From Thalia democratica (Eukaryota): a stretch of 64,000 bases of DNA. Under the pieces are notes generated by a model. It was not told where the DNA came from and made no database searches. It saw only the letters and a program-made list of their open reading frames with translations. Where the stretch lies: the NCBI GenBank assembly GCA_965202585.1, contig OZ241828.1, positions 39,742,001 to 39,806,000 of the forward strand, given 5' to 3'. Within the stretch, counting starts at the first letter, position 1. Every line of letters starts with the position of its first letter. Shown here piece by piece: positions 1 to 64,000 of the stretch. The position numbers and the translations under genes are program-made.

Positions 1-666
1 CTTTAAATTTTTTGACATAAATAAGCATGAAAATGAATAAAGTCTATACATTAAAAAAACATTTATATAAATTATTAGTATTAAAAGATCCAAACTGAAA
101 CTTCTCATAGAAATAAAAGTTTTACTTATGAGGATACGGATGTGGTGAATAAAATAAACAAATACAAGAATTACACTTAGTAAATGTGTTTCAAAATTAA
201 ACTAATACTTTTAAAATGTAACACGTTTTATCAATATAACAAAAAAAAATACCAAGTTTTAAAAGAAAACATTTATAAGCAATATATTTTCTAAGCGCTT
301 GTAAAAATATGAATACATTGTCTTTTAATTTAAAGATCATTGTAATTTATTAAATCAAATAGATGAAATTGCAAGAGTTAAGAAAATTAAAAACTTACTA
401 ATTTTTTTTGTTTAATTGAAAGTTTTATAAAAGTTTAATTTTCGTTTTATAACAATAATAAATGAGTTGTCTTTATAACATTGACTAACCTTTTCTGTCT
501 GCACTAAAGTTTTTGATAACGTAAAATGAGCATTAGAACGGGTGATCAAGTTGTAGTTTATTAAGGTTTAATATGAAGTAGTAATAATTATAAAACTTTA
601 GGTTGTAAAACATATAAATTTTTATAAGAGTTAAAAGTTAAATCAAAATGAAACAAATCAAAAAAC

Positions 667-2414
667 CTCCATTGCTACTTCATAATGATTAGAAGAAAAA
701 TTGAAGACAAGATCTGAAGGAATACGGTTGGACTGAAAACTTATTGAAACAGAGACTTCATTTGGTAACAAAGTAGTTGGAATTTTAATAGTCTTGTTAT
801 TAGAACAAGTTTTTATTATTCCTGGATCAAAGCGTTCCAAAAACAATGTGATTCCCATTTCATCTTAAAGAAATATTAATTTTACAATGTTTATTTAGCT
901 ATTTCACTAGTCTAAATATTAGCAGTGGGCAATTTTTTAGTGGGCAGGACACATTAACTAAAAAAGTTAAATTCCGTATAATTAACAAAAAAAATTACTG
1001 TTAAAATTGAAAAAAAAAATTAAAAGCACTAGTTTGATGGAAAAATTATTTAACAGACACTACTGTGTACTGAAAATTAAATTAAGAGTTCATTTCTAAC
1101 TTATTTGAAATAGAAAGCCTAATTTTATTATCTACTTCTAATGTAGTTTTGAATAAAAAATAATTGGTAGGCCAGAAACTTTTTATTTTTAGTTTAAACT
1201 TTAATTCCTAAGTTGCACAGGAAATAAAGTGTTTCCTATTTTAATTAAATAAATAACTTACCATGATCAACACTAACAGTACCAATGAGAAAGCCTTGAA
1301 AATAAACTTGATTTTTTGAGGAATTTTGATAACGAACAGCATGTTTGTGGGCCAATCTAACACATTGCTCAGTGCAAATAACACAAGCAGGACGGGCATA
1401 CTGAGGTCCAACATTTATTACTTCACCTATTGGTCGCTGGTCCCTAAAAGTTATTATATATATTTGTTTTTATATAAAATTACTGAAATTAATTTATTTA
1501 AGATGTTTGTATTGATATTTACTCAGCCATCCTTTTGTACAAGTGTTATGTACAACTTTAATATAACTAACAAATAAAATTCATTAAAAGACCATAAAAG
1601 GGGTAAATCTTTTTTTACAACTTGATCCTATTTTGAAGAGTTTTAATTAGCTACAAACCGCTTTTTACAGCTTTTTATTATTCAAAGAACTTTTGATATA
1701 TAGCTGGTTAAAGTCGTAGAAGTATGGCCCTAACTATTTTCTTTTCAGAATAGTTTTCAAAATATTTTTTTAAATTTTTTAAACAAAAACTAAGTATTGA
1801 AAGCTATTCTGGTTCTAAAAACCTCTTAAATATGAAGGCTTTATATCTTGTATTGCTTAATATATACAAATTAGCTTGTTTAAATTAACAGTTTAATATA
1901 TCAGAGTAACTGATCGTGCCACTACATATATAACAAATAGAATAACTGGTAAAAACTAAATCTAATAATCAAAAGCTTCAATATTATAATTGCACAACAT
2001 AAATATCATACCTTAAACTAATGTAAATTTAGTAGTTACAAATACTATGGTTTCATACACTTTGATTTACTAAAAAAAAATTCAGAACCAGTAGATTTAT
2101 AGAACCCTTATTTACAGTGGCTACAACAAAATTATAATTGGATAAAACATTATAGCCAAAAACAATAATTTTTCAGTATTTATTTGATACTGTTAGTGAT
2201 AAATATTAAACTGTACTTTTAACAACTGAACAGTTGAATATATTTCAATTTAACAAAAAATACATTTCAAAGCTAAAGGCTTCTTTTTTTCTAAAACAAA
2301 TTGTACTAACCACAAGGATACCTCAGTTAAAGGGAAACTTAATTGGCTCATTAGTGAAGAATTCTGTGTTACTTTGTTACCACTCATCATCGGTTGCTTT
2401 TCAAGAAAACTCAT
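667..2414 (-). CDS. STIL: STIL (SCL/TAL1-interrupting locus) homolog, N-terminal three coding exons; gene continues off the left edge
   Basis: Exons 2414-2311, 1443-1262, 863-667 join in phase (2,1) with GT/AG ends. Translation MSFLEK...QLSFPLTEVSLWDQRPIGEV...VICTEQCVRLAHKHA...GFLIGTVSVDHDEMGITLFLERFDPG...PTTLLPNEV matches the STIL N-terminal pattern (LW.P.P.G; TEK.IRLAYRHA; FLLGSL..D.DEEGVTL..DRFDPG). The 3' end of exon 3 (GAG|GTTTTT) is inferred. Confidence 0.85.
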
Positions 2415-4547
2415 TTTTTAAATAACACTTAAAATGTTTTAGTAGTACATGTCTGATGAAAAGGTAATGATTAAAACTAATTAGATTTCTGATATAGTTC
2501 AAAAACATATAAACTTTTGAAACTAGTTTATTTTATATTTCATAGCACAGATAATATACAGTTATTTGTCTTAACTATCAAAACTGCTCGATTTACTGAA
2601 GTTTAAAGAGCTTATTAAAACAAAATAAATAATTAAGGCTTTAAATAACACTATAAATAAGCAACATTGTTATGTGCAGTTTACTATTTTATTGTACTTG
2701 AAAAGGTCGTAATTTTTTTCCACCAAGACCTGGTAATAAATAAAATATTTAATTTGCCCATTTTTAATTTTATTTAACGCAGATATTAAAATACATTTGG
2801 TTATTTAACCAAACTTAGGTTAAAACTTGGCTAAAACTCATATTTAAGTATTTAGGCTCCAGGTTTTGGTCTAATGTTTCCATTGAAATTTCAGAAAACC
2901 TTTAAATGCTTTTGTATAAATTTTTTGTGGTATCACTAAAATGTGTAGTTTGGAATTCTTTCGATTGTATGTTGTTTCAATTTTTATATTTTGTGTAAAT
3001 CATATAATTTTAGTTTAGAGTTTTTTTGAGTTCATAAAAAAAAATTTTTATATATTTGTTTATTAGTAAAGTGCATAATGGTGTTTAACTATCTTTTTTT
3101 TTAACTTGATCTTTTGTCAGAGAGTTTTAAATAATCTACAAATAGCTTTTTACAGATTTTTAAAAACCAAACTAATTTTTGTTGCTTAGCTTGTTAAATT
3201 TGAAGTGTACAATAGGTTTGTTAAGGGAGAAGAAAACTAAAATAGTAAATAAATATAACTCACTAAAAATCTATCTCCTCCTATGTTTTTTATACAAATA
3301 AATACCTTTAAATTTCATTAATTGTTTCTTGCAATAATTAGATAAACCTATATTAAAGACTTCTTAAAAAATTGAAAATTAAAAAACTTAAGACAATTTA
3401 TTTTTTAATTAATTTAAGACAGTTTATCAAAAAAATGAAAAATATTCTTAGTCAAAACTTTAAAAATTCCTCAATGGATGTTTTTATAAATACTGCAAGT
3501 AACATTTCCTAAAAAATGTAGGTATTTATCTAAAAATCATAGGAGTAGATAGATTTTTACAAATTTATATTTATCATTTTAGTTTTATCATCCCATAACA
3601 AACCTATTGTGCTCTCCAACTTTAACCAGCTATATTTTCATATAATTTAATTTTTTGTTAAATTTAAGTTATTATGTATACTAGCAAAAGTTGGGTGAAC
3701 CTTTTTAAATAACAATCTGTTTTTCCGGACAATGATTTACAATATTTTGATAGCATTTTATTAGTTTCAACTTTATTTTTAACAGCTGATTGTGGGTTAA
3801 CTTGGGGAGGCAGCAATCACTCAGTATACTTTTTAGTTGCAGCATCTGTAGATACTTACTTGAGGATTTGAATTTTTAAAACTTTCTGACATGTTTTTGT
3901 TTTTAATGTTAAGTTTCTAACCATGTGGGTGTTTGTCATAATTTACAAGTAATCAAAAGTTTTCAGTTAAGAAATAAAGCTTTTTTTTAACAAATAACTA
4001 TTGATCATTAAGAGTCAGGTTAATAAAATATTTGTTTCAGAAGAGGGTAAGTTGTAACTGATGTTTTTTCATTAAGATCAAAAAATGGTTGTACACTGCT
4101 TCTTTGCTAATCTGTTAACAAGCCTTCTTTTGTAAATAAGGCCAGATTAGCCTTTGGTAATAGCAATAAATATTTGAATATCTAGTAATGATGACCTAGA
4201 AAAAATCTAATTTGCTATTTACTGTACTACTTGTATTATATGTGTTCTACATGCACAAATATAAGTAGAACTTTGAAAGTTCTGACAAAAAAAATTATTG
4301 AACACTTTTAAAGAGATTAAAATAATTCACATTTACTTTATAAAAATATTTAATTTGTGAATGCAACTTATAAAACAAACTTTAAGTACATGATTTTTTA
4401 TATAGGTCTTCAATAACTTTGATCAAACATAAATTGAACAACTTTTTTTTTTAAAGCTTTTCATTTCAAGGGTATTATACACACTTTAACTTGCTTGGTA
4501 CTTTGTTACTTTGACTTAATTTAAATATTTTACTTTTAGTTACTTAA

Positions 4548-4665
4548 GTTTATTGAACAACAAAAAAAAAAGAGGCTTAAAACATTTGGTTTTAGGACTT
4601 GGTGCACAAAGAACCTTTTGGTTATCTAGTGCGAGTCGCTTACCTTTTAACGTCTTGTCCAGGAC
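4548..4665 (-). repeat. Copy of the ~120-nt structured dispersed element (internally deleted)
   Basis: Reverse complement reads GTCCTGGACAAGACGTTAAAAGGTAAG...GATAACCAAAAGGTTCTTTGTGCACCAAGTCC...TGTTCAATAAAC, matching the other copies. Confidence 0.85.
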
Positions 4666-5254
4666 TACAACTGGGCAAAGTCAAGACAGAGTTTTCTAAG
4701 TCCCTACCCCCATCAGGCAACAAAGTTACCAATACATTATTTGTTGAGATTGTAAACTTAAAAGTGTTTACGAAATGGTGTTCGAACTTAATTTTTAATT
4801 ACATCAAAACAAAGTTTTTTTAATTATCTAGTTTAGCATTTAAAGTTTTACTGGATATGAGTAAAAACATTTAATAACAATTAAACAGTCACACCCCAAT
4901 GATTTCTACTTCAAACAACATTTGTAGCATTTTGAAGTTGTTAACAGGTAAGCGGGTAAAGTCTATAGAAACACTAAACAACAAAACTTTAAAATAAAAT
5001 GTAGTTTATAAATTCAGAGTCAAATATTATTTTGAAAAGAGTCATAATTATTAGAATTATCTTCAAAAAAAGCATATAAAAGAGCCCTATATTATTAAGG
5101 ATATTTAAATATGTTTTGAATATCTTTAAAGAAAAACTGATTTGCCATGTACCATTCTTCACTGGTTTAATTAACTAGTAAAGTTAAATTAATAACAACT
5201 AAAAACTTTTTTTTAATTAAATACTACTTTAAAATCACTTTTAATAAATTTGTC

Positions 5255-5522
5255 TTAAGTACATTCATAAATCGATAACTGTATCTTCTAAAATCATTAT
5301 ATATTCAAGTTGAAGTGATGTATTTTAAATTATTGAATCGATAACAATTCGGATAAGAGTTTTTAAGAAATTGCTTAAAGCTTTAAGTACATGATTTAAA
5401 TACAATCATAAATCGATAACTGTATCTTCTAAAATCATTATATATTTAAGTTGAAGTGATGTAGTTTAAATTAAAGAGTCGATAACAATTCCGACATGAG
5501 TTTTTAAGAAATTGTTAAAAGC
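5255..5522. repeat. Two-copy tandem duplication, ~130-140 bp unit
   Basis: TTAAGTACA...CATAAATCGATAACTGTATCTTCTAAAATCATTATATAT...GTTGAAGTGATGTA...GATAACAATTC...GAGTTTTTAAGAAATTG occurs at ~5255 and ~5383. Confidence 0.85.
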
Positions 5523-7046
5523 ACAATTCAAAGGTTTAGTCTACCGTGCTTAGTATAGTAAAAATCATGACGTTATCGGTTTAACCATTAGTAAATAAAC
5601 TTTAGAAAATCTTAAAGCAAACCGATCAAATTATTATTCCTATAAATTCAGTTAGTTGAGATGAACAATAAACGTAAACATAGAATTCTGATGGCTTGTA
5701 ATTTTTAAGGTCAGTCTGGTTTGGATATTTGCTGAGTCAAAAAAAAAAGCTTTTTTTCATGTAATTTATATAACTGTTAAAATTTTATTTTTTTATTTAC
5801 TTTAGCATTTTTGGGTAAGGTGTGTAAAGTATAAGGGTATAAAAAAACTAATATAAGGCTTTAAAAAAACTTCCTAACTCAGCAAATATGCAATTTAGCC
5901 TGACTTTTAAGCAAACTTTTAAAGTCTGATTGTTATATGAAAGTAAAACTTCAGCCCAGTACCGAGTATAGCTACCAATTTCTTTATGTATAAAAGTTTA
6001 TTTATAAAAAAATAACTTGAGCTTTTTTGGTAATAAAGCTTATGACCTCGATGTGATTGTAGAAACGTTGATCCCTGATATAAAAGTTGTGCTTATAGTT
6101 TATGAACTATTAAGTAGTACAAGTCCAATAAATCATTTATAGGGAGAATAAATATAAGAAGTTAAAGGTTCTTTCTTACAAAAACATGTTTATAGTAGGC
6201 TACAATATAAACTTTATAACCGCTTAAATTTATAAAAATTTTACATAGCTTAAAAAATTACTTAAAATAACCAGTATTAGTTTTAACAATTTTAATAAAT
6301 TTTATTTGTAGTTATACTGTATGAAACGTATAAAAACTTGCTATTTTTATTTATTTATTAAATTTACAGAAAAGCATAGTATTTTTTTAAGAAAATTTAA
6401 CATGCTTTGTGACTGTTTAAGGTAATATACTTTTACTTAACAAAGTATAGTGTAATATTGAACTTTTGATAATAGAAGTTTTTTTTTGTAAGTTTCGTTT
6501 ATTAACAATTAGTTAATGTGATTACACATGCCTTATAAACAAAAAAAAATATTTATGTAAATAAGATAACGAGTCGTTCATCTTACATAGTTACATTCAA
6601 AAAAAACATTTACTCTGGTATTGTTAAATATATTGCTTGACAGTTTAAGCAAGTTAAATGTTGATATATTTTAAGTTAAACTAATAAAAACACTTTAAAT
6701 TTTGTTTTCATGTAGTCTGATAAGTAGCTTTTTATAACTGGAAATTCGTACCAATGTTCTTATTTACACTTTAATATTTAAAAGAAAAAATTGACCGCAA
6801 TTTTTAAAACAAAATAAAAACTTTTGACATCTAATAGCTTGATTAATGTCTACTTTAAAATTGAAAAGGAAGCAATTCCTTAGTATTTAAAATAAAGGCT
6901 AAAGTACGTACAACAGCACAATATGATCTAACTAGTAGAATAATATTTCGTATATTCTATGTTAAACTTTAAGTTAATAATGTATTTAAACAATATACTT
7001 GTTTATAATGGCAAAATAGTCTGAAGATAAAAAAATATTTTAATAC

Positions 7047-7156
7047 ATCCTAGACAAGACATTAAAAGGTATCCGTGGTGTGCGACTCGATAACCAAAAT
7101 ATTTTTCGCTCACCAGCTCCTAGGACTAAATATTTTGAGCGCCTTTTTTCAATAAA
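7047..7156 (+). repeat. Copy of the ~120-nt structured dispersed element
   Basis: TCCTAGACAAGACATTAAAAGGTATCCGTGGTGTGCGACTCGATAACC...CACCAGCTCCTAGGACTAAATATTTTGAGCGCC...AATAAA. Confidence 0.9.
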
Positions 7157-9212
7157 ATTAAAAATAGTAGTATCTTAAAAGTATAAATAGCCTAATCTAT
7201 ATTTTTAAAAAAGTTGAATTAGTTTCTTCTAGAAAAAAAAACAACATTGTGCAAATTCAATATTCTACTAAACTTTTTTTTTCTTAAAAAACCAAACTTA
7301 CTTGATAAAAAATAGTTTAATGTTAACAAAATATTAAGATCAAAAATTAACCAGTTGTAAGCTACTAAAAACTTTTCAAATGAAAATAAACTTTAGCTCC
7401 CTTTTATTTAAAAGGATCTGATATTTTGTTTTATGTGTTAGAAGAACAATATTTTTTTATGTAGTTTGTTTTACTCTTATTTTCTTAGTTTGTTGATCTG
7501 ATACTGTAAATTTTATTTAGCATAGAGAGTATTAAACCTTACAGTTACAAACACAATATTTTTTGTTCAAAAATGCAAATGTTTAATACTTTTTGTGCAC
7601 TTTTTTTACATTTGGAAGTTATTTTATAATTTTTAAATTAATTTTGTATCTACTTAGAATAAAACATTGAGACAATAACAAATAATAGCCACATATTTTT
7701 TTACTTTTTTTATTGTAGATAGGTCTTTTTAAAGATAAATCAAAATGTTTAGCGATCTGTTTTACAAAATTTAAGACCTATACTTATTATCTCTTTTAAT
7801 TAGTAAAGGTTAGTATAAAATAAACTAAGTTGCGGTTCAACTCAAAAACTTTAACACTATATTTTTTATCCGTTATAGTTTCGTTTCTTAGCTCATACAC
7901 ACGTGCTACCATAAAACTACAAATAAATTAACTTTAATGATAATATTACAGCAATAACTTTCTTCTTATAGTATTTTTTGTCGAAACAACCTATGACAAG
8001 TTTGTAAAACTGAATTATATTTACAACTATTCCAATTACTTTCATTACTCTTTGTATGTTTGCTGTCTCGCACTTAATGTTTCTTAATGTAATACTTAAC
8101 TCAGTGAAGTTTAACACATTGAAGTTTGATTTAGTTACCAGTACTCCAAGGATTTACAGTATGCTTATGGAATATTAAAATATCTAAAATCTTTACAAGT
8201 CATTCCAGAAGTTCCATTTGTTGTCACATAAACTGATTTTTGTTTTATTAGTTTTTTGTTGAATGTTATCATTTTACTGGTGTGGGTTTAGTATGTCTAA
8301 CCTGTTGTTGTGCTTTGCATTGTGACAAAAAATATATAAAAGTTTGGGAACGCGCAACAAAATAGTATTCCTAGCTTAGCAGTATCTGTTACATCAGTGC
8401 TCTCATAAATACTGGTTGACAAATGTTCTGAAGTTTCAATAAACTAATTTTGCCTGCTTTCGCCGAATCAAACTTTTTTTTTTTTAAATGCGAGCATTAA
8501 AAATAGTTGCTACTAATATGGAAAAACAATGCTTTAGTTCAGCTTTTTCATACAAACTTTTGAAAGCATATGATTTCTATTTTTTCTTCAATTAGTTTTT
8601 TTACCATACAGTTTGTCTCGGTAAACTTTACAGTTCTGTTTAAATTTACTTAAAATACTAATTTGCAGTTTTTAGATTATTTTTTTTACTGTGCTGTTAA
8701 TGTTTTGTAAAAAAATAATGGCAAAATAAAACTTTGATTGCTCATTTCTTTTTTGATATTGTCGCTTTACGTTATATTAACTTTCAACTCATGCAATTTA
8801 GCTACATACAAAACAAAATTGTGTACTGATAAAAAAATTATTTAGTGCTTAATAAAAAAGGTTTGAGTCTTAGTTATATCGGTAAGAATAGTATTATCAT
8901 CGGAACAGATTTAGTTCTCTTTTTTTTTGTTGCAAAATAATATTTATTAAAAAAAAAATAATTTTGTTTTAGAATACAAAGTAATTTATTGGAATTAGTA
9001 AAACGTTTATTTTTGTTTTATTAATATAATAAACACAATATTAATCTTTTTTTTCAGTTACATTCACATCTTTTACATTACAATAAATGTAAATAACTAA
9101 AGTAATGAATTAATTAGTGTTGATGCTTTAAATAATGAAAGTTTAGTAACAAAGAGAGTTTAATAGTTGATTTTAATTAAGTTAAACAATTTAAATAAAA
9201 AAATTAAACACT

Positions 9213-9329
9213 GTCTTGGACAAGACGTTAAAAGATATCCGTAGTATGTGACCCGATAACCGAAAAGTTCTTCGTACACCAGGTCCTACAACCAAATATT
9301 TTGAGCGTCTTTTTTATCGTTCGATAAAC
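9213..9329 (+). repeat. Copy of the ~120-nt structured dispersed element
   Basis: GTCTTGGACAAGACGTTAAAAGATATCCGTAG...GATAACCGAAAAGTTCTTCGTACACCAGGTCC...ATATTTTGAGCGTCTT...CGTTCGATAAAC. Confidence 0.9.
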
Positions 9330-9900
9330 TATATGTACTGTTATATGTTTGTGAAGTTAGCCTAACGTAGTTGATAATGTTAAACTCGTTGTCAACTATA
9401 ATATAAAACATTTTCAAAACGTCCTCTTTAATGGGGTATAAAAACAAGCAATTAAAACTAACCTTGCATATTAGATAAAAATTAAAACACATTTTACTTT
9501 GTAATGCATGAGTTTATAAACTGGAAATTACGAACATTATCTTTTAGTTCTTAGTTTAGCTATAGTTTTTAATTCACCTACAGATAAAAAGTACCAAGTT
9601 ATTAATAATCAAAATAGAAACTTGAGAATAACAAATAAAATTAGCGTCCAAGACAACTAGCCAAGATTATCAAAAAAAGATATGAATTGTAAAAGATAAC
9701 TGTTGTATTAACTTTTACTTAGATATTTTAATTTTGTTGATTTTTTATAACTAAAGCATACTACTTTGAGGGTTGTAATGATATATTTTTGTAGTTTTTC
9801 TGTCTAAGGTTATAATTCGTTTATATGTCTCTTTTTTTTCTTAAAAATTTTTGTTTTATTTTTAAAGTTTAAATCTTTGAACTTAAAAACATAATACTTG

Positions 9901-10018
9901 TTAGCTCGTAGTAGATTGTGAAAGTATGTGGTATACGACTCGATAACCAAAAGGTTCTTTCGGACACCAGGCCCTTAGACTAAACTTTATAAGCGCTTTG
10001 CTTTATCGTTCAATAGAC
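9901..10018 (+). repeat. Copy of the ~120-nt structured dispersed element (variant with TTAGCTCGTA 5' end)
   Basis: GGTATACGACTCGATAACCAAAAGGTTCTTTCGGACACCAGGCCCTTAGAC...TATCGTTCAATAGAC; the 5' part is shared with the copy at 32447. Confidence 0.85.
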
Positions 10019-10509
10019 ATTAATGTTCAAGATTTGTGGTCTACTGGATCCAGGATCAGGATGCAGTGGAATCTTGATTTCAAAAACAGATCAGTAATTT
10101 AAAAAAAAAAGGTTTCCGGACAGATCCTGATCAAATAAGTTAAGCTAAGCAACTTTTATTTATATTTTATCAAAGCAAAAGTGTTTATTTTAAAAACGAA
10201 ATCAATTTTTAACAAAACTCTCCATGAAAAGAAACACGTAAATCTTAATTTATAAAAATTCCATAGTATTGGTACTTTTACAGTTTGTATTTTTTGTGTA
10301 TTGTAGATTTTGTTTTTTGCGGCTGTAAAGTTACGAACATTTTCAAAGAAAAATTCAAATGTACATTTTTTACTTGCACTTTACTAGCTTATGTATACCT
10401 TTATTTGATGAATAAAAAATATTAACTTACTGATACATAATCGTTTTTTTATGACACGCTAGTCTTATTTTTTCTATAAAGTTTTAAATTTTCATAATAA
10501 ATTAAAATT

Positions 10510-10810
10510 GGCAAAATATCCGCATTTACTAATAAGTCCTGTTCTGAAATTACCTAATACTTTTACACCTGCAAATGGTATTCCTAATTTTTCCATATTA
10601 CATCAAATATAGATTTTTTATATTTCATTTACAGGGATTTTCTGTAGGATCTCCAATTTTAATTTTCTTTAAATATCATTCTCATTTAAGTTTGCAATGT
10701 TGGTATAAGAAGTTAGTTTACTTTCTTAATTTTTTTTAATCGTGAAACTAAGCATAAGTTTATTGAATATACTTTTGAGATTCATTGCTGTTGAACCAAT
10801 GTAATTCATA
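10510..10810 (-). mobile_element. Degenerate Penelope-like element (GIY-YIG endonuclease remnant)
   Basis: Minus-strand translation NYIGSTAMNLKSIFNKLMLSF...LEILQK...CNMEKLGI...NFRTGLISKCGY with stops. This parallels the PLE pattern YIGST..FK.RY.NH..SF...W.IL...C.LC..EK...LN.R.EL.SKCRH. Confidence 0.65.
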
Positions 10811-10994
10811 TTTCACATTTCTGGGTAATTAAAGCTTAGTAATGTGAGGTATTTACCTTTTAGTAGGTAAATCTTTTTTATTAAAAGAAAATCAATGTTT
10901 TATTTATACAAAATAAAATTTTATTTCACTTCTATTCAGTTTTTTTATCTAGTGTCTTATTGATTAACTTGGAAATTTCATATTTTGAATTAAG

Positions 10995-11075
10995 CAATTT
11001 ACGCTCAGTTTCAACCCGCGCACAATTTACACCCGAACAATTCCAACCAGCAAAGTTCCACCCAATCAATTCAAG
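10995..11075. repeat. Degenerate short direct-repeat array (CAATTYMACCCG-like units)
   Basis: About 5-6 imperfect units (caatttacgct, cagtttcaacccgcg, caatttacacccgaa, caattccaaccag, caaagttccaccc); architecture resembles the 29603 insertion. Confidence 0.5.
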
Positions 11076-13813
11076 GTAAAAAAAAGACTTAAGAAAAAAA
11101 AATTTATGAGAAAAAAGTTACTGACCAACGTTAAGGATAAGGGGTAACAAAATTAGTAAAAAGAAAGAAAAAATTATCATAATGAAAAAAGAAACTATTG
11201 CTTGGAATTTGATCGGTTTGACTAAATTTGACATACATGCAAGAACTTTCTTTAAGGAAACAATTTAGTTTTAAAAAAGAAATTGTTACACAGTTTACGC
11301 TCTTTTTAATTTATTTCAAACCTCTCCATTAAAGGTTAAATCGCATTCTTAAACCTATTACAAATCTGTACTAACTGATAATTGATTAACAAAAAAATGT
11401 TTATCTAGTTTAAATGTTTTTTATTACACATTTAAAGCCGCGTGGACTTTGCTGGCAAAACAGAAACCTCTGACATACTACGTATTTTTAGCTTGAAAGC
11501 AACTTGTGTAAAACAAATAATATTGAGCTTTGATATGTGCTCTTTGACTGTGCCACTAATTCGATTTTTCGGTGCAAGTTGATGTTTCGTTTTTAAAAAA
11601 GCAATATTTGAACACAAATTTGAGTTTAAACAATTTAAAATAGCTGAACAGTATTCCAAAACTGCGTGGTCCACCAACAATTACTTTCTAAGATGTCAAG
11701 CCCGCAAAAGACATTTTTAATAAATTTGGCCTGTCGACTAAGTAATATTTCTACCCATATTATATAAGTAAATTTAAAAACAAAGTAAAACTATGTATTT
11801 AATTTTGAACTAACTCGATCCGGCCAGATCTTGATTTGAAAAAGATCCAGACACTACATAACTGTTTTGAAGCAAAGTTTTACTTTAGTACGGTTCTTAT
11901 CTTTTTTGAAATCGGTTCAATAAACGAAAAAGCTCTGTTTATGACTCTACTATGTTCAAGCACAAAAGTGTACCATCCAATTTTTATATACCGAAACCCT
12001 TATTTCTCAACAGTACATAAAAAAAATCTTTAAATAGATCAGTTTATTAGTTTTCTTATTAATAAGTTTTAATGTGCTAAGTTATGTTGCAACAATTTTA
12101 TAGTCTTGGTTATAATTAATTTTAACGTTTTTTTTTAAATAATTTGCAGTATTTGTTAACTACTTCACATATAATTTTAGTTGTCTTAAAAAGGACACGT
12201 AGTATAATAAGAATGTGAATAAACTTAAAGGGATAGTGTGAACTCTCATACCCGTTTTGATTTAAAATATCATTAAAATTTGAAACACTAGTCGGATCTA
12301 AACTCATTTTAAATGGAGCTTTTTAAAACGGCAAATTATTAAAAAAACACAAAGAATAAAACTGTTAAATGAATAGGTGCACGACATTCCGAATTCTTAG
12401 AAAAAAAATTGGAAGGGTCACAACTAAAAAAGTAATGTTTATTTGTCAAATATAAAAAATACATATGTAGGTCCTATTAATATCTACAAGCCATTTTTCA
12501 TTTTTGCAAAACATCAAATATTTTTTGAGATATGGCGTAAATAAAGTAAAAAATAGAGTTACTTTTAGTAAATTTAAAATACCTTGAAAAATATTTAAGA
12601 TTAAACAAAAAAGTGGCTTGTAGATACTAATAAGATCTGCACATTTATTTTTATATATTTCATATTTATATTACTTTTCGAGATAGTCTTTTAAATATTT
12701 TATTAAGAATTTGAATTGTCGGAATTTGAGTTGTCCGAATTTGAATTGTTATGTAAACAAAATGATTACTACACAAAATCTATATACGATAAGAAGCTAA
12801 CAAAAATACAATAAAGGTTCAAAAGTTTACTAAACTTTTAGTTTGCTGATATTAAAACGGGAAATCAAAATTTTGATGTGTTTGAACTGATTGGTTTCGT
12901 GCTGAATACAATGGAGTTTTAGCATAACGCTTTACTAAACTAGCTTTCTTTCGAAAAGTTATTGTTCGTTTTGTATAAATATGTACTAAGAAAATTATTG
13001 ATTTTAAAGACATACTTATTTGCTTTTACTTTTACCTATTTACGAAAACGTCAAATTTTTTCTATTTACTCAAGTAAAAATTAATTTTAATATATACCAT
13101 AATAAACTTAAAATAAAACAGTGTATTCTACTACATACTAACCTTACCGTTACTTGATCAATCAGCAAAGTTTATAGTCGTTTAAAAAATAATTGATAGT
13201 ATTTCGACTAGAATTTACTGCATAGGAAAGCTGCAATACTAAGGTCATAATTTATACTAAAAAGTGATTTTTTTTAAATTAGGAACATATTAATTTTTGA
13301 AGATCTAAATACTTCTGTAACTAATGAAATTAATTTTTTTAAGGTCAACACCCACAATTAAAAGGTACAGAGGGTTATGATAATTTATATTGTTTAAGGA
13401 ATGAGGATATTTAAGAGAAAGTTTTAAAATATATTATTCAACAATTACTTATACAAACTAAGAATAAAATTATCTAGATAATAATTAAATTAATGTAATG
13501 GCAGTTGTACCAAAATCAAAGCTTTATTAACGTATCACCACTTAAAAAATAAAATCATCCAATAACATAAATAACTAAGTTTATTGGCTATATGCATATT
13601 AAACAGACACACATACATTCTAACATAATTTTTAGTTAAAAAATTCATAAAATACATCTAACGTTAACATAAAAAACAAGATATAGTTAAAACTTATTTC
13701 CAGGTAAGTATAAATAACGAAGTGGTTTTCTTTCCAAAGCACAAAAATTGATAAATATATTTCTTACAACCCATTATGTTAAACACTGACGTGCTCGTAT
13801 AGCACACTAAAAT

Positions 13814-16800
13814 TTATCTGCAAGCTGCCGAACTTAAGCTTTGGCTTTTCAATCCGCCCTTGCCTTGCACTTGAAGGGGTTTTCCCTTGTACACAACTTC
13901 ACACTTGTCGTTGGTTTTCAAGTCTGGAAGAATTTTCTCGAGAATTTTCTTTTTAGGATTGATGAGCGCGTCGGGTTCTCCTGTTTGTTTTGAAAATCGA
14001 ATCATTTATTTGAGCATAGCTATTACGTTTTCTGTTATATTTTAATATGTAAAAATTATGCACTTAGAAGTTTATATGCGAGTCTTAAGTAATGAAAATA
14101 TTAAAAATGAAAGTCATTAGCTTTGAAATATAATATGACCAACCTGAGAATCCCTCAACAGTGATTTTGTCACCGGCAAGAGCGTCAGCTGGCGGATCGA
14201 TTATTTCAACTTTTCCGTCTTCGGACGCCGCACACATCACCATTCCCTGTGAAACTTCGCCTCTGATCTTGTTCGGCTTCAAATTGCAAAACACGATCAC
14301 GTGACGACCCTGCATCTGTTACCAATATTGTTTAAATTTATCATTCTATCAGTAGAATTATTTTCTTATAGAGTTTTGGTAAAACCTCAAGTACTTTTTC
14401 TACTATTTTGTTAATACAAGTACTTTCTAACATAAAACACTCACAAACATAACAACACCGAAGTTTCTAAAAATTGGATTTTAAAATTATTAAACCTCAA
14501 AAAATTTTGTGATACTGTAAAAAACATACTTCTTAACTTTAAATAAGTACAATACATACATATTTATTCTCCTTTTTTTTTATATTAAAAAATTTTAGAA
14601 TAAAACTGTTGGCAATTACAAAAAATGTGTGGATAAGAATGTTCTTCCTTGCAAACAACATCTGGTAGTTTTACAACAGCTTATTACTCAAAAACTCAAA
14701 TAATATAAATTTACTTAGTCGAATTGAAAGCATTTGAAACTTACTTTATCAATAGTGACGTGCTTTCGAACACCAGTCACGATATTTCTTGGTTCCTTCT
14801 CACCAACGTCCATTTTTTCCACATACAAACTGTCGGCACCTTCATGGTACTTAACTTCAACTATCTTGCCTGTTGTCAATAAAACGATTGCCTTAAATTT
14901 ACACACAACTTGATGTATGCTTGTTACAGAAAAAAATAGCTTTCCATTTACCTTCTTAGATGTTTTCCTTGGTTTTTTATGAATGAAACTGAGAAGAAAA
15001 TTAAAATTCCTAATTGAATTTAATAAACCCTTTTCTCATTGACATTTGCTTTTAAAAGAAAACAATATCAGACGTATTTCAAAGCATTGAAAAATTTCCA
15101 ACAGTAAAACTCTCAAATTATCAAAAATTTCAAACTCAACACTTACCGACGCGCAGATCGATTCTGGAAATGTCAACTGGAGCTTGAGTGTCTCCCCCGG
15201 CCTTCTTGTCTTCGCCCTTCTTCTCCTTCTTCACTTTTTGCTTCTTTTGAGCTTTTTTGTTGTCCGCTGCCAGTATTTAAACAACAAATTTGTAAGAACA
15301 AAACTTTTAACATTATCAAGTTATCTCAATTTTTACACTACTGGTTGTTGTAAGCAATCATTCTAAAGATAAGATGATGAAGTAAATTCTGAATATTAAA
15401 ATTTAATTTAATGAATACTTTTTTGGATCGATTGATATCAGTACTGTGGATATTATTTACAATTGCATAAAATCGAACTTGAACAACCTTAACAGGATCT
15501 TTATGATTTTTTTAATAAAACATGAAAATTTATAAAGTAATTATTCGTGCTACTTATTATAAATTATGTGGTAAGGTAATGGATCAAGTTTATTAAAAAA
15601 ACATACAAGATTTTAATAAGTGTTTAAATACAGTCATAAGTTTTATGTATTAAAACATAACATACCCAAATCTTTTCAAGTACAGATTCTGAAAGATTTA
15701 AACTTTACATTTTATTACAAGTCATTTGCTTTATATTTTTGTCAAATGAGTCAACTAAATACATACAACAAAATATTATTTAACTTCTAAATAACTTTAA
15801 CATACATACCATCAAATCAAAAAAAAAGATAACTGAGACATAGCATTTATTTTCATAATTAAAAACACATACTACATAAAGTAAAGAATCATAGTTCTTA
15901 AATTTAGTTTTCATCAAAAAATTGTAAAATTCATATTGAAACTTTTCTTTTGATTTTAAAGCACTTATACTAAAGTTTCAAAACTACACAGCAATAAATA
16001 AAAGATGATAATTTTTTTTATAAAATTTATTTAAGTCATTAATAATTAAGTATTTTCTTCAACTCATTCTTATTTTTTACATAATAAAGCTTAAAGTTGC
16101 TTTTTACAGCATTTTAAATTTAATTTAACTTTTAAGTTAGAAGCAATCAAAATTTAAATGTTCAATAGGCAATAGGACATGTGAATTAAAACTGCAATAA
16201 AAAAAAATTAAAAGATATATATTTTACTATTTTTCAGCAATTGTATTCATACTTTTTCTAAGTGATCCTATTGAAATAATGAAAACTTGAAAGAAAGTAA
16301 ATTTTAATTTTTAACTAAAAATTTCTAAGACATTTTTTATGGTCGACTTCTACCAACTTACTTTTTTTTTGAAAAAAAAAAACTTCTTTAAAATTTGGTG
16401 CAAATAGCTTTAGAAACTAAAGAGAAAGATATTTTGTATTTTAAAATAAATCATCCTCTTACTTTGTGTTGAAAACTTTTTACAAAACTATACATTATAA
16501 GTTGAAATTTTTATGTTGTTTAAACTGTTAGTCTCCACTATAGGAATTTTAGCAGAATACTGATAAAATAGTGGTAAAAGATACATATGTATACAACTAC
16601 TTATTTTTACTTTTGTTAACTAAACAACTTTTTTTTTTTTGCCTAAATTTAATTAAATATTTTCGTTTTATTCATCCTATGCTTGGTTATTGAAAAAAAA
16701 ATATTGTTTAGATTAATGAAAAAATCAATTATGATAAACTAAAAACATATTTATTAACCCTAGAAAAAATAAACTTTTAATAATTAAAAATATTTTCAAA

Positions 16801-18404
16801 TATTAATCTTTTTGATTTGTTAGTTTACAAATTGGGAAATCTTACCAGATATGCAGTAGCTATTAAATTCTACACTAAGCAGATAAAAAAGTCATATTTT
16901 ATTTTTTAAGGCTACTTCAAACTATTTTATTTGTATTAATAATAATTAGCTAGAATTTTAATTTAAAAATACTTTAAAGAACATGAAGTATTTCAAGTAT
17001 ATTTTTTAATATTAAACCAACCATTAGGTTTCTGCTCTACTGGGTTGGTCTTCACTGGGGCAGGCTTTGCAACTGGGGCAGGCTTTGCAACTGGTGCAGG
17101 CTTGCTTCCTTTTGTTGGAAGAGGAACCTGCAACATTTTCGTAGTGTTATAAATCTATACAGAAAAATATCTTTGTTTATTTTGTTTTATCACTTTTACT
17201 ATAAACTTTTAAATATTTTTTTTTAGTTTAATAATTTTGACTTTGTAGTTAAATTTATTTTTTATTTCATTTACAAAAGGTAAAGTCAAGCATTCATTAT
17301 AATTAGTTTTCATTTATAACATAAAATTTAAAATAAAGTGGAGCAATATTTAGGGTTGCCACTCTTTAAGTTAAAAAACTGCATTGAGTGACTAAAGACT
17401 GTCTTAAGTAAGCTTAAATTATCCTGAGTCATCCGAGTTTTTTCAAAGACTTGAAAAGTTTTTTTCATTTTTTTCAAAATTAATAAAAATCATGTTCTTT
17501 AACAAAATTGGTTATATAATAACAAATATTAATTATAAATTAATTAAATCTCATTCAAAGTCTAGAAAAAAATCTGTCCTGAGATTAAATAAAAATATCA
17601 AGTTTTTTATAAAAAAACATACTGTCTTGAGTCAGCTTGAATTTACAAAAGGAATTCAAAATATCTTAAGTTATCCTGAGATTTCTTAAATCTAAAAATA
17701 TCCGAAATATGTGGCAACCCTGAATAGTTGAATATATGTTGGTTTTTGGAAATATATCTTTACTCAAAGATAATTCTTACTTTACTGCTGTCAAAACATT
17801 AAAATTGAAAATAAAATATTCAGTCTGGATTTTTATTTAATAGAGCAACAACATTTACAATTACTAAATTATTATTTTATTCATATTATTAATAAAAAAA
17901 TTAAATAATGTTTATGTTTTTAATTTTATATGAATGTTTAATTACTTGTACTTTTCCATTAGCTGTTTCAAGTGAAATAAGCTCTTTTTTTAGTACCTCA
18001 ACTTTGTCCTGAAGCTTTTTGTTTTCAGCTTCTAATTTCAATTTATATTCATCTTCTGCAAAGTGAGAAGAAAACTTTGTTATTTGATAGTTTTTTAAAT
18101 TCAAAGATAATAACTTTTTTGCCTTATTTCCAATCAACTGTGGATTCCAATTTTTGATAAAACCAGATTGAACAAAAATTTTTGTAATTAATGACATTAT
18201 TATAAGTAAATCTCTATTAATTAATTAAAACTATTAAAGTTAAATTTTAAAAATTCAAAAAAAAATAGTAATACATAAAATTAAGATAGTTTTTAACTTA
18301 CGCTTTTTCTTCAATATATCATTATGCAAGTCTCTTAATTTTAATAACTTTTCTTCAGTCTGTTTAACTCTTAGTTGAAAACCTTCAATAGACATATCAG
18401 ACAT
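13814..18404 (-). CDS. AIMP1: AIMP1 / pro-EMAP II (aminoacyl-tRNA synthetase complex-interacting protein 1), 7 exons, 300 aa
   Basis: Exons 18404-18302, 18055-17946, 17127-17022, 15266-15147, 14869-14745, 14315-14144, 13980-13814 total 903 nt, all phases consistent. N-terminal coiled coil (LKLEAENKKLQDKVEVLKKELISLETANG), Lys-rich linker, EMAP II tRNA-binding domain (DISRIDLRVGKIV..H.GADSLYVEK.DVGE; CNLKPNKIRGEVSQGMVMCA; GEPD..INPKKKI). Confidence 0.95.
17351..17722. mobile_element. Non-autonomous DNA transposon (MITE), (C/T)AGGGTTGCCA termini, in AIMP1 intron
   Basis: TAGGGTTGCCA at 17351 and TGGCAACCCTG ending at 17722; flanks AATATT / AATAGT (5 of 6 match, candidate 6-bp TSD); internal TCCTGAG/TCTTGAG motifs. 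Confidence 0.8.
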
Positions 18405-18948
18405 TTTTATAGAATTAAGTATAAATATCCTTTTAAATAGTTTATTTTGTTAGCTTTCAAACTAACTAGAGTAAACAAAAAATTTATGTTCCTTAAATAA
18501 ATTTCATATATTAAACATACATACTAGAAATGTACTAAAAAATACTACTAAACCAGACTATAAAATACTTGAGCAAAACCTAAAATTTTGAACAACATAA
18601 TTTTTTTAATTTATAAACACTTTATAACCTTTAAAATTTTATTAATGATAAGTAAAACATTCATAAACTATAGAGTTTTTAGGACTAAAAATAGTTATTT
18701 AAGTGCATTATACTTTACACAAACCTTTCAAATTGAAGTATTTAAACACTTATGTTTAAAATTGTCTTTATCAACATGGTCACCTAGTAGTAATTTTAAT
18801 TGTAGATTATTCTAATACAAAAAAAAAACTTATTTATAAATTCCTAGAAAAGCTTGCCTAAAAATTATTTTATATACTCAAAAAATTTACTAATTTATTT
18901 TATTTGGTCTACAATGCAAGTTACAAACAAGTGAGTTCAAAAAAATGT

Positions 18949-19371
18949 TTACATTTTGACAGTTTTTGTCTTGCAGATATCTGCGGTTCTGAGCATTCTC
19001 AGTTGCTTTTTCTTCATCCTCTTGATTTTAGCAGGGTTTGTTATAACTTGTACAACTTCAGACTTTCTCTGATTTTCTTCTTTAGTCTTCTTATGAGCTT
19101 CTACACGGCGTCTGTACTCCAATTTCTCTTGCCTTTTAATTTCACCAAGTTCTGCTTGATAGGCTTTAAGACTATTCAACTTTTTCTTTGCTGCCATTTT
19201 TCTTTCCCAAGATGACTTCAGTGGCTTGTCTTTTCCCATTGAAGTGAACCTTTGCTTGTTTGATTTCCAGGGCCTTCCAGATTTAGGAATACCTTTTACA
19301 TTACCACTAGCATCTAGTAACAGGTTCTGTTGGCTAGTAACAGAATTGGAAGGTGTTGCTACTTTAGTCAT
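18949..19371 (-). CDS. CCDC86: CCDC86 (Cgr1-like ribosome biogenesis factor), single exon, 140 aa
   Basis: ORF contains KGIPKSGRPWK...SSWERKM...EENQRKSEVVQVITNPAKIKRMKKKQLR, the CCDC86 signature. Confidence 0.93.
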   Translation of the reverse strand: MTKVATPSNSVTSQQNLLLDASGNVKGIPKSGRPWKSNKQRFTSMGKDKPLKSSWERKMAAKKKLNSLKAYQAELGEIKRQEKLEYRRRVEAHKKTKEENQRKSEVVQVITNPAKIKRMKKKQLRMLRTADICKTKTVKM

Positions 19372-19508
19372 TTTACAAAAATTCTGTTTAAGTAGATAAA
19401 ATTAGTAAAATGTTAGTAACTCATATTCACATTTTAAGTTTTGGATTGAAGTAAAATATATAAAAACAGCTAAAAAACATTTAGTCATTTTAGTGTATGT
19501 GTTTATTA

Positions 19509-19810
19509 CAGAGTTGTCTTACACTCAGGGTAATCAGGGGAACTAAGAATATTTTGAAGTTCTATAAAATGTCAGGGAAACTCAGAATATTTTGTCTTTT
19601 TTTTCAACCCAGGATAACTCAGAGCAGTTATGAATTTTTTTCTAAAAATCTCAGGACACTTTTAAGATTTTTTTAAATCACAGAACAGATATTTTCTACA
19701 TCTAGAATGAGATTTAGTTGATCCAGTTTTCACCATTAAGCTTTATAGTTATTTTATATACCTAATTTATGCATAAACATGATTTTCATTGATTTTGAAA
19801 TGCTTATTTA
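19509..19810. mobile_element. Partial, oppositely oriented copy of the AGGGTTGCCA MITE family
   Basis: Degenerate terminus CAGAGTTGTC at 19509; interior is the reverse complement of the 17351 element (e.g. AAACATGATTTTCATTGATTTTGAAA). The right end is approximate. Confidence 0.6.
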
Positions 19811-20507
19811 AAAATTGAATAGCCTTAAGGCTAGCTCTTTGTTATTATTAGAAATAAAATTGTAAGTTTTGTTTTAAACCTGATGTTATTATTTCTTGTG
19901 ATTTAAGTTTATTCATGCAAGTGAGTACTTTATTAGGTGGTAAAATTAAAGATAGTCAATTTAAATGTCAAAAAAAATTCTATCTCATTTCTATCATGTA
20001 TTAAGTTTTACTAACATGGTTACATTAAATTTTCCATAACTTAGTTTTTAATCTCAATTGATTTGAACTTTTATTCTGAATTTTTTTAAATAGTATTTCT
20101 CACAAGTTTAGTGAACATCTAATGCAGAAGCATACATGTACAATAGGGTGCATTTGTTGCCCCTCATAACTGAAAATTTTGTAGTAGAAGTTGAACTTAT
20201 TGTGCATCGCCAATCGCGTAAAAAGACAGCACTGAAAAAGTATTAGCTTTCTAGATTTTACCACCATAGCACTTTTTACACTTTTTTAAAAACAACCCCT
20301 TTGTAAATTGTATGGGACTTTAAATATCCTGATATTTTGGCTGAAAATTATTGTACATGAAGCAATTACCACAAAAACACATTCTATGCATTATAAGACA
20401 GTTTAAAGGAAGTTTTATGAATTTTCTGAAAAACATAAAATTGACAATAAAAGTTTTAAAAATTGAGAAAATTAATATATCCAATATTCAAATTGATAAA
20501 TAAAGAA

Positions 20508-20875
20508 CATGATTGCGACTCTTTGAGTCAGAAAAACTATCCTGAGTGACCAAAAACTGTTCTGAGATATCAGATTTTTTTTTCAAATATATTGTTGGAT
20601 ACTTTTAATCAATAGAAATCAAGTTCCTTAACAAAATTGGTTGTAAAATATTGATACTAAATTAACTAAACCTCATTGAAAATATAGAAAAAAATCTGTT
20701 TTAAGATTATAAAAAACCCAATGAGTTTTTCATAAGAAAACAATACTATCTTGAGTTTAAAAAAAAAAGTAAAAAGATCTGGATTTATACTTAGCTGGAT
20801 GAGTTATTCTGAGATTTTCAAAAACTTCAAAATATCCAGAGATATCCTGAGTATCCTGAATATATGGCAACCCTG
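20508..20875. mobile_element. Copy of the AGGGTTGCCA MITE family
   Basis: CATGATTGCGACTC at 20508, TGGCAACCCTG ending at 20875; interior collinear with 17351-17722 (AACAAAATTGGTT, TAGAAAAAAATCTG, TATCCTGAG). Confidence 0.75.
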
Positions 20876-23249
20876 AGAGGAGAATTTTGATTAAAATGAA
20901 CTTTAAAGTTTCAGAGATAATTGTCAATGAAGAAATTGTAGTTCATTTTCGATGAAAACAACTTTTTTTTTCAATAGTTGAAATTAAAATAAAAACATTT
21001 TTTTTATTAAATTAACATATGTTTCTGTGTTTTAATAAGTTAATACACTTCAATTGTCCTAATCAAGTCCTGCAAAGTAAACTCAACTTTTCTTCTTAAC
21101 ACACAGAAACATATGTTAGTTCAATTAAGAAAAAATTCCTAGGTTATCTTGAGTAGTCTCAGTGTGTGGGAGCCTTGGTTTATTTAAAAATGTTTATGCT
21201 TATGTATCAGGATTGCCACTATTTGGGACACAAAAGCCAGCCTGAATTACAAAAAACTAACCTTAGTTGTGTTAGTCTGAGTTTATGGGGGACAGTATGC
21301 CAAAAACTGAAAAAAAAATAATTGCTTAAATACAGAAAATCCATTCTTTGAGGCAAAATATTCAGACTGAGTGAGTATGCTGAATTAAATTTAACTAGCC
21401 TAATCTTATAATAATATTGATAGAAAATATAATATGAGACAAATACTAAAAAAAATGTTAATCAACCTGAATTAATCATTAATACTAAATCAATAACAAT
21501 AATAGTCATTAAAAACACAAACTTTAAGAATAAAAAAAATGTTAATCTAAAAATAATATTTCAAGATTCTTATAAACCTTCATGTACATGGTTGCTGTAT
21601 GATTTTTTTTCAGGTTTTTGAAAGTACAAGTATTTTGTCCATCATAAGTAAAAAATTCAATTTTAGGTATAAAATTGTCTCAAATAGCACAAAATATTGA
21701 AGATAAACTGTAAGCTACTTTGAAAGTGCAATATAAAAACAAAATTTATTGGTAGAAAAAAAATGTTGTATATGATAGATTTTGGGTACATTCTAAAAGT
21801 TTCATTGTTAAAATGTCAAAATTGTATAAATTTCCAGGTTTTTTGGTGATTTTTGTTCAAAATTCCAGGTTTTTTTAAGTTTGTTGAATTCCATGTTATT
21901 TTTACCAAAATTGTCAAATTCTAGTTTAATTATCAACCCTGCACCTAGCCTTGAAAAAGTTTTAACTAGCCTGTTTTTTTTAAATAGGCCTAGTGTGTAG
22001 CAATAATTTTTTAGTTTTTACATTCACTGTCTCAGCCCTCAGGAATGAAATCTGGCTACAAGACAATTTTTAAGATAATTAAAATTTAGAGAAATATAAT
22101 TTGCTATTGAAATAAAAGTTAACTTTACGCTACAAACATGTAAACAATTTTAATTGTTTTTAAAAATAAATACATATCCATCATATATATGTGCTATAGT
22201 TTAATGAACAACAAATAAGTACAATAAAAATATTGTAGTGTACAAAGTACTTTCTAGTTCTTAATAATAAGAAGTAATAAAAGAGATACATGATAGTAAT
22301 AAATAAATAGTAACAATAAGTAATGATAATAAATATAAATAATACTAAAATAGTAAAAGTAAATAGGGAAAAACTTAAGAAATATTTCTGGACTTCACAA
22401 TTTCAACGCATAATATTTTCTTTATTCTTACAGTATATTTTTACAAAATTTTTTAACCAAAATATATATATTCTTTTTTTTTTAGTAAGGATTTAATGGG
22501 ATGGTGCTAGAGCCCATAGAAAAAGTTGGAAATTTATTGACTAATTTTTACTTAGACTCGTTGGTGAACAAATTATATTGACAGATTTTTTTTAATAGAC
22601 TTAATATTTTTGAGCCACTTTTGGGTTTTTCAGTTTCGGTCTTTGATAAAGGTCTTCTTTTTAGAGCAGAAAATATTTAGTTTGAGGGGAATGTAATTTG
22701 CTGAGAATTTATGAATACTTTGTTAAATATATTTAAAAACCAAAAGTTACTAGTTTTTATCTTTTTTTTAACTTAGAAACTACAAAAAGGTCTGTAAATA
22801 TTTCTAAGTTTAAGTAAAATGTTTTTAACAAAAAACTATTTTTTTTTTATAGAATATTTAACAAAATAATCCTAATTGCTCAGTGAATTAAGATTTATTT
22901 AAAACAAAATATTTTTTCCCAGGCAAGGAAACCCAAGTAAAAGACCAAAACTGAAAAAGTCAAAAATGGATAATATTTTGAAAACTAAAAAGTTTTTTTA
23001 AACAACACTGAGCAATAAATCTTATTAACTAAAGATTTTTTTTTTTTAATTATAAAATTCTATGTATATATCGTGTTATGTTACTAAAAATTAAAAAAAC
23101 CAAAATGTCTTATTTTTCTATTAGTTCTTCTAGGACCCTCACTTCTCAGTAAACCCTAACTTTAGAAAAATGTTAGTTATAAGCTTACATAATTTAACGA
23201 TTAATTTCTGTATAAAAATTACCGTAACATTTATTGTAATTTCATGTAA

Positions 23250-23367
23250 TCTTGGACAAGACCGTAAAAGGTATCCGTAGTGTGCTATTCGTTAACCGAT
23301 AGGTTCCTCGTGCACCAGGTCCTAGGACCATATATTTTGAGCGTCTTTCTTTTGTCGTTCAACAAAC
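23250..23367 (+). repeat. Copy of the ~120-nt structured dispersed element
   Basis: TCTTGGACAAGACCGTAAAAGGTATCCGTAGTGTGC...AACCGATAGGTTCCTCGTGCACCAGGTCCTAGGACCATATATTTTGAGCGTCTT...TGTCGTTCAACAAAC. Confidence 0.9.
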
Positions 23368-24342
23368 TTTAATTGTAAGAACAAAGGAATTGTTATGTGC
23401 TGAAATTAGTATGTTAATATTTTTTGTGAATGTCGTAAATAACCAAACTTATGGCCTTGTAACTGGTTTGTCAGTTTTCAACTTATAAATATAAGTTTTT
23501 TGTATTTCAATGATGAAACTAAATGGTTAGAATATTGTAAAATAAATAGAGAATTTAGATAAATATTGTAAAATTATAAATAATAGTTATAGAAAACAAC
23601 TTAAAAATTAGATTTTTTAACTAGTAAAAAAGACATTTAAATATTACCTAAACTTGAAACTATAAACCAAATAAAACTTATTAACTTTTTATACTAAAAG
23701 TACTACGAAAATTATCACTTCGATAAACTGTTTTTTTTTTGTAGATTATCGAAAATTAGCATAAAGAGTTTGAGTATCAGAGAAGATCAAGATCAGATAT
23801 AAATATAATTTTATGGTTTCGTTTCGAAACACCGTTTTCTTATTAAAAAATAAAATGAAATACTTAGACAAAAATTTCATCATCTAAAGTCAAGTAAATG
23901 AAAAAAGCTAAACTCAAAAATAAAAAATAAAAATTGCGCAATTTTGAATCATTCTGCTCTTTTTAATTCTATTAAGTGTCCATTTAAAAATTTAAACTAG
24001 TTAAGTACATCTATTATCGTTTATAACTAGCAGATTCTCCAAAATATTAATGTAGCTCTGCAATTTAAACATTGAATACTTAATAAACAGTTTTTTTTTT
24101 AATAAAAAGTTATGCTCTAGTGACTTTGTGGCTGTTTATCAATTAAAATCTGGTAGCTATGATACTAAGCAAGCTTTTTTACAGTTAGAAGTTGTTACCT
24201 AAACAAAATATCATTATTTTTTTACTTATTTGTCATGTAGATAAAAGACTAAAACAATTGAGAATACTTTTGACAAAAATGTTTATTCATGCAGTTTTTT
24301 TTTTCATTTAAAGCTGTATAGTTTTAATTAGTATAAGTACTT

Positions 24343-24430
24343 GGGTGTGCGCCCGATGTCCGAGAGGTCTTTTCCGATGCCCACGTTCTTGGACTTAAGT
24401 ATTTATCAGCATCTTTTCGTTTCGTTTTTT
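24343..24430 (+). repeat. Diverged partial copy of the ~120-nt structured element
   Basis: GGGTGTGCGCCCGATGTCCGAGAGGTC...GTTCTTGGACTTAAGTATTTATCAGCATCTTTT; same motif order, GNRA loop retained. Confidence 0.6.
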
Positions 24431-26431
24431 TTGTTTAATAAACTTACAATGAGTACAACAGCCTTTGTTGGAAATTTAAAGTTAAATTAATAATACTTTT
24501 ACTTCCCTGAAAAATGAAGAAATAGAAGATAAACTGTTCTGTATTATCAAAAAATTAATGTCAAAAATAGAATTTACTTTACTAAAATGTAAAAATTAAA
24601 GTCTTAAGTAAATACTAACTGTATTTAGTTTATTTTTTCAACCTGAAATCCATGAATAAGATGTAAAAAGTTCTATTGTAACATGCAGAAGTCTTATACT
24701 TTTCAGTATAAACATTGCGAATATAAGTTGTCAGACATAGAACAAAAAATGACCGATAAGTATTAAAAAAAAAAACATTAAACAATCGTGAATAATAAGC
24801 ATCAACTAAGATGATAGCTTTGAAAAGCTTTTTTATATGCGTAGATTGTTTTAAAATATGCTTGCACAATTTTTATGCATGTATGTTTTTGTATACATAA
24901 TCCTACAAACAGCGTTTTTATTTTCTGCTTTATTTTTTACATTCTGACGCTAGAATTGTTTAGATTGTTTTCAAAGTGAAAAGTAGCTAACAAAGAGAAA
25001 CACTTTTAATAATTAAAATTTATAAAAGTCAGCTTCTATATTCTTTTCTCTATTTTTTCGTTTCTAATTAGCACAGGCGGCTAAATTCTAATCTAAACAA
25101 ACCTTAACATTATATTAAATAAAAAGTTATAGTACAACTTGCTTTTAAACCCGGCTAAAAATAAACTAGTCAAGTTATACAGTTAGATTGCTTTGTCAGC
25201 TTTTTACTACTGTTAAGTTGTAAGATAGTTGTGTAACACCAACAAGTGTTAACTACTTTCGTCAAACTCGGTTTGTGTATTGTAAAAGTACAAATAATTT
25301 TGTGAAAGTATTTTGTCAGAGTTATTTATCTAAAAATTTTCATAAATTAATTCTTTTTATAATTAGTTTTCTAATTTTAATTTACAAATTGATTATTTAC
25401 AATTTGTATTTATAACTTTTTTGTGTAAAAACTTGCCTAAATAGTACAATAAAGCTTTAAAAATATTATAAACTTCTGGTATGTATAAATCTATCCGCTT
25501 ATAAAACTATGATCCATTTGAGTTTTTTATTTTTTTATAATCTTTGGGTTAATCCGACTTGTTAAGTAATAAAATATTGTTCCTTTTTTTTTTTCCTAGA
25601 TTGCAACTCTTAAACTATCGTAGTTAAATGCATAGTCAAATGCATAGTTAAAGACCTTAGTCAAAATCAAAACTAACAGCGAAACAGAATACGAAAATAG
25701 TAATGAAGTCTAATAACTAAACTGTTTTGCTTTAATTAAAGGATTAAATTGTACTATGGATTGTTTAATATAATATATACCGATAATAACAACTAAAACT
25801 TGCAAAGGTTGTTTTAAATTATTATTGTTAATTTTATTGGTGCAGCAAATTTTTAAGTAACTTCTTTGGTTTGTTAAAACTATTAGTGAAAACTATAATA
25901 CTAGATATTGTATAATTTTAAACATTATTCTAAATAATATAAACTTAATTTTGTCATCAACGTAGTAAATTTTATTTCTAACTACTCGATTGATTATAAA
26001 CTATTTAGAAAATCTTTAGCATAAGTATTACAATTATAATAACGATATTTTTATAACTCATTTAGTATTACTATAAAACAATTTTGTTCAAAATTTATAA
26101 AATTTTCTTACAGCTGCTAGATAAGATAAATATTTGTTTTCTTAACAAACGCAAAGGACAGCAAAACTAAAAAGAAAGGTCTAAGTCAAAGTTTTTTTTT
26201 TTTAAACAGTATAATTGGAACGGAAGCGAAAACTATTTAAAAGAAATTAAAACTAAAAAAAACCTCTTAATTAATCATTATTAAAATTTAATAAACGGTT
26301 AGTACGCAAAACTAAAATAATAATATTTTGTAAAATTTAATTTCTTAGAACTTATAAAATTTATTATGACGTATTCTCTTTTTAGTCGTTGTTGCAAATT
26401 TTTATTCAAAAAATAAAAATCAATCAGAGTC

Positions 26432-27061
26432 ATGATGCGCAAACGTGCGAATTTTATCTTCTACAAACTAATTTTAGGAGTAGTTGTCTCACCGCTGATA
26501 TACTTTACAAAAGTCTACAAAAAAAAAAAGTTCAGCGTTTTTTCATACATAATTGGTAGTGGTTATGGAGAAATCAGTAGAAGTTCAATTTTTATTTCAA
26601 CCACCGAAAAGAAACGAAGTTTTGTTGAATATCTTTATTATTTTTTCAAGGTCGAACCTGAAAAAAAGCAAAGTTTTTATGAAAAGATATGGAGCAACAT
26701 TTTCAAGAAAGAACAAAAAGCTAAAAGTCTGCTGGATGTAGTTTTTGATTTATTACCATGGAAAGAAAAAGCAGTAGTAACTTGGCAGGAAAAAATATTT
26801 TCACACGTAGATAAATCAACTTCAGTTGTATCCGAATTTTTTATGCACCTTTGTGGATTTCAAAAACTGAAGAAAAACAGTTTTACCGAAATTTTAACTT
26901 CTCATCTCATGGATTTTATTCTTGATATGAAAGAAGTGGTAGCTGAAAATACCATGCTTGTGTATTTTACAATAGCAGTAATTGTCTTCTTGTATTTTCT
27001 TTTGAGAGAAAAAGAAGAAGATAAGAACAATTGGAAGACGAAAGCTATAAAGACGATTTAA
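26432..27061 (+). CDS. Intronless 209-aa orphan ORF with N- and C-terminal hydrophobic segments and an internal ~18-aa repeat
   Basis: A 630-nt open frame is improbable by chance in DNA this AT-rich; pyrimidine tract plus AG at 26371-26385 just upstream of the ATG; no family recognised. Confidence 0.7.
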   Translation: MMRKRANFIFYKLILGVVVSPLIYFTKVYKKKKFSVFSYIIGSGYGEISRSSIFISTTEKKRSFVEYLYYFFKVEPEKKQSFYEKIWSNIFKKEQKAKSLLDVVFDLLPWKEKAVVTWQEKIFSHVDKSTSVVSEFFMHLCGFQKLKKNSFTEILTSHLMDFILDMKEVVAENTMLVYFTIAVIVFLYFLLREKEEDKNNWKTKAIKTI

Positions 27062-29331
27062 ATCACTTAGTCGAGTGTAAAGAAGTAATATAAGACCAAG
27101 ACTCACACACGAAAAGCTGGATAGACTTAATTATTTCTACATGATAGATTACTTAAAGAGTATATACTTAAAAATAATTTTTGTTACTTAAATTTATTAC
27201 GTCAAAATAAACTAAAACAAATATTTAATGTACTTACTTTTTTATTCAAACTAAAAGCAGTTCATAAAGTATCTATAAACTAACCTAATATTCATTTAGA
27301 TTAAGAATTTCTAAACTCAAGTTGTAAAAAGAGTTAAAAACTTATGCCTTCTGTTTTTTATGCTTTTAAAAACTGAAAATTTTTTAACAAATACTTTTGT
27401 TATAAGTAGCAACTATATTGATAACTAAATAAGATGTTTCATAACTAAACTCGGATATGAATTTTATAAGCTTTAAATATAAAGCAACTAATAGTTATTG
27501 AAAAATAGCTTCACATCCTTTAGTAAAAGTTTTAAAAGCAACGATTTAGCTACCAGGTTTTTCAATGTCTATAAGTTTTATTTCTTTGAGCTATTTTTGA
27601 ACTTTGACTTCAGTAATAAAATAAACTATGTACATAAATAAAGACTAATTTGACAAATACTTTCCAATTACATTCAACTTTAAGACTTTACAAATTTATA
27701 CTTAAAACTTTGGCTATTTTCAAAAGATATTGAAGGTTTATTGACAACGGGAGTAGAACTCCTGAAAGCGTTTTTAATTTATATGTTTATCTGTAAGTAA
27801 ACTATATTGTATATTGTAGATTTTGTAGATTTGAATATTTTGTGTAGTTTTAACTAATTATAAACTAATAATACTAGCTGTACATATTTTTCTTAAAGTT
27901 TAGTAAAATGTTTTAAAGATATTTAAAATAAAAATATGTAGTTTGATATAAAAAGACTTTTTTTTTCAAAACTGAACTACATAAAAACTAATATTCTCAA
28001 ATGAGCTCCAGACTCGCTAGTCGCTACTGCTTACTTAAAACTAGGTTTTAATAATGCAATACAACTAGAGTTGTTTTGTTTGTAACGTCATTGCTTAGAT
28101 TGCAATGCATTTATTCATGACAATACAGGTTGAGTAAACAGGTTAAGTGCAATATACTTAAGTTTTAAAGCCATTAGGTTTAAGATAGCCTTTTTTACCC
28201 TTGTTTTAGCAATTACTCATTGTAAAAATGGAAACTATATTGAAAACGCAGAACAAGATTTTTTATACTAGAATTGAAGACTTTTTTGGACAGCAAGTAA
28301 GCTGGATTTGTAAAAAAATTTGTCGCACCTCGTAAAATAAAAAAAGCTACTCTACTAAACCTTTTAAAACTTCTTAAAATAAAAATTGTAATGAAATGTG
28401 TAATTATAAAGAGCTACTGTCTATTGAAAATAAAATTAACAATACATTTTACAGCATCTGTTTTAAAGAAGCTATATTTTATGTTTTTTTACACAAATTG
28501 TTGTTAATCTAAATAGTACGTCGCTCGCGGGCCAGAGGCTTTGCATCAATATCCAAAAACACTAAAATGTCGTAAGGACAAAGCTAACTACCATAACTAG
28601 TGTTGAAGATTAAGTGTTAGTTTTTAGTTACTCAGCTAAAGTATTTTATTACTCGATTAGTTTTAAACATCATAAATATTTATGTAAAGTATATATATCC
28701 AATATTTATTTTAACAGTTTATTACAAACAAAACAATGTTTCACTCCTATACTTGCATATAGCAGATCCTCAGTTGTTGTAAATAGGTCTGAAAAATTTT
28801 TTTGAACAAAATAAATGGAAGTAAAACAAAAAATAAAAACTAATGGTTTAAAAGCAAAAATAAATCTTAAATATACTAAACTTAAGTAAAATTTTTTTTT
28901 TTTTTTTAGTTTATGTTACGCTTTTAAGAATTTTGTTGGTTAAGATAGACTAGAAAAAAAACCATAGTGCTATATACGTTAAAATAGTAAAACATGACTC
29001 ACATTGAAGTTAGTTGCCAGAAAAAACAAATAGAATACTAAACACAACATTTGCAATTGATAATGCTATAAATTGACAGTTTAAACTTAAAGATCAAAAT
29101 TTCAAAGTTAGGTTTATGACGTAAATATATTGTTGTTTAAATTGGCGCACAATTTGAATTAATATACTTTAGTTACAAACTTAGAAAATTTTTGTATAAA
29201 GATTATGTAATCAAAAGTTTTAATTTGGTATCGTGCTTTGGTGTAAATAAAAAAGAAAACAATTTTTACATGGGCGATAAAAACTCTTTACAATTACAAA
29301 TAATTTGACTTACTAATCAGCGGGTGCTAGT

Positions 29332-30480
29332 TTAAGTTTTAAAGCAGAGCTTTTGGAAATGTGGACAGTTTGCAAATAGTTCGTACCTCTTATTTAAGTT
29401 GACTTTTTTCTTAGCATTGGCTATCTCTATTTTTTCTAAAATACAGGTTTTGCAGATGCTATGTATGCTTTTAATTTCCCCAATGTGGTGAAGGATGCTC
29501 CATTTTATGTCGTAGGTGATTTTTTTATGTTTCAAATGCCAAATGTATTTTGCTAGTTCGGTCCCGTTATCTTTATAATTTTTGAAACTGTTGTTGTGGT
29601 TGGGACACGTTCAAAATCCACCCGCAATCAAAATCCACCCGCGATCAAAATCCACCCGCGATCAAAATCCACCCGATCAAAATCCACCCGATCAAAATCC
29701 ACCCGAGTCAAAATCCACCCGATCAAAATCTACCCGGTTCAAAATCCACCCTATGTTGTGGTTGTACCATCTATTTTTAAAAGTGTTTCCGGTCGAGCCG
29801 ATATAATATTTTATTTCCTTTGGAGATGTTATCGTAGCTTTGTAAATTAAATTTTTTATTAAACATTTGTTATCCAAGGGGCATGAGTTTTTTGATCGGC
29901 AGTTGCAGGATGGGTTATTGGTGGTGACGTTTTGTTCTTCGGTTTTGTTGGTTTTATTTAGAGTTTTCTTGTTATGTTTTTGTATTATTACCTTAATATT
30001 GCTCATACAGCTGTAAGATAGTTTACAGTTATTTCTGTTTAATATTTTATTTAATGTTTCGTTTTGCTTGCAGTGTTTATTAGTTATCTCGAAAAATGCT
30101 TTGCCGATGTTAGTTTTTACGGATTGGCAGAAAGGGGGGTTAAAGTAAATGATTTTCCTTGATCGGTTTGTTTTCTTTTTAGTTTGGGTCTTTACATTTT
30201 CTGTATATTTTAGCTTATGCTTAAAGTTGGCATTGTTTAAAGCATTTTGGTATGTTGCTACGTGGTTGTTAAATATTTGTTCATTTTTGGAAAGTTTATT
30301 AATTCTCCTCTTAATCATCGCTGGGAGGTTTCTTTTTATAACTTTAGGGTGATTTGATTTGTTATTTATATATCTTACTTCTGAATTTTCTTTGCGGTAT
30401 GGTTTATATATATTGTTAGTCAGGTTTAAAGTTGTATCTAAGAAATTACATACGGTTGTGCCATAGGAGTGAAACATTGT
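29332..30480 (-). mobile_element. 5'-truncated Penelope-like retroelement (end of RT + GIY-YIG endonuclease), interrupted by a 152-bp insertion
   Basis: NFLDTTLNL...YKPYRKEN...YINNKSNHP (RT thumb region); IIYFNPPF; LIYKATI...YYIGSTGNTFKNRWYNH (GIY-YIG). After the insertion the frame resumes NSFKNYKDNGTELAKYIWHLK...CKTCILEK...LNKRYELFANCPH. Confidence 0.92.
29603..29754. mobile_element. 152-bp insertion of nine direct TCAAAATCCACCCG-like units, flanked by a perfect 10-bp TSD
   Basis: GTTGTGGTTG at 29593-29602 and 29755-29764; removing the insert plus one TSD copy restores the PLE reading frame (WYNHNNSFK). Confidence 0.92.
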
Positions 30481-31294
30481 TTTGTTTGTAATAAACTGTT
30501 AAAATAAATATTGGATATAAATCTCCTTAAAGACATTTAAGTCGAGAACTTTAAATTGTTTGATTTAAAACAAGTTACATTAATAAAAAGTATATATATG
30601 TAAGTTTTCTAAAATTCTTTGGTCAGTTGTGCTCGACAAGTTAAATTGCAGCTAAATATATATATTGGAACTAAGCTTTAGCTTTACTGAAGAATATACG
30701 AGATAGAAATATGTTATATACTAAACGGCTGTATAAAACTGTTGTTTGTTATATAATTTAAATATATTTAGAAAATAGTATATTTAGATTAACTGAATCA
30801 CCTTCCACAGAGCCCAATTGAAGAGCTTTGAAATAGTTTATCTTGAAAGTTCGAATTCAAATATGATTATTTTTTAAATCATCAGCTGTGTTTGAATTTA
30901 ATTTTTTATTTACTAATCATTAATATTAATACTAAGGTTATACAAAAAAATACAAAAAATAATCTGACATTACAAAGACGTAAAATAAACTATTATTATT
31001 AAGTTTTATTAGATTTAATATTTTTTGTTTTCTCTTAGAGCTAAAATTATTTAAAGAAACCTAATATATTTAAAGTACTGTCAACTAGTTATTAAAGCAT
31101 AACGATTACTATCTTTAATCTGAACTTATAACTTTAACTATTGCACAGAAATAGTTTTTATTTTGAAATAAAAAACTATAGTATCAATCAGATTTTAAGT
31201 TTTCATCTTTTTTCATTATTAAATTAAAATGGGATGAAGGTAGTCTTCTCTTTTGATTTTAAAGACCGGACAGGATTGAATTTTAGATAAATAA

Positions 31295-31572
31295 AAATAA
31301 AAATGGTAAGAACCATTAAAAAAATCAGTCACAGTAGTATGAAGTAAAAGTATGAAATTCAGTATTTTAATGATATGGTAGTTTTTAGTTTTATTTTAAA
31401 TTTTGCTAAAAATATTTAATTTACGGTACTTAATTTTCTCTAGTTGCTAGTATATTTTTTTTTGTTTTCTACAGAATTGAAAATGTTTGTTTTTTAATAA
31501 ACGAAAGATCTCTTCAAAGTGCTTGTATAAGACTGTGACTGATTTTTTTAATGGTTCTTACCATTTTTATTT
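31295..31572. repeat. Foldback with perfect 41-bp inverted arms
   Basis: AAATAAAAATGGTAAGAACCATTAAAAAAATCAGTCACAGT (31295-31335) and its exact reverse complement (31532-31572) around a ~196-bp spacer. Confidence 0.85.
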
Positions 31573-32446
31573 ATAATTTTTTCGTTGTGTAAGAGAAATA
31601 CTTAAACAAAACCCCTGAAGTTTTTTATTAAAGCTACGTTAGTTAGATATTTAATTTAATTAATTGAAAAAAAAATCTATAGCTTAAGCCAGTATTTGCT
31701 GTCATCTGTATGTAGTTAGAAACATTTAGTTAATTATTTTGAATTATGAGACATTATCAAACAAAAGAATTCTTATGCAGGTCGTTGAATATTTTAAAAT
31801 TTGTATCAAAGAAACTCTCAAGTAAAAAAGTTTTAACAAAGCAATCTCATGATTGCACCAATGCTTATTAACAGGTCACAAATAACTTTAAACCATATTT
31901 GTTTTATTATAATATGCAGGCAAATCTGTAACTTTTAACTGTCAATAAACGTTTGTTTTACATAAACTGTTTAAACTAAAACACAGTTTATATGACAAAG
32001 GGTGAAGATTCCCACCTCACCAACTAATCATTCAGCTTTCTCACCGCTAAAAAAAGTTGGAAAAAGTTAAGATATATTTCAAAGCTTGTATTTAGACTAA
32101 ATAAAATGTTTTGGTTGTTATTAAGAATAAAAAAAGTATTTCTTGTATAAAAAAAACATTTTCAAGTTATTCAGTAATTTAAATTATTTTAATACCTATA
32201 TACTTTTAAAACTTTTAATATCATACAAATGTTAAGTGTAACTTCAACTACTTTAAATTTTGATCAGATGTTAGCCTTTCTGTCCTATGTGCAAGTAAAA
32301 TATTCATAAAAAAACTTATAGTTATTATATTAAGTTCATTATTGTAAGATCATAACTTGGTCAGTTTTCGTTTAATTTTCTTTCATTTTATTGATTGTTT
32401 TATTTTCAAACCTCTAAAAAGTTTAGAATATAAACATTAAGTTCTA

Positions 32447-32571
32447 TTAGCTCGTAAGAAACTGTAAAAAGCATAAGGTGTACAACTCAATAACCAAAAG
32501 GTTTCTTCCTAGTTCCTACACAAAGTCCTTAGACACAACTTTTTGAGCGTTTTTTCTATCGTTCAATAAAC
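32447..32571 (+). repeat. Copy of the ~120-nt structured element (TTAGCTCGTA variant, small internal insertion)
   Basis: GGTGTACAACTCAATAACCAAAAGGTT...TACACAAAGTCCTTAGAC...CTTTTTGAGCGTTTT...TCGTTCAATAAAC. Confidence 0.8.
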
Positions 32572-33747
32572 AATATTATTATAAAATTTTGTATAATGTT
32601 TATGCAACAGAACTAAAAACAATTAAGTTTAATACTTAAAACGTTTGAAGTTGTAAAAAGCCTATTTTTAATACATTAAGTACTTTGCAAATTTTTGTTG
32701 TTATAAACTAATAAACTTATTTCGTTTGGATTTCTATTTGCTAATATATAAGCAATATATGTATTTTAAGCAAATAATGATTGGTCACTTTTTTGTAATA
32801 TTACAAATGATTTTTCTATATGATGAAGGTTAGTGATAATCAAAATATTAATTTACATAGTATGCTTTTTTGGTACTTATGAAACAAATTATTAAAAAAA
32901 AACTAATTTTTTATATACATTAATACTTTTTTAAACACTGCAAAAAATGAACCAACTTTAATATATTGCATTAATACCATGCAACATAAATGACTCATAA
33001 AATACAGTTCGAGTATTTACCTTACGACAAGGAAAACTTGTGATAAAAGGAAGTTACATAATTTATTGCGAAAAAAGGCAAGCTTATGTAACATACTAGC
33101 AAATTGATTTCATTATGATAAATTCAATTGCTACAAAATAGAATATAGTTTTAATACAACAAATACAAAAAGTTTAGCTAATGAACAATGTTTGTTAACA
33201 TATTAATTTTCTTACAGCTGTTTTTTAAGGAACTTTTTTTCTACAGATAAATAACAATAAACGATTAAAAAAAATTTTTTTTAGTTTATTTTAATATAAG
33301 TTTTTTATAAGTATTTTTTTTGTGACTTAATTAAATAAAACTATTTTGAAATATTTTTTAAAATTGTATAACTATACTTCAATATGCACTTGTTAATTGA
33401 TACAAAATTATATTATATAAAATAGTTTTAAATAATTACATTTTGTTAAGAATTTTTGAAATAAGTCGATTATAAGTGATGAATTATGTAATTTAACAAT
33501 TTTGTCTAATAATTGACCCCTTATGTTAAAATTAGAAACTGTATTAGACCAAGTATAGATTATAGAGCTGCTCTTCAAGCAAATCTTTTAGACTTAAAAC
33601 AATAAAAATTGCATTTTTATAATTTCAACTAATATTTTAATATCTTCTTATAAAAATTTCCAACAAAATCAAAACTTATCTACATTATTTTCACAGTGGT
33701 AGTTATATATATCTAAACTTATGCTTTTTTAGATTAAATATACCAAA

Positions 33748-36700
33748 ATGAAACTCTTGTTTTGTTTTTTATTTTTAGTAGCATTTGTGAACTCAAAAAC
33801 TTTGAGTTTTACAAAATTATCACTCAATATATTTGGTGAACACAAGTTAGAAGAACCTGAGTATAAAGTTCTTCCAAATCCTGTTGATGTAAGTTGGTTT
33901 TGGTCATTATTGTGACAATTTTTGGGTGTACAAAAAATTTCACTAAATATTTTGCTTAGTATTTTTTCATATTTATAAAGTCATGATAGCTTATTATATT
34001 TACAATATTTTACCAATTTTAGAATTAATAAACTTTTATTTATTTTTCAAATTTTCTTTTATTTACTCAGAGTGTTAGTCTTGTAATTAATATTGTTTTT
34101 TGTTAGTTGTTGATAATTTTTCTTTTTAGATGATTTAACACAACATTTTTTTATGCAAAATAAATTTTAAACATCTATAGGAAATTTTCAGTATGTATTT
34201 AGTTGCATCAAGCCACTTGGGCTTCTTTGATTATTTAGCCAGAATTAACCTGTTTAGTGGTATATATGTTGTAATAACTATGAAAAGAAGTTTAATTTTT
34301 GTCAACACTGATTATGCATATGTTTAAATAGTTTTTACCTCAAAAATTTGCCTGTAAAGACATGAAAAAAAGCATTTCACTAAACTGTTTATAATGCAGG
34401 GTTGCCACTCGGTCAGGAAAAGTCAGGAAATCAGGAAAAGTCAGGAAAAATTTGAAAAAATTACAAAAGTCAGGAAAAGTCAGGAAAAAATGGGGGGTTT
34501 TGAAAAAAGTCAGGAAAAGTCAGGAAATTTGATAAAATAAAAAAAAAAGTCAGATTTTGTCAGTTTAAATTTACAAAATTCCTTGTTTTCCAAAGCCTTA
34601 AGTGGTAAAAGTTAATTAAAAGTCCTTTAAAGTCAGAAAAAAATTCCAAAATTTTCCTAAAAATTTACAAAAATATTTAGTTTTATTTCCAATGCCTTCA
34701 GCTGGTATAAATTAGTAAAATATCCTTTATAATACTGCAAAATTTTTCTATTAACATATTGAACAAGTACCCTACTTGAACAAGCAGATTTTGTAAGCTT
34801 TTTAGTATTTATGATCTGTAGCAAGGACACTTCCATAGTGAAACTGTGATATATACACAAAAGTTTATCTAGCATAATTTTAGAATCAAAGAGTTTTTTG
34901 TTCAAGTAAACAATTGAGTTCTTTATAACTAAGCAGTTAGTTTAGTATTTGATGTAACAAGTTAATGTGTATACTTTACCTCTTTATAATTTTTTCAAAT
35001 TTGTTTAAATTTTTTAAATAAGTTATAAGAGAGGTATAATATGCCAAGATTAAATTTACTTATTGTTTGTATTTTTTGGAGAGTAACTCAAGTTTTTAAA
35101 GTATTTAAGAGTATATTTATTTGTTACAAATTTATACTAAATGATAAGAGGAAATATTTTATACAACAGATATATAGTTTACTTTTTTATGTCTTTTTTT
35201 ACAGTCACTTAAGTATATTCTTTTTTTATTTTATTTAAGGATTTTATATTAAATATTGGGTGTATTTTATTGAGCTAAGTGAACAATTTATATAAGTAAA
35301 ACATGTTTTAAGTAAAAACTTTTTATTACTAGATATTTTTAACTTATACGCTAAATTTTTATCACTAGATTTATTTTACAACTTATATGCTAAATCTGAC
35401 TAAAGTTTACTTTTTTAGATAAATAAATAGCTTATTATGATAGAGAGTAAATTAATTTTTTGTATTAAGGTGTTAGATTAGATTTATTTGTACAGAAAAC
35501 TAACACTTAATGTATTGGGTTTTTAAACTCAGACTAACCATCGTTACTTTTTTCAGATCAGTATTTAATTGTTTTTTTTATATTTTAATTATGCCAAAGT
35601 TTACATATTTCAAGAATTCTTGGCTTTCTGAAAAAAATATTTCTGAATGAAAGTTCCTTATTAATTTAAGGTTTTAATTGTAAAAGTTCCTTATATGTCG
35701 TTTCGTTCATTTAGATACATTTATACTAGGATATTCTAAAAAATTGTGTTCTTTATTGTTTTAAGGTTTCAACTGTAAAAACTTGTTATTGTTTTAAGAT
35801 TTTAGTTGTGAAAGTTCGTTATTAATTCAAGGTTTTAATTGTAAAAGTTCCTTATATGTCGTTTGTTTTTCTAGATACATTTATGCTAGGATTTGCTAAA
35901 AAATTGTTTCGTTTTTCAGACAAGCTGTGTTTATAAGGTAAAAATACAAGAACTTTGCTAATAGAGCTGTTTGTTACAAACATCAATCATACACAGATGG
36001 TTTAAGTGATGTACTGGAAGTTTGATTATAGAATTCAGCAAAAAACTATTGTTTAAAACCTGTATTAAAGTTAGATTGGAAGTTTTATATAGTTTTAAGT
36101 GTTAGATTATGTATTTTAAATAAGTCTAGTTTAAGAGTTTGATTTAGAAAAGTCAGGAAAACTTTGGTAAAAAGTCAGGAAAAAGTCAGGAAAAGTCAGG
36201 AAATTCTTCTCAGCTTTTTGAGTGGCAACCATGATAATGCATACTGGCTTAAAGATGATTGTAGTGAAAGCAAAAAATAAAAAGATTTAAAAAAAATAAG
36301 GGTAGTTTATAGTTGCTCAGGGTGATTTCTTTTTCCTCAAAGTGTGGCAACCTTGAGCTCAAAACACCTCTTTTATCTTAAGTTTATTTAAATGTGACAG
36401 GAAAACTTTTTGTTTTTAACCTGGAATAAAATCAGAAAAACTGTAAGAAGTTTAAAAAAATCCAAGGACCACCATGTTTAAAACTTAGATGAAATCTATA
36501 TTTAGCCAAATGTGTTTAATTTTTTTTTGATAACATTTTTAACTACTTTTTGTTCACAATAACAATTTAAAAAATTTCTGTTAGTTATAAAAATAATTTA
36601 ATATAGGTTTAAAAAAGACAAAATTTATAAACTATTTACCCATTTGTTACTCACCCTATATATAATTTAGTTCAAAAGTAGGTGAAACTGTTGGTATTTA

Positions 36701-39700
36701 AGAGAAAACTTTAAACTATTATGTGTTACTGCTTTTTTGTCTTTAAATCGATAAGAAACTAAAATATCCAGGTTTTCAAATAACCCAAGCTAGACATAAG
36801 TTTTTAAGTTTTACTACATTAAAATTTTTGTTATTTAAATTTTATAAAAGTTTTGTAAAAGTTAGTATACATTGTTTTTTTTTATTGTATCTATTGGTCG
36901 TTTTTACTTTTATTTCATGTTTAGTTTTAGTGTATCTTTATCAAAATATGATTTTCTTAAAATTAATTAATAAAAAATTTTTATTCAGTTATTTTAAGTA
37001 TCTAAATTAAATTGACATTTAAAATTCAAGCTGTTATGATTATACTTATTTTAAAAGTTCTAAATTCACTTTACCCATAAACTCTGGCTAATTGTTTGAG
37101 CCATCTACTTTTCATTAAAACTTACTAAAGGAAGTTTAGACCCTTAAACAAATATTTAACTACTAAATATTTTACTACTTATTTTACTTGAATAGTTTGT
37201 GTAAGTATCCTTTATTTGGTACTAAAATATAAGTATTAAAGTATATGTTTAATAATGATGTTAAGTCCTTTTGAATAAGACTTTGTGAGCACATATCTAA
37301 AAAAAAAAGGAACAAATTAACTTAATGATGATGTTATGTACAGTTTTTTTGCTCATGCTCAATGTACTTATAGCTGGTTTAAACTTTGGCTTTTTAGTTT
37401 CCTAGTTTGTTCACATTATAACATAAAATCAAATTTTGAAGAACATTCTTAAACAATGTCTTATTAGTATCAATTGAAAAAATATGTAATAAAAAAAATT
37501 TAAGTATTTAAAAAAAAAATTTGTAAGTTACATAAATTTTGAATTCGTTTATTCAGACCCAGGCTAAGATTAAGTGACTTAGACTAGTTTGTCTAATCGT
37601 AGAAAAAAATTGATAAAATCTTGGTCATGGTTAGCCTATATAAAAATTAGGAATGTATTAACTTAACTCAAATTTATTTAAGATCAAAATTATATCTAAC
37701 CACAAGTACAAAATCTGAACAAACGTTTAATTTTAGGGCTCATCATTTGAAATTCGTGAATATATGGCTGCCAACTGGGTTGTTAACTCTTTTAATTCTA
37801 GTTCAATTGACGGGAAAATGGGAACTGAATTTATGAAGTTGTTTAACTATATTAACGCTGGAAATCATCAGGGTTAGTTTGAAAGCTTTTTTTAATTTTT
37901 CATCAAATAAATTAACTAAGCTATATACTCTTCAACATGATATTTTAGAGATGTTTTGCTTGCAACTGTTTATAAAGTCTATATGCTCATTTTAGTTTTA
38001 TTAATTGTAACATTTATTAATTAAACTGTTTATTTATTAAAAATGTACTTGAATTTTATGAATTTCAAACTAGTAATGTTTAAGTGAGGTATTAAATAGG
38101 ATTAAAACCAAAACAGTTAATTATAATTTAAAACCTTTTTTCTTGATTACATACTTTCAAAACATTTTTACAACATGACATTATTGGTAAACAGATGAGC
38201 ACATTCCAATGACCAAACCAGTGCTGACTAAAGTAGGATCTAGGGCTTGTGTGATGTGTGATCTTCCTATGGCCATGATGTTCTATGTCCCTACTGAATT
38301 TCAAGACAATGTTCCAACACCTATTGATTCATCATTAGAAATCAATAAAATGAATACAACCACCTTCTATGTCCGGTAAGTTTGTATCTTTATGCTTTTA
38401 AAACTATGTTGATAACTATTTTCGGTTTACAAGTTTTGATATTTATTTCATACTTGTTTAGGTTTTTTGTTTGTTGATAAGTTAATTAATTGTTCATACG
38501 TATTTGGATTAAATCTTGGTATGTAATCTATAATTATAGTTGTGACCTTTGTTAGCTTAAAGCTTGTTCAGTAAGTTTGTTTCAATAGTTATAAAAGTAA
38601 TTAGAATAATCTAATAGATTTACTAAGTGTACTGTTAAAGAAATATTGTATAAAGTTTTTATTTTAGCATTAAAGCAAAAAATTTTGAAGCCTATCAAAA
38701 CAACTTAATAAATTAAATTAATACAAATACAAATAGAATGAATTTCTAAAATTATATACTCTAAGTTATTTTATTCTTTCCTCAATCACAGGTGTAATAT
38801 TATGTAGCTCATTTTATTGTATTTTATTATCTTTACAGACCATACATTATTTAAAATATAAAAAAACTAAACAAATTAAAAAAAAAATACTTTTCAAAGG
38901 GTTTAGTTTTTATTTACATTCTTACTTGAAAATAGTAACTACATACTTGTAGTTGATTTACATAATCTTTAATGTTTATTTTAATGTACACACTTTGTTT
39001 TTTTCTAGGTTTCATATATAAAAACTTGTATTTATTATCTAATTTTAACATTATTGTTATAACATGTAAGATATATAATCTATCAGGATCAGCTAGCAAA
39101 AAATATTTCTAACACAGTTTTATTGTTTAAACATTTATTTTTAATATCATAAAAACCTTAAACAAAAAATACTTGACATTACTTGAAAAGGTTTAAACTA
39201 TGTTTTTAAATCTTGTATTATATATAATATACTAAGTAACTTTAATTTTGTCACGTATTTTAATCTTTCGTAGATACTAAAGTAGCATTGTCATAAGTTA
39301 ACCAAACATTGATTATGTAAAATCTAGCATAATAATGTACAAGTATAAATTTTAGATCTTAAATTCTAATAAAATAATATTTTTGAGTTAAAAACTTCAG
39401 AATTATTCATTATTTTTCAAGTAAAAAATAAACCGTTTCCTTAAAACAAATGCACATAAATATTAGCTATCAATTTTTAAATTAGAAAAATAAATATGTT
39501 AGTTGTTATAAATAATAAAGATTAAAGTGTTTATAGGCCTATATATTTGAATATAGAATACTTCCATACGAAATGAATATTAGCATACAAACGTTTTTTT
39601 TTAATTAAATTTCAGAAGTTTTAGGTTTTACAAATTTTTTGGCTGTTAATTTGAAATTTTTAGATTTTCAGACCTACTGAAACTTATTTAAGGCTTGCCA

Positions 39701-40339
39701 AAAAACCTTGAAACCTTGAAAAAACTAGAATCTAACAATTTAGGCTAAAAAACCTGAATAAAACCTGGAATTTAAGAAATTTTTAAAAATTAAATAAAAT
39801 CTCATTGTTTTAGTTTTTTAGAATTCTAAAATTCGTAACTAAACGAGAGTGCGTAACGTCACGAGTGCGTAAAGATGCGAGAGGTTACTGTAGCTCTAGA
39901 ATATCTTTTCAATGTGTTTATACTATTTAACACAGTTTCTTACATTAAAAGTAGACCAGGGGCGTGTCTAGACTTTTTTCAAAGGGGGTTCACAATTTTT
40001 TTTTGTTCTTAATTTTCTTAACCAGTCAAAACACGCCCCTGAAGTAGACCCAAAAATGAGTACTTATAAAAACCTGGAGAAAATTTTCCAAAGACCTTTG
40101 ACAACTATGATATTTGTACAAAATAGAGTTAGTTCTCGTATAAACTTATTTGTATTAACAGCAAGTTTGGAGGAAGGGCTTATGAGGGAGACTGGAGACA
40201 CGAAGCTTCGTTGTTGCGTGAGGAACTTGTCAAGAACGGCATCACAGACTTCAACATGGAACAATTTCACTTTGCTGCCTACAACTCCCCCATGGACATT
40301 TTCCACAGAAGAAATGAAGTGTGGTTTACTAAAATGTAA
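33748..40339 (+). CDS. SOUL / heme-binding protein (HEBP family) with predicted signal peptide, 4 exons, 211 aa
   Basis: Exons 33748-33888, 37737-37872, 38195-38375, 40162-40339 total 636 nt, phases 0/1/2 consistent. Motifs FEIREY..ANW, FMKLFNYI.AGN, IPMTKPV, FYVP, FYVRKFGG, YNSP..IFHRRNEVW are SOUL-family hallmarks; starts MKLLFCFLFLVAFVNS. Confidence 0.92.
34397..36233. mobile_element. 1.84-kb non-autonomous DNA transposon, 13-bp terminal inverted repeats (TIRs), 6-bp TSD, in intron 1 of the SOUL gene
   Basis: CAGGGTTGCCACT...AGTGGCAACCATG; TSD ATAATG on both sides; GTCAGGAAA subterminal units (about 8 left, 4 right, all in one orientation); internal ~160-bp duplication near 35650-35910; no transposase ORF. 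Confidence 0.9.
39957..40041. mobile_element. 85-bp hAT-type MITE in SOUL intron 3
   Basis: TIRs CAGGGGCGTGT / ACACGCCCCTG; perfect 8-bp TSD AAGTAGAC (39949-39956 and 40042-40049). CAGGG ends with 8-bp TSDs are typical of hAT. Confidence 0.88.
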
Positions 40340-42063
40340 TACTTGATTCTAACATTGTGTTGTTAGATATACGCATCTTAATACCTTTATCGTGATAACT
40401 AAAAAATGTTTGAATTGAAATTATTTTTTGTAGATTTTTTCCAATCATTCGTTTGTGACACAATTATACTTAGTTAATCATTAATTTAAAGCATACGTTT
40501 AAAACTTATCTTTCAGTACAAGTGGTGATTTTGTTTGCTTTTGCACTTAATTTTTTGTATTTTGTTGTCTCTGTTAGTAAACTTAACTTTTTAACGATTT
40601 CATACAGCAATAAAGTTTCGTACACATTTTTGATGATAATTTTCAAATAATGATTAAAGCATATTTTTGAAATTTATTTTGATGTTGTGGTTAAGAAAAT
40701 AACAAATAAACTACTTAAAATAAGCATTTGTAATTAAAAATGTTTAGTAGAGTATTTTATAGAAATACTCAAAGGAATTACAAATCAACAAGTAAATTTG
40801 AAAACCATTTTTTTGTCAAAATAAAATCTTCACAGTAAGACACAGTCATAATAATTAAAGTTTTGATTTTTATAGCAACAAGTGTACCTTACTACTTATA
40901 CTACTTTCTCTGTAATATTCATGAAGAGGTCTTTAGTTAATCAAAAATCAAACTAAGTTTTTAATTTACTTATAAGTTATATCCATAACATAAAATGTTT
41001 TGTTTCTTTTATCTAGGATATGCTTGGTCGACAGAAAAAGAAATATTATATATATATATAAAGCATGTTTTAGATTTGTAGTATTCTTATTAGTTTACTG
41101 GATCCGAATCAAGAAAAGCTAAAATTTTTTGAAAAGTACTAAATTTATACTTAAATACAGAAAAATATCTAAATGTAAAATAAGTCACGTTTTTTGTATT
41201 AGTTTGTAATGCTTTTTTTATTAATACTTTTAGTACATAACTTACGTTTCTTAATTATTGATATTTAGGATTATTTAAATTTACACTGGAAGAATGACCT
41301 TTGTAAGACTTCGAAACAGAAATACTAGGTTTAGAAAGTAAATATTAATTTATTATTTTGTAAAGCCTTATAATTATAAAAACTCATAAATTACAAAAGC
41401 TTGAAAACTGAAATTATTTTGTTTTGTTATTTGAAACTTTTCGAATTTTTATTGAAAATAATTAAAAAAAAAAGCAAAACAGTTATTCTAATTTTAATAA
41501 TTTCGGCTACCTTACTACAGATTAAACGTATCAGAGAAGGTTAAAGGGAAAATAAAACTTCTCTACTGGTTTATCATACTCTTCGATTTAAGTAAAGTTA
41601 AAAGTAATGTAGATAATCATTGCTTTTTATTTATAAGCTTTAATAGTTGATACATATTAGTTGTTTTTTTTTAAGTACGAAGATTAAGGTTCGTAGCTTC
41701 TAGAAAGTAAAAAAAATGATCACCAAATACTATACTGGATTTAGTGAATTTATAGTTTTTTTTAACACTTTTATAAAGTTTTGTAAAACTGTATGTGTCA
41801 AATAACTTTATACGTCTATAACACGTTGCCCAAACAATAGTTCTTTTTTACACCTTTTATACTATCTTATACTAGATACTTAAAAAAGAATATGTTACAT
41901 TATTGCAGTTTAACTACAAAAATGAGTAAAATAAAAACAGTTTTTAGAGTAAGATATTGAAGAGTTCAAAGTTGTCGTACGCCTATATAAATGTTTTATA
42001 ATCATCATTGGTTGGGTAAATAAGCACGTAACTTCACCAGGCGACCAACAGCATCTAAGAAAA

Positions 42064-42104
42064 CCTACGACCAGTTTCGTTCTTATTAGGACTCGTCAGG
42101 CAGG
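42064..42104 (-). ncRNA. Minimal type I hammerhead ribozyme motif (PLE-associated type)
   Basis: Minus strand CCTGC-CTGACGA-GTCC-TAATAA-GAAC-GAAA-CTGG-TC-GTAGG: intact CUGANGA/GAAA core, GUC cleavage triplet, 5-bp stem I, stem II with one C.A mismatch, minimal stem III. Confidence 0.85.
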
Positions 42105-42344
42105 CATAGTCAAGGAGAGTATTGGCAGGGTAAAAGATTGATAATAATTTACAAAACTTTGTTGTAAAGTTTTCAATAAGCACAAACCAAATAGTTTACA
42201 AACATTATAGAACTTATAGTTGCTACTTTTGTACTGCTTTAAGATATTTTATGACTTAGAAAAGTATAACTGCGATAAGAAAAGTTTTAGGTTGTAGATG
42301 CTATGGTATTTTTATATCAATAATGTTTTTATATAATTTATTTA

Positions 42345-43085
42345 TATATGAACAACCTTTTTCCGGCGCGTAACTTATTCAAAAAAATATAACAAAACAC
42401 ATTTCTTTTTTTTTCTTTAGATTTATTTGAGTACTTTCAAAGTTAGTTTTGTCAAAAATTGTATCTTACTAAACTAAATTGAATTGAAATTAAAATTATA
42501 CTGTAGTTTAAAGTTTTAAAATATAAAATGACATAATAATCAAGTGAAAAAATTAACTTAATGCTTATACTAAAGAATTTTGCTGTACTAATAAAACTTG
42601 TTAGATTAAAGTCAAACTAAAATAAACAAACGATAACAAATAAAAATAAAGGTACACTTTTAGAAAAAGAAAAATTTTAGGCGAAAAAAAAACTTAATAT
42701 AAGTACTTAAAAAGTCTAGTCTCGTATACGAACTATTTTCTGCTTACATAAACTGGGCCTTAAAGATTGAATGTATAAGGCTTCTAGAATAAGTTGCTGT
42801 AAAGAGTTCTCCGCTCTCATCAAAAAAATATACAGCTGAAAAGAAAATCTCTTTACTATAATTTTTTGCACACTCTTGATTATCCAACAAATGTTGCCCA
42901 ACCGCCGAGAAGTATTTTTTGGTAGGTTTCTCCGAACGAACATCAAATCAGCTTTAAGATTTTTGGAATATGCTGATCGATTCTTACGTAAAACCTTTGA
43001 GATATTTTTCTCACGTAGTCACTACCACAGTGACAACTAAATTTATAGATGATGTTACTTTTTTCTTTGGTGGACAAAACATCTT
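42345..43085 (-). mobile_element. Penelope-like element 3' fragment (GIY-YIG + 3' region), left arm of an inverted pair
   Basis: Frame-shifted translation DVLSTKEKSNIIYKFSCHCGSDYV..ISQR..RIDQHIPK...SAVGQHLLDNQECAKNY...LILEALYIQSLRPSLCKQK. Confidence 0.85.
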
Positions 43086-43750
43086 TGTAAAATACTCTTA
43101 AAGGTCGATCAGTATAAAAAATTGTTCTTGAACGAGCAGAGCTGAAAACCTGGTCCTCAAAAAAGTTCTTTTCAGCTACATATTCTAGAAGCCTTAAACA
43201 TTCAATCTTTAAGGCCCAGTTTATGCAAGCAAAAAAAAGTTCATATACCCAACTAAGCTTTTTAAATCTTTATATTAAGTAGTTTTTAAGTAATTTGTTT
43301 CAAGTAAAATATTTATTATTTTAAAGTGTAGTTTTATTTTTTTTTGTTATCGTTGGTTTATTTTAGTTTGATTTTAATCTAACAAATTTTATTAGTATAG
43401 CAAAATTCTTTAGTAAAAGCATTTGGTTAATTTTTACACTTGATGATTACATCATATTATATTTTAAAACTTTAAACTTTATATTAATTTCAATTCAGTT
43501 TAATTTAGTGAGATAAAATTTTTGAAAAGACTTTCTTTAAAAGTACTCAAATAAAACACAAAAAAAATAAATAAATGTGTTTTGTTATGTTATATAGAAT
43601 ATGTATATAGAAAATAAGGTGATTGTTTAAACTTAATCACCTTAATGGTTTTTGTAAATTTTATTTGTTTGCTTTGTTTAGTTAGATGGAAGAACAATTT
43701 TTGCACCTAATATTTGTAATGCACAATATTCAATTCTTACGTCATAATGT

Positions 43751-43809
43751 TTTTTGAGCTGAAGATTAAAGACAATCTTTTTTGTCTAAATGAAACATAT
43801 GTTCTAGAA
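43751..43809 (+). ncRNA. Degenerate minimal hammerhead motif
   Basis: TTTTTGAG-CTGAAGA-TTAAAGAC...GTCTAAAT-GAAA-CATATG-TT-CTAGAA: core intact, palindromic stem III (ACATATGT), GUU triplet, stems I and II eroded. Confidence 0.5.
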
Positions 43810-43860
43810 TTTTTAAATCGCATTTTACTAACAAATTATATACATACAAGAAAAAATTAC

Positions 43861-43902
43861 TTGGCTAAAGACGCGTATTGAACGCAGAAACAGCTGTCCC
43901 AA
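43861..43902 (+). ncRNA. Minimal type I hammerhead motif with a G5-to-A core substitution
   Basis: TTGG-CTAAAGA-CGCGT-ATTGA-ACGCA-GAAA-CAGCTG-TC-CCAA: perfect 4-bp stem I, GCGT/ACGC stem II, palindromic stem III (ACAGCTGT), GUC triplet; CUGANGA reads CUAAAGA. Confidence 0.75.
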
Positions 43903-45230
43903 TAAAAAGTTTATTTTGTGTATTTTAGTTTTATATATATATATATATATAAATAAAACACTAAGTTTTCAAATACAATTGTTTCACTAATTGCAAAAAG
44001 TGTATACTTTAGCCTATCTAAAGTTTTATGATTATCAACAATGGATCTTAGTTTATGGAAAGTTAATGTTTAAATAAAAGTCTATTATGGTTATTAAGTC
44101 TGTGAAAACTTCAGCGTTAATGTAGTTATCAAACATTACTTTAAGTTTAATTTAACATAAAGAATTTAATTTAAGTAAGATAAAGACTTCTACTTAACTA
44201 CAAAATCTGTTCAATTTATTTTAGAGCAAATAAAGAAAAGTGGAATAAAAATTTAGTTCTCTTAAAATTACTTAAGAGAAAACTAAGATTACTTATAAGA
44301 ATTTGACACATATATTACTAAAAAAGACAAGAAATTAATAAATTTGAATGCATTCAAATGAAAAATAATCATTTACATAACTTTCTTATTTAGTGTAAAT
44401 AGTATTATATTAGAAAAACTATGGTAAAAAACAAGATTGTATAAAACATGTCTATATAAAGTCTTAGAAAGTTTTAATAACATTAGTCTTAATTAAAATA
44501 TATAATTCTATTTGATATGTGAAAATTAAAATAATGGCTTTGTTTAGGATTTATAATATTTAAAAATAAATTATATGATTTATTATTCATAATGTATTAT
44601 TAAGTGTAACCGTAAAACATCGTATATGTTCTGTGAATAACTTTTATTTAATAATGTTCAACTCAAGCTTCAGATAAAATAAAATATTTCGTGTTATCTC
44701 CTCAGTTGCTTAAATAGCAATAAAAAAACAGGTTGATTTAACTTATATAGCTATATGATAATCAATGTAACATAATTAAAGACAAGAGTAATTCGCAAAA
44801 ATTAATTAGAAAACAAGAAGTAAAAGTAAACAAGCAACTTATTTACAATCAAAACAATACTTTTAAATTATATTACTAAAAATATTATATTTTTGATTTG
44901 TAGACTATTAAAAACAATAAAATGCTTCACTCCTTTAGTAAACTATAAAAGATCTTCAGTTTTTAAATATTTTTATTTCAATAAGAGTTCTACTTAAAAA
45001 AAACTAATTTAAGAACTGAATGTATTTTTAAATTTACTATATGAACAAAACATTGTATTGTTTTTAACAATCTGCAAAATTAAATATAATTTGTCTCCTT
45101 ATAGCTACATAAATTGAGAACTTTAAATTGGTCAATTTAAAGTAAACTACAATGTCATACAAAAATATTTGTACTACAGTTAATAAACACAGTTTCGAAA
45201 ATAAAGCAACATTGTAATCAACGTATTATT

Positions 45231-45344
45231 ATTTATTGAAGGACAAAAAAATTTCTCAAAATGTTTGGTCCAAGGGCCTGGTGTACAAAAAACCTTTCGG
45301 TTATCGAGTCATACACCAGAGCAGTTAAACGTCATGCCCAGGAC
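45231..45344 (-). repeat. Copy of the ~120-nt structured dispersed element
   Basis: Reverse complement GTCCTGGGCATGACGTTTAAC...GGTGTATGACTCGATAACCGAAAGGTTTTTTGTACACCAGGCCCTTGGACCAAACATTTTGAG...TGTCCTTCAATAA. Confidence 0.88.
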
Positions 45345-45479
45345 CTAGTATTGTTTTTAGAAAGGTTAGGTTTCCTAATAAGATATAATTGGCTTCTAAT
45401 TATGTCTATTTGTAAATGCCATGAAAAGTGTTTATTGTTTTAAACCTGTTTAAACTAAAGTTGTTTGCATAATCAAGGT

Positions 45480-45962
45480 TAATTTTTTGGTGTTGTAGAA
45501 TAGATGATCGTTTCATAGCATTCAATGCTTTGTTTTCAATGATTTGTTTTGTTTTTCCGACAATTTTACAAAAGTTTTCTATACTTTTTTTGACATATGT
45601 TCCTTTATTTTTTACTAAATTTTTGAAATGTAGTTCAGGTATATCTTGCTACACAGAAGGATTAAACTGGAATACTATCATACTTTTTGTAAATTCGAAT
45701 ATCAGATCTATACCACTGAGTCTTAATAGCGGTCTATACGTGAAAATGACTCTAGGTTTTACTGTTAAATAAGAATTTGCTGATCAACTGAATAATATTC
45801 TTTTCAACAATTCTTTAATTCATAGTAACAAACAATAACTTCAATTTCAACTGATATTTGCGAATCGCTCTTGTCTTAAGCCAAGTTATATTGATTATCT
45901 TGTGGTTATATAAGCTTTTTAAAACCTGACGTTTCATTGCTATGTAAACAACTGAGGAGATA
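45480..45962 (-). mobile_element. Degenerate Penelope-like element fragment with an eroded hammerhead half upstream
   Basis: Minus translation VKPRVIFTYRPLLRLSGIDLI...KSMIVFQFN then frame-shifted C...KEH, matching the PLE linker/GIY-YIG start; GCAATGAAACGTCAGG (hammerhead 3' half) at ~45924-45940. Confidence 0.6.
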
Positions 45963-48900
45963 GCAAAAATATATTTTGTTCATCTGATATCTAAGTGTAC
46001 TTTATCTATTAAATAGATAGTTGAACTTTTCTATAATGTTAAGTCTAATTAAAATAAATGTCATAGTAAATTTGTGAGAAAAATTCTAGATGTAAGTTGG
46101 TTTAACAATTTTTTTTAACCAAAAATTTTTTTATATCGATTGCAGTTGAATTCATAAGTACGAGCTTAGCTGTATTCCTTTGAATATTTTTTTTCAAGAA
46201 GGACAAAATAAATTTAATTTAAGTATAACTAAGTGACTAACTTTAATAAGTTTTGTAATTAATCTATTTACTAGTACAAACTAGTAAACGAGAAACTTAC
46301 AAAACCGAATAAACAAGTAGAAAATATAAGCCTAACCCTTAATTATTTTAGAACAAATTGATAAAAATAATACATACAAAAACCTTCTTTAAAACGTATA
46401 AAAAATGGTTTTCACTACTATTTTTTTTATGCAAAATGTAATTGCAAATACTAAAAAACTATATAAGTTTTTGATCATTTGTCGAATTAATTTACTACAA
46501 GTCGAAAAACAAATTTTGATAATCGTTTCTAAACTCTTTGAAAAATTTATATAGATTTAAAACATACAATTTCGTTTACCATTTCACGTCAGTTGAAAAT
46601 TATTTTATCTAAATACCATGAAATCTGTAGCAAATATTTTTAATATTTTGTGACTTATTTAAGTTATCAGCTTTACATTATAAACATTAAAACTGGAAGA
46701 CATTTACAAGAGAGATTTAGATAGTTCATAACTGTAAAATTCTAAAGTTATTTAATTATAAGGTATAAAAGAATTTAATCAAATATCTAATTGTTTATAT
46801 ATTTGTACATTATTCATGCAACTATTATAAATCCTTATTTTAATCATAGTTTCTAGCATTTACTATTGTAAAGACCTAAAATTTGTATTACTTTATTAAT
46901 GTTACTTGATAATCTTATAGTGTAAAAAGAAAAAAAAGCATCTTACTAATTTCAAGCTGCTATCGTTTAGCAAAATGTAGAGATAAAACGTAATACTACT
47001 TTCTTAAATTACTAGGATTTAATTTCAAATCTAAGGTTTTGAAGAGTGTTTAAGTACTTAAAAATTCAATTACTGTTTTACATAAATATTTTGTTTGAAT
47101 TTAATTTTGTTTAAATAGAATACAAAATATTTATCTTAACTTTTTTTTTGTGTTTTTGAGTTTTTTTTATAAAGAAAAGCAAGTTTTTGTTTTATGAATC
47201 ACTTAGTCTGTAAAAAAAAATACATATATTAATTAAAACTTTTAAATAGTAACAATTTTAACTATTTTTTTTAATCTTAAGTAGTTTATGCAAATATACT
47301 TAAATTTTAAGTCTTAACAAAAACCATTTGAGATGAATAGCTCTTTATTGACATATTGGTAGCAATACTATATATATATTTTAATGTTTAGTTCTTATCT
47401 TTAAATACTCCTTTTTATCGTAATTATCAAAATAAAACTTGTAAGGAAATGTTTAAATATTAACACTTAATTTTCTACTTAAACTTAAAATACTATACAT
47501 ATATTTAATTTTATTCGAGCTTTTAAGCGTAAAAGAGAACATTAAAATATGGTCAGGAATAATTTCTTCTTCTGTTCAAAAATACAAAACTTTATTAAGC
47601 TATTATAAAACTTATAAAATAGAAAAAAAAAATTCTTAGCTCAATTTTCCAATGTATAAATTGAGTTCTAAAATAGACTAACTTGTTTATGCATAAAAGT
47701 GAAATATACGCACATCTAAATCAAAAAAGACTAAGTTAAGTCGAAACAACATCTTTATAAATGCACTTGACAAAGTTTTATGCAGTTATTATAAAACTGT
47801 ATATGCTATTCTAAAACGAAAAAACAGAATTATATTTTGTTTTGGATGTACATTAATAATAAAACAATTAAAAATCAAAAAGTAGTTAATTTTTTGGAAA
47901 TAATCAAAATTCTTTGAATTTTTTTAGTTTTGAAATATAGTTTAAAACTCTCTAAAATTACTTTAGATTAATGTTGTGTTGAACAAAAATTAACTAGATT
48001 CTAATCCTGTTTTATTATAAATCGATAAGTATAGATTAAAACTCAAAATAAGTTTACTGTGTTTTTAGTAAAACTTTTTGAAGTCAGACTTTTTACAACG
48101 TTTTTTGAACAAGTTTAAATAGTTACGTCATTATTCCTATATGTTTTTTGCAGTATCTAAATAACTATTTTTTGTAAATAGAAGTTTTATTTTATTATTA
48201 TTACAATTGAGTAAAAAAAGACTCACGCAAAATAGGACTGAATTTTTATAAAAACTTGTTTGTTTTCCAAAAACCAGCCTGGGAAATTAAAAAAAGCTGT
48301 AACTAAACTTAAGAATAACTTTTTGGCTTTTTAACGAATTTAGTTATAACTTTTCAAAACTCTATTGATAAATGTTTCTATAATAAAAAAAGCATCAAAT
48401 TATGTAGACATTAAACAAGTTTATCAAATTTTGTCTACCTAGTTGAAATCTAAACACTTCACTTTTATATCAAATGCTTTTTTACTTTTTTAAGATTGAG
48501 ATCAAAACTTAGTATATCTGTCTCCTTTTTTTTTCCTTAAATTCAATCGATAAAAGTTGTGTGCCAAGCCAACTAACTAATAATTAGAAGATAAACAAAA
48601 TAGCGTACTACATCAATAATTAATTTAGTAGTATTAAAAAGTAAGAAAGGTTTGCAATCTTTGTTATGTATTTATTTGTCTAATTTTATTAAATCTATAA
48701 AATCATTAGCTAAATCGTCTGGTTGTTGTCTTATTGCATTTGCAAGGAAACTAGCGTGTTTGCAGTTTTTTACACACGTGATTTAATGCGTGAGTGGGTT
48801 TGAAGTACTTAAGCCTTGTGCTGCACAAAAAATAACTCGTTTTCTGCTATCTCAGCAAAAGAAAGAGAGAGAAAACGAAATTTACTTGTTGTTTTTTTTT

Positions 48901-48965
48901 TGTTTTGATAGTATTTTTACAATTTTTTCAGCTATTTGTTTCAGTTTTTGTAAAAGTTTTATAAA

Positions 48966-51900
48966 ATGTCATTGCCAACTACTTTAACGAAGTATGAATT
49001 TTCAAAAGTAAGTTTTGTTTATTATTAAAACTTTTATTTACTACAGAACTATAATACTTTTGTTACTTTAGTTTAAAAAATTTGAAAATTATTTGTTAGT
49101 AAAATTAGAATTAAAGATATAAATAAAGTCATAAAGTTTTCAATTACCATGTTGACTTTAGTTTATTTGTTTCAACTCTCTTTTACCAGTATAACAGGAA
49201 GTATCAACTGCGTTAACTTACATAAACAATGAAAAACACACTTAAAAAAGTCTTGTTGTATTTCGTTCAAAAATCAAAAAATTTTTGATGTAAACTGTAT
49301 TTTTTATCATATACTTTTAAATTGATTTAACATCTAACAAAATGAATAATTGATCAAACAAAACTTTTACTTTTAAGTTATTAATAGTATTTTGTGATGT
49401 TTTAACTTTAATTCAATTTAAACTGCAGTTGATCACACATAATAAAAAATACTTTTTTTAAACTTGTTTTTAATTTGTATTTGTTACACACTTAATGATA
49501 ACAGCCTTGTTAATTTTAGGTTGAACTACATTGTCATTTAGATGGTACTTACCATCTTTCTTCAATAGTTGAAATGGCAAAGTTAGTGTTATCATTGTTA
49601 TTTATTAACTTATTATGCTTTATCTTATGTCAACCTTCGCAAACTATCTTAACAGTTTTGTTCATCTTAAGTTTAAGCGTAGTTTTTAAGTTTTGTAAAA
49701 AAATGAAACTATAATTTATTTAATATCTCATAACGCAATTAAAACTGTTCAAAACAATTTATTTAGTTTGAGAGTTCAATTTAAAAATTTAAAGTTACAA
49801 ATAAACTCTAAAGAATTTCGAAACTTTATGTTAAAAATTGATAGAGTTTATTTCACAACAAATCAAACTAGCGATAAATAATGTAAATATTATTCGCAGC
49901 CAAAGTTCAATTAATTTCAAACTTGTTTACGCTTAAACCGTAAATTGAAGAATTGATTTAGCAATTCTTATGTTAAAAAAAATTATACGAAACCTATTTA
50001 ATTAAAACTTTTTGTACTAATAATGAGTGTTTTATTTACTTTTAACAAAATAAAAACTTATATACTTTGAAAACTAAAAAAAAACAGCAAGTAAAGATTT
50101 TAAAAATTTAATTACCTCAATTAAGTACGTAAAAAAGTTTATAAATTTTTACTTAAAAAAAAACAACTGTAGAAAAAAAAATACAGCTAGTAAAGGATAC
50201 AAATTAAATCAAACCTAGAGCAAATTTTTCGCACGTTTACTAAGTGTTTAATTTTCTAACACATCACTAACGAAAATTAAAAATGAACTATAGTTAATTT
50301 AACCTTCATAATTTTTATAGGTTAAAAAAACTTTTTTTTTTAAATTAAAATGAAAAAATAATAAAAAGGAGCAGGGGAGTCAAGCTTCCATCTTTTGACC
50401 CGGTGATGCTATCGAAGATGTACTGCAACCTGAAAAGATGCGACAGTCTCGACGATTACTTGAGAATTTTCATGGTCGTCGGCCCCGTCTTTTTGTGAGT
50501 GATGGTATGTGTGGTTGTTTGAGGAGAGCAAAAAAAAAAGACTAAGAAACAAAACAGTTTTGTACAACTAAGTTGCTATATAGACTTATTTTTAAATTTA
50601 ATTTTTTAGGATAAAAATATTACCAAACATACTTTTTAAGTATTTTAAGCCGCTTCTGACTAAAATGTGCTTTGTGGCTGTGATACCCTTCACTTGAGTT
50701 TTATTTGCTCCGCTAATTTTTTCAATTTCACACAGCTGGTGTTTTATTTGTTTTACTCTATTGTTATTTGCTAATACAATTTAAATTTATGTATCTAATT
50801 GCTAAAAATATTCATTAATAGAGGTCATCCAGCAAATATCCAAAGGTTAGCAAGAGAGAGTGTAATAATTAAAGCAAGTTACGGTGTCAGGTATATTGAA
50901 ATGAGGTACTCCCCTCACCTTATGCTGGAAGAAGATTCTGCAAGGTTTTTAACAAAATCTTATATTTTAAAAACTCAATAACTATTTAGGGAAAAGCGAG
51001 TTTATGCTAAGATAAAAGTAGCAGAAAAAGTTATAATTATGTATTAAAAAGTCTTAAATTTTACAAAACGTAGTCTTTCAATGATCATAAATAAATACCA
51101 TGGAGAAATATTTATTTATTTAGCAATCGTACACTTTTTAAAAGCAATCTATAACTTTAAAACTTCTCAAACTAATATTCTCAAAGTATTTAGATATATC
51201 ATATAGTTTGTATAATTTTGAAACAAAGCACTTAAAATGGATCATCTTATTAAACAGTTCTAAAAATAACAGTTTTTAGAAAATTTGCGTACTTGACATT
51301 GTTTAAAAATACCTTAAATGTTGTTTATTTTTTTGTATAAATAAACTAGCAAGGGAATAGGATGTAGAGAAATCATTCAAGCGGTAAACATTGGATTCAA
51401 AGAAGGCATGGAGGAAGTGAAAAAGCAAGGAAAATCAATAGAAGTTAGAAGCATATTGTGTTGCGTTATATTCAAGCCTGGTTGGTTTTTATATTAGTTT
51501 ACTTGAATTACATATTTTTTTGTGTATTAAAATTATTGTAGTTCAAAACTAAAAATAAGAACTACTTAAGAAATTATTAAAAAGATAAAAATAAAGTACA
51601 AAATAAATAAACTTAAGTATTATTATTGAAAAAGTTTATTGTACTTAATAAAAAAATTGTTTTAGTGTAAAAAATGTAAATGTAAAAACTAAAATACTAG
51701 AAACTTATTTTATGACATACACGTACCTAAACGTAACAAGCACAAAAACTATGTTGACATTTTTCTTATACAAGTAAATTTTAAAAGTTTTATTGTGTCT
51801 TGCACTGCTTATAAAAAAAATAAAACTTTTCTTGTTTTAACCTAGTATGTGTGATTTTCAAAAAGTTCATTACTATTTTTTACTACTGATTTCCGAAAAC

Positions 51901-54632
51901 AAAATCTATTTATATACTAAACTACACAAACATTGATACAAAAAACACAATAGTTAAGTCTTAAATGTATAAAAAACTTTAACCTACCTCTATGGTTAAC
52001 TTTTAACAATCAGACTAGTATTTCCAAAAGTGGGTAATATCGCCTCTTTGAGATTGATTTTGGATATTAGGGGCAAAAACTAGTGAGTTGGAGATTAATT
52101 ATATGTGTAAGTACCTAGTAAAGAGACGATTACTAATAAATTAAAAAGGACTTTTTATTAATTATTAAATAGGTGTTTTAGTGAAAATGAGTATGGAAAC
52201 CCTTATTAAACACATAAATTTGTCTTAGGAAAGCAATACCCGTAAGACGCCTTCTGAGGTAAATGAATTTTTATCACAAACAAAACTAATAAAACCTTTT
52301 GCAACCAGAATGGTCGATGGAGGTGGCGGAGTTGTGTTTGGAGTTTAGAAACGAAGGAGTGGTGGGCATTGACGTGGCGTGCGCTGGCGATGAGGAAGGA
52401 CACATGATTCTCAACCACAAGGAGGCTTTCGATGTTTGTTGTACGAAAAATATAAAATGCATTACTTGACTGCTAACTTTATTTTTATAGTTAATTTAAA
52501 AATATAAACTGTTTTTTCAGTTTTGCTTAAAACACGGTATTGGAAGGACGGCTCACGCCGGTGAGAAAGGTAGTTCCAATGAAGTTAAAAATGTGAGAAT
52601 TGTTTTATTGTATCAAAAATATTGCAGTAAGCTTTTAGCTGTAAAGAAACAGAATCTTGAAAACTTATTTGCATCAAATAAACTTTAAAATTTTACATAA
52701 AAACACACCAAATATATAGAAAAAATATAACAACTTTTATTTTATTTATTAAAAGTATGTTTTTACTATTTGTGTTTTGGTTTAAAAATTATGTTTCTTT
52801 TTCTTTAACAAAAAATATTTTAATAGATTACAAACTGTTTAAAATGTTTTCATACTATTTTATTCCTGGTCTAACTTTATTTAGTGCTTATAACAATTAG
52901 ATTTTTAACGACAATCTAAACTCGTCTAGATTTAAAACAAGTACTGTTTATCAAAATTAAAAGTTTAGAAGTCACAAGTATAAAAACATGAAAACTTCAT
53001 ATTTAAATTAACTTAAAATAAATAAATTTTCAATTAGTTTAAATTTATTTTTAAATTTTTTAATTTTGCAAAAAAGGCAGTGGAAAAGCTACACGTTCAA
53101 AGGATAGGACACGGTTACCATGTTTTAGATGATGAAGAGCTTTACAAGAAGTGCATCGAAGATCAGATTCATTTTGAAGTTTGCCCGCTTTCAAGCTATT
53201 TGACAGGATCAGTGTCCACAGATATGACTGTACATCCCGCTGTTAGGTTTATAATAATAACAATTTCAGTGCAACTTATAATTAAAACAGGTGATACTTT
53301 TAAATTGCTGAATTAAGTAGATTAATATGAAACAGTGTCACACGTATCTGGAGAATAAGTAAAAGTATGGTATACTTACCCAAAAGTTAAAACTTAAAAG
53401 TAAGTTTACTGGACGAGAAGTAGCTCTATAAAGTTTAACTATCTTACATACACAAGCACTATTTTGTCTAATAACTTTTTTTTTCTTTTTATTATGAATA
53501 GTTATTTTTTTTTAGTAAGTTATTTATGATCAGTGAAATATTTTTAAATATAGATTTCAGGCTGACGGTCTCAAGTTTTCTCTGAACACTGATGACCCCG
53601 GAGTTCAACAAAGTTCGATTATAGATGATTACGAAATTGCAACTAAAAGTTTTGGTTTTAGTAGACCAATGTTATATCAAAGCGTAAGTTAATCAAAACT
53701 ACTTTTTTTAATATTCTAAAACCTGTGAACTAAACTTAAACAGTGTATTTTAAATTTAAATCAAAGTCTTTAAATTTATCGTTGTTACAACTGTTCATCT
53801 TAAAAACAATTAAACTTAATTGTTTTTATCTTAAGTTGAATTTATTAAAATGCAGCGTTAAGATATCAAAGTTATTATTTTTTAAATTTAAAGTTTCAGG
53901 TCAAAAATGATACCAGTTTAGGTTTTATCTAGTTATCTTTACTTGGTCTTATCCAAAAAATTTATATTTAAAAGTAGTAATAAAGTTGTCTCTTTGAGAT
54001 GAATTAGTTTTATATTAAAGTTTTAAGCCCACGGAATTACTGTAGTTGAAATTTTATAAAGTTAAAAACAGTTTTACATATTTAGTTTAAAGTGCAACAA
54101 TTAGAACTTTCGATTTGAGTTCAATGATAAGAACAACTACATTTTAAAGAATTAAAGTAGCCATCTAATTATGTTTTGTACTAAATGATTTTTAAATTGT
54201 ACAGTGGTACAAGTTGTATAATCCTGATTAAATCATTTAAAAGTTTATTACAATACAATGTTTCTACCTACCATACAATACTTTTTGTTCAATTATCAGT
54301 TTAATTATAACTAACGCTTCCAATATGCCGAATCATTAGTTTGTAGGAAGTATATATTATTTTCCTTGATATGAATTTGAGAATTACTTATTTTTCTAAA
54401 TTTAACATCACAATAAAGTTATTCAGTACACAAAACATAAAAATACTAATTTTATGAATTTTAATTTAAATATTACCTTATAACAAAAAACATAATATTT
54501 TATTAGAATATACATGCAATGGAAGCCGCATTTGTAGATAAAGTAACAAAAGACGCTTTTCTAGAGGAGCTGAAAAATGAATACCAAAATATTAGAACTA
54601 AAAAGCAAAATGAAAACTGTACTTATTTGTAA
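48966..54632 (+). CDS. ADA: Adenosine deaminase (ADA1-type), 10 exons, 368 aa
   Basis: Exons 48966-49007, 49520-49581, 50369-50494, 50822-50944, 51350-51480, 52309-52433, 52521-52592, 53077-53246, 53554-53683, 54507-54632 total 1107 nt, phases consistent. Motifs VELHCHLDG, EMRYSPH, RSILCC, RTAHAGE, RIGHGY, EVCPLSS, SLNTDDP. Exon 1 (MSLPTTLTKYEFSK) is the least certain. Confidence 0.95.
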
Positions 54633-57600
54633 GAATTACTTACTTATAAAACATGTTATTACAATTATTACCACTGTACTAAATACTTTAAAATTTTTAA
54701 AATTGTGCTAAAAATTTATTAACTGTATTATTTTGATGTATTTTTTAATAAAAATGTTTTTTAAACAGAAGTTTTACTTTACATAATTATATATTGTATA
54801 TGAAAAATAAAAAATGTAATTTCTCGAATAAAGTAAATGTATCTCTATTAAAACGTTTTATTTAGAATGTTAAATTAAAAGTGAATTACTTGTTTTGTAA
54901 AAATAACTATGCTTGATTTAAAGAATAATTTTATCTTGCGTATTGTAGAGAATTTCTGATTTTATTTATATAAGGTCGCTGATGTTTTGTAAATAAATCA
55001 AAGCAAAGCTTGAAAACTACTTTTTAACTTTTATTATATACATGTCTAATGAAAAAAACAGTTAACTACTTTATGATTTAGTATGCCTTTTTATCTAAAG
55101 CATTGTTTATAAATTCAAAATTAGAACATGTTTAGTTTAATTATATTTAAATAATGAAAATAAACTTTCTATGCATAAAACTATTAACAAGAAGTATATT
55201 ATTTTTAGTTTGATTTTTTGTTGCTCAAACCAATGGTTTCAAGTTTGATAGTTTTTTTTTTATAGTTTGCGCACAGTAGATCAATGAGAAAAAACTTCAA
55301 TGCACAGTAGAATACTTGTTTAGTTTTTAGCATTGTACTACAAATGCGATTCTTATTTAAAATCGTAAATTAATATGGAATCTCTTAAAGCTAACTAAAA
55401 ACTACGAGAAAAACTTTTCATGATAGAACTAAATATAACTTTGTATTAAAATCAAAATTTCATTTAATAATTTTAAAGCGTGTGAATAAACATGGGATTT
55501 TTTGTAAAATCAAAACATTCTATATGCTTTCTCATAAAATTTTCCCAATTTCCAAAACAACATTGTTTATTTGTAGGAGTTAATTTAATTCCGATGCGTA
55601 TACATCGGCGTTTGTCTTTAAAATACGCGTTAGTTTTTAAGTTGTGCTGTGTGCCGTTTGCCGTCTTAATTCACGATGAAGTTCGCATGATCAACGAATC
55701 ATCAAGTTAAACTCAACATCTAGTTTTGAGCTACGAGTTTAAGAACATCGAACATCTAGTTTTGAGATTAAGAATATCTAATTCGTTCGTCCAAACTGTT
55801 GGTATATATTTATAATTTTTATGATTGTTAATACTTTCGACAGTTTTTACTTGGGTAGTGATTTAAACAGTAAACAGTTTGTTTCAGAATTGTTGTAATT
55901 AATATATTAATAATAAAGTACATCGAATCTTAGTGTGTTTTATTTTATAAGTTAGGAATAAGTTACCTTAAGTAAGACAAATATTATTAAGTTTAGTACT
56001 GTAAGCTACTTTTAAGTAAAACTCGTAGTTTAGCTAAGTACATGGAGACCACATATTTAAGATCATAAACATAACCAGTATTATAAATATATCTTTGTGG
56101 TTATAACTTAAACTTATTTCTACAATATTTTCATTACCCATAAAACTTTCAGTGCAGAGTAGAATAGTTTCTTTTTAATTTGTTGAAATATTAGCCGAAC
56201 AAAAAAGTTGTAGAAAATGAAGATATTTTAAATTACAGTCTAAAACATGACAAGAGTAAAGAGCTTTTATTTATAAAAGAAGTTAAGTCTAGACATATGT
56301 AAGTGTACTTATATAAAACCTTAAAGGAAGTTACTACCCACGCTCTACAAATGAACAAAATGAAAGGTTATTGAACTCTGAGGTATATATTTTTTTATTT
56401 TCAATATTAAATAATGGTTAATTTACTGAGTTAAGAGCTTATAATTTAATTTTTCAGGTAGAAAAACGGTGAGATTTATTAAAAAATTGTTTAAGTTTAA
56501 GCTAAACTAAAAAGATATACATCTTCATAATAAATACTTCTTAATAAATGAAAATATTAAAAATGGTCAAAATAGTATGTGTTTTTTTTGAATATATTGA
56601 AGTTTTTGATATAAATGTATCTTAAACAATCAAAAATTTTAGGTGTTTAAAAAAACTGTTTATTAAAAAAAAATATTTTACAAAGACAGAATTATATCAG
56701 CAAAGAAAAAAACTAGCTTAACAGCTACTGAAATATCAATAAAAAAGGTTCCTAAATAAATAGTCTTAAACTAAATATAAGAAAAGCACGATTCATAGTT
56801 TAAAAATGATGATAAAAAGTCTTAAATTTTTAAGCAGAAAAATTTTTGTATCAAGCAAGTATAACTATCAACGTTTATTGAGTAGTAAAAAAATAGTAAG
56901 CTTTACAAATTTCATATAATATAATTGTTCTTAATAAGTTCAAGAGAAGTAAAATAGATGTAAGTTTTAATACTGTGAACTGACGTAATTTGTTCAAAAC
57001 AATTTTTTCAAAAGTAATTACAAAAATTTTAATTTTATAAGTAGTTTTCATTTAATATAAGGCTTGCTTCAAGTGTTTGAAAACATGTGTTACCTCTCAC
57101 AATCATAGTTGTCATAGTTTGAGTTTTTGTATATTTAGCAATTGTAAATACTATGAATTTATAGCGTATATACTTATGATTATACTTTATTGCATAATAT
57201 AATTTTAATAGTTTAAAATGCTATAGAGTATAAGGTTTATGACTGCTAGATTTTTAAGATTTATTTTTTAACAGTCCATATTTAAAGACAAGCTTACAAT
57301 CAATTATGATTTTGTAACCAAATTGTAACTACGTACGTTGGTCATCCACATGAAGTTGCAACTGATGTTAAGATGGAATAACCAGAGAGACTGTAGATTA
57401 ACCTAACTCAGTCGGAGTTTGAAAATAAAACCTAAAAACTAAATTTTATCTTAGGGTCATTTGTTACTACTATACTTTTACGAAAAAATAAATGTGTTTT
57501 ACACTTTTTTACACCACAAAAGTCGATTAAATTTGATAAAGAAAAGTAAATTAAAGATTATTATTATGTAAATAAGTAGATGCAAGATTCACATTCTAGA

Positions 57601-59556
57601 TCTAGAGTAAGCTCGTTTTTCTTAAATTTTGTACAATGACACTAAAGTTGCTAAATACTTTTTAATATGCCTCGTTTATATCTTTTTGTTAGATATATGT
57701 TTTTAAAACAACTTATGTTACAACAAAAATAGTCGCAAATATATATACCACTGAATCAGTATAGCTGCAAGTCAATAAATTATTAATTATAATTTAAAAA
57801 TTAACCCCAATAACTTAAGAAAAAAATAAGAAAAGTTTTCAAAAGAAGCGAGTTATTATAAAATAACACTTTTATCTTAGTTATACTTCTACTAAGGTCT
57901 GTTTGAATAAGTGTGTTATAAAGACGTGAAGTAAGCAATTGTGGTTAAACTTTAAAAGGTACTTACTACGTCCTCCTCTGCGTGTGCTTTTTTATTGGTG
58001 ATAACTTTACTACTAATATGTGAAACACTTATCGCTTTTCTCTTGACATTTCATATTTATCAACACAAAATAAAATACAGTAATTGAAAAACAAAAAAAA
58101 CTGTTAAAGTTAACCTGCATACAAAAAATAAAAACTAACAAAATCTATACAGGAAAAATATACACACAAGTAATTTAAAACAATAAGATGACTTACAGAT
58201 GTTGTTCCAAAATTTTAGGAGAAACCAAAATACACCTTAGAAGTTTTTGAACCGACTGGTTTCATGCCGTTTACAAATGAGGACTAACTTAACTCTGTTT
58301 CTTACAAACTTAATCTTACCAATTAATTCCCACAAATAAGCTTTTAAATTGTTTAGTGTACTTAGATGCCAGAAAAACTACTCCTTTGACTTGTTTATTT
58401 TAACGAATTACTTACTAAAACTTCACATAATGTTTGTTTATACAAATACTTACTTTTTTATAATTTTTTTTTTAAATATTGAAGAATTATATAGTTAAGT
58501 CTTATTTCATTACACACTTTCCTAAGATTTTAAATAAATTTTTTGATCATGTAAAAAGTAATCTTTTAAGTATATTTTCAAAATTTATCTAACTTTGCAG
58601 TAGATAAAATTGTTCCTAAAATAATAAGAGTACAATTAGATAGTTATATTTGATACTTTAGATAGTTATTGCGTTTATGGAAAATTAAAACAGAACTAAA
58701 GGTAAAACTTTAATAAAAAATACAAATTTTTGCTCATGGTCTTAAAGTTGCATTTGACAAGAATACACGTACTATTTTTTCTACCTTTACTATAATTTAT
58801 ACCGCAGTGCATATTAAGTGTTATGAGCAGGTCTCAGGCTGCTACGAATCTTCAAAAATAAAATCACACAGCAAATTACAAATTTGTTTTTGACAAAAAT
58901 AATAAGTAGGACCTGATTTGTTTAATAGACTTGAAACTTCAATACTGCGTTGAAAATAATTTGACACATTTAAAGCAGGTCTTAAACTTAAGCATAAAGT
59001 TAATTGTGACTTTTTTTATATAACACCTTTTTTAAATTTCGTGTAAAACTGAACGTTTTAAAAGTTATTATTTTTTGCAGTAATTTATTAAAATTAAGGA
59101 TACTTTTTAAATCAAAATCCAGCTTGGATCTGAAAATTTAAAGCTATTAATGATTAATTATACTTCAAATACAATTTTATGTTGTTTATTACCTATGATA
59201 GGGGTGGGTAACTTTACTAACCCCTAAATACCCAAAGAAGTGAATATGTAATGAAGTCTATCGTGTAATTTAAAAATGACTAAAAAGCTTAACAAAACCT
59301 AAAATTAATTTGAGAATGTAAATCCTTTAAAATTTTCGTAAAAAAATTTAAATAAAAAACCTATCCTTTTAGGCAAAATGAATTTGACTATAGTGTTGCT
59401 TTATTTAATGCTGTTTTTGGTGTTTATACGTTTGTATTTAATTAGCTCTATTAATAAGTGTTTTAATTAGTTTTGTGTTATTAAATTTGTATGTAATTAA
59501 TATTTGTTTTTGATGAATACTACTGTTACTTTAAAAGTTAAATTTAACTTTTATAT

Positions 59557-59622
59557 ATTCGATAACCGAAAGGTTTTTCGTTCTCAGATCGTTGGACCAA
59601 ACTTTTTTGTCGTTCAATAAAC
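59557..59622 (+). repeat. Partial copy of the ~120-nt structured element
   Basis: ATTCGATAACCGAAAGGTTTTTCG...GTTGGACCAAACTTTTTTGTCGTTCAATAAAC. Confidence 0.75.
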
Positions 59623-61431
59623 TATATATTGATAAGTATCCTCTGACGAAAGTAGCGTGAACTATATCTGAATTTTTGCACTGAGTGTCTTTTATATACT
59701 GTTTAAAACAATTTATTTTAAATTCAAATACGTTTGTATTCAAGAAAGATTTAACTTTTGTGGAACTTGTATAAAACGGACATTATCTTTTCGAAATTGC
59801 TCAGTTGATACTACTTATCGCAATTTGCAGAGTTTCTGACATTTAAAAGTTTGATAAGTAATTTTTAATTCAGACTTTTGGAAGAGTAGCTCGCACGCAG
59901 AATCAATTCAAACTGCAATATTCTTAATTTTTAAGCACAACCCTTTGTTCTTATAACCCAAACAAAATCAGCCGTGGTAAAGATAAACAAGACTGTTGTA
60001 GTGTTCTACATTATTTTCAAATATGTCTATGGATCAAACTTTTCTTGGCTTGAAATTAGTCAAGAATTGGAAGATAAGTCTAAACTAGCGATTCCTAACC
60101 TGGAGTAAATTCCCTTGTATTAGGGGGTAAATTTTCTTTATTACAAGTTAAGTAAATTAATATTTAATAATTGTCTTTTTAATTTATATACTAGTACACA
60201 TTTAACTGTATTTTATAAAATTAAATAAACTCCTTCAATTTCACGATTTTTTATATTTAATAAACTTAAAATTCGAAAAATCTAGTTTTTTTCTAAAAAT
60301 TAAACACTATTTTGTATTTTGAGGGTAAGTTTAGTATCAACCTTCTTAAAAAGGGGTAAAACATAAAAAAAAGAACCGCTGGTCTAAACGATATTTGATT
60401 TGCAAATTAGGCTTTTATGAAGATAAGCCATAACAAACTATTTAATGAAACATTAAAAAATACTTTAAGAGTAGAGCCTGGTTCTTTATACGTTTAAAAG
60501 CAAACTGCAAATAAAACAACAATTAAAAATTAATTAGAAGTTTTTTCAAAAACAACTCGATAACAACTTTTTATTGATAAGTAATTAAATACCTTATGTT
60601 TTCAAAAAAGGCATACTTACAATTAAAGTATAAAAACACAGAAACAGCCATTACTAAAAATTTATTCAAACAAATTCTTGTATGTATAATTTTATTTATA
60701 TTTGAAAAAGACACATCCATACATATATTTTCAAAATTTTATTTTCCTTAAAATACTTATAATTTTTCAGAGCTTCGTCTAGATACGTTACCAATTTATT
60801 ATAGAGAAACGTAGTTAGTATCTTAAACTAATTACTTTTAATATAGTTGTTATTGTAATGTAAAAAACTTGTTTTGTTCGGATCTTTTTATTATAAAAAT
60901 CGATTAACAACTGATATATTAAAGACTAGTATAACAGATATTAAATTAAAACTGACTGCTTCTTTTTAACAAAAATGAAACATATAGGCAAACTCAAAAC
61001 AACCAAAAAAAATTTACTAAAACAATTTCCTAATCAATTTACTACTACGGGTAGTAAAAAGCACTGCCGATAAATTTAAGGAAACAATTTTAGTAGCAAA
61101 TGTTATTATTAGAAGTGTATTGCTTATTCATCATTTCTAAAAAAAAAAAAACGTATAGTTACTTTATAAAGCAGTTACCAAAAATTTTTCCAAAAAATTT
61201 ATTAAAATCAAGTAAAAAATATTTTTTATTTGTTTTCAAAAATTAATAAAACTAAAAAGCACGGAGACACATTAAACAATATAGCTGTTTACTTATGCCA
61301 CATTGCAAAAATTAACCGGGGCGCTTGTGATAAACATTTTAAAAGCGAACCTACTATCAAGTCATTGATCTGTCTCAAACGCTCGATTTGAGTCATAAAC
61401 AAACAAAAAGTACAAACAAGCGATGAGGGGC

Positions 61432-64000
61432 TCATTCGCCGCGGCCAAAGTACGTGTTGATGTTGTTCCTGAAGGCCCTCATGGTGACGGGGGGAGCCGG
61501 CTCGCTGTCCTGCTTGTGCCTCCTGTACCGCTCCTCGCCCTCCTGGAAGTAGCTGATGGTATCCATGTCGAAGCCGCACATTATCTTCCCTTTCTGCGAC
61601 AGTCCGCGGTGGAACCTGTTCAAGTACTTTTTTTACACTGCATGTAATGTTTTTTCTCTGTTGCTTACCTGAGTTTTAATTTTTTCTAGAGAATAAAAAT
61701 TACAAAGTTTTATGATATACAACGTACTTTTTTTTCTATCTTCGTTTTCTGGATATCAGAAAAAGTTAAAAATCACAACAAGATTTCTTAAATAATAGTT
61801 ATGACGAGGTTTCAAAAACGATTACAATCAGAATAGTTTTTAGAAAAACATAGATTATAGTAAATGTTTTATAAATATCATTTAATTAAAAAATTCTAAG
61901 TAAATTATGCTGCATAATTTATAACACCTTTTAAATTTTTCTATTTGATGTTCACAAAAGAACACTTTTCTGACTTTAATTACCAACTATTCAAATGAAT
62001 AAAGCAAAGAGTTTAGTGAATTAGTTATTTAAATAAGAAGTATAATATCAACTGAAAAATAAAATAAGTTATGTCTTACAACTTATTTTAAACTAAAATA
62101 TGCAGTAGACTCATTAAAAACTACAGATTAAATAAAAACACTATTGATGTAAAACTTAGCTTCATATCTATATGAGCTGGGTGCAAAATTATAATTAACA
62201 CTATACTTCACAGATAAAAAAGAGAGACAAAGATTATACTTTCTCTTACTTTATTAAATGTCAAGAATTTTAATTTCTTAAAATTTTATTACAGTATAAC
62301 TATCAAAAACCTTGCCATTTTTGATAGGCAATCTCTTATTTTCTCAAACTTAAAACAGTTTTTTTTTAAATTAGTATCTTATGAGCGTCTTATTTAGGAA
62401 GAAATGAAATTTTAGCAAGGACTTAAAGTGACGGTTCTTACCAAACACCTCGATGTGCATATATACGTACCAACACGACAACTCACCTGTGAGGCACTTC
62501 TTTCAAAGCTTCGATCCAGTTGTTGGTTTTTTTCAGCTTCAGCAGGATGTTCAACACGGTGTCGAGGTTGAGGTCCTTTCTGGCAGTCACCCCGCCGAAG
62601 TTCAAGTACTCCTTCAGCGGCAAGCTCTTCACGGCGATCTTCTCGTTGTAAGCCGTCGTCTTGGTCAGCCACCTCGAGCAAGAAGAATCCACCAGCGCTC
62701 CTGGTAGAACGAAGTTTGATATGGTATAAAAAGCGCGTGCTTCACAATAATAAACCGTTTTATTAAAAGAACATTTATCTTAAATGGTGAAAATTTATAA
62801 CCCGTTGAACTGCGCTAAGTCACAGAGGGATACGTCGTTTTCAAAGTAAAATAAATATTCTAAAATAATGTAATCAATCTTAAATAGTTAAACATTATAC
62901 ATATTTGTAAAAACTATTATTGTAGATTCTCGAAAAACCTATGACGTAGACGCTCCTGGGGTTGAACTCTTCCAAATGTTCGTCGGCGTCAGGGCTGAGG
63001 TAGACGATCTCCTCGGGAGAAACGACCGGGGACAGGTCGAAGTAGGACTTTCTGGTGTACTCGAAAGTTTCGCCCTCCATTCCGTCCGTTTTCTTCACCA
63101 TCGTCAAAAACTGCTTCTCGAACAGCGAGTCTGCAGATATTATGATTCTACTTGTTTAATATTTTCAACAAGTCATTTTGATGGTACTGAAACGCTTGAC
63201 TGCAGAAACGGTGCAACAAAACTTTCAAGCTATAAGAATTAGATATTTTCTAAACTTTTACCGTAAGCTAAATGTTTAAAAAAGTTGGTGTACTTGCAAA
63301 AACTGGCTTTAATTGTTTAAAAGTTAAAAAAAACTTTAATTCAGTCGATTTATAAAGAAAACAATAAAACCTTAATAAAGTGTAACATACTTAAATAACT
63401 ATGCATCATCAGTTACTCCAAATTTTTATAATTTAGGCAAAAATTATATGCAAAATATACAAAAATCTTAAGTTTTAAACCAAAACGTTTAGCTGCAGAA
63501 ATGGTGAAATCAAAACTTTGAGTAATACGCAAAAATGTTTGTTTTATATCATATTTACCATAAACTTATTGTTATACTAATTGGTAAACTCACATAGATA
63601 ACTTCAAATTGATAATAAATAGTTTTTTTTTAACCGAAATATACAAAAACTCATTTTAATTGTATTAAAAACTTAAAACTCACAGTTAAAATAATGCTAC
63701 AAAAAAATTGACATAATTGGCTACTACAAAAAAGTTTTACAATTAAGGCAATCGTACTTACATTATATGCAACATACATGCAAACCATCAAGTTTTTCAA
63801 ACAGCTCAAACGTCACCATCAAACAGTCAAAAAAGAAAAGAAAAGCAACCACCTTGCTGAAGGTTGACGTGGATCATCCTGAACGGGTCGGCCGACGACT
63901 TGTTGATGGTGTGCAGGGACTGGAGCTGGTCGATGACGTTGTGGAACTTGTTCAGCTTCGGGTTGGAGAACCGCATGTCGACTATGAGCGGCTGGCTGAT
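61432..64000 (-). CDS. TRMT10C: TRMT10C / MRPP1-like tRNA m1R9 methyltransferase, 3' exons; gene enters from the right edge
   Basis: Exons 64000-63853, 63130-62939, 62700-62487 join in phase: SQPLIVDM...DPFRMIHVN...IVYLSPDA...VYVIGALVD...LPLKEYL...LNLDTVLNILLKLK..NNWIEAL..VP, the TRM10 SPOUT domain. The QPL.xDM and DPF motifs point to the TRMT10C clade. A further GC3-rich exon (61637-61432) is off by one base as assembled. Confidence 0.85.

What the first reader, a model, noticed from the sequence alone, without database searches (positions are those of the whole stretch)
4548..59622. A ~120-nt element with fixed ends and a conserved multi-stem fold occurs nine times in the window
Seen: copies at 4548(-), 7047, 9213, 9901, 23250, 24343, 32447, 45231(-) and 59557. 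By-eye consensus: GTCYTGGACAAGACGTTAAAAGGTATCCGTGGTGTGCGACTCGATAACCGAAAGGTTCTTCGTACACCAGGTCCTAGGACCAAATATTTTGAGCGTCTTTTTTTGTCGTTCAATAAAC. It folds as a three-way junction: outer stem GACGTTAAAA/TTTTGAGCGTC; a 9-bp stem GGTGTGCGA/TCGTACACC capped by an internal loop and AACC-GAAA-GGTT (GNRA); and a palindromic hairpin GGTCC-TA-GGACC echoed by the 5' GTCCTGGAC. Five copies share the same 5' boundary, which argues against random 5'-truncated LINE tails. Two copies carry a second 5' variant (TTAGCTCGTA). No TSD or ORF was seen. There are hints of compensation (outer pair of the GNRA hairpin A-T to G-C at 24343; GAC/GTC to AAC/GTT at 32447), but most changes look like CpG decay. It also has a donor-like AAAAG|GTATCC about 22 nt from the 5' end and an Sm-site-like ATTTTGA after the last hairpin. 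Inference: a high-copy structured RNA-derived element (SINE-like, possibly from a spliced-leader/snRNA-type RNA or an unclassified ribozyme), or a Helentron-type non-autonomous element. I do not recognise it as a hammerhead, HDV-like, twister or tRNA-derived family.
Basis: partly seen in the sequence, partly recalled or inferred. Interest (0 to 1): 0.75.

Follow-up and report, generated by a model that had tools for sequence, protein, structure and literature searches.

The report
Short retroposon sharing a LINE's tail
The repeated 120-letter element is a short parasitic jumping element whose last 90 letters copy the folded tail of a long jumping gene (LINE) in the same tunicate genome; it is an apparently undescribed member of a well-known kind, not a new class of RNA.

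Summary
All nine copies were recovered, and the genome holds roughly 20,000-90,000 related tails. The nine are not one thing. Five (4547-, 7047, 9213, 23250, 45227-) are about 118-nt units with a sharp 5' end (GTCCTGGAC...). Three (9807, 24335, 32395) are 5'-truncated 3' ends of LINEs. One (59544) is a truncated tail of unclear type. The LINE has intact copies of about 5.8 kb that are 98% identical, with ORF1 and an endonuclease + reverse-transcriptase ORF2. Its last 90 nt are 88% identical to the short element's last 90 nt. So this is a SINE-like non-autonomous retroposon that borrows the structured 3' tail of a stringent-type LINE, as in the eel UnaL2/UnaSINE pair. The 30-nt head matches no tRNA, 5S, 7SL, snRNA or ribozyme model. 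It is not the animal's spliced leader, and its donor-like GT is absent from the second subfamily. How the RNA's 5' end is made remains open. Unchecked first-reader notes suggest the scan has seen this family on other DNA of this genome.

The parts
4547..4665 (-). SINE-like copy, subfamily A, full 5' head, with an internal rearrangement in the 5' strand of stem P1
   Evidence: nhmmer model positions 1-118, E 1.2e-24; CM 58 bits
7047..7161 (+). SINE-like copy, subfamily A, with head; the 3' terminal hairpin is partly deleted
9213..9333 (+). SINE-like copy, subfamily A, full length (head 9213-9242, LINE-derived tail 9243-9333)
   Evidence: 86-89% identical to 40 genomic copies
9807..10022 (+).
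   Evidence: homology to other LINE-B copies starts upstream of the tail and at different points in different copies
23250..23371 (+). SINE-like copy, subfamily A, full length
24335..24447 (+). tail of another LINE lineage, with a G-C closing pair on the capped hairpin as in the young LINE
   Evidence: CM 51 bits, E 2.2e-6; alignment A3; 22 weaker relatives in the genome
32395..32575 (+).
45227..45344 (-). SINE-like copy, subfamily A2 (head GTCCTGGGCATGACG.., shorter linker, no GT after the head)
   Evidence: 89-92% identical over its full length to 40 genomic copies
59544..59626 (+). 5'-truncated tail (starts at the capped hairpin, internal deletion); cannot be assigned to SINE or LINE
   Evidence: nhmmer positions 41-120, E 4e-10; CM 44.5 bits

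Best explanation
The ~118-nt unit is a non-autonomous retroposon (SINE-like). It has a 30-nt head of unknown origin joined to about 90 nt derived from the 3' end of an endonuclease + reverse-transcriptase LINE in the same genome. Shown: the shared tail; its conserved fold (a 9-bp stem P1 carrying an internal loop and the AACC-GAAA-GGTT cap, a small hairpin P2, and a terminal hairpin P3 made of TTGAGCG and CGTTCAA around a T-run, followed by single-stranded AATAAACTATA); the sharp ends; one filled/empty insertion site; a very high copy number; and young LINE copies with intact ORFs. Inferred, by analogy with tested stringent-type LINEs such as UnaL2 and ZfL2: the LINE ORF2 protein binds the tail's stem-loop on the short RNA in trans, nicks AT-rich DNA, starts reverse transcription at the terminal (A)ACTAT unit (sometimes with slippage), and copies up to the RNA's 5' end at G1. 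In the short element the head probably pairs with the P2 region and closes P1 into one long rod. How the short RNA is transcribed, and how its 5' end is set, is not known. A T6-9 run inside the element argues against ordinary Pol III transcription.
For: Family and boundaries. LINE link: variant copies extend >=1.5-3.2 kb upstream with varied truncation points. The upstream part encodes RVT_1 (E 1e-34) and Exo_endo_phos (E 1e-10). Two ~5.8-kb copies are 98.2% identical with ORFs of 274 and 1124 aa and end in the homologous tail. Tail consensus of the short element versus LINE-B: 87.8% over 90 nt; head 52%, not significant (shuffle p 0.47). Structure: 88.4% of cells paired against 30-50% when partners are slid; 16 cells changed on both sides, reached by 0 of 500 shuffles; G-C to A-U swaps in P1, the cap helix and P3. 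RNAalifold finds P1, the cap and P2 unaided. The sense strand folds with z -4.1, the antisense with -0.7. A metagenome contig carries the identical 20-nt loop and cap motif inside a different, perfectly complementary 7-bp stem. Insertion: L008:1501-1620 interrupts a repeat that is continuous in L060. One copy has a 17-bp target duplication plus an inverted copy of the head. 5 of 33 copies repeat the AACTAT end unit. Known mechanism: PMC4176376, PMC1636434.
Against: No recognised Pol III head: ARAGORN and Rfam find no tRNA, 5S, 7SL or snRNA. An internal T6-9 run would stop Pol III before the 3' end. Target-site duplications are not significant across 37 copies (p 0.13), and the one filled/empty pair shows only 0-6 bp. 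No RNA data could be obtained, so no transcript has been shown. The short element's tail is closest to the old LINE-B lineage (7% mean divergence from consensus), not to the young lineage (74%), so current mobility is unproven. The head-P2 pairing has only a one-sided supporting change (G.U in 36 A2 copies).
Confidence: 0.82

Rival explanations
1. The 118-nt units are only 5'-truncated copies of a LINE subfamily with a truncation hot spot, not a separate element.
For: The 3' 90 nt are LINE tail. LINE copies truncated at many points, including within the last 200 nt, are common. MAFFT can align the head loosely with LINE-B sequence at 52%.
Against: In 40+ copies the flanks are unrelated immediately upstream of G1. 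The head is not significantly similar to the LINE at that position (p 0.47). Two subfamilies (A, A2) keep the same 5' terminus while differing in their diagnostic changes, and each has thousands of first-look candidates. No held copy continues upstream into LINE sequence.
Confidence: 0.07
2. The family derives from, or still includes, a functional small RNA: a second spliced-leader or Sm-class RNA, or a self-cleaving RNA that cuts at G1 to define its own 5' end.
For: The fixed 5' end lacks a known promoter. The RNA-like strand folds unusually well (z -4.1). There are a donor-like AG|GTATCC and a U-rich stretch.
Against: No Rfam family matches even at E<=10, including ribozymes, snRNAs and SL RNAs. 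The GT is absent from subfamily A2. The U-rich stretch is paired in P3 with covariation and comes from the LINE. The animal's leader is a different sequence. The outer stem has probability 0.05 and no support outside subfamily A. The long 9-bp stem is unlike the 3-bp P3 of HDV-like ribozymes (textbook knowledge).
Confidence: 0.06
3. It is a non-autonomous DNA transposon (Helentron-type or MITE).
For: It is short, non-coding, high-copy and rich in palindromes. Target duplications are weak.
Against: It shares its 3' end with a reverse-transcriptase LINE. Truncation is 5'-only. The ends are asymmetric without terminal inverted repeats. The 3' end unit is sometimes repeated, and one copy has a 5' inverted duplication; both are typical of target-primed reverse transcription.
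Confidence: 0.02

Closest known systems
Eel UnaL2 / UnaSINE1 and zebrafish ZfL2 (stringent-type L2 LINEs and their partner SINEs)
   Same: LINE and short element share a conserved 3' tail with a stem, an internal loop or bulge, and a loop, followed by a short repeatable end unit and no poly(A). The stem covaries while the loop sequence stays fixed. This fits recognition of the stem in general and the loop specifically by ORF2 (PMC4176376, PMC1636434).
   Different: UnaSINE1 has a tRNA-derived Pol III head; this element has a 30-nt head with no recognisable source. The tail here has three helices rather than one hairpin, and a T-run. Mobilisation has not been tested.
RIME/ingi and NARTc/L1Tc of trypanosomes (short partners built from LINE ends)
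   Same: The short non-autonomous partner consists largely of sequence from its LINE and lacks a tRNA, 7SL or 5S head.
   Different: Those partners also share the LINE's 5' end (in L1Tc/NARTc an HDV-like ribozyme and promoter). No similarity to the LINE 5' end could be shown here, and no ribozyme model matches.
SINEs with heads of unknown origin
   Same: A short retroposon with a LINE-type tail but no recognised Pol III promoter module.
   Different: Recalled from general knowledge of SINE catalogues such as SINEBase; I checked no such catalogue, and neither Dfam nor Repbase was available.

Membership tests
SINE (strict sense) | Short, non-coding, dispersed in high copy number | tested here: met
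   118 nt; 4003 and 2652 first-look candidates for subfamilies A and A2; 2763 exact copies of a 20-mer
SINE (strict sense) | 5' head derived from tRNA, 7SL, 5S or snRNA with an internal Pol III promoter | tested here: not met
   ARAGORN finds none; Rfam finds none at E<=10; an internal T6-9 run would terminate Pol III
SINE (strict sense) | Insertion by retroposition with target-site duplications | tested here: inconclusive
   One filled/empty pair with a 0-6 bp duplication; one 17-bp duplication; overall p 0.13
Stringent-type LINE/SINE pair | 3' tail shared between the LINE and the short element | tested here: met
   87.8% identity over 90 nt between consensus tails; same 3' terminus AATAAAC(T/A)AT
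Stringent-type LINE/SINE pair | Conserved stem-loop in the tail, maintained by compensatory change | tested here: met
   a different stem around the identical loop in a metagenome contig
Stringent-type LINE/SINE pair | Short repeat units at the extreme 3' end | tested here: inconclusive
   5 of 33 copies carry a second AACTAT unit; some are followed by (TA)n or (TAA)n
Stringent-type LINE/SINE pair | Mobilisation of the short element by the LINE's ORF2 through the tail | not testable with these tools
   Needs a retrotransposition assay
L2/CR1 group (Jockey superfamily) LINE | ORF2 with an AP-endonuclease and a reverse transcriptase | tested here: met
   Exo_endo_phos E 1e-10, RVT_1 E 1e-34
L2/CR1 group (Jockey superfamily) LINE | Placement in the clade by RT phylogeny | not tested
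   No named reference sequences were at hand. The architecture (coiled-coil ORF1, weak PHD at the start of ORF2, E 0.0017, below cut-off) resembles 'L2 subgroup 5' of PMC4120745. This is a lead only.
Spliced-leader RNA | The leader is the sequence found on trans-spliced RNAs; the GU donor is conserved; the Sm site is single-stranded | tested here: not met
   The leader seen on a LINE copy is the Ciona type; the donor is absent in A2; the U-rich stretch is paired in P3. cDNA ends could not be examined.
Known self-cleaving ribozymes (hammerhead, HDV-like, twister, hatchet, pistol) | Match to the family covariance model | tested here: not met
   No match in the window at gathering score, nor in a clean copy with flanks at E<=10
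Helitron/Helentron | 5' TC and 3' CTRR termini with a subterminal hairpin; a Rep/helicase partner | tested here: not met
   Termini are GTCC... and ...CTATA; the partner is an RT LINE

The most novel reading that the evidence does not exclude
The 30-nt head is not a passive leftover. Together with the LINE-derived tail it would form a unit that sets its own 5' end without a Pol III promoter. That could work by self-cleavage (the head-P2 helix and the 12-21/88-97 helix cross, in the strand order of an HDV-like double pseudoknot), or because the head is a captured small cellular RNA. Short elements could then be released from any host transcript that runs through them.
Probability: 0.06. Interest if true: 0.7.

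Novelty: new member of a known kind. Interest (0 to 1): 0.3.

Why it matters
It explains a very abundant repeat (tens of thousands of copies, of the order of 1% of an 800-Mb tunicate genome) that generic annotation would probably leave unclassified. It also links that repeat to a LINE whose copies still have intact ORFs. The tail gives a clean natural example of a stringent LINE recognition structure: the loop and cap sequence is fixed, even in a contig of a different sequence context, while the stems covary. That makes it a ready substrate for testing how ORF2 proteins recognise their RNA outside vertebrates. The one open point is how a short element with no recognisable promoter and an internal T-run gets a precise 5' end. 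For gene annotation, the element brings an AATAAA signal and a donor-like GT into introns and flanks.

Tried and rejected
- Rfam at gathering score on the whole window, and at E<=10 on a clean copy with flanks: nothing relevant. ARAGORN: no tRNA.
- Target-site duplication statistics on 37 full-length copies against mismatched flank pairs: not significant.
- Head versus the LINE-B sequence at the same place (shuffle test), and versus the whole young LINE on both strands: no meaningful similarity. A 12-nt resemblance to the 5' UTR of one leader-tagged LINE copy (L078:2266-2280) is too short to count.
- Test for covariation in the head-P2 pairing by genome-wide pattern counts. Subfamily A2 has G.U (36 copies) rather than G-C (1 copy), so there is only a one-sided change. 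A supposed third subfamily with an A5-T76 swap is only 8 scattered mutants.
The outer stem is absent from the LINE tails.
- ORF1 against solved structures: no informative match.
- A CM search of all held DNA for more distant tails found no lineage that nhmmer had missed.
Majority consensus was computed only for the ~140-nt non-coding tails, inside a script.
Full report
**Observation.** The window is AT-rich (about 25% G+C). blastn with the copy at 9213-9330 finds seven more copies at E<=4.5e-4. A 19-mer of the core occurs four times with up to three mismatches, against none in shuffles. The alignment of the nine (A1) shows a common block ending in ..TCGTTCAATAAAC.

**The family in the genome.** The window's genome (802 Mb) gives 4003 first-look candidates for the 9213 copy. 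The 40 that were scored are 86-89% identical, and nearly all cover positions 1-118. Thirty loci aligned with 50-nt flanks show unrelated sequence right up to GTCCTGGAC and after AATAAACTATA. Conservation falls to background one or two bases after CTATA. A second subfamily, A2 (the window copy 45227-45344), has 2652 candidates. Its best 40 are 89-92% identical over their full length.

Exact-word counts over the whole genome are 2763 for a 20-mer of the core and 220 for the 34-nt start of subfamily A. Only 4 of 25 unselected tails in my sample carry that exact 20-mer. That implies about 17,000 tails. Density in the held DNA extrapolates to about 86,000, but the sample is biased towards repeat-rich DNA.

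**The variant copies are LINE ends.** Copies 9901 and 32447 share about 50 more bases upstream with each other. A genome search with 9780-10025 gives matches that start at many different query positions (28, 37, 53, 72, 119). Their loci stay homologous to one another for up to more than 1.5 kb upstream, and in a larger fetch for 1.7, 1.9 and 3.2 kb. The upstream part contains decayed reverse-transcriptase motifs. Better copies have a long open frame with Exo_endo_phos (E 1e-10) and RVT_1 (E 1e-34).

Two copies, L077:2203-7968 and L078:2273-8070, are 98.2% identical over 5.8 kb. They have ORF1 of 274/264 aa and ORF2 of 1124/1125 aa. They end in a tail plainly homologous to the short element..GGGTATGCAACTCGATGACCGAGAGGTC.. 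and finally ..TTGTTCAATAAACTATTA. ORF2 has 173 relatives at E<=1e-10, all of endonuclease/RT type. ORF1 is a coiled coil with a small C-terminal domain, and ORF2 begins with a weak PHD match. That resembles 'L2 subgroup 5' of PMC4120745. I did not place the LINE by phylogeny.

**What the nine copies are.**
- Five are short units with the head: 4547-, 7047, 9213 and 23250 (subfamily A) and 45227- (subfamily A2).
- Three are 5'-truncated LINE ends: 9807-10022 and 32395-32575 (lineage B), and 24335-24447 (another lineage).
- One, 59544-59626, is a truncated tail that cannot be assigned.

**Head and tail.** The consensus tails of subfamily A and LINE-B are 87.8% identical over 90 nt. Against the young LINE the figure is 73.6%. 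The first 30 nt are 52% identical to the LINE at the aligned place, which is no better than shuffles (p 0.47). The head matches no tRNA and no Rfam family even at E<=10. Copies lie 8-17% from their consensus in the unselected sample, so most are old.

**Structure.** Consensus tails of four lineages (A, A2, LINE-B and a relative of the young LINE) keep all nine pairs of stem P1. They show G-C to A-U swaps at two pairs and several wobble intermediates. The cap helix changes A-U to G-C in the young lineage and at 24343. The 3'-terminal hairpin P3 (TTGAGCG with CGTTCAA around the T-run) changes G-C to A-U in the young lineage.

On an alignment of 22 referenced copies (A3):
- 88.4% of cells are paired, against 30-50% when the partners are slid.
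- 16 cells are changed on both sides, which 0 of 500 shuffles reach.
- The covariation score is 0.176, against at most 0.086 for slid versions.

RNAalifold finds P1, the cap and P2 unaided. The sense strand of a clean copy folds at -37.8 kcal/mol (z -4.1), while the antisense strand has z -0.7.

It costs the P3 hairpin and gives -26.2 kcal/mol, against -34.0 for the alternative in which the head pairs with the P2 region. Its pairing probability is 0.05. The head-P2 pairing is the thermodynamic favourite (probability 0.7-0.9). It has only a one-sided supporting change: G.U in 36 A2 copies, G-C in one. A supposed further swap is only scattered mutants.

**A relative elsewhere.** One scan of public metagenome contigs for the 20-mer found a single locus, sampled twice. 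There the identical loop and cap motif sits inside a different, perfectly complementary 7-bp stem (GGGACAC with GTGTCCC). It is followed by a T-rich stretch and ..GAATAAG. A fixed loop with a freely covarying stem is what the tested model of tail recognition predicts: stem recognised in general, loop specifically (PMC4176376; PMC1636434).

**Insertion.** An all-against-all comparison of the held loci found one filled/empty pair. The copy at L008:1501-1620 interrupts a repeat that is continuous in L060 around 2434-2443, with a duplication of 0-6 bp depending on how the TA-rich junction is read. Copy L018:1501 has a 17-bp duplication separated from the element by an inverted copy of the element's first ~20 nt. 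L004 has a partial direct duplication of the start. Such 5' rearrangements fit template switching at the end of an RNA that really begins at G1. Over all 37 copies, flank matches are not significantly better than for mismatched flanks (p 0.13). In 5 of 33 copies the end unit AACTAT is repeated.

**Rejected readings.**
- Spliced leader or snRNA. A LINE copy (L078) starts with TTCTATTTGAATAAG, the Ciona-type leader. The element's head is a different sequence. The GT after it is absent in A2. The U-rich 'Sm site' is the paired strand of P3 and comes from the LINE.
- Ribozymes. No model matches. The head-P2 helix and the outer stem would cross in the strand order of an HDV-like fold, but the 9-bp stem between them is unlike that family, and the outer stem is unsupported. 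I keep this only as the low-probability novel case.
- Helentron or MITE. The ends are asymmetric, truncation is 5'-only, and the partner is an RT LINE.

**What is not known.** The source of the head and the way the RNA is made remain open. The T6-9 run inside P3 would stop Pol III before the 3' end that every copy carries. So the template is probably a Pol II or read-through RNA whose 5' end is set by an unknown step.

**Verdict.** This is a real, very abundant, structured repeat. It is a new member of a known kind: a SINE-like partner of a stringent-type LINE that shares its covarying 3' tail. The published salp repeat surveys I read list only unclassified SINEs and L2, RTE and I LINEs, and do not describe this family (PMC5174732, PMC10686999). 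I did not establish the species of the window. First-reader notes of this scan on other DNA of the same genome (s1-301666, s1-301414) probably describe the same family; I could not check them.

Noticed in passing
L078:2250-2265 (G000:C6, about 14611250): A full-length young LINE copy begins with TTCTATTTGAATAAG, the Ciona-type spliced leader, joined to its 5' UTR. The sister copy L077 lacks it and starts about 12 nt further in. The LINE RNA seems to have been trans-spliced before it was copied back into DNA.
   Followed up: partly
L077:2203-7968 and L078:2273-8070: Two LINE copies on different chromosomes are 98.2% identical, with both ORFs open (274 and 1124 aa). This points to recent activity of this lineage. 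The 3' UTR is about 1.55 kb long and contains internal duplicated segments (L077:6466-6596 and 6642-6744).
   Followed up: partly
L018:1478-1522: An inverted duplication of the short element's first ~20 nt lies directly upstream of a full copy, inside a 17-bp target duplication (a head-to-head junction centred on GTCC/GGAC). L004:1618-1640 shows a partial direct duplication of the same end.
   Followed up: partly
L079:1760-1850 (= L080:1589-1679 minus strand), JGI metagenome contigs: A non-coding eukaryote-like contig with 43% G+C carries the same CTCGATAACCGAAAGGTT loop and cap motif in a different stem. The organism is unknown. No ORF of 80 aa or more lies within 1.7 kb upstream.
   Followed up: partly
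L019 versus L022 (G000:C1047 and C7): The same short-element insertion with identical flanks occurs on an unplaced contig and on a chromosome. This is either a segmental duplicate or an uncollapsed haplotype.
   Followed up: no
window 24335-24447: This tail lineage has only 23 detectable relatives in the genome, far fewer than the others. It shares the G-C cap pair with the young LINE.
   Followed up: partly

Follow-up and report, generated by a model that had tools for sequence, protein, structure and literature searches.

Exon-by-exon variation of wobble-position GC content within genes of Thalia democratica

The window (the whole stretch of 64,000 nucleotides analysed, from contig OZ241828.1 of T. 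democratica) contains an ADA gene on the forward strand and, about 7 kb away from it, a TRMT10C-like gene on the reverse strand that is truncated by the window end; their features are given in Table 1. The ADA model has 10 exons and encodes 368 amino acids, and every intron is GT-AG. The full-length protein is confirmed by metatranscriptome protein P0152, which is 97.8% identical across all 368 residues, and the divergence of cDNA L045 from the window, 2.7% of the ADA CDS sites, indicates high diversity. Spliced RNA contigs join positions 49526-49581 to 50369-50494; 50425-50494 to 50822-50942 and 51348-51429; and 53090-53243 to 53551-53683 and 54507-54661. Exons rich and poor in G/C-ending codons (GC3) are thus present on one transcript, as the earlier note had supposed. 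Exon 3 of the TRMT10C-like gene has human TRMT10C/MRPP1 as its best PDB match (E=3e-5). Provided that the four-exon model of this gene holds, positions 62427-62486 are intron and not 3′UTR. Elsewhere in the window, AIMP1 lies at about 13.8-18.4 kb and STIL at about 0.6-1.5 kb, and GC3 is 0.22-0.24 in two STIL exons. Both genes fall outside positions 48966-64000, the coordinates given by the earlier note.

Table 1. Features of the ADA and TRMT10C-like genes, with GC3 as G/C-ending codons per codons counted.
Feature	Position	Strand	GC3 or GC	Evidence and remarks
ADA exon 1, start codon	48966..49007	+	4/14	Model; 5′UTR and start agree with cDNA L045
ADA exon 2	49520..49581	+	2/20	Lowest of the gene; RNA contig links 49581 to 50369
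ADA exon 3, GC3-rich	50369..50494	+	29/42	RNA contigs link to exons 2 and 4
ADA intron 3 start, G/T-rich	50495..50524	+	0.46 GC in 24 nt	Intron +7 to +30 (50501-50524)
ADA exon 4	50822..50944	+	13/41	RNA contigs; GT-AG boundaries
ADA exon 5	51350..51480	+	16/44	RNA contigs span 51348-51430; donor inferred (frame and GT)
ADA exon 6, GC3-rich	52309..52433	+	28/42	RNA contig 52308-52433; Pfam A_deaminase positions 138-191
ADA exon 7	52521..52592	+	8/24	Frame, GT-AG, full-length P0152 match
ADA exon 8	53077..53246	+	21/56	RNA contig; Pfam A_deaminase positions 203-269
ADA exon 9	53554..53683	+	12/44	RNA contigs link to exons 8 and 10
ADA exon 10, coding part and stop	54507..54632	+	10/41	RNA contigs; cDNA L045 UTR
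TRMT10C-like, inferred last exon and stop	61432..61615	-	54/61	Phase-compatible AG acceptor; single open frame over 4 exons
TRMT10C-like, intron start after exon 3	62427..62486	-	0.43-0.47 GC	First 60 nt
TRMT10C-like exon 3	62487..62700	-	57/71	Donor CAG/GTGAGT holds in-frame TGA
TRMT10C-like exon	62939..63130	-	51/64	Weak Pfam tRNA_m1G_MT hit; one-frame splice model
TRMT10C-like exon, truncated by window end	63853..64000	-	46/49	

In this very AT-rich genome of a pelagic tunicate, neighbouring exons of one gene differ several-fold in the number of G/C-ending codons. The hand counts from which the earlier note had drawn this mosaic agree with ours within one codon for ADA, and are identical for the truncated TRMT10C-like exon and for AIMP1 exon 1 (9/34). 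The exons of ADA range in GC3 from 0.10 to 0.69 (heterogeneity χ2=44.9, df 9, p=1e-6) in introns of 0.19-0.28 GC, and first and second positions taken together show no heterogeneity among its exons (p=0.62). Overdispersion against a binomial model, which the earlier note had expected within genes, amounted to 4.5 times in 25 genes with 127 exons (pooled χ2/df 4.48, 100 df); the mosaic extends across the genome. Gene GC3 spans 0.22 to 0.85, with a value of 0.39 for ADA, and the exons of the TRMT10C-like gene have 0.80-0.94. Short exons (20-60 codons) do yield noisy single GC3 values, but sampling noise, mis-annotation, contamination and chimeric assembly are refuted as sources of the mosaic by the heterogeneity statistics, the RNA and DNA contigs and P0152, and we leave next to no probability to them. 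Contigs from an independent DNA run, X6, cross the exon-intron-exon stretches 50367-51770 and 52052-53204, and the mosaic is therefore not an assembly chimera.

Within genes, the GC3 residual of an exon was predicted by its length (rho 0.57, p=0.001) and by its place along the protein (rho 0.37, p=3e-4), with low 5′ exons and a tendency upward from 5′ to 3′; intron length did not predict it. The dispersion remaining after gene, exon length and position had been fitted was 3.2 times binomial, and exon length and position left about 70% of the excess variance within genes unexplained. The deviations of adjacent exons showed no correlation at any intron length, which together with sharp edges at the splice sites bears out the view that the exon is the unit. 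The exon pattern of ADA does not follow protein conservation and is not present in the orthologues of four other thaliaceans. Between genes, GC3 is lower the farther a gene lies from the chromosome end (rho -0.56, p=4e-5), also within the CCT (-0.74) and kinase (-0.53) families, and in CCT it does not follow protein conservation (bits/aa, rho -0.38). Gene GC3 was out of step with expected expression, the TRMT10C-like gene and the intronless tandem kinases (0.78) exceeding most CCT subunits (0.43-0.73).

Composition changes over about 40 nt, with the splice site in the middle. On the exon side, GC3 is 0.56 at 0-9 nt from the boundary, and codons more than 18 nt inside the exon reach 0.75-0.8. 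On the intron side, the elevated GC that had been described as bleeding 50-70 nt into introns was found at both cited sites (after 50494 and below 62486), but over 75 predicted junctions the excess is on average limited to about 20 nt. Intron cores have 0.20-0.26 GC at a gene GC3 of 0.23 as at 0.71 (rho 0.02, slope 0.002); since they are flat, isochore-scale composition plays no part, as had been argued before. The GC content also drops at stop codons. In the TRMT10C-like gene it changes within one (inferred) exon from a GC3 of 0.88 to 0.33-0.43 in the predicted 3′UTR, 0.43 being reached within 30 nt; this level extends over about 180 nt and is followed by 0.07 at AATAAA signals. Eight intronless kinases have a GC3 of 0.74 and 0.26-0.35 GC past the stop codon, the 3′UTR after ADA exon 10 has 0.17, and 3′UTRs behind GC3-rich last exons reach 0.30-0.43 at most.

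The signal lies almost only at the wobble base. Between GC3-rich and GC3-poor exons, third-position odds ratios are 5-15 per four-fold box, and 8.2 (T>C) and 4.4 (A>G) in two-fold boxes (difference p=0.002), with no strand skew seen in introns. The odds ratios at synonymous first positions are 2.5 for Leu and 0.9 for Arg. GC1 and GC2 are uncorrelated with GC3 (rho 0.08 and -0.02, n=127 exons), and the ratios K/R, I/V, N/D, K/E, F/L, S/G and Y/H are unshifted between GC3 classes (OR 0.84-1.14). C- and G-ending codons increase in equal proportion in every box, NCG codons included, at a constant C:G ratio. In exons of the middle class, third-position G/C varies with the neighbouring bases from 0.24 to 0.61, and the same test applied to introns was flat. 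A minor part of the signal is not tied to the wobble base, as shown by slight GC halos over the initial 20 nt of introns and in 3′UTRs and by the Leu value.

The earlier note had suggested local DNA-level processes, namely hotspots of GC-biased gene conversion, nucleosome- or methylation-dependent mutation, and conversion from cDNA or a divergent allele. These fit poorly because each should hit every unconstrained exonic base and the nearby intron: the first positions of Leu and Arg lag far behind the third positions (odds ratios of 4-15), GC1, GC2 and amino acids do not move, GC falls at the stop, and introns of GC3-rich genes are no richer. An exon-specific mutation bias, in which germline CpG methylation, nucleosome occupancy or exon-targeted mismatch repair shifts the AT-to-GC balance, could be read from the retention of CpG in GC3-rich exons, which had been noted correctly (o/e 1.03, versus 0.59 for GC3-poor exons and roughly 0.6 for introns), and from the reported lack of several base-excision repair genes in thaliaceans (SMUG1, MUTYH and MPG; PMC13746493). 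Mutation is blind to the reading frame, however, and GC1, GC2, the Leu and Arg first positions and the UTRs do not follow. A non-CpG context (T at position 2, A as the next base) shifts equally strongly (G/C 0.91 vs 0.42), and the transition at splice sites is sharper than nucleosome or histone-mark footprints, so that we regard this explanation as very unlikely. Slightly less credence still is given to overwriting of single exons by reverse transcripts or by a paralogue with other codon usage. The lineage has a 3′-biased pattern of intron loss and many intronless genes, suggestive of reverse-transcript recombination, and GC3 tends to climb in the 5′ to 3′ direction, but the 3′UTRs, which should respond most, have 0.17-0.43 GC, and copying alone leaves composition unchanged. 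ADA moreover lacks a close paralogue as a possible donor, the sole other A_deaminase locus being ADAL-like (25% identity, GC3 0.23).

The reading that we prefer, tentatively and at somewhat less than an even chance, is that the mosaic reflects selection for G or C at wobble positions against a strong AT mutation bias, with a strength that varies between genes and exons. Very strong AT-biased mutation pressure would keep unselected third positions, like introns and intergenic DNA, at about 22-25% GC, and would be opposed by a translation-coupled 'GC3 codon optimality', acting on decoding and/or translation-dependent mRNA stability. Because the species is hyperdiverse, its effective population size is probably very large, and selection at a 4Nes of roughly 2-4 could push third positions to 70-95% G/C. 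The increase of GC3 towards chromosome ends would reflect a recombination-dependent efficacy, and within genes selection would be weaker in 5′ exons, in short exons and within about 20 nt of splice junctions, which fits a trade-off with A/T-rich splicing information. The data show that the signal keeps to the wobble base, has sharp edges, leaves introns flat and varies with exon length, position and chromosome location; that the force is selection, coupled to translation and modulated by recombination and splicing signals, we infer. The earlier note had found the mosaic not readily explained by translational selection, which acts on whole mRNAs; the objection is fair in view of the variance that exon length and position leave unexplained.

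Drosophila-type selection on G/C-ending codons is similar in being wobble-confined, in working against AT-biased mutation pressure and in gaining strength where much recombination is expected; it is likewise reduced in short exons, at exon edges and at 5′ ends. PMC2741454 summarises a trade-off between splicing and translation, with fewer translationally optimal codons near exon boundaries in Drosophila; in mosquitoes, intron content is antagonistic to codon bias (PMC3804240). The amplitude in T. democratica is far larger (GC3 0.10 to 0.94 vs introns of 22% GC), C and G endings rise equally in all boxes with no tRNA-specific signature, and GC3 has no evident tie to expected expression. Several observations count against selection. 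The equal rise of C and G, NCG included, and the CpG o/e of 1.0 look like a generic A/T-to-G/C (W>S) push and not like tRNA-specific adaptation; GC3 does not follow expected expression or, in ADA and CCT, conservation; the residual dispersion is exon-autonomous; and the ADA pattern is missing in the four thaliaceans. The minor component outside the wobble base counts against it as well. Two haplotypes, when compared, have their synonymous differences in clusters and mostly in one direction (9 W>S vs 1 S>W in ADA exons 4-5), which looks like conversion tracts. A large exon-autonomous, lineage-specific remainder stays outside the preferred explanation.

The main rival, to which we give a smaller but appreciable probability, is GC-biased gene conversion confined to coding exons. 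Heteroduplex between homologues or paralogues would form mainly where identity is high and indels are absent, which in a hyperpolymorphic genome means coding exons, and biased repair would raise G/C there only, more strongly in long exons and in chromosome regions of high recombination. The gradient towards chromosome ends, the codon-agnostic shift with its constant C:G ratio and retained CpG, the effects of exon length and edges, the 20-nt halo, the intermediate GC of 3′UTRs, the exon-autonomous and lineage-specific pattern, the haplotype differences and the missing tie to expected expression all agree with it. Kinase paralogues, too, seem to have been homogenised within coding sequence but not beyond it (third positions diverge by 2.3%, flanks by 18%). 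Such conversion does not predict the weak or absent response of first positions, the difference between T>C and A>G boxes despite strand-symmetric introns, unshifted exchangeable amino-acid pairs, the neighbour dependence of third positions or the low 5′ ends. For the intron-core slope, mismatch densities that differ roughly 3-fold would have to create a barrier of more than 20-fold, and the fall from 0.88 to 0.43 past the TRMT10C-like stop lies within one exon. Landscapes of gene conversion in birds, mammals and the honeybee (PMC4290106) likewise show GC3 rising towards chromosome ends, a generic W>S shift and retained CpGs, but classical conversion also enriches introns and flanks in GC and alters the use of amino acids, and T. 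democratica shows neither effect. In plants, introns have been reported as barriers that cause GC steps, with the exon or inter-intron segment as the unit (Ressayre et al. 2015, PMC4684703); there, as in T. democratica, composition changes stepwise and not along a smooth gradient. The plant staircase is monotonic from 5′-high to 3′-low, involves amino-acid composition and was attributed to gene conversion in external gene regions, whereas in T. democratica the order is irregular with low 5′ exons, introns are flat and amino-acid composition is unaffected.

Selection on RNA processing is less likely still in our estimate. G/C at free sites would guard exons, set among introns of about 78% A+T, against being mistaken for introns, internal splicing and cryptic poly(A) cleavage, with long exons in greatest need. 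Any G or C would suffice, in keeping with the codon-agnostic shift, and the sharp splice-site edges, the exon-length effect without an intron-length effect and exon-autonomous deviations are also expected. Runs of 5 or more A/T are fewer in GC3-rich than in GC3-poor exons (2.2 vs 5.4 per kb), and some long intronless ORFs are GC3-rich. Yet a baseline GC3 of 0.22-0.30 is found in many long ORFs without introns and in entire multi-exon genes, which are evidently functional, and the use of synonymous first positions and of conservative amino-acid replacements, expected to shift too, hardly changes. The probability of G/C at third positions shows no increase for potential A/T runs longer than 3, splice-site strength and GC3 are not negatively related (rho +0.17 to +0.20, not significant), and the chromosome-position gradient is unpredicted unless efficacy varies.

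The published T. democratica genome study (PMC13746493, BMC Genomics 2026) places CDS GC about 17 points over genome GC with a broad GC3 distribution, and weighs mutation bias, codon selection and gene conversion without deciding. That work is at gene level only; its text never uses the word 'exon', and it contains no within-gene, intron-flank, UTR or chromosome-position analysis. Its genome measures 790.7 Mb with 25.3% GC, and the one used here 801.8 Mb with 25%.

The window has 25% GC, a CpG observed/expected ratio (CpG o/e) of 0.73 and no runs of N, and it was placed at C4:39,742,001-39,806,000 of an 801.8 Mb assembly with chromosome-scale contigs. The ADA locus is present in marine metatranscriptomes. 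Most of its junctions were set by spliced RNA contigs of three metatranscriptome runs and the rest by GT-AG sites and reading frame, yielding a model of 10 exons and 368 aa. P0152, a protein from a JGI metatranscriptome, is 97.8% identical to this model over the full length. The exons match Pfam PF00962 (A_deaminase), and the nearest named proteins are the ADAs of Ciona, Clavelina and Styela (43-45% identity). With a full-length A_deaminase domain and chordate ADA orthology, the gene is predicted to encode adenosine deaminase ADA1. The TRMT10C-like gene is truncated at the window end and its Pfam match is weak; its four exons share one frame, with GT-AG at all junctions. The best PDB matches of the third exon (62489-62698) were to human TRMT10C/MRPP1 (E=3e-5 vs E=0.5 for TRM10). 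The putative SPOUT TRM10 domain thus appears nearer to TRMT10C than to TRMT10A/B, which points to a TRMT10C/MRPP1 identity. The donor of exon 3 (62484-62486, - strand) reads CAG/GTGAGT, with an in-frame TGA that begins at the last exon base; a retained intron would therefore stop the protein 60 residues early. The other features are listed in the table; the ORF with the GIY-YIG-like motif and the repeat beside it (together 29581-30498) are probably the remnant of a Penelope-like element. A search of the window for tRNA or other RNA genes that might account for its GC islands found none.

Positions of genes and other features in the window and of the second A_deaminase locus in the T. democratica genome (G000).
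Feature	Position	Strand	Remarks
ADA	48966-54632	+	10 exons
TRMT10C-like gene	61432-64000	-	cut by window end
TRMT10C-like last exon	61615-61432	-	predicted
AIMP1, STIL, CCDC86-like gene	elsewhere in window, upstream		beyond the span of the GC3 finding
CCDC86-like gene	18952-19371	-	single exon, 140 aa from first Met, GC3 0.36; directly upstream of AIMP1 exon 1
ORF with GIY-YIG-like motif	29695-30498	-	268 aa, GC3 0.37; adjoins short tandem repeat
Short tandem repeat	29581-29774		reads KSTR/QNPP in three frames; beside GIY-YIG-like ORF
L063, intronless ADAL-like adenosine deaminase	G000:C8:46,935,406-46,936,389		357-codon open frame, GC3 0.23, flank GC 0.20

The fraction of codons ending in G or C (GC3) was 0.29, 0.10, 0.69, 0.32, 0.36, 0.67, 0.33, 0.38, 0.27 and 0.24 for ADA exons 1-10, respectively. 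This heterogeneity is significant (chi2=44.9, df 9, p=1e-6); GC1+2 is homogeneous (p=0.62). The earlier note had described such a mosaic from hand counts of G/C-ending codons, and a recount of the ADA, AIMP1, STIL and TRMT10C-like exons found all of them correct to within one codon. The AT-rich surroundings were likewise as described, with 0.19-0.275 GC in the ADA introns and 0.24-0.25 GC in the intron cores of the TRMT10C-like gene. The latter gene, a neighbour of ADA, has a high GC3 throughout (0.80-0.94). Single RNA contigs carry ADA exons 2+3 and exons 3+4+5, and contigs of an independent DNA run span exon-intron-exon stretches of the gene; high- and low-GC3 exons thus reside on one transcript, and the mosaic is not an artefact of chimeric assembly.

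A six-frame HMM search of the genome located exons of genes for chaperonins (PF00118) and kinesins (PF00225). The sample comprised 23 regions and does not include seven of the kinesin genes or any EF-Tu-family locus. Splice sites were placed by a chain constrained by frame and HMM coordinates, a procedure that recovers 9/9 RNA-supported ADA junctions. Exon GC3 within genes was overdispersed relative to a binomial model, as the proposed mosaic predicts (pooled Pearson chi2/df 4.48 on 100 df; 25 genes, 127 exons), and 13 of the 25 genes were heterogeneous at p<0.05, seven of them at p<0.001. Genes at baseline GC3 (0.22-0.30) were homogeneous, the mosaic appearing in genes with a raised mean GC3. 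Intronless kinase ORFs spanned GC3 values of 0.23-0.79, with flanks invariably at 0.21-0.28 GC. Patchy GC3 was also seen within long open frames. In the kinase locus L013 (G000:C2:23.36 Mb), codons 330-390 form a lysine/glutamate-rich linker of GC3 0.23-0.27 between domains of GC3 0.83-1.00; since this ORF is uninterrupted, GC3 patches may end without an intron.

The effect was limited to synonymous positions of codons and ended where the coding sequence ends, as expected of codon selection. Intron cores (>40 nt from splice sites) had 0.20-0.26 GC, independent of gene GC3 (rho 0.02, slope 0.002; 19 genes, 70 kb). The first 20 intron nt had 0.34-0.36 and 0.21-0.25 GC beside GC3-rich exons, and 0.25 and 0.14-0.16 beside GC3-poor exons; deeper, the exon classes differed by no more than 0.03-0.06. 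Extensions of elevated GC over 50-70 nt of intron are real at both sites for which they had been claimed but are not the rule, the excess elsewhere lying within the first 20 nt. In GC3-rich exons, GC3 was 0.55-0.57 in the outermost 9 nt, 0.61-0.68 in the next 9 nt and 0.72-0.82 more than 18 nt from the edge. The exon/intron transition is about 40 nt wide in total, centred on the splice site. GC also falls at the stop codon in the last exon, even though the 3'UTR shares this exon with the final codons. In the TRMT10C-like gene, a GC3 of 0.88 is followed by 0.43-0.33 GC over ~180 nt of 3'UTR and by 0.07 at the poly(A) signals; in eight intronless kinases (a small sample, paralogues included) GC3 is 0.74 and GC is 0.26-0.35 for ~120 nt past the stop, followed by baseline. 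GC1 and GC2 did not follow GC3 (rho 0.08 and -0.02), and usage of GARP amino acids was 0.223 vs 0.206. Odds ratios (OR) for G/C in GC3-rich vs GC3-poor exons were 5.3-14.7 at third positions, depending on the four-fold box. Among exchangeable amino-acid pairs, seven had ORs between 0.84 and 1.14; for T>A, S>P and S>A the OR was 1.5-1.8. The edges at splice sites, the drop at stop codons and the unmoved non-wobble sites together indicate that the principal force recognises the reading frame, which is impossible for a DNA-level process.

These observations bear on the mechanisms put forward in the earlier note: exon-centred GC-biased gene conversion (gBGC), methylation- or nucleosome-linked mutation, and conversion from cDNA. 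Classical gBGC does not agree with the flat intron cores, the AT-rich flanks of intronless ORFs and an intron excess of only ~20 nt, nor was the covariation of GC1/GC2 and GARP/FYMINK with GC3 observed. Methylation- or nucleosome-linked mutation is frame-blind, yet introns are flat, non-wobble sites are unmoved and the non-CpG effect is equal. GC-rich exons do keep their CpGs, as had been noticed (CpG o/e 1.03 in GC3-rich vs 0.59 in GC3-poor exons), but methylation-driven CpG decay fails because CpG sites do not carry the G/C excess, which is at least as strong outside CpG contexts. Conversion from cDNA is contradicted by the flat introns, the unmoved non-wobble sites and the drop in GC at the stop codon.

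At the codon level, C- and G-ending codons rise equally, NCG codons included, the C:G ratio among codons ending in C or G is unchanged, and GGA and GAA persist. In two-fold boxes the OR was 8.2 for T>C vs 4.4 for A>G (p=0.002), and at synonymous first positions it was 2.5 for Leu and 0.9 for Arg; a strand asymmetry in introns that could explain these differences was not present. Third-position G/C in mid-class exons was 0.24 where all four neighbours were G/C and 0.61 where all four were A/T; the same dependence measured in introns was flat. Breaking of A/T runs (avoidance of frameshift hazards) was not supported as the driver, as the third-position probability of G/C increases only until the potential run length reaches 3 and is level thereafter. 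Protein conservation (selection for accuracy) was rejected as a general cause: the most conserved exons of ADA (2, 8 and 9) are GC3-poor, the relation to HMM bits per residue in CCT is negative, and orthologues do not share the GC3 pattern. The kinase catalytic cores and the lysine-rich linker of L013 do agree with it.

The best-supported reading, held with a little less than even confidence, is that G/C-ending codons are favoured by selection, which opposes a very strong AT mutation bias. What keeps our confidence at this level is the codon-agnostic nature of the shift, the lack of fit to expected expression, the unexplained variance between exons and the tract-like haplotype differences. The reported absence of SMUG1, MUTYH and MPG from thaliaceans (PMC13746493) makes such a bias plausible, and the species is highly diverse. 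Optimisation is less in short exons, at exon edges and in 5' regions, and selection apparently gains efficacy in regions with presumably high recombination. The scarcity of G/C-ending codons near exon boundaries and the weaker bias of short exons are as expected from a trade-off between splicing and translation. Weaker codon optimisation of this kind has been described in Drosophila (PMC2741454).

In genes above baseline, the exon GC3 residual correlated with exon length (rho 0.57, p=0.001); a further correlate was position along the protein (rho 0.37, p=3e-4), mean GC3 being 0.37 in N-terminal and 0.49 in later HMM segments. The length and edge effect accounts for part of the variance (dispersion 4.48 to 3.52), and a logistic regression on gene, log length and position brings the dispersion from 4.48 to 3.21 only; most of the exon-level excess variance is without explanation. 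Flanking intron length and splice-site strength were discarded as predictors: the former had no relation to the residual, and crude splice-site scores gave a weak positive trend only. Residuals of neighbouring exons were no more similar than under random permutation, and their difference was independent of intron length, even below 300 nt. The exon is thus the unit, and drift of linked blocks or regional patches is rejected by the same lack of lag-1 correlation and of intron-length dependence. Gene GC3 decreased with distance to the nearest chromosome end, taken as a proxy for recombination (rho -0.56, p=4e-5, n=47, the points being partly non-independent owing to tandem copies), from a mean of 0.63 at 0-10 Mb to 0.33 at 40-60 Mb. 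The relation held within families (rho -0.74 for chaperonins and -0.53 for kinases), and it is also expected under selection whose efficacy increases with recombination. GC3 of whole genes is not in line with expression as expected from gene type alone: the mean of CCT (0.58) exceeds that of kinesins (0.41), yet the TRMT10C-like gene and the tandem kinases are highest.

The main rival, which we consider unlikely, is gBGC gated by homology and hence confined to exons. It would account for the chromosome gradient, the influence of exon length and exon edges, the small halos and the autonomy of exons, and it has a partial precedent in plant genes, where GC changes stepwise at introns (the 'intron barrier'; PMC4684703). 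Against it stand the wobble-specificity and the complete lack of an intron response. In its specific form, to which we give marginally less credence still, exons would be autonomous GC-biased conversion units: in a hyperpolymorphic genome with many indels, homologues or paralogues would form heteroduplex only across conserved coding segments, and biased repair linked to recombination would write G/C exon by exon. Exon length would then set the conversion frequency, with introns as absolute barriers. If true, this would be a new mode of gBGC, and fine-scale conversion history could be read from exon composition.

The resemblance of ADA haplotype differences, in a sample of two or three haplotypes, to conversion tracts also favours exon-confined gBGC. 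L045, a conspecific ADA cDNA with 2.7% CDS divergence, keeps the GC3 pattern, and the synonymous differences between the two haplotypes are clustered and directional: from the window to L045, exons 4-5 contain nine A/T to G/C changes and one in the opposite direction, and exons 3+6 contain five G/C to A/T changes and none opposite. All 11 differences in exons 4-5 (50831-50942, 51365-51461) are at third codon positions, ten being synonymous and one Ile/Met; the nine with A/T in the window against G/C in L045 are all transitions. Relative to the window, contigs of the independent DNA run X6 ('organism B') show ~0.3% difference over 49400-53400, and 51 substitutions and 8 indels (~8%) over the 627 nt of 53406-54032 in ADA intron 9; this jump looks like a sharp edge of a haplotype block. 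In four other thaliaceans, whose ADA proteins are 55-62% identical, the cDNAs do not have exons 3 and 6 raised, and one of the four has exon 2 at GC3 0.65 instead; the pattern is thus lineage-specific and not tied to the protein. No close ADA paralogue was found in the genome. A paralogous donor for exons 3 and 6 was rejected, the sole other A_deaminase locus being ADAL-like with 25% identity and a GC3 of 0.23.

At 25.3% GC (790.7 Mb), T. democratica is the lowest of 38 tunicates, and its CDS GC lies ~17 points above genome GC, reported without exon-level analysis or a resolved cause (PMC13746493, 2026). The genome paper of Salpa thompsoni contains nothing on GC or exon composition. Exon-autonomous alternation within genes, wobble restriction, flat introns, and effects of length, position and chromosome were not found in the literature searched. 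We rate the mosaic as an extreme form of known codon-bias heterogeneity. A force on synonymous sites is seen here at very high contrast, with third positions at 80-95% G/C amid introns of 22% GC and levels that switch between exons a few hundred bases apart. With a neutral baseline adjacent to each exon, the system is unusually clean for telling apart codon selection and biased gene conversion, which have long been confounded in molecular evolution. The genome also allows one to measure the limits on codon optimisation from splicing information, exon length and recombination. GC3-based gene finding, dS, codon models and composition corrections in phylogenomics are needed per exon rather than per gene in T. 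democratica.

Among the kinase paralogues L020, L021 and L022 (G000:C5:62.59 Mb, C792 and C5:62.70 Mb), homogenisation is apparent in the coding region alone; on the L020 branch third codon positions differ by 2.3% and aligned flanks by 18%. This could be coding-limited ectopic conversion or, in part, misalignment of AT-rich flanks; the trio has too few third-position changes for polarising substitutions. In the chaperonin gene L031-L032 (G000:C6:44,997,954-45,014,111), the 3' 347 codons (HMM positions 157-487) lie in one exon and the 5' part consists of three small exons with introns of 2.7-7.3 kb, a layout suggestive of 3'-biased intron loss. Single open frames also contain many domains of the kinase, kinesin and EF-Tu families, and intronless protein-kinase genes form large tandem arrays, with dozens of Pkinase matches of nearly full length, at G000:C8:12.3-17.8 Mb and 53.5-53.8 Mb.
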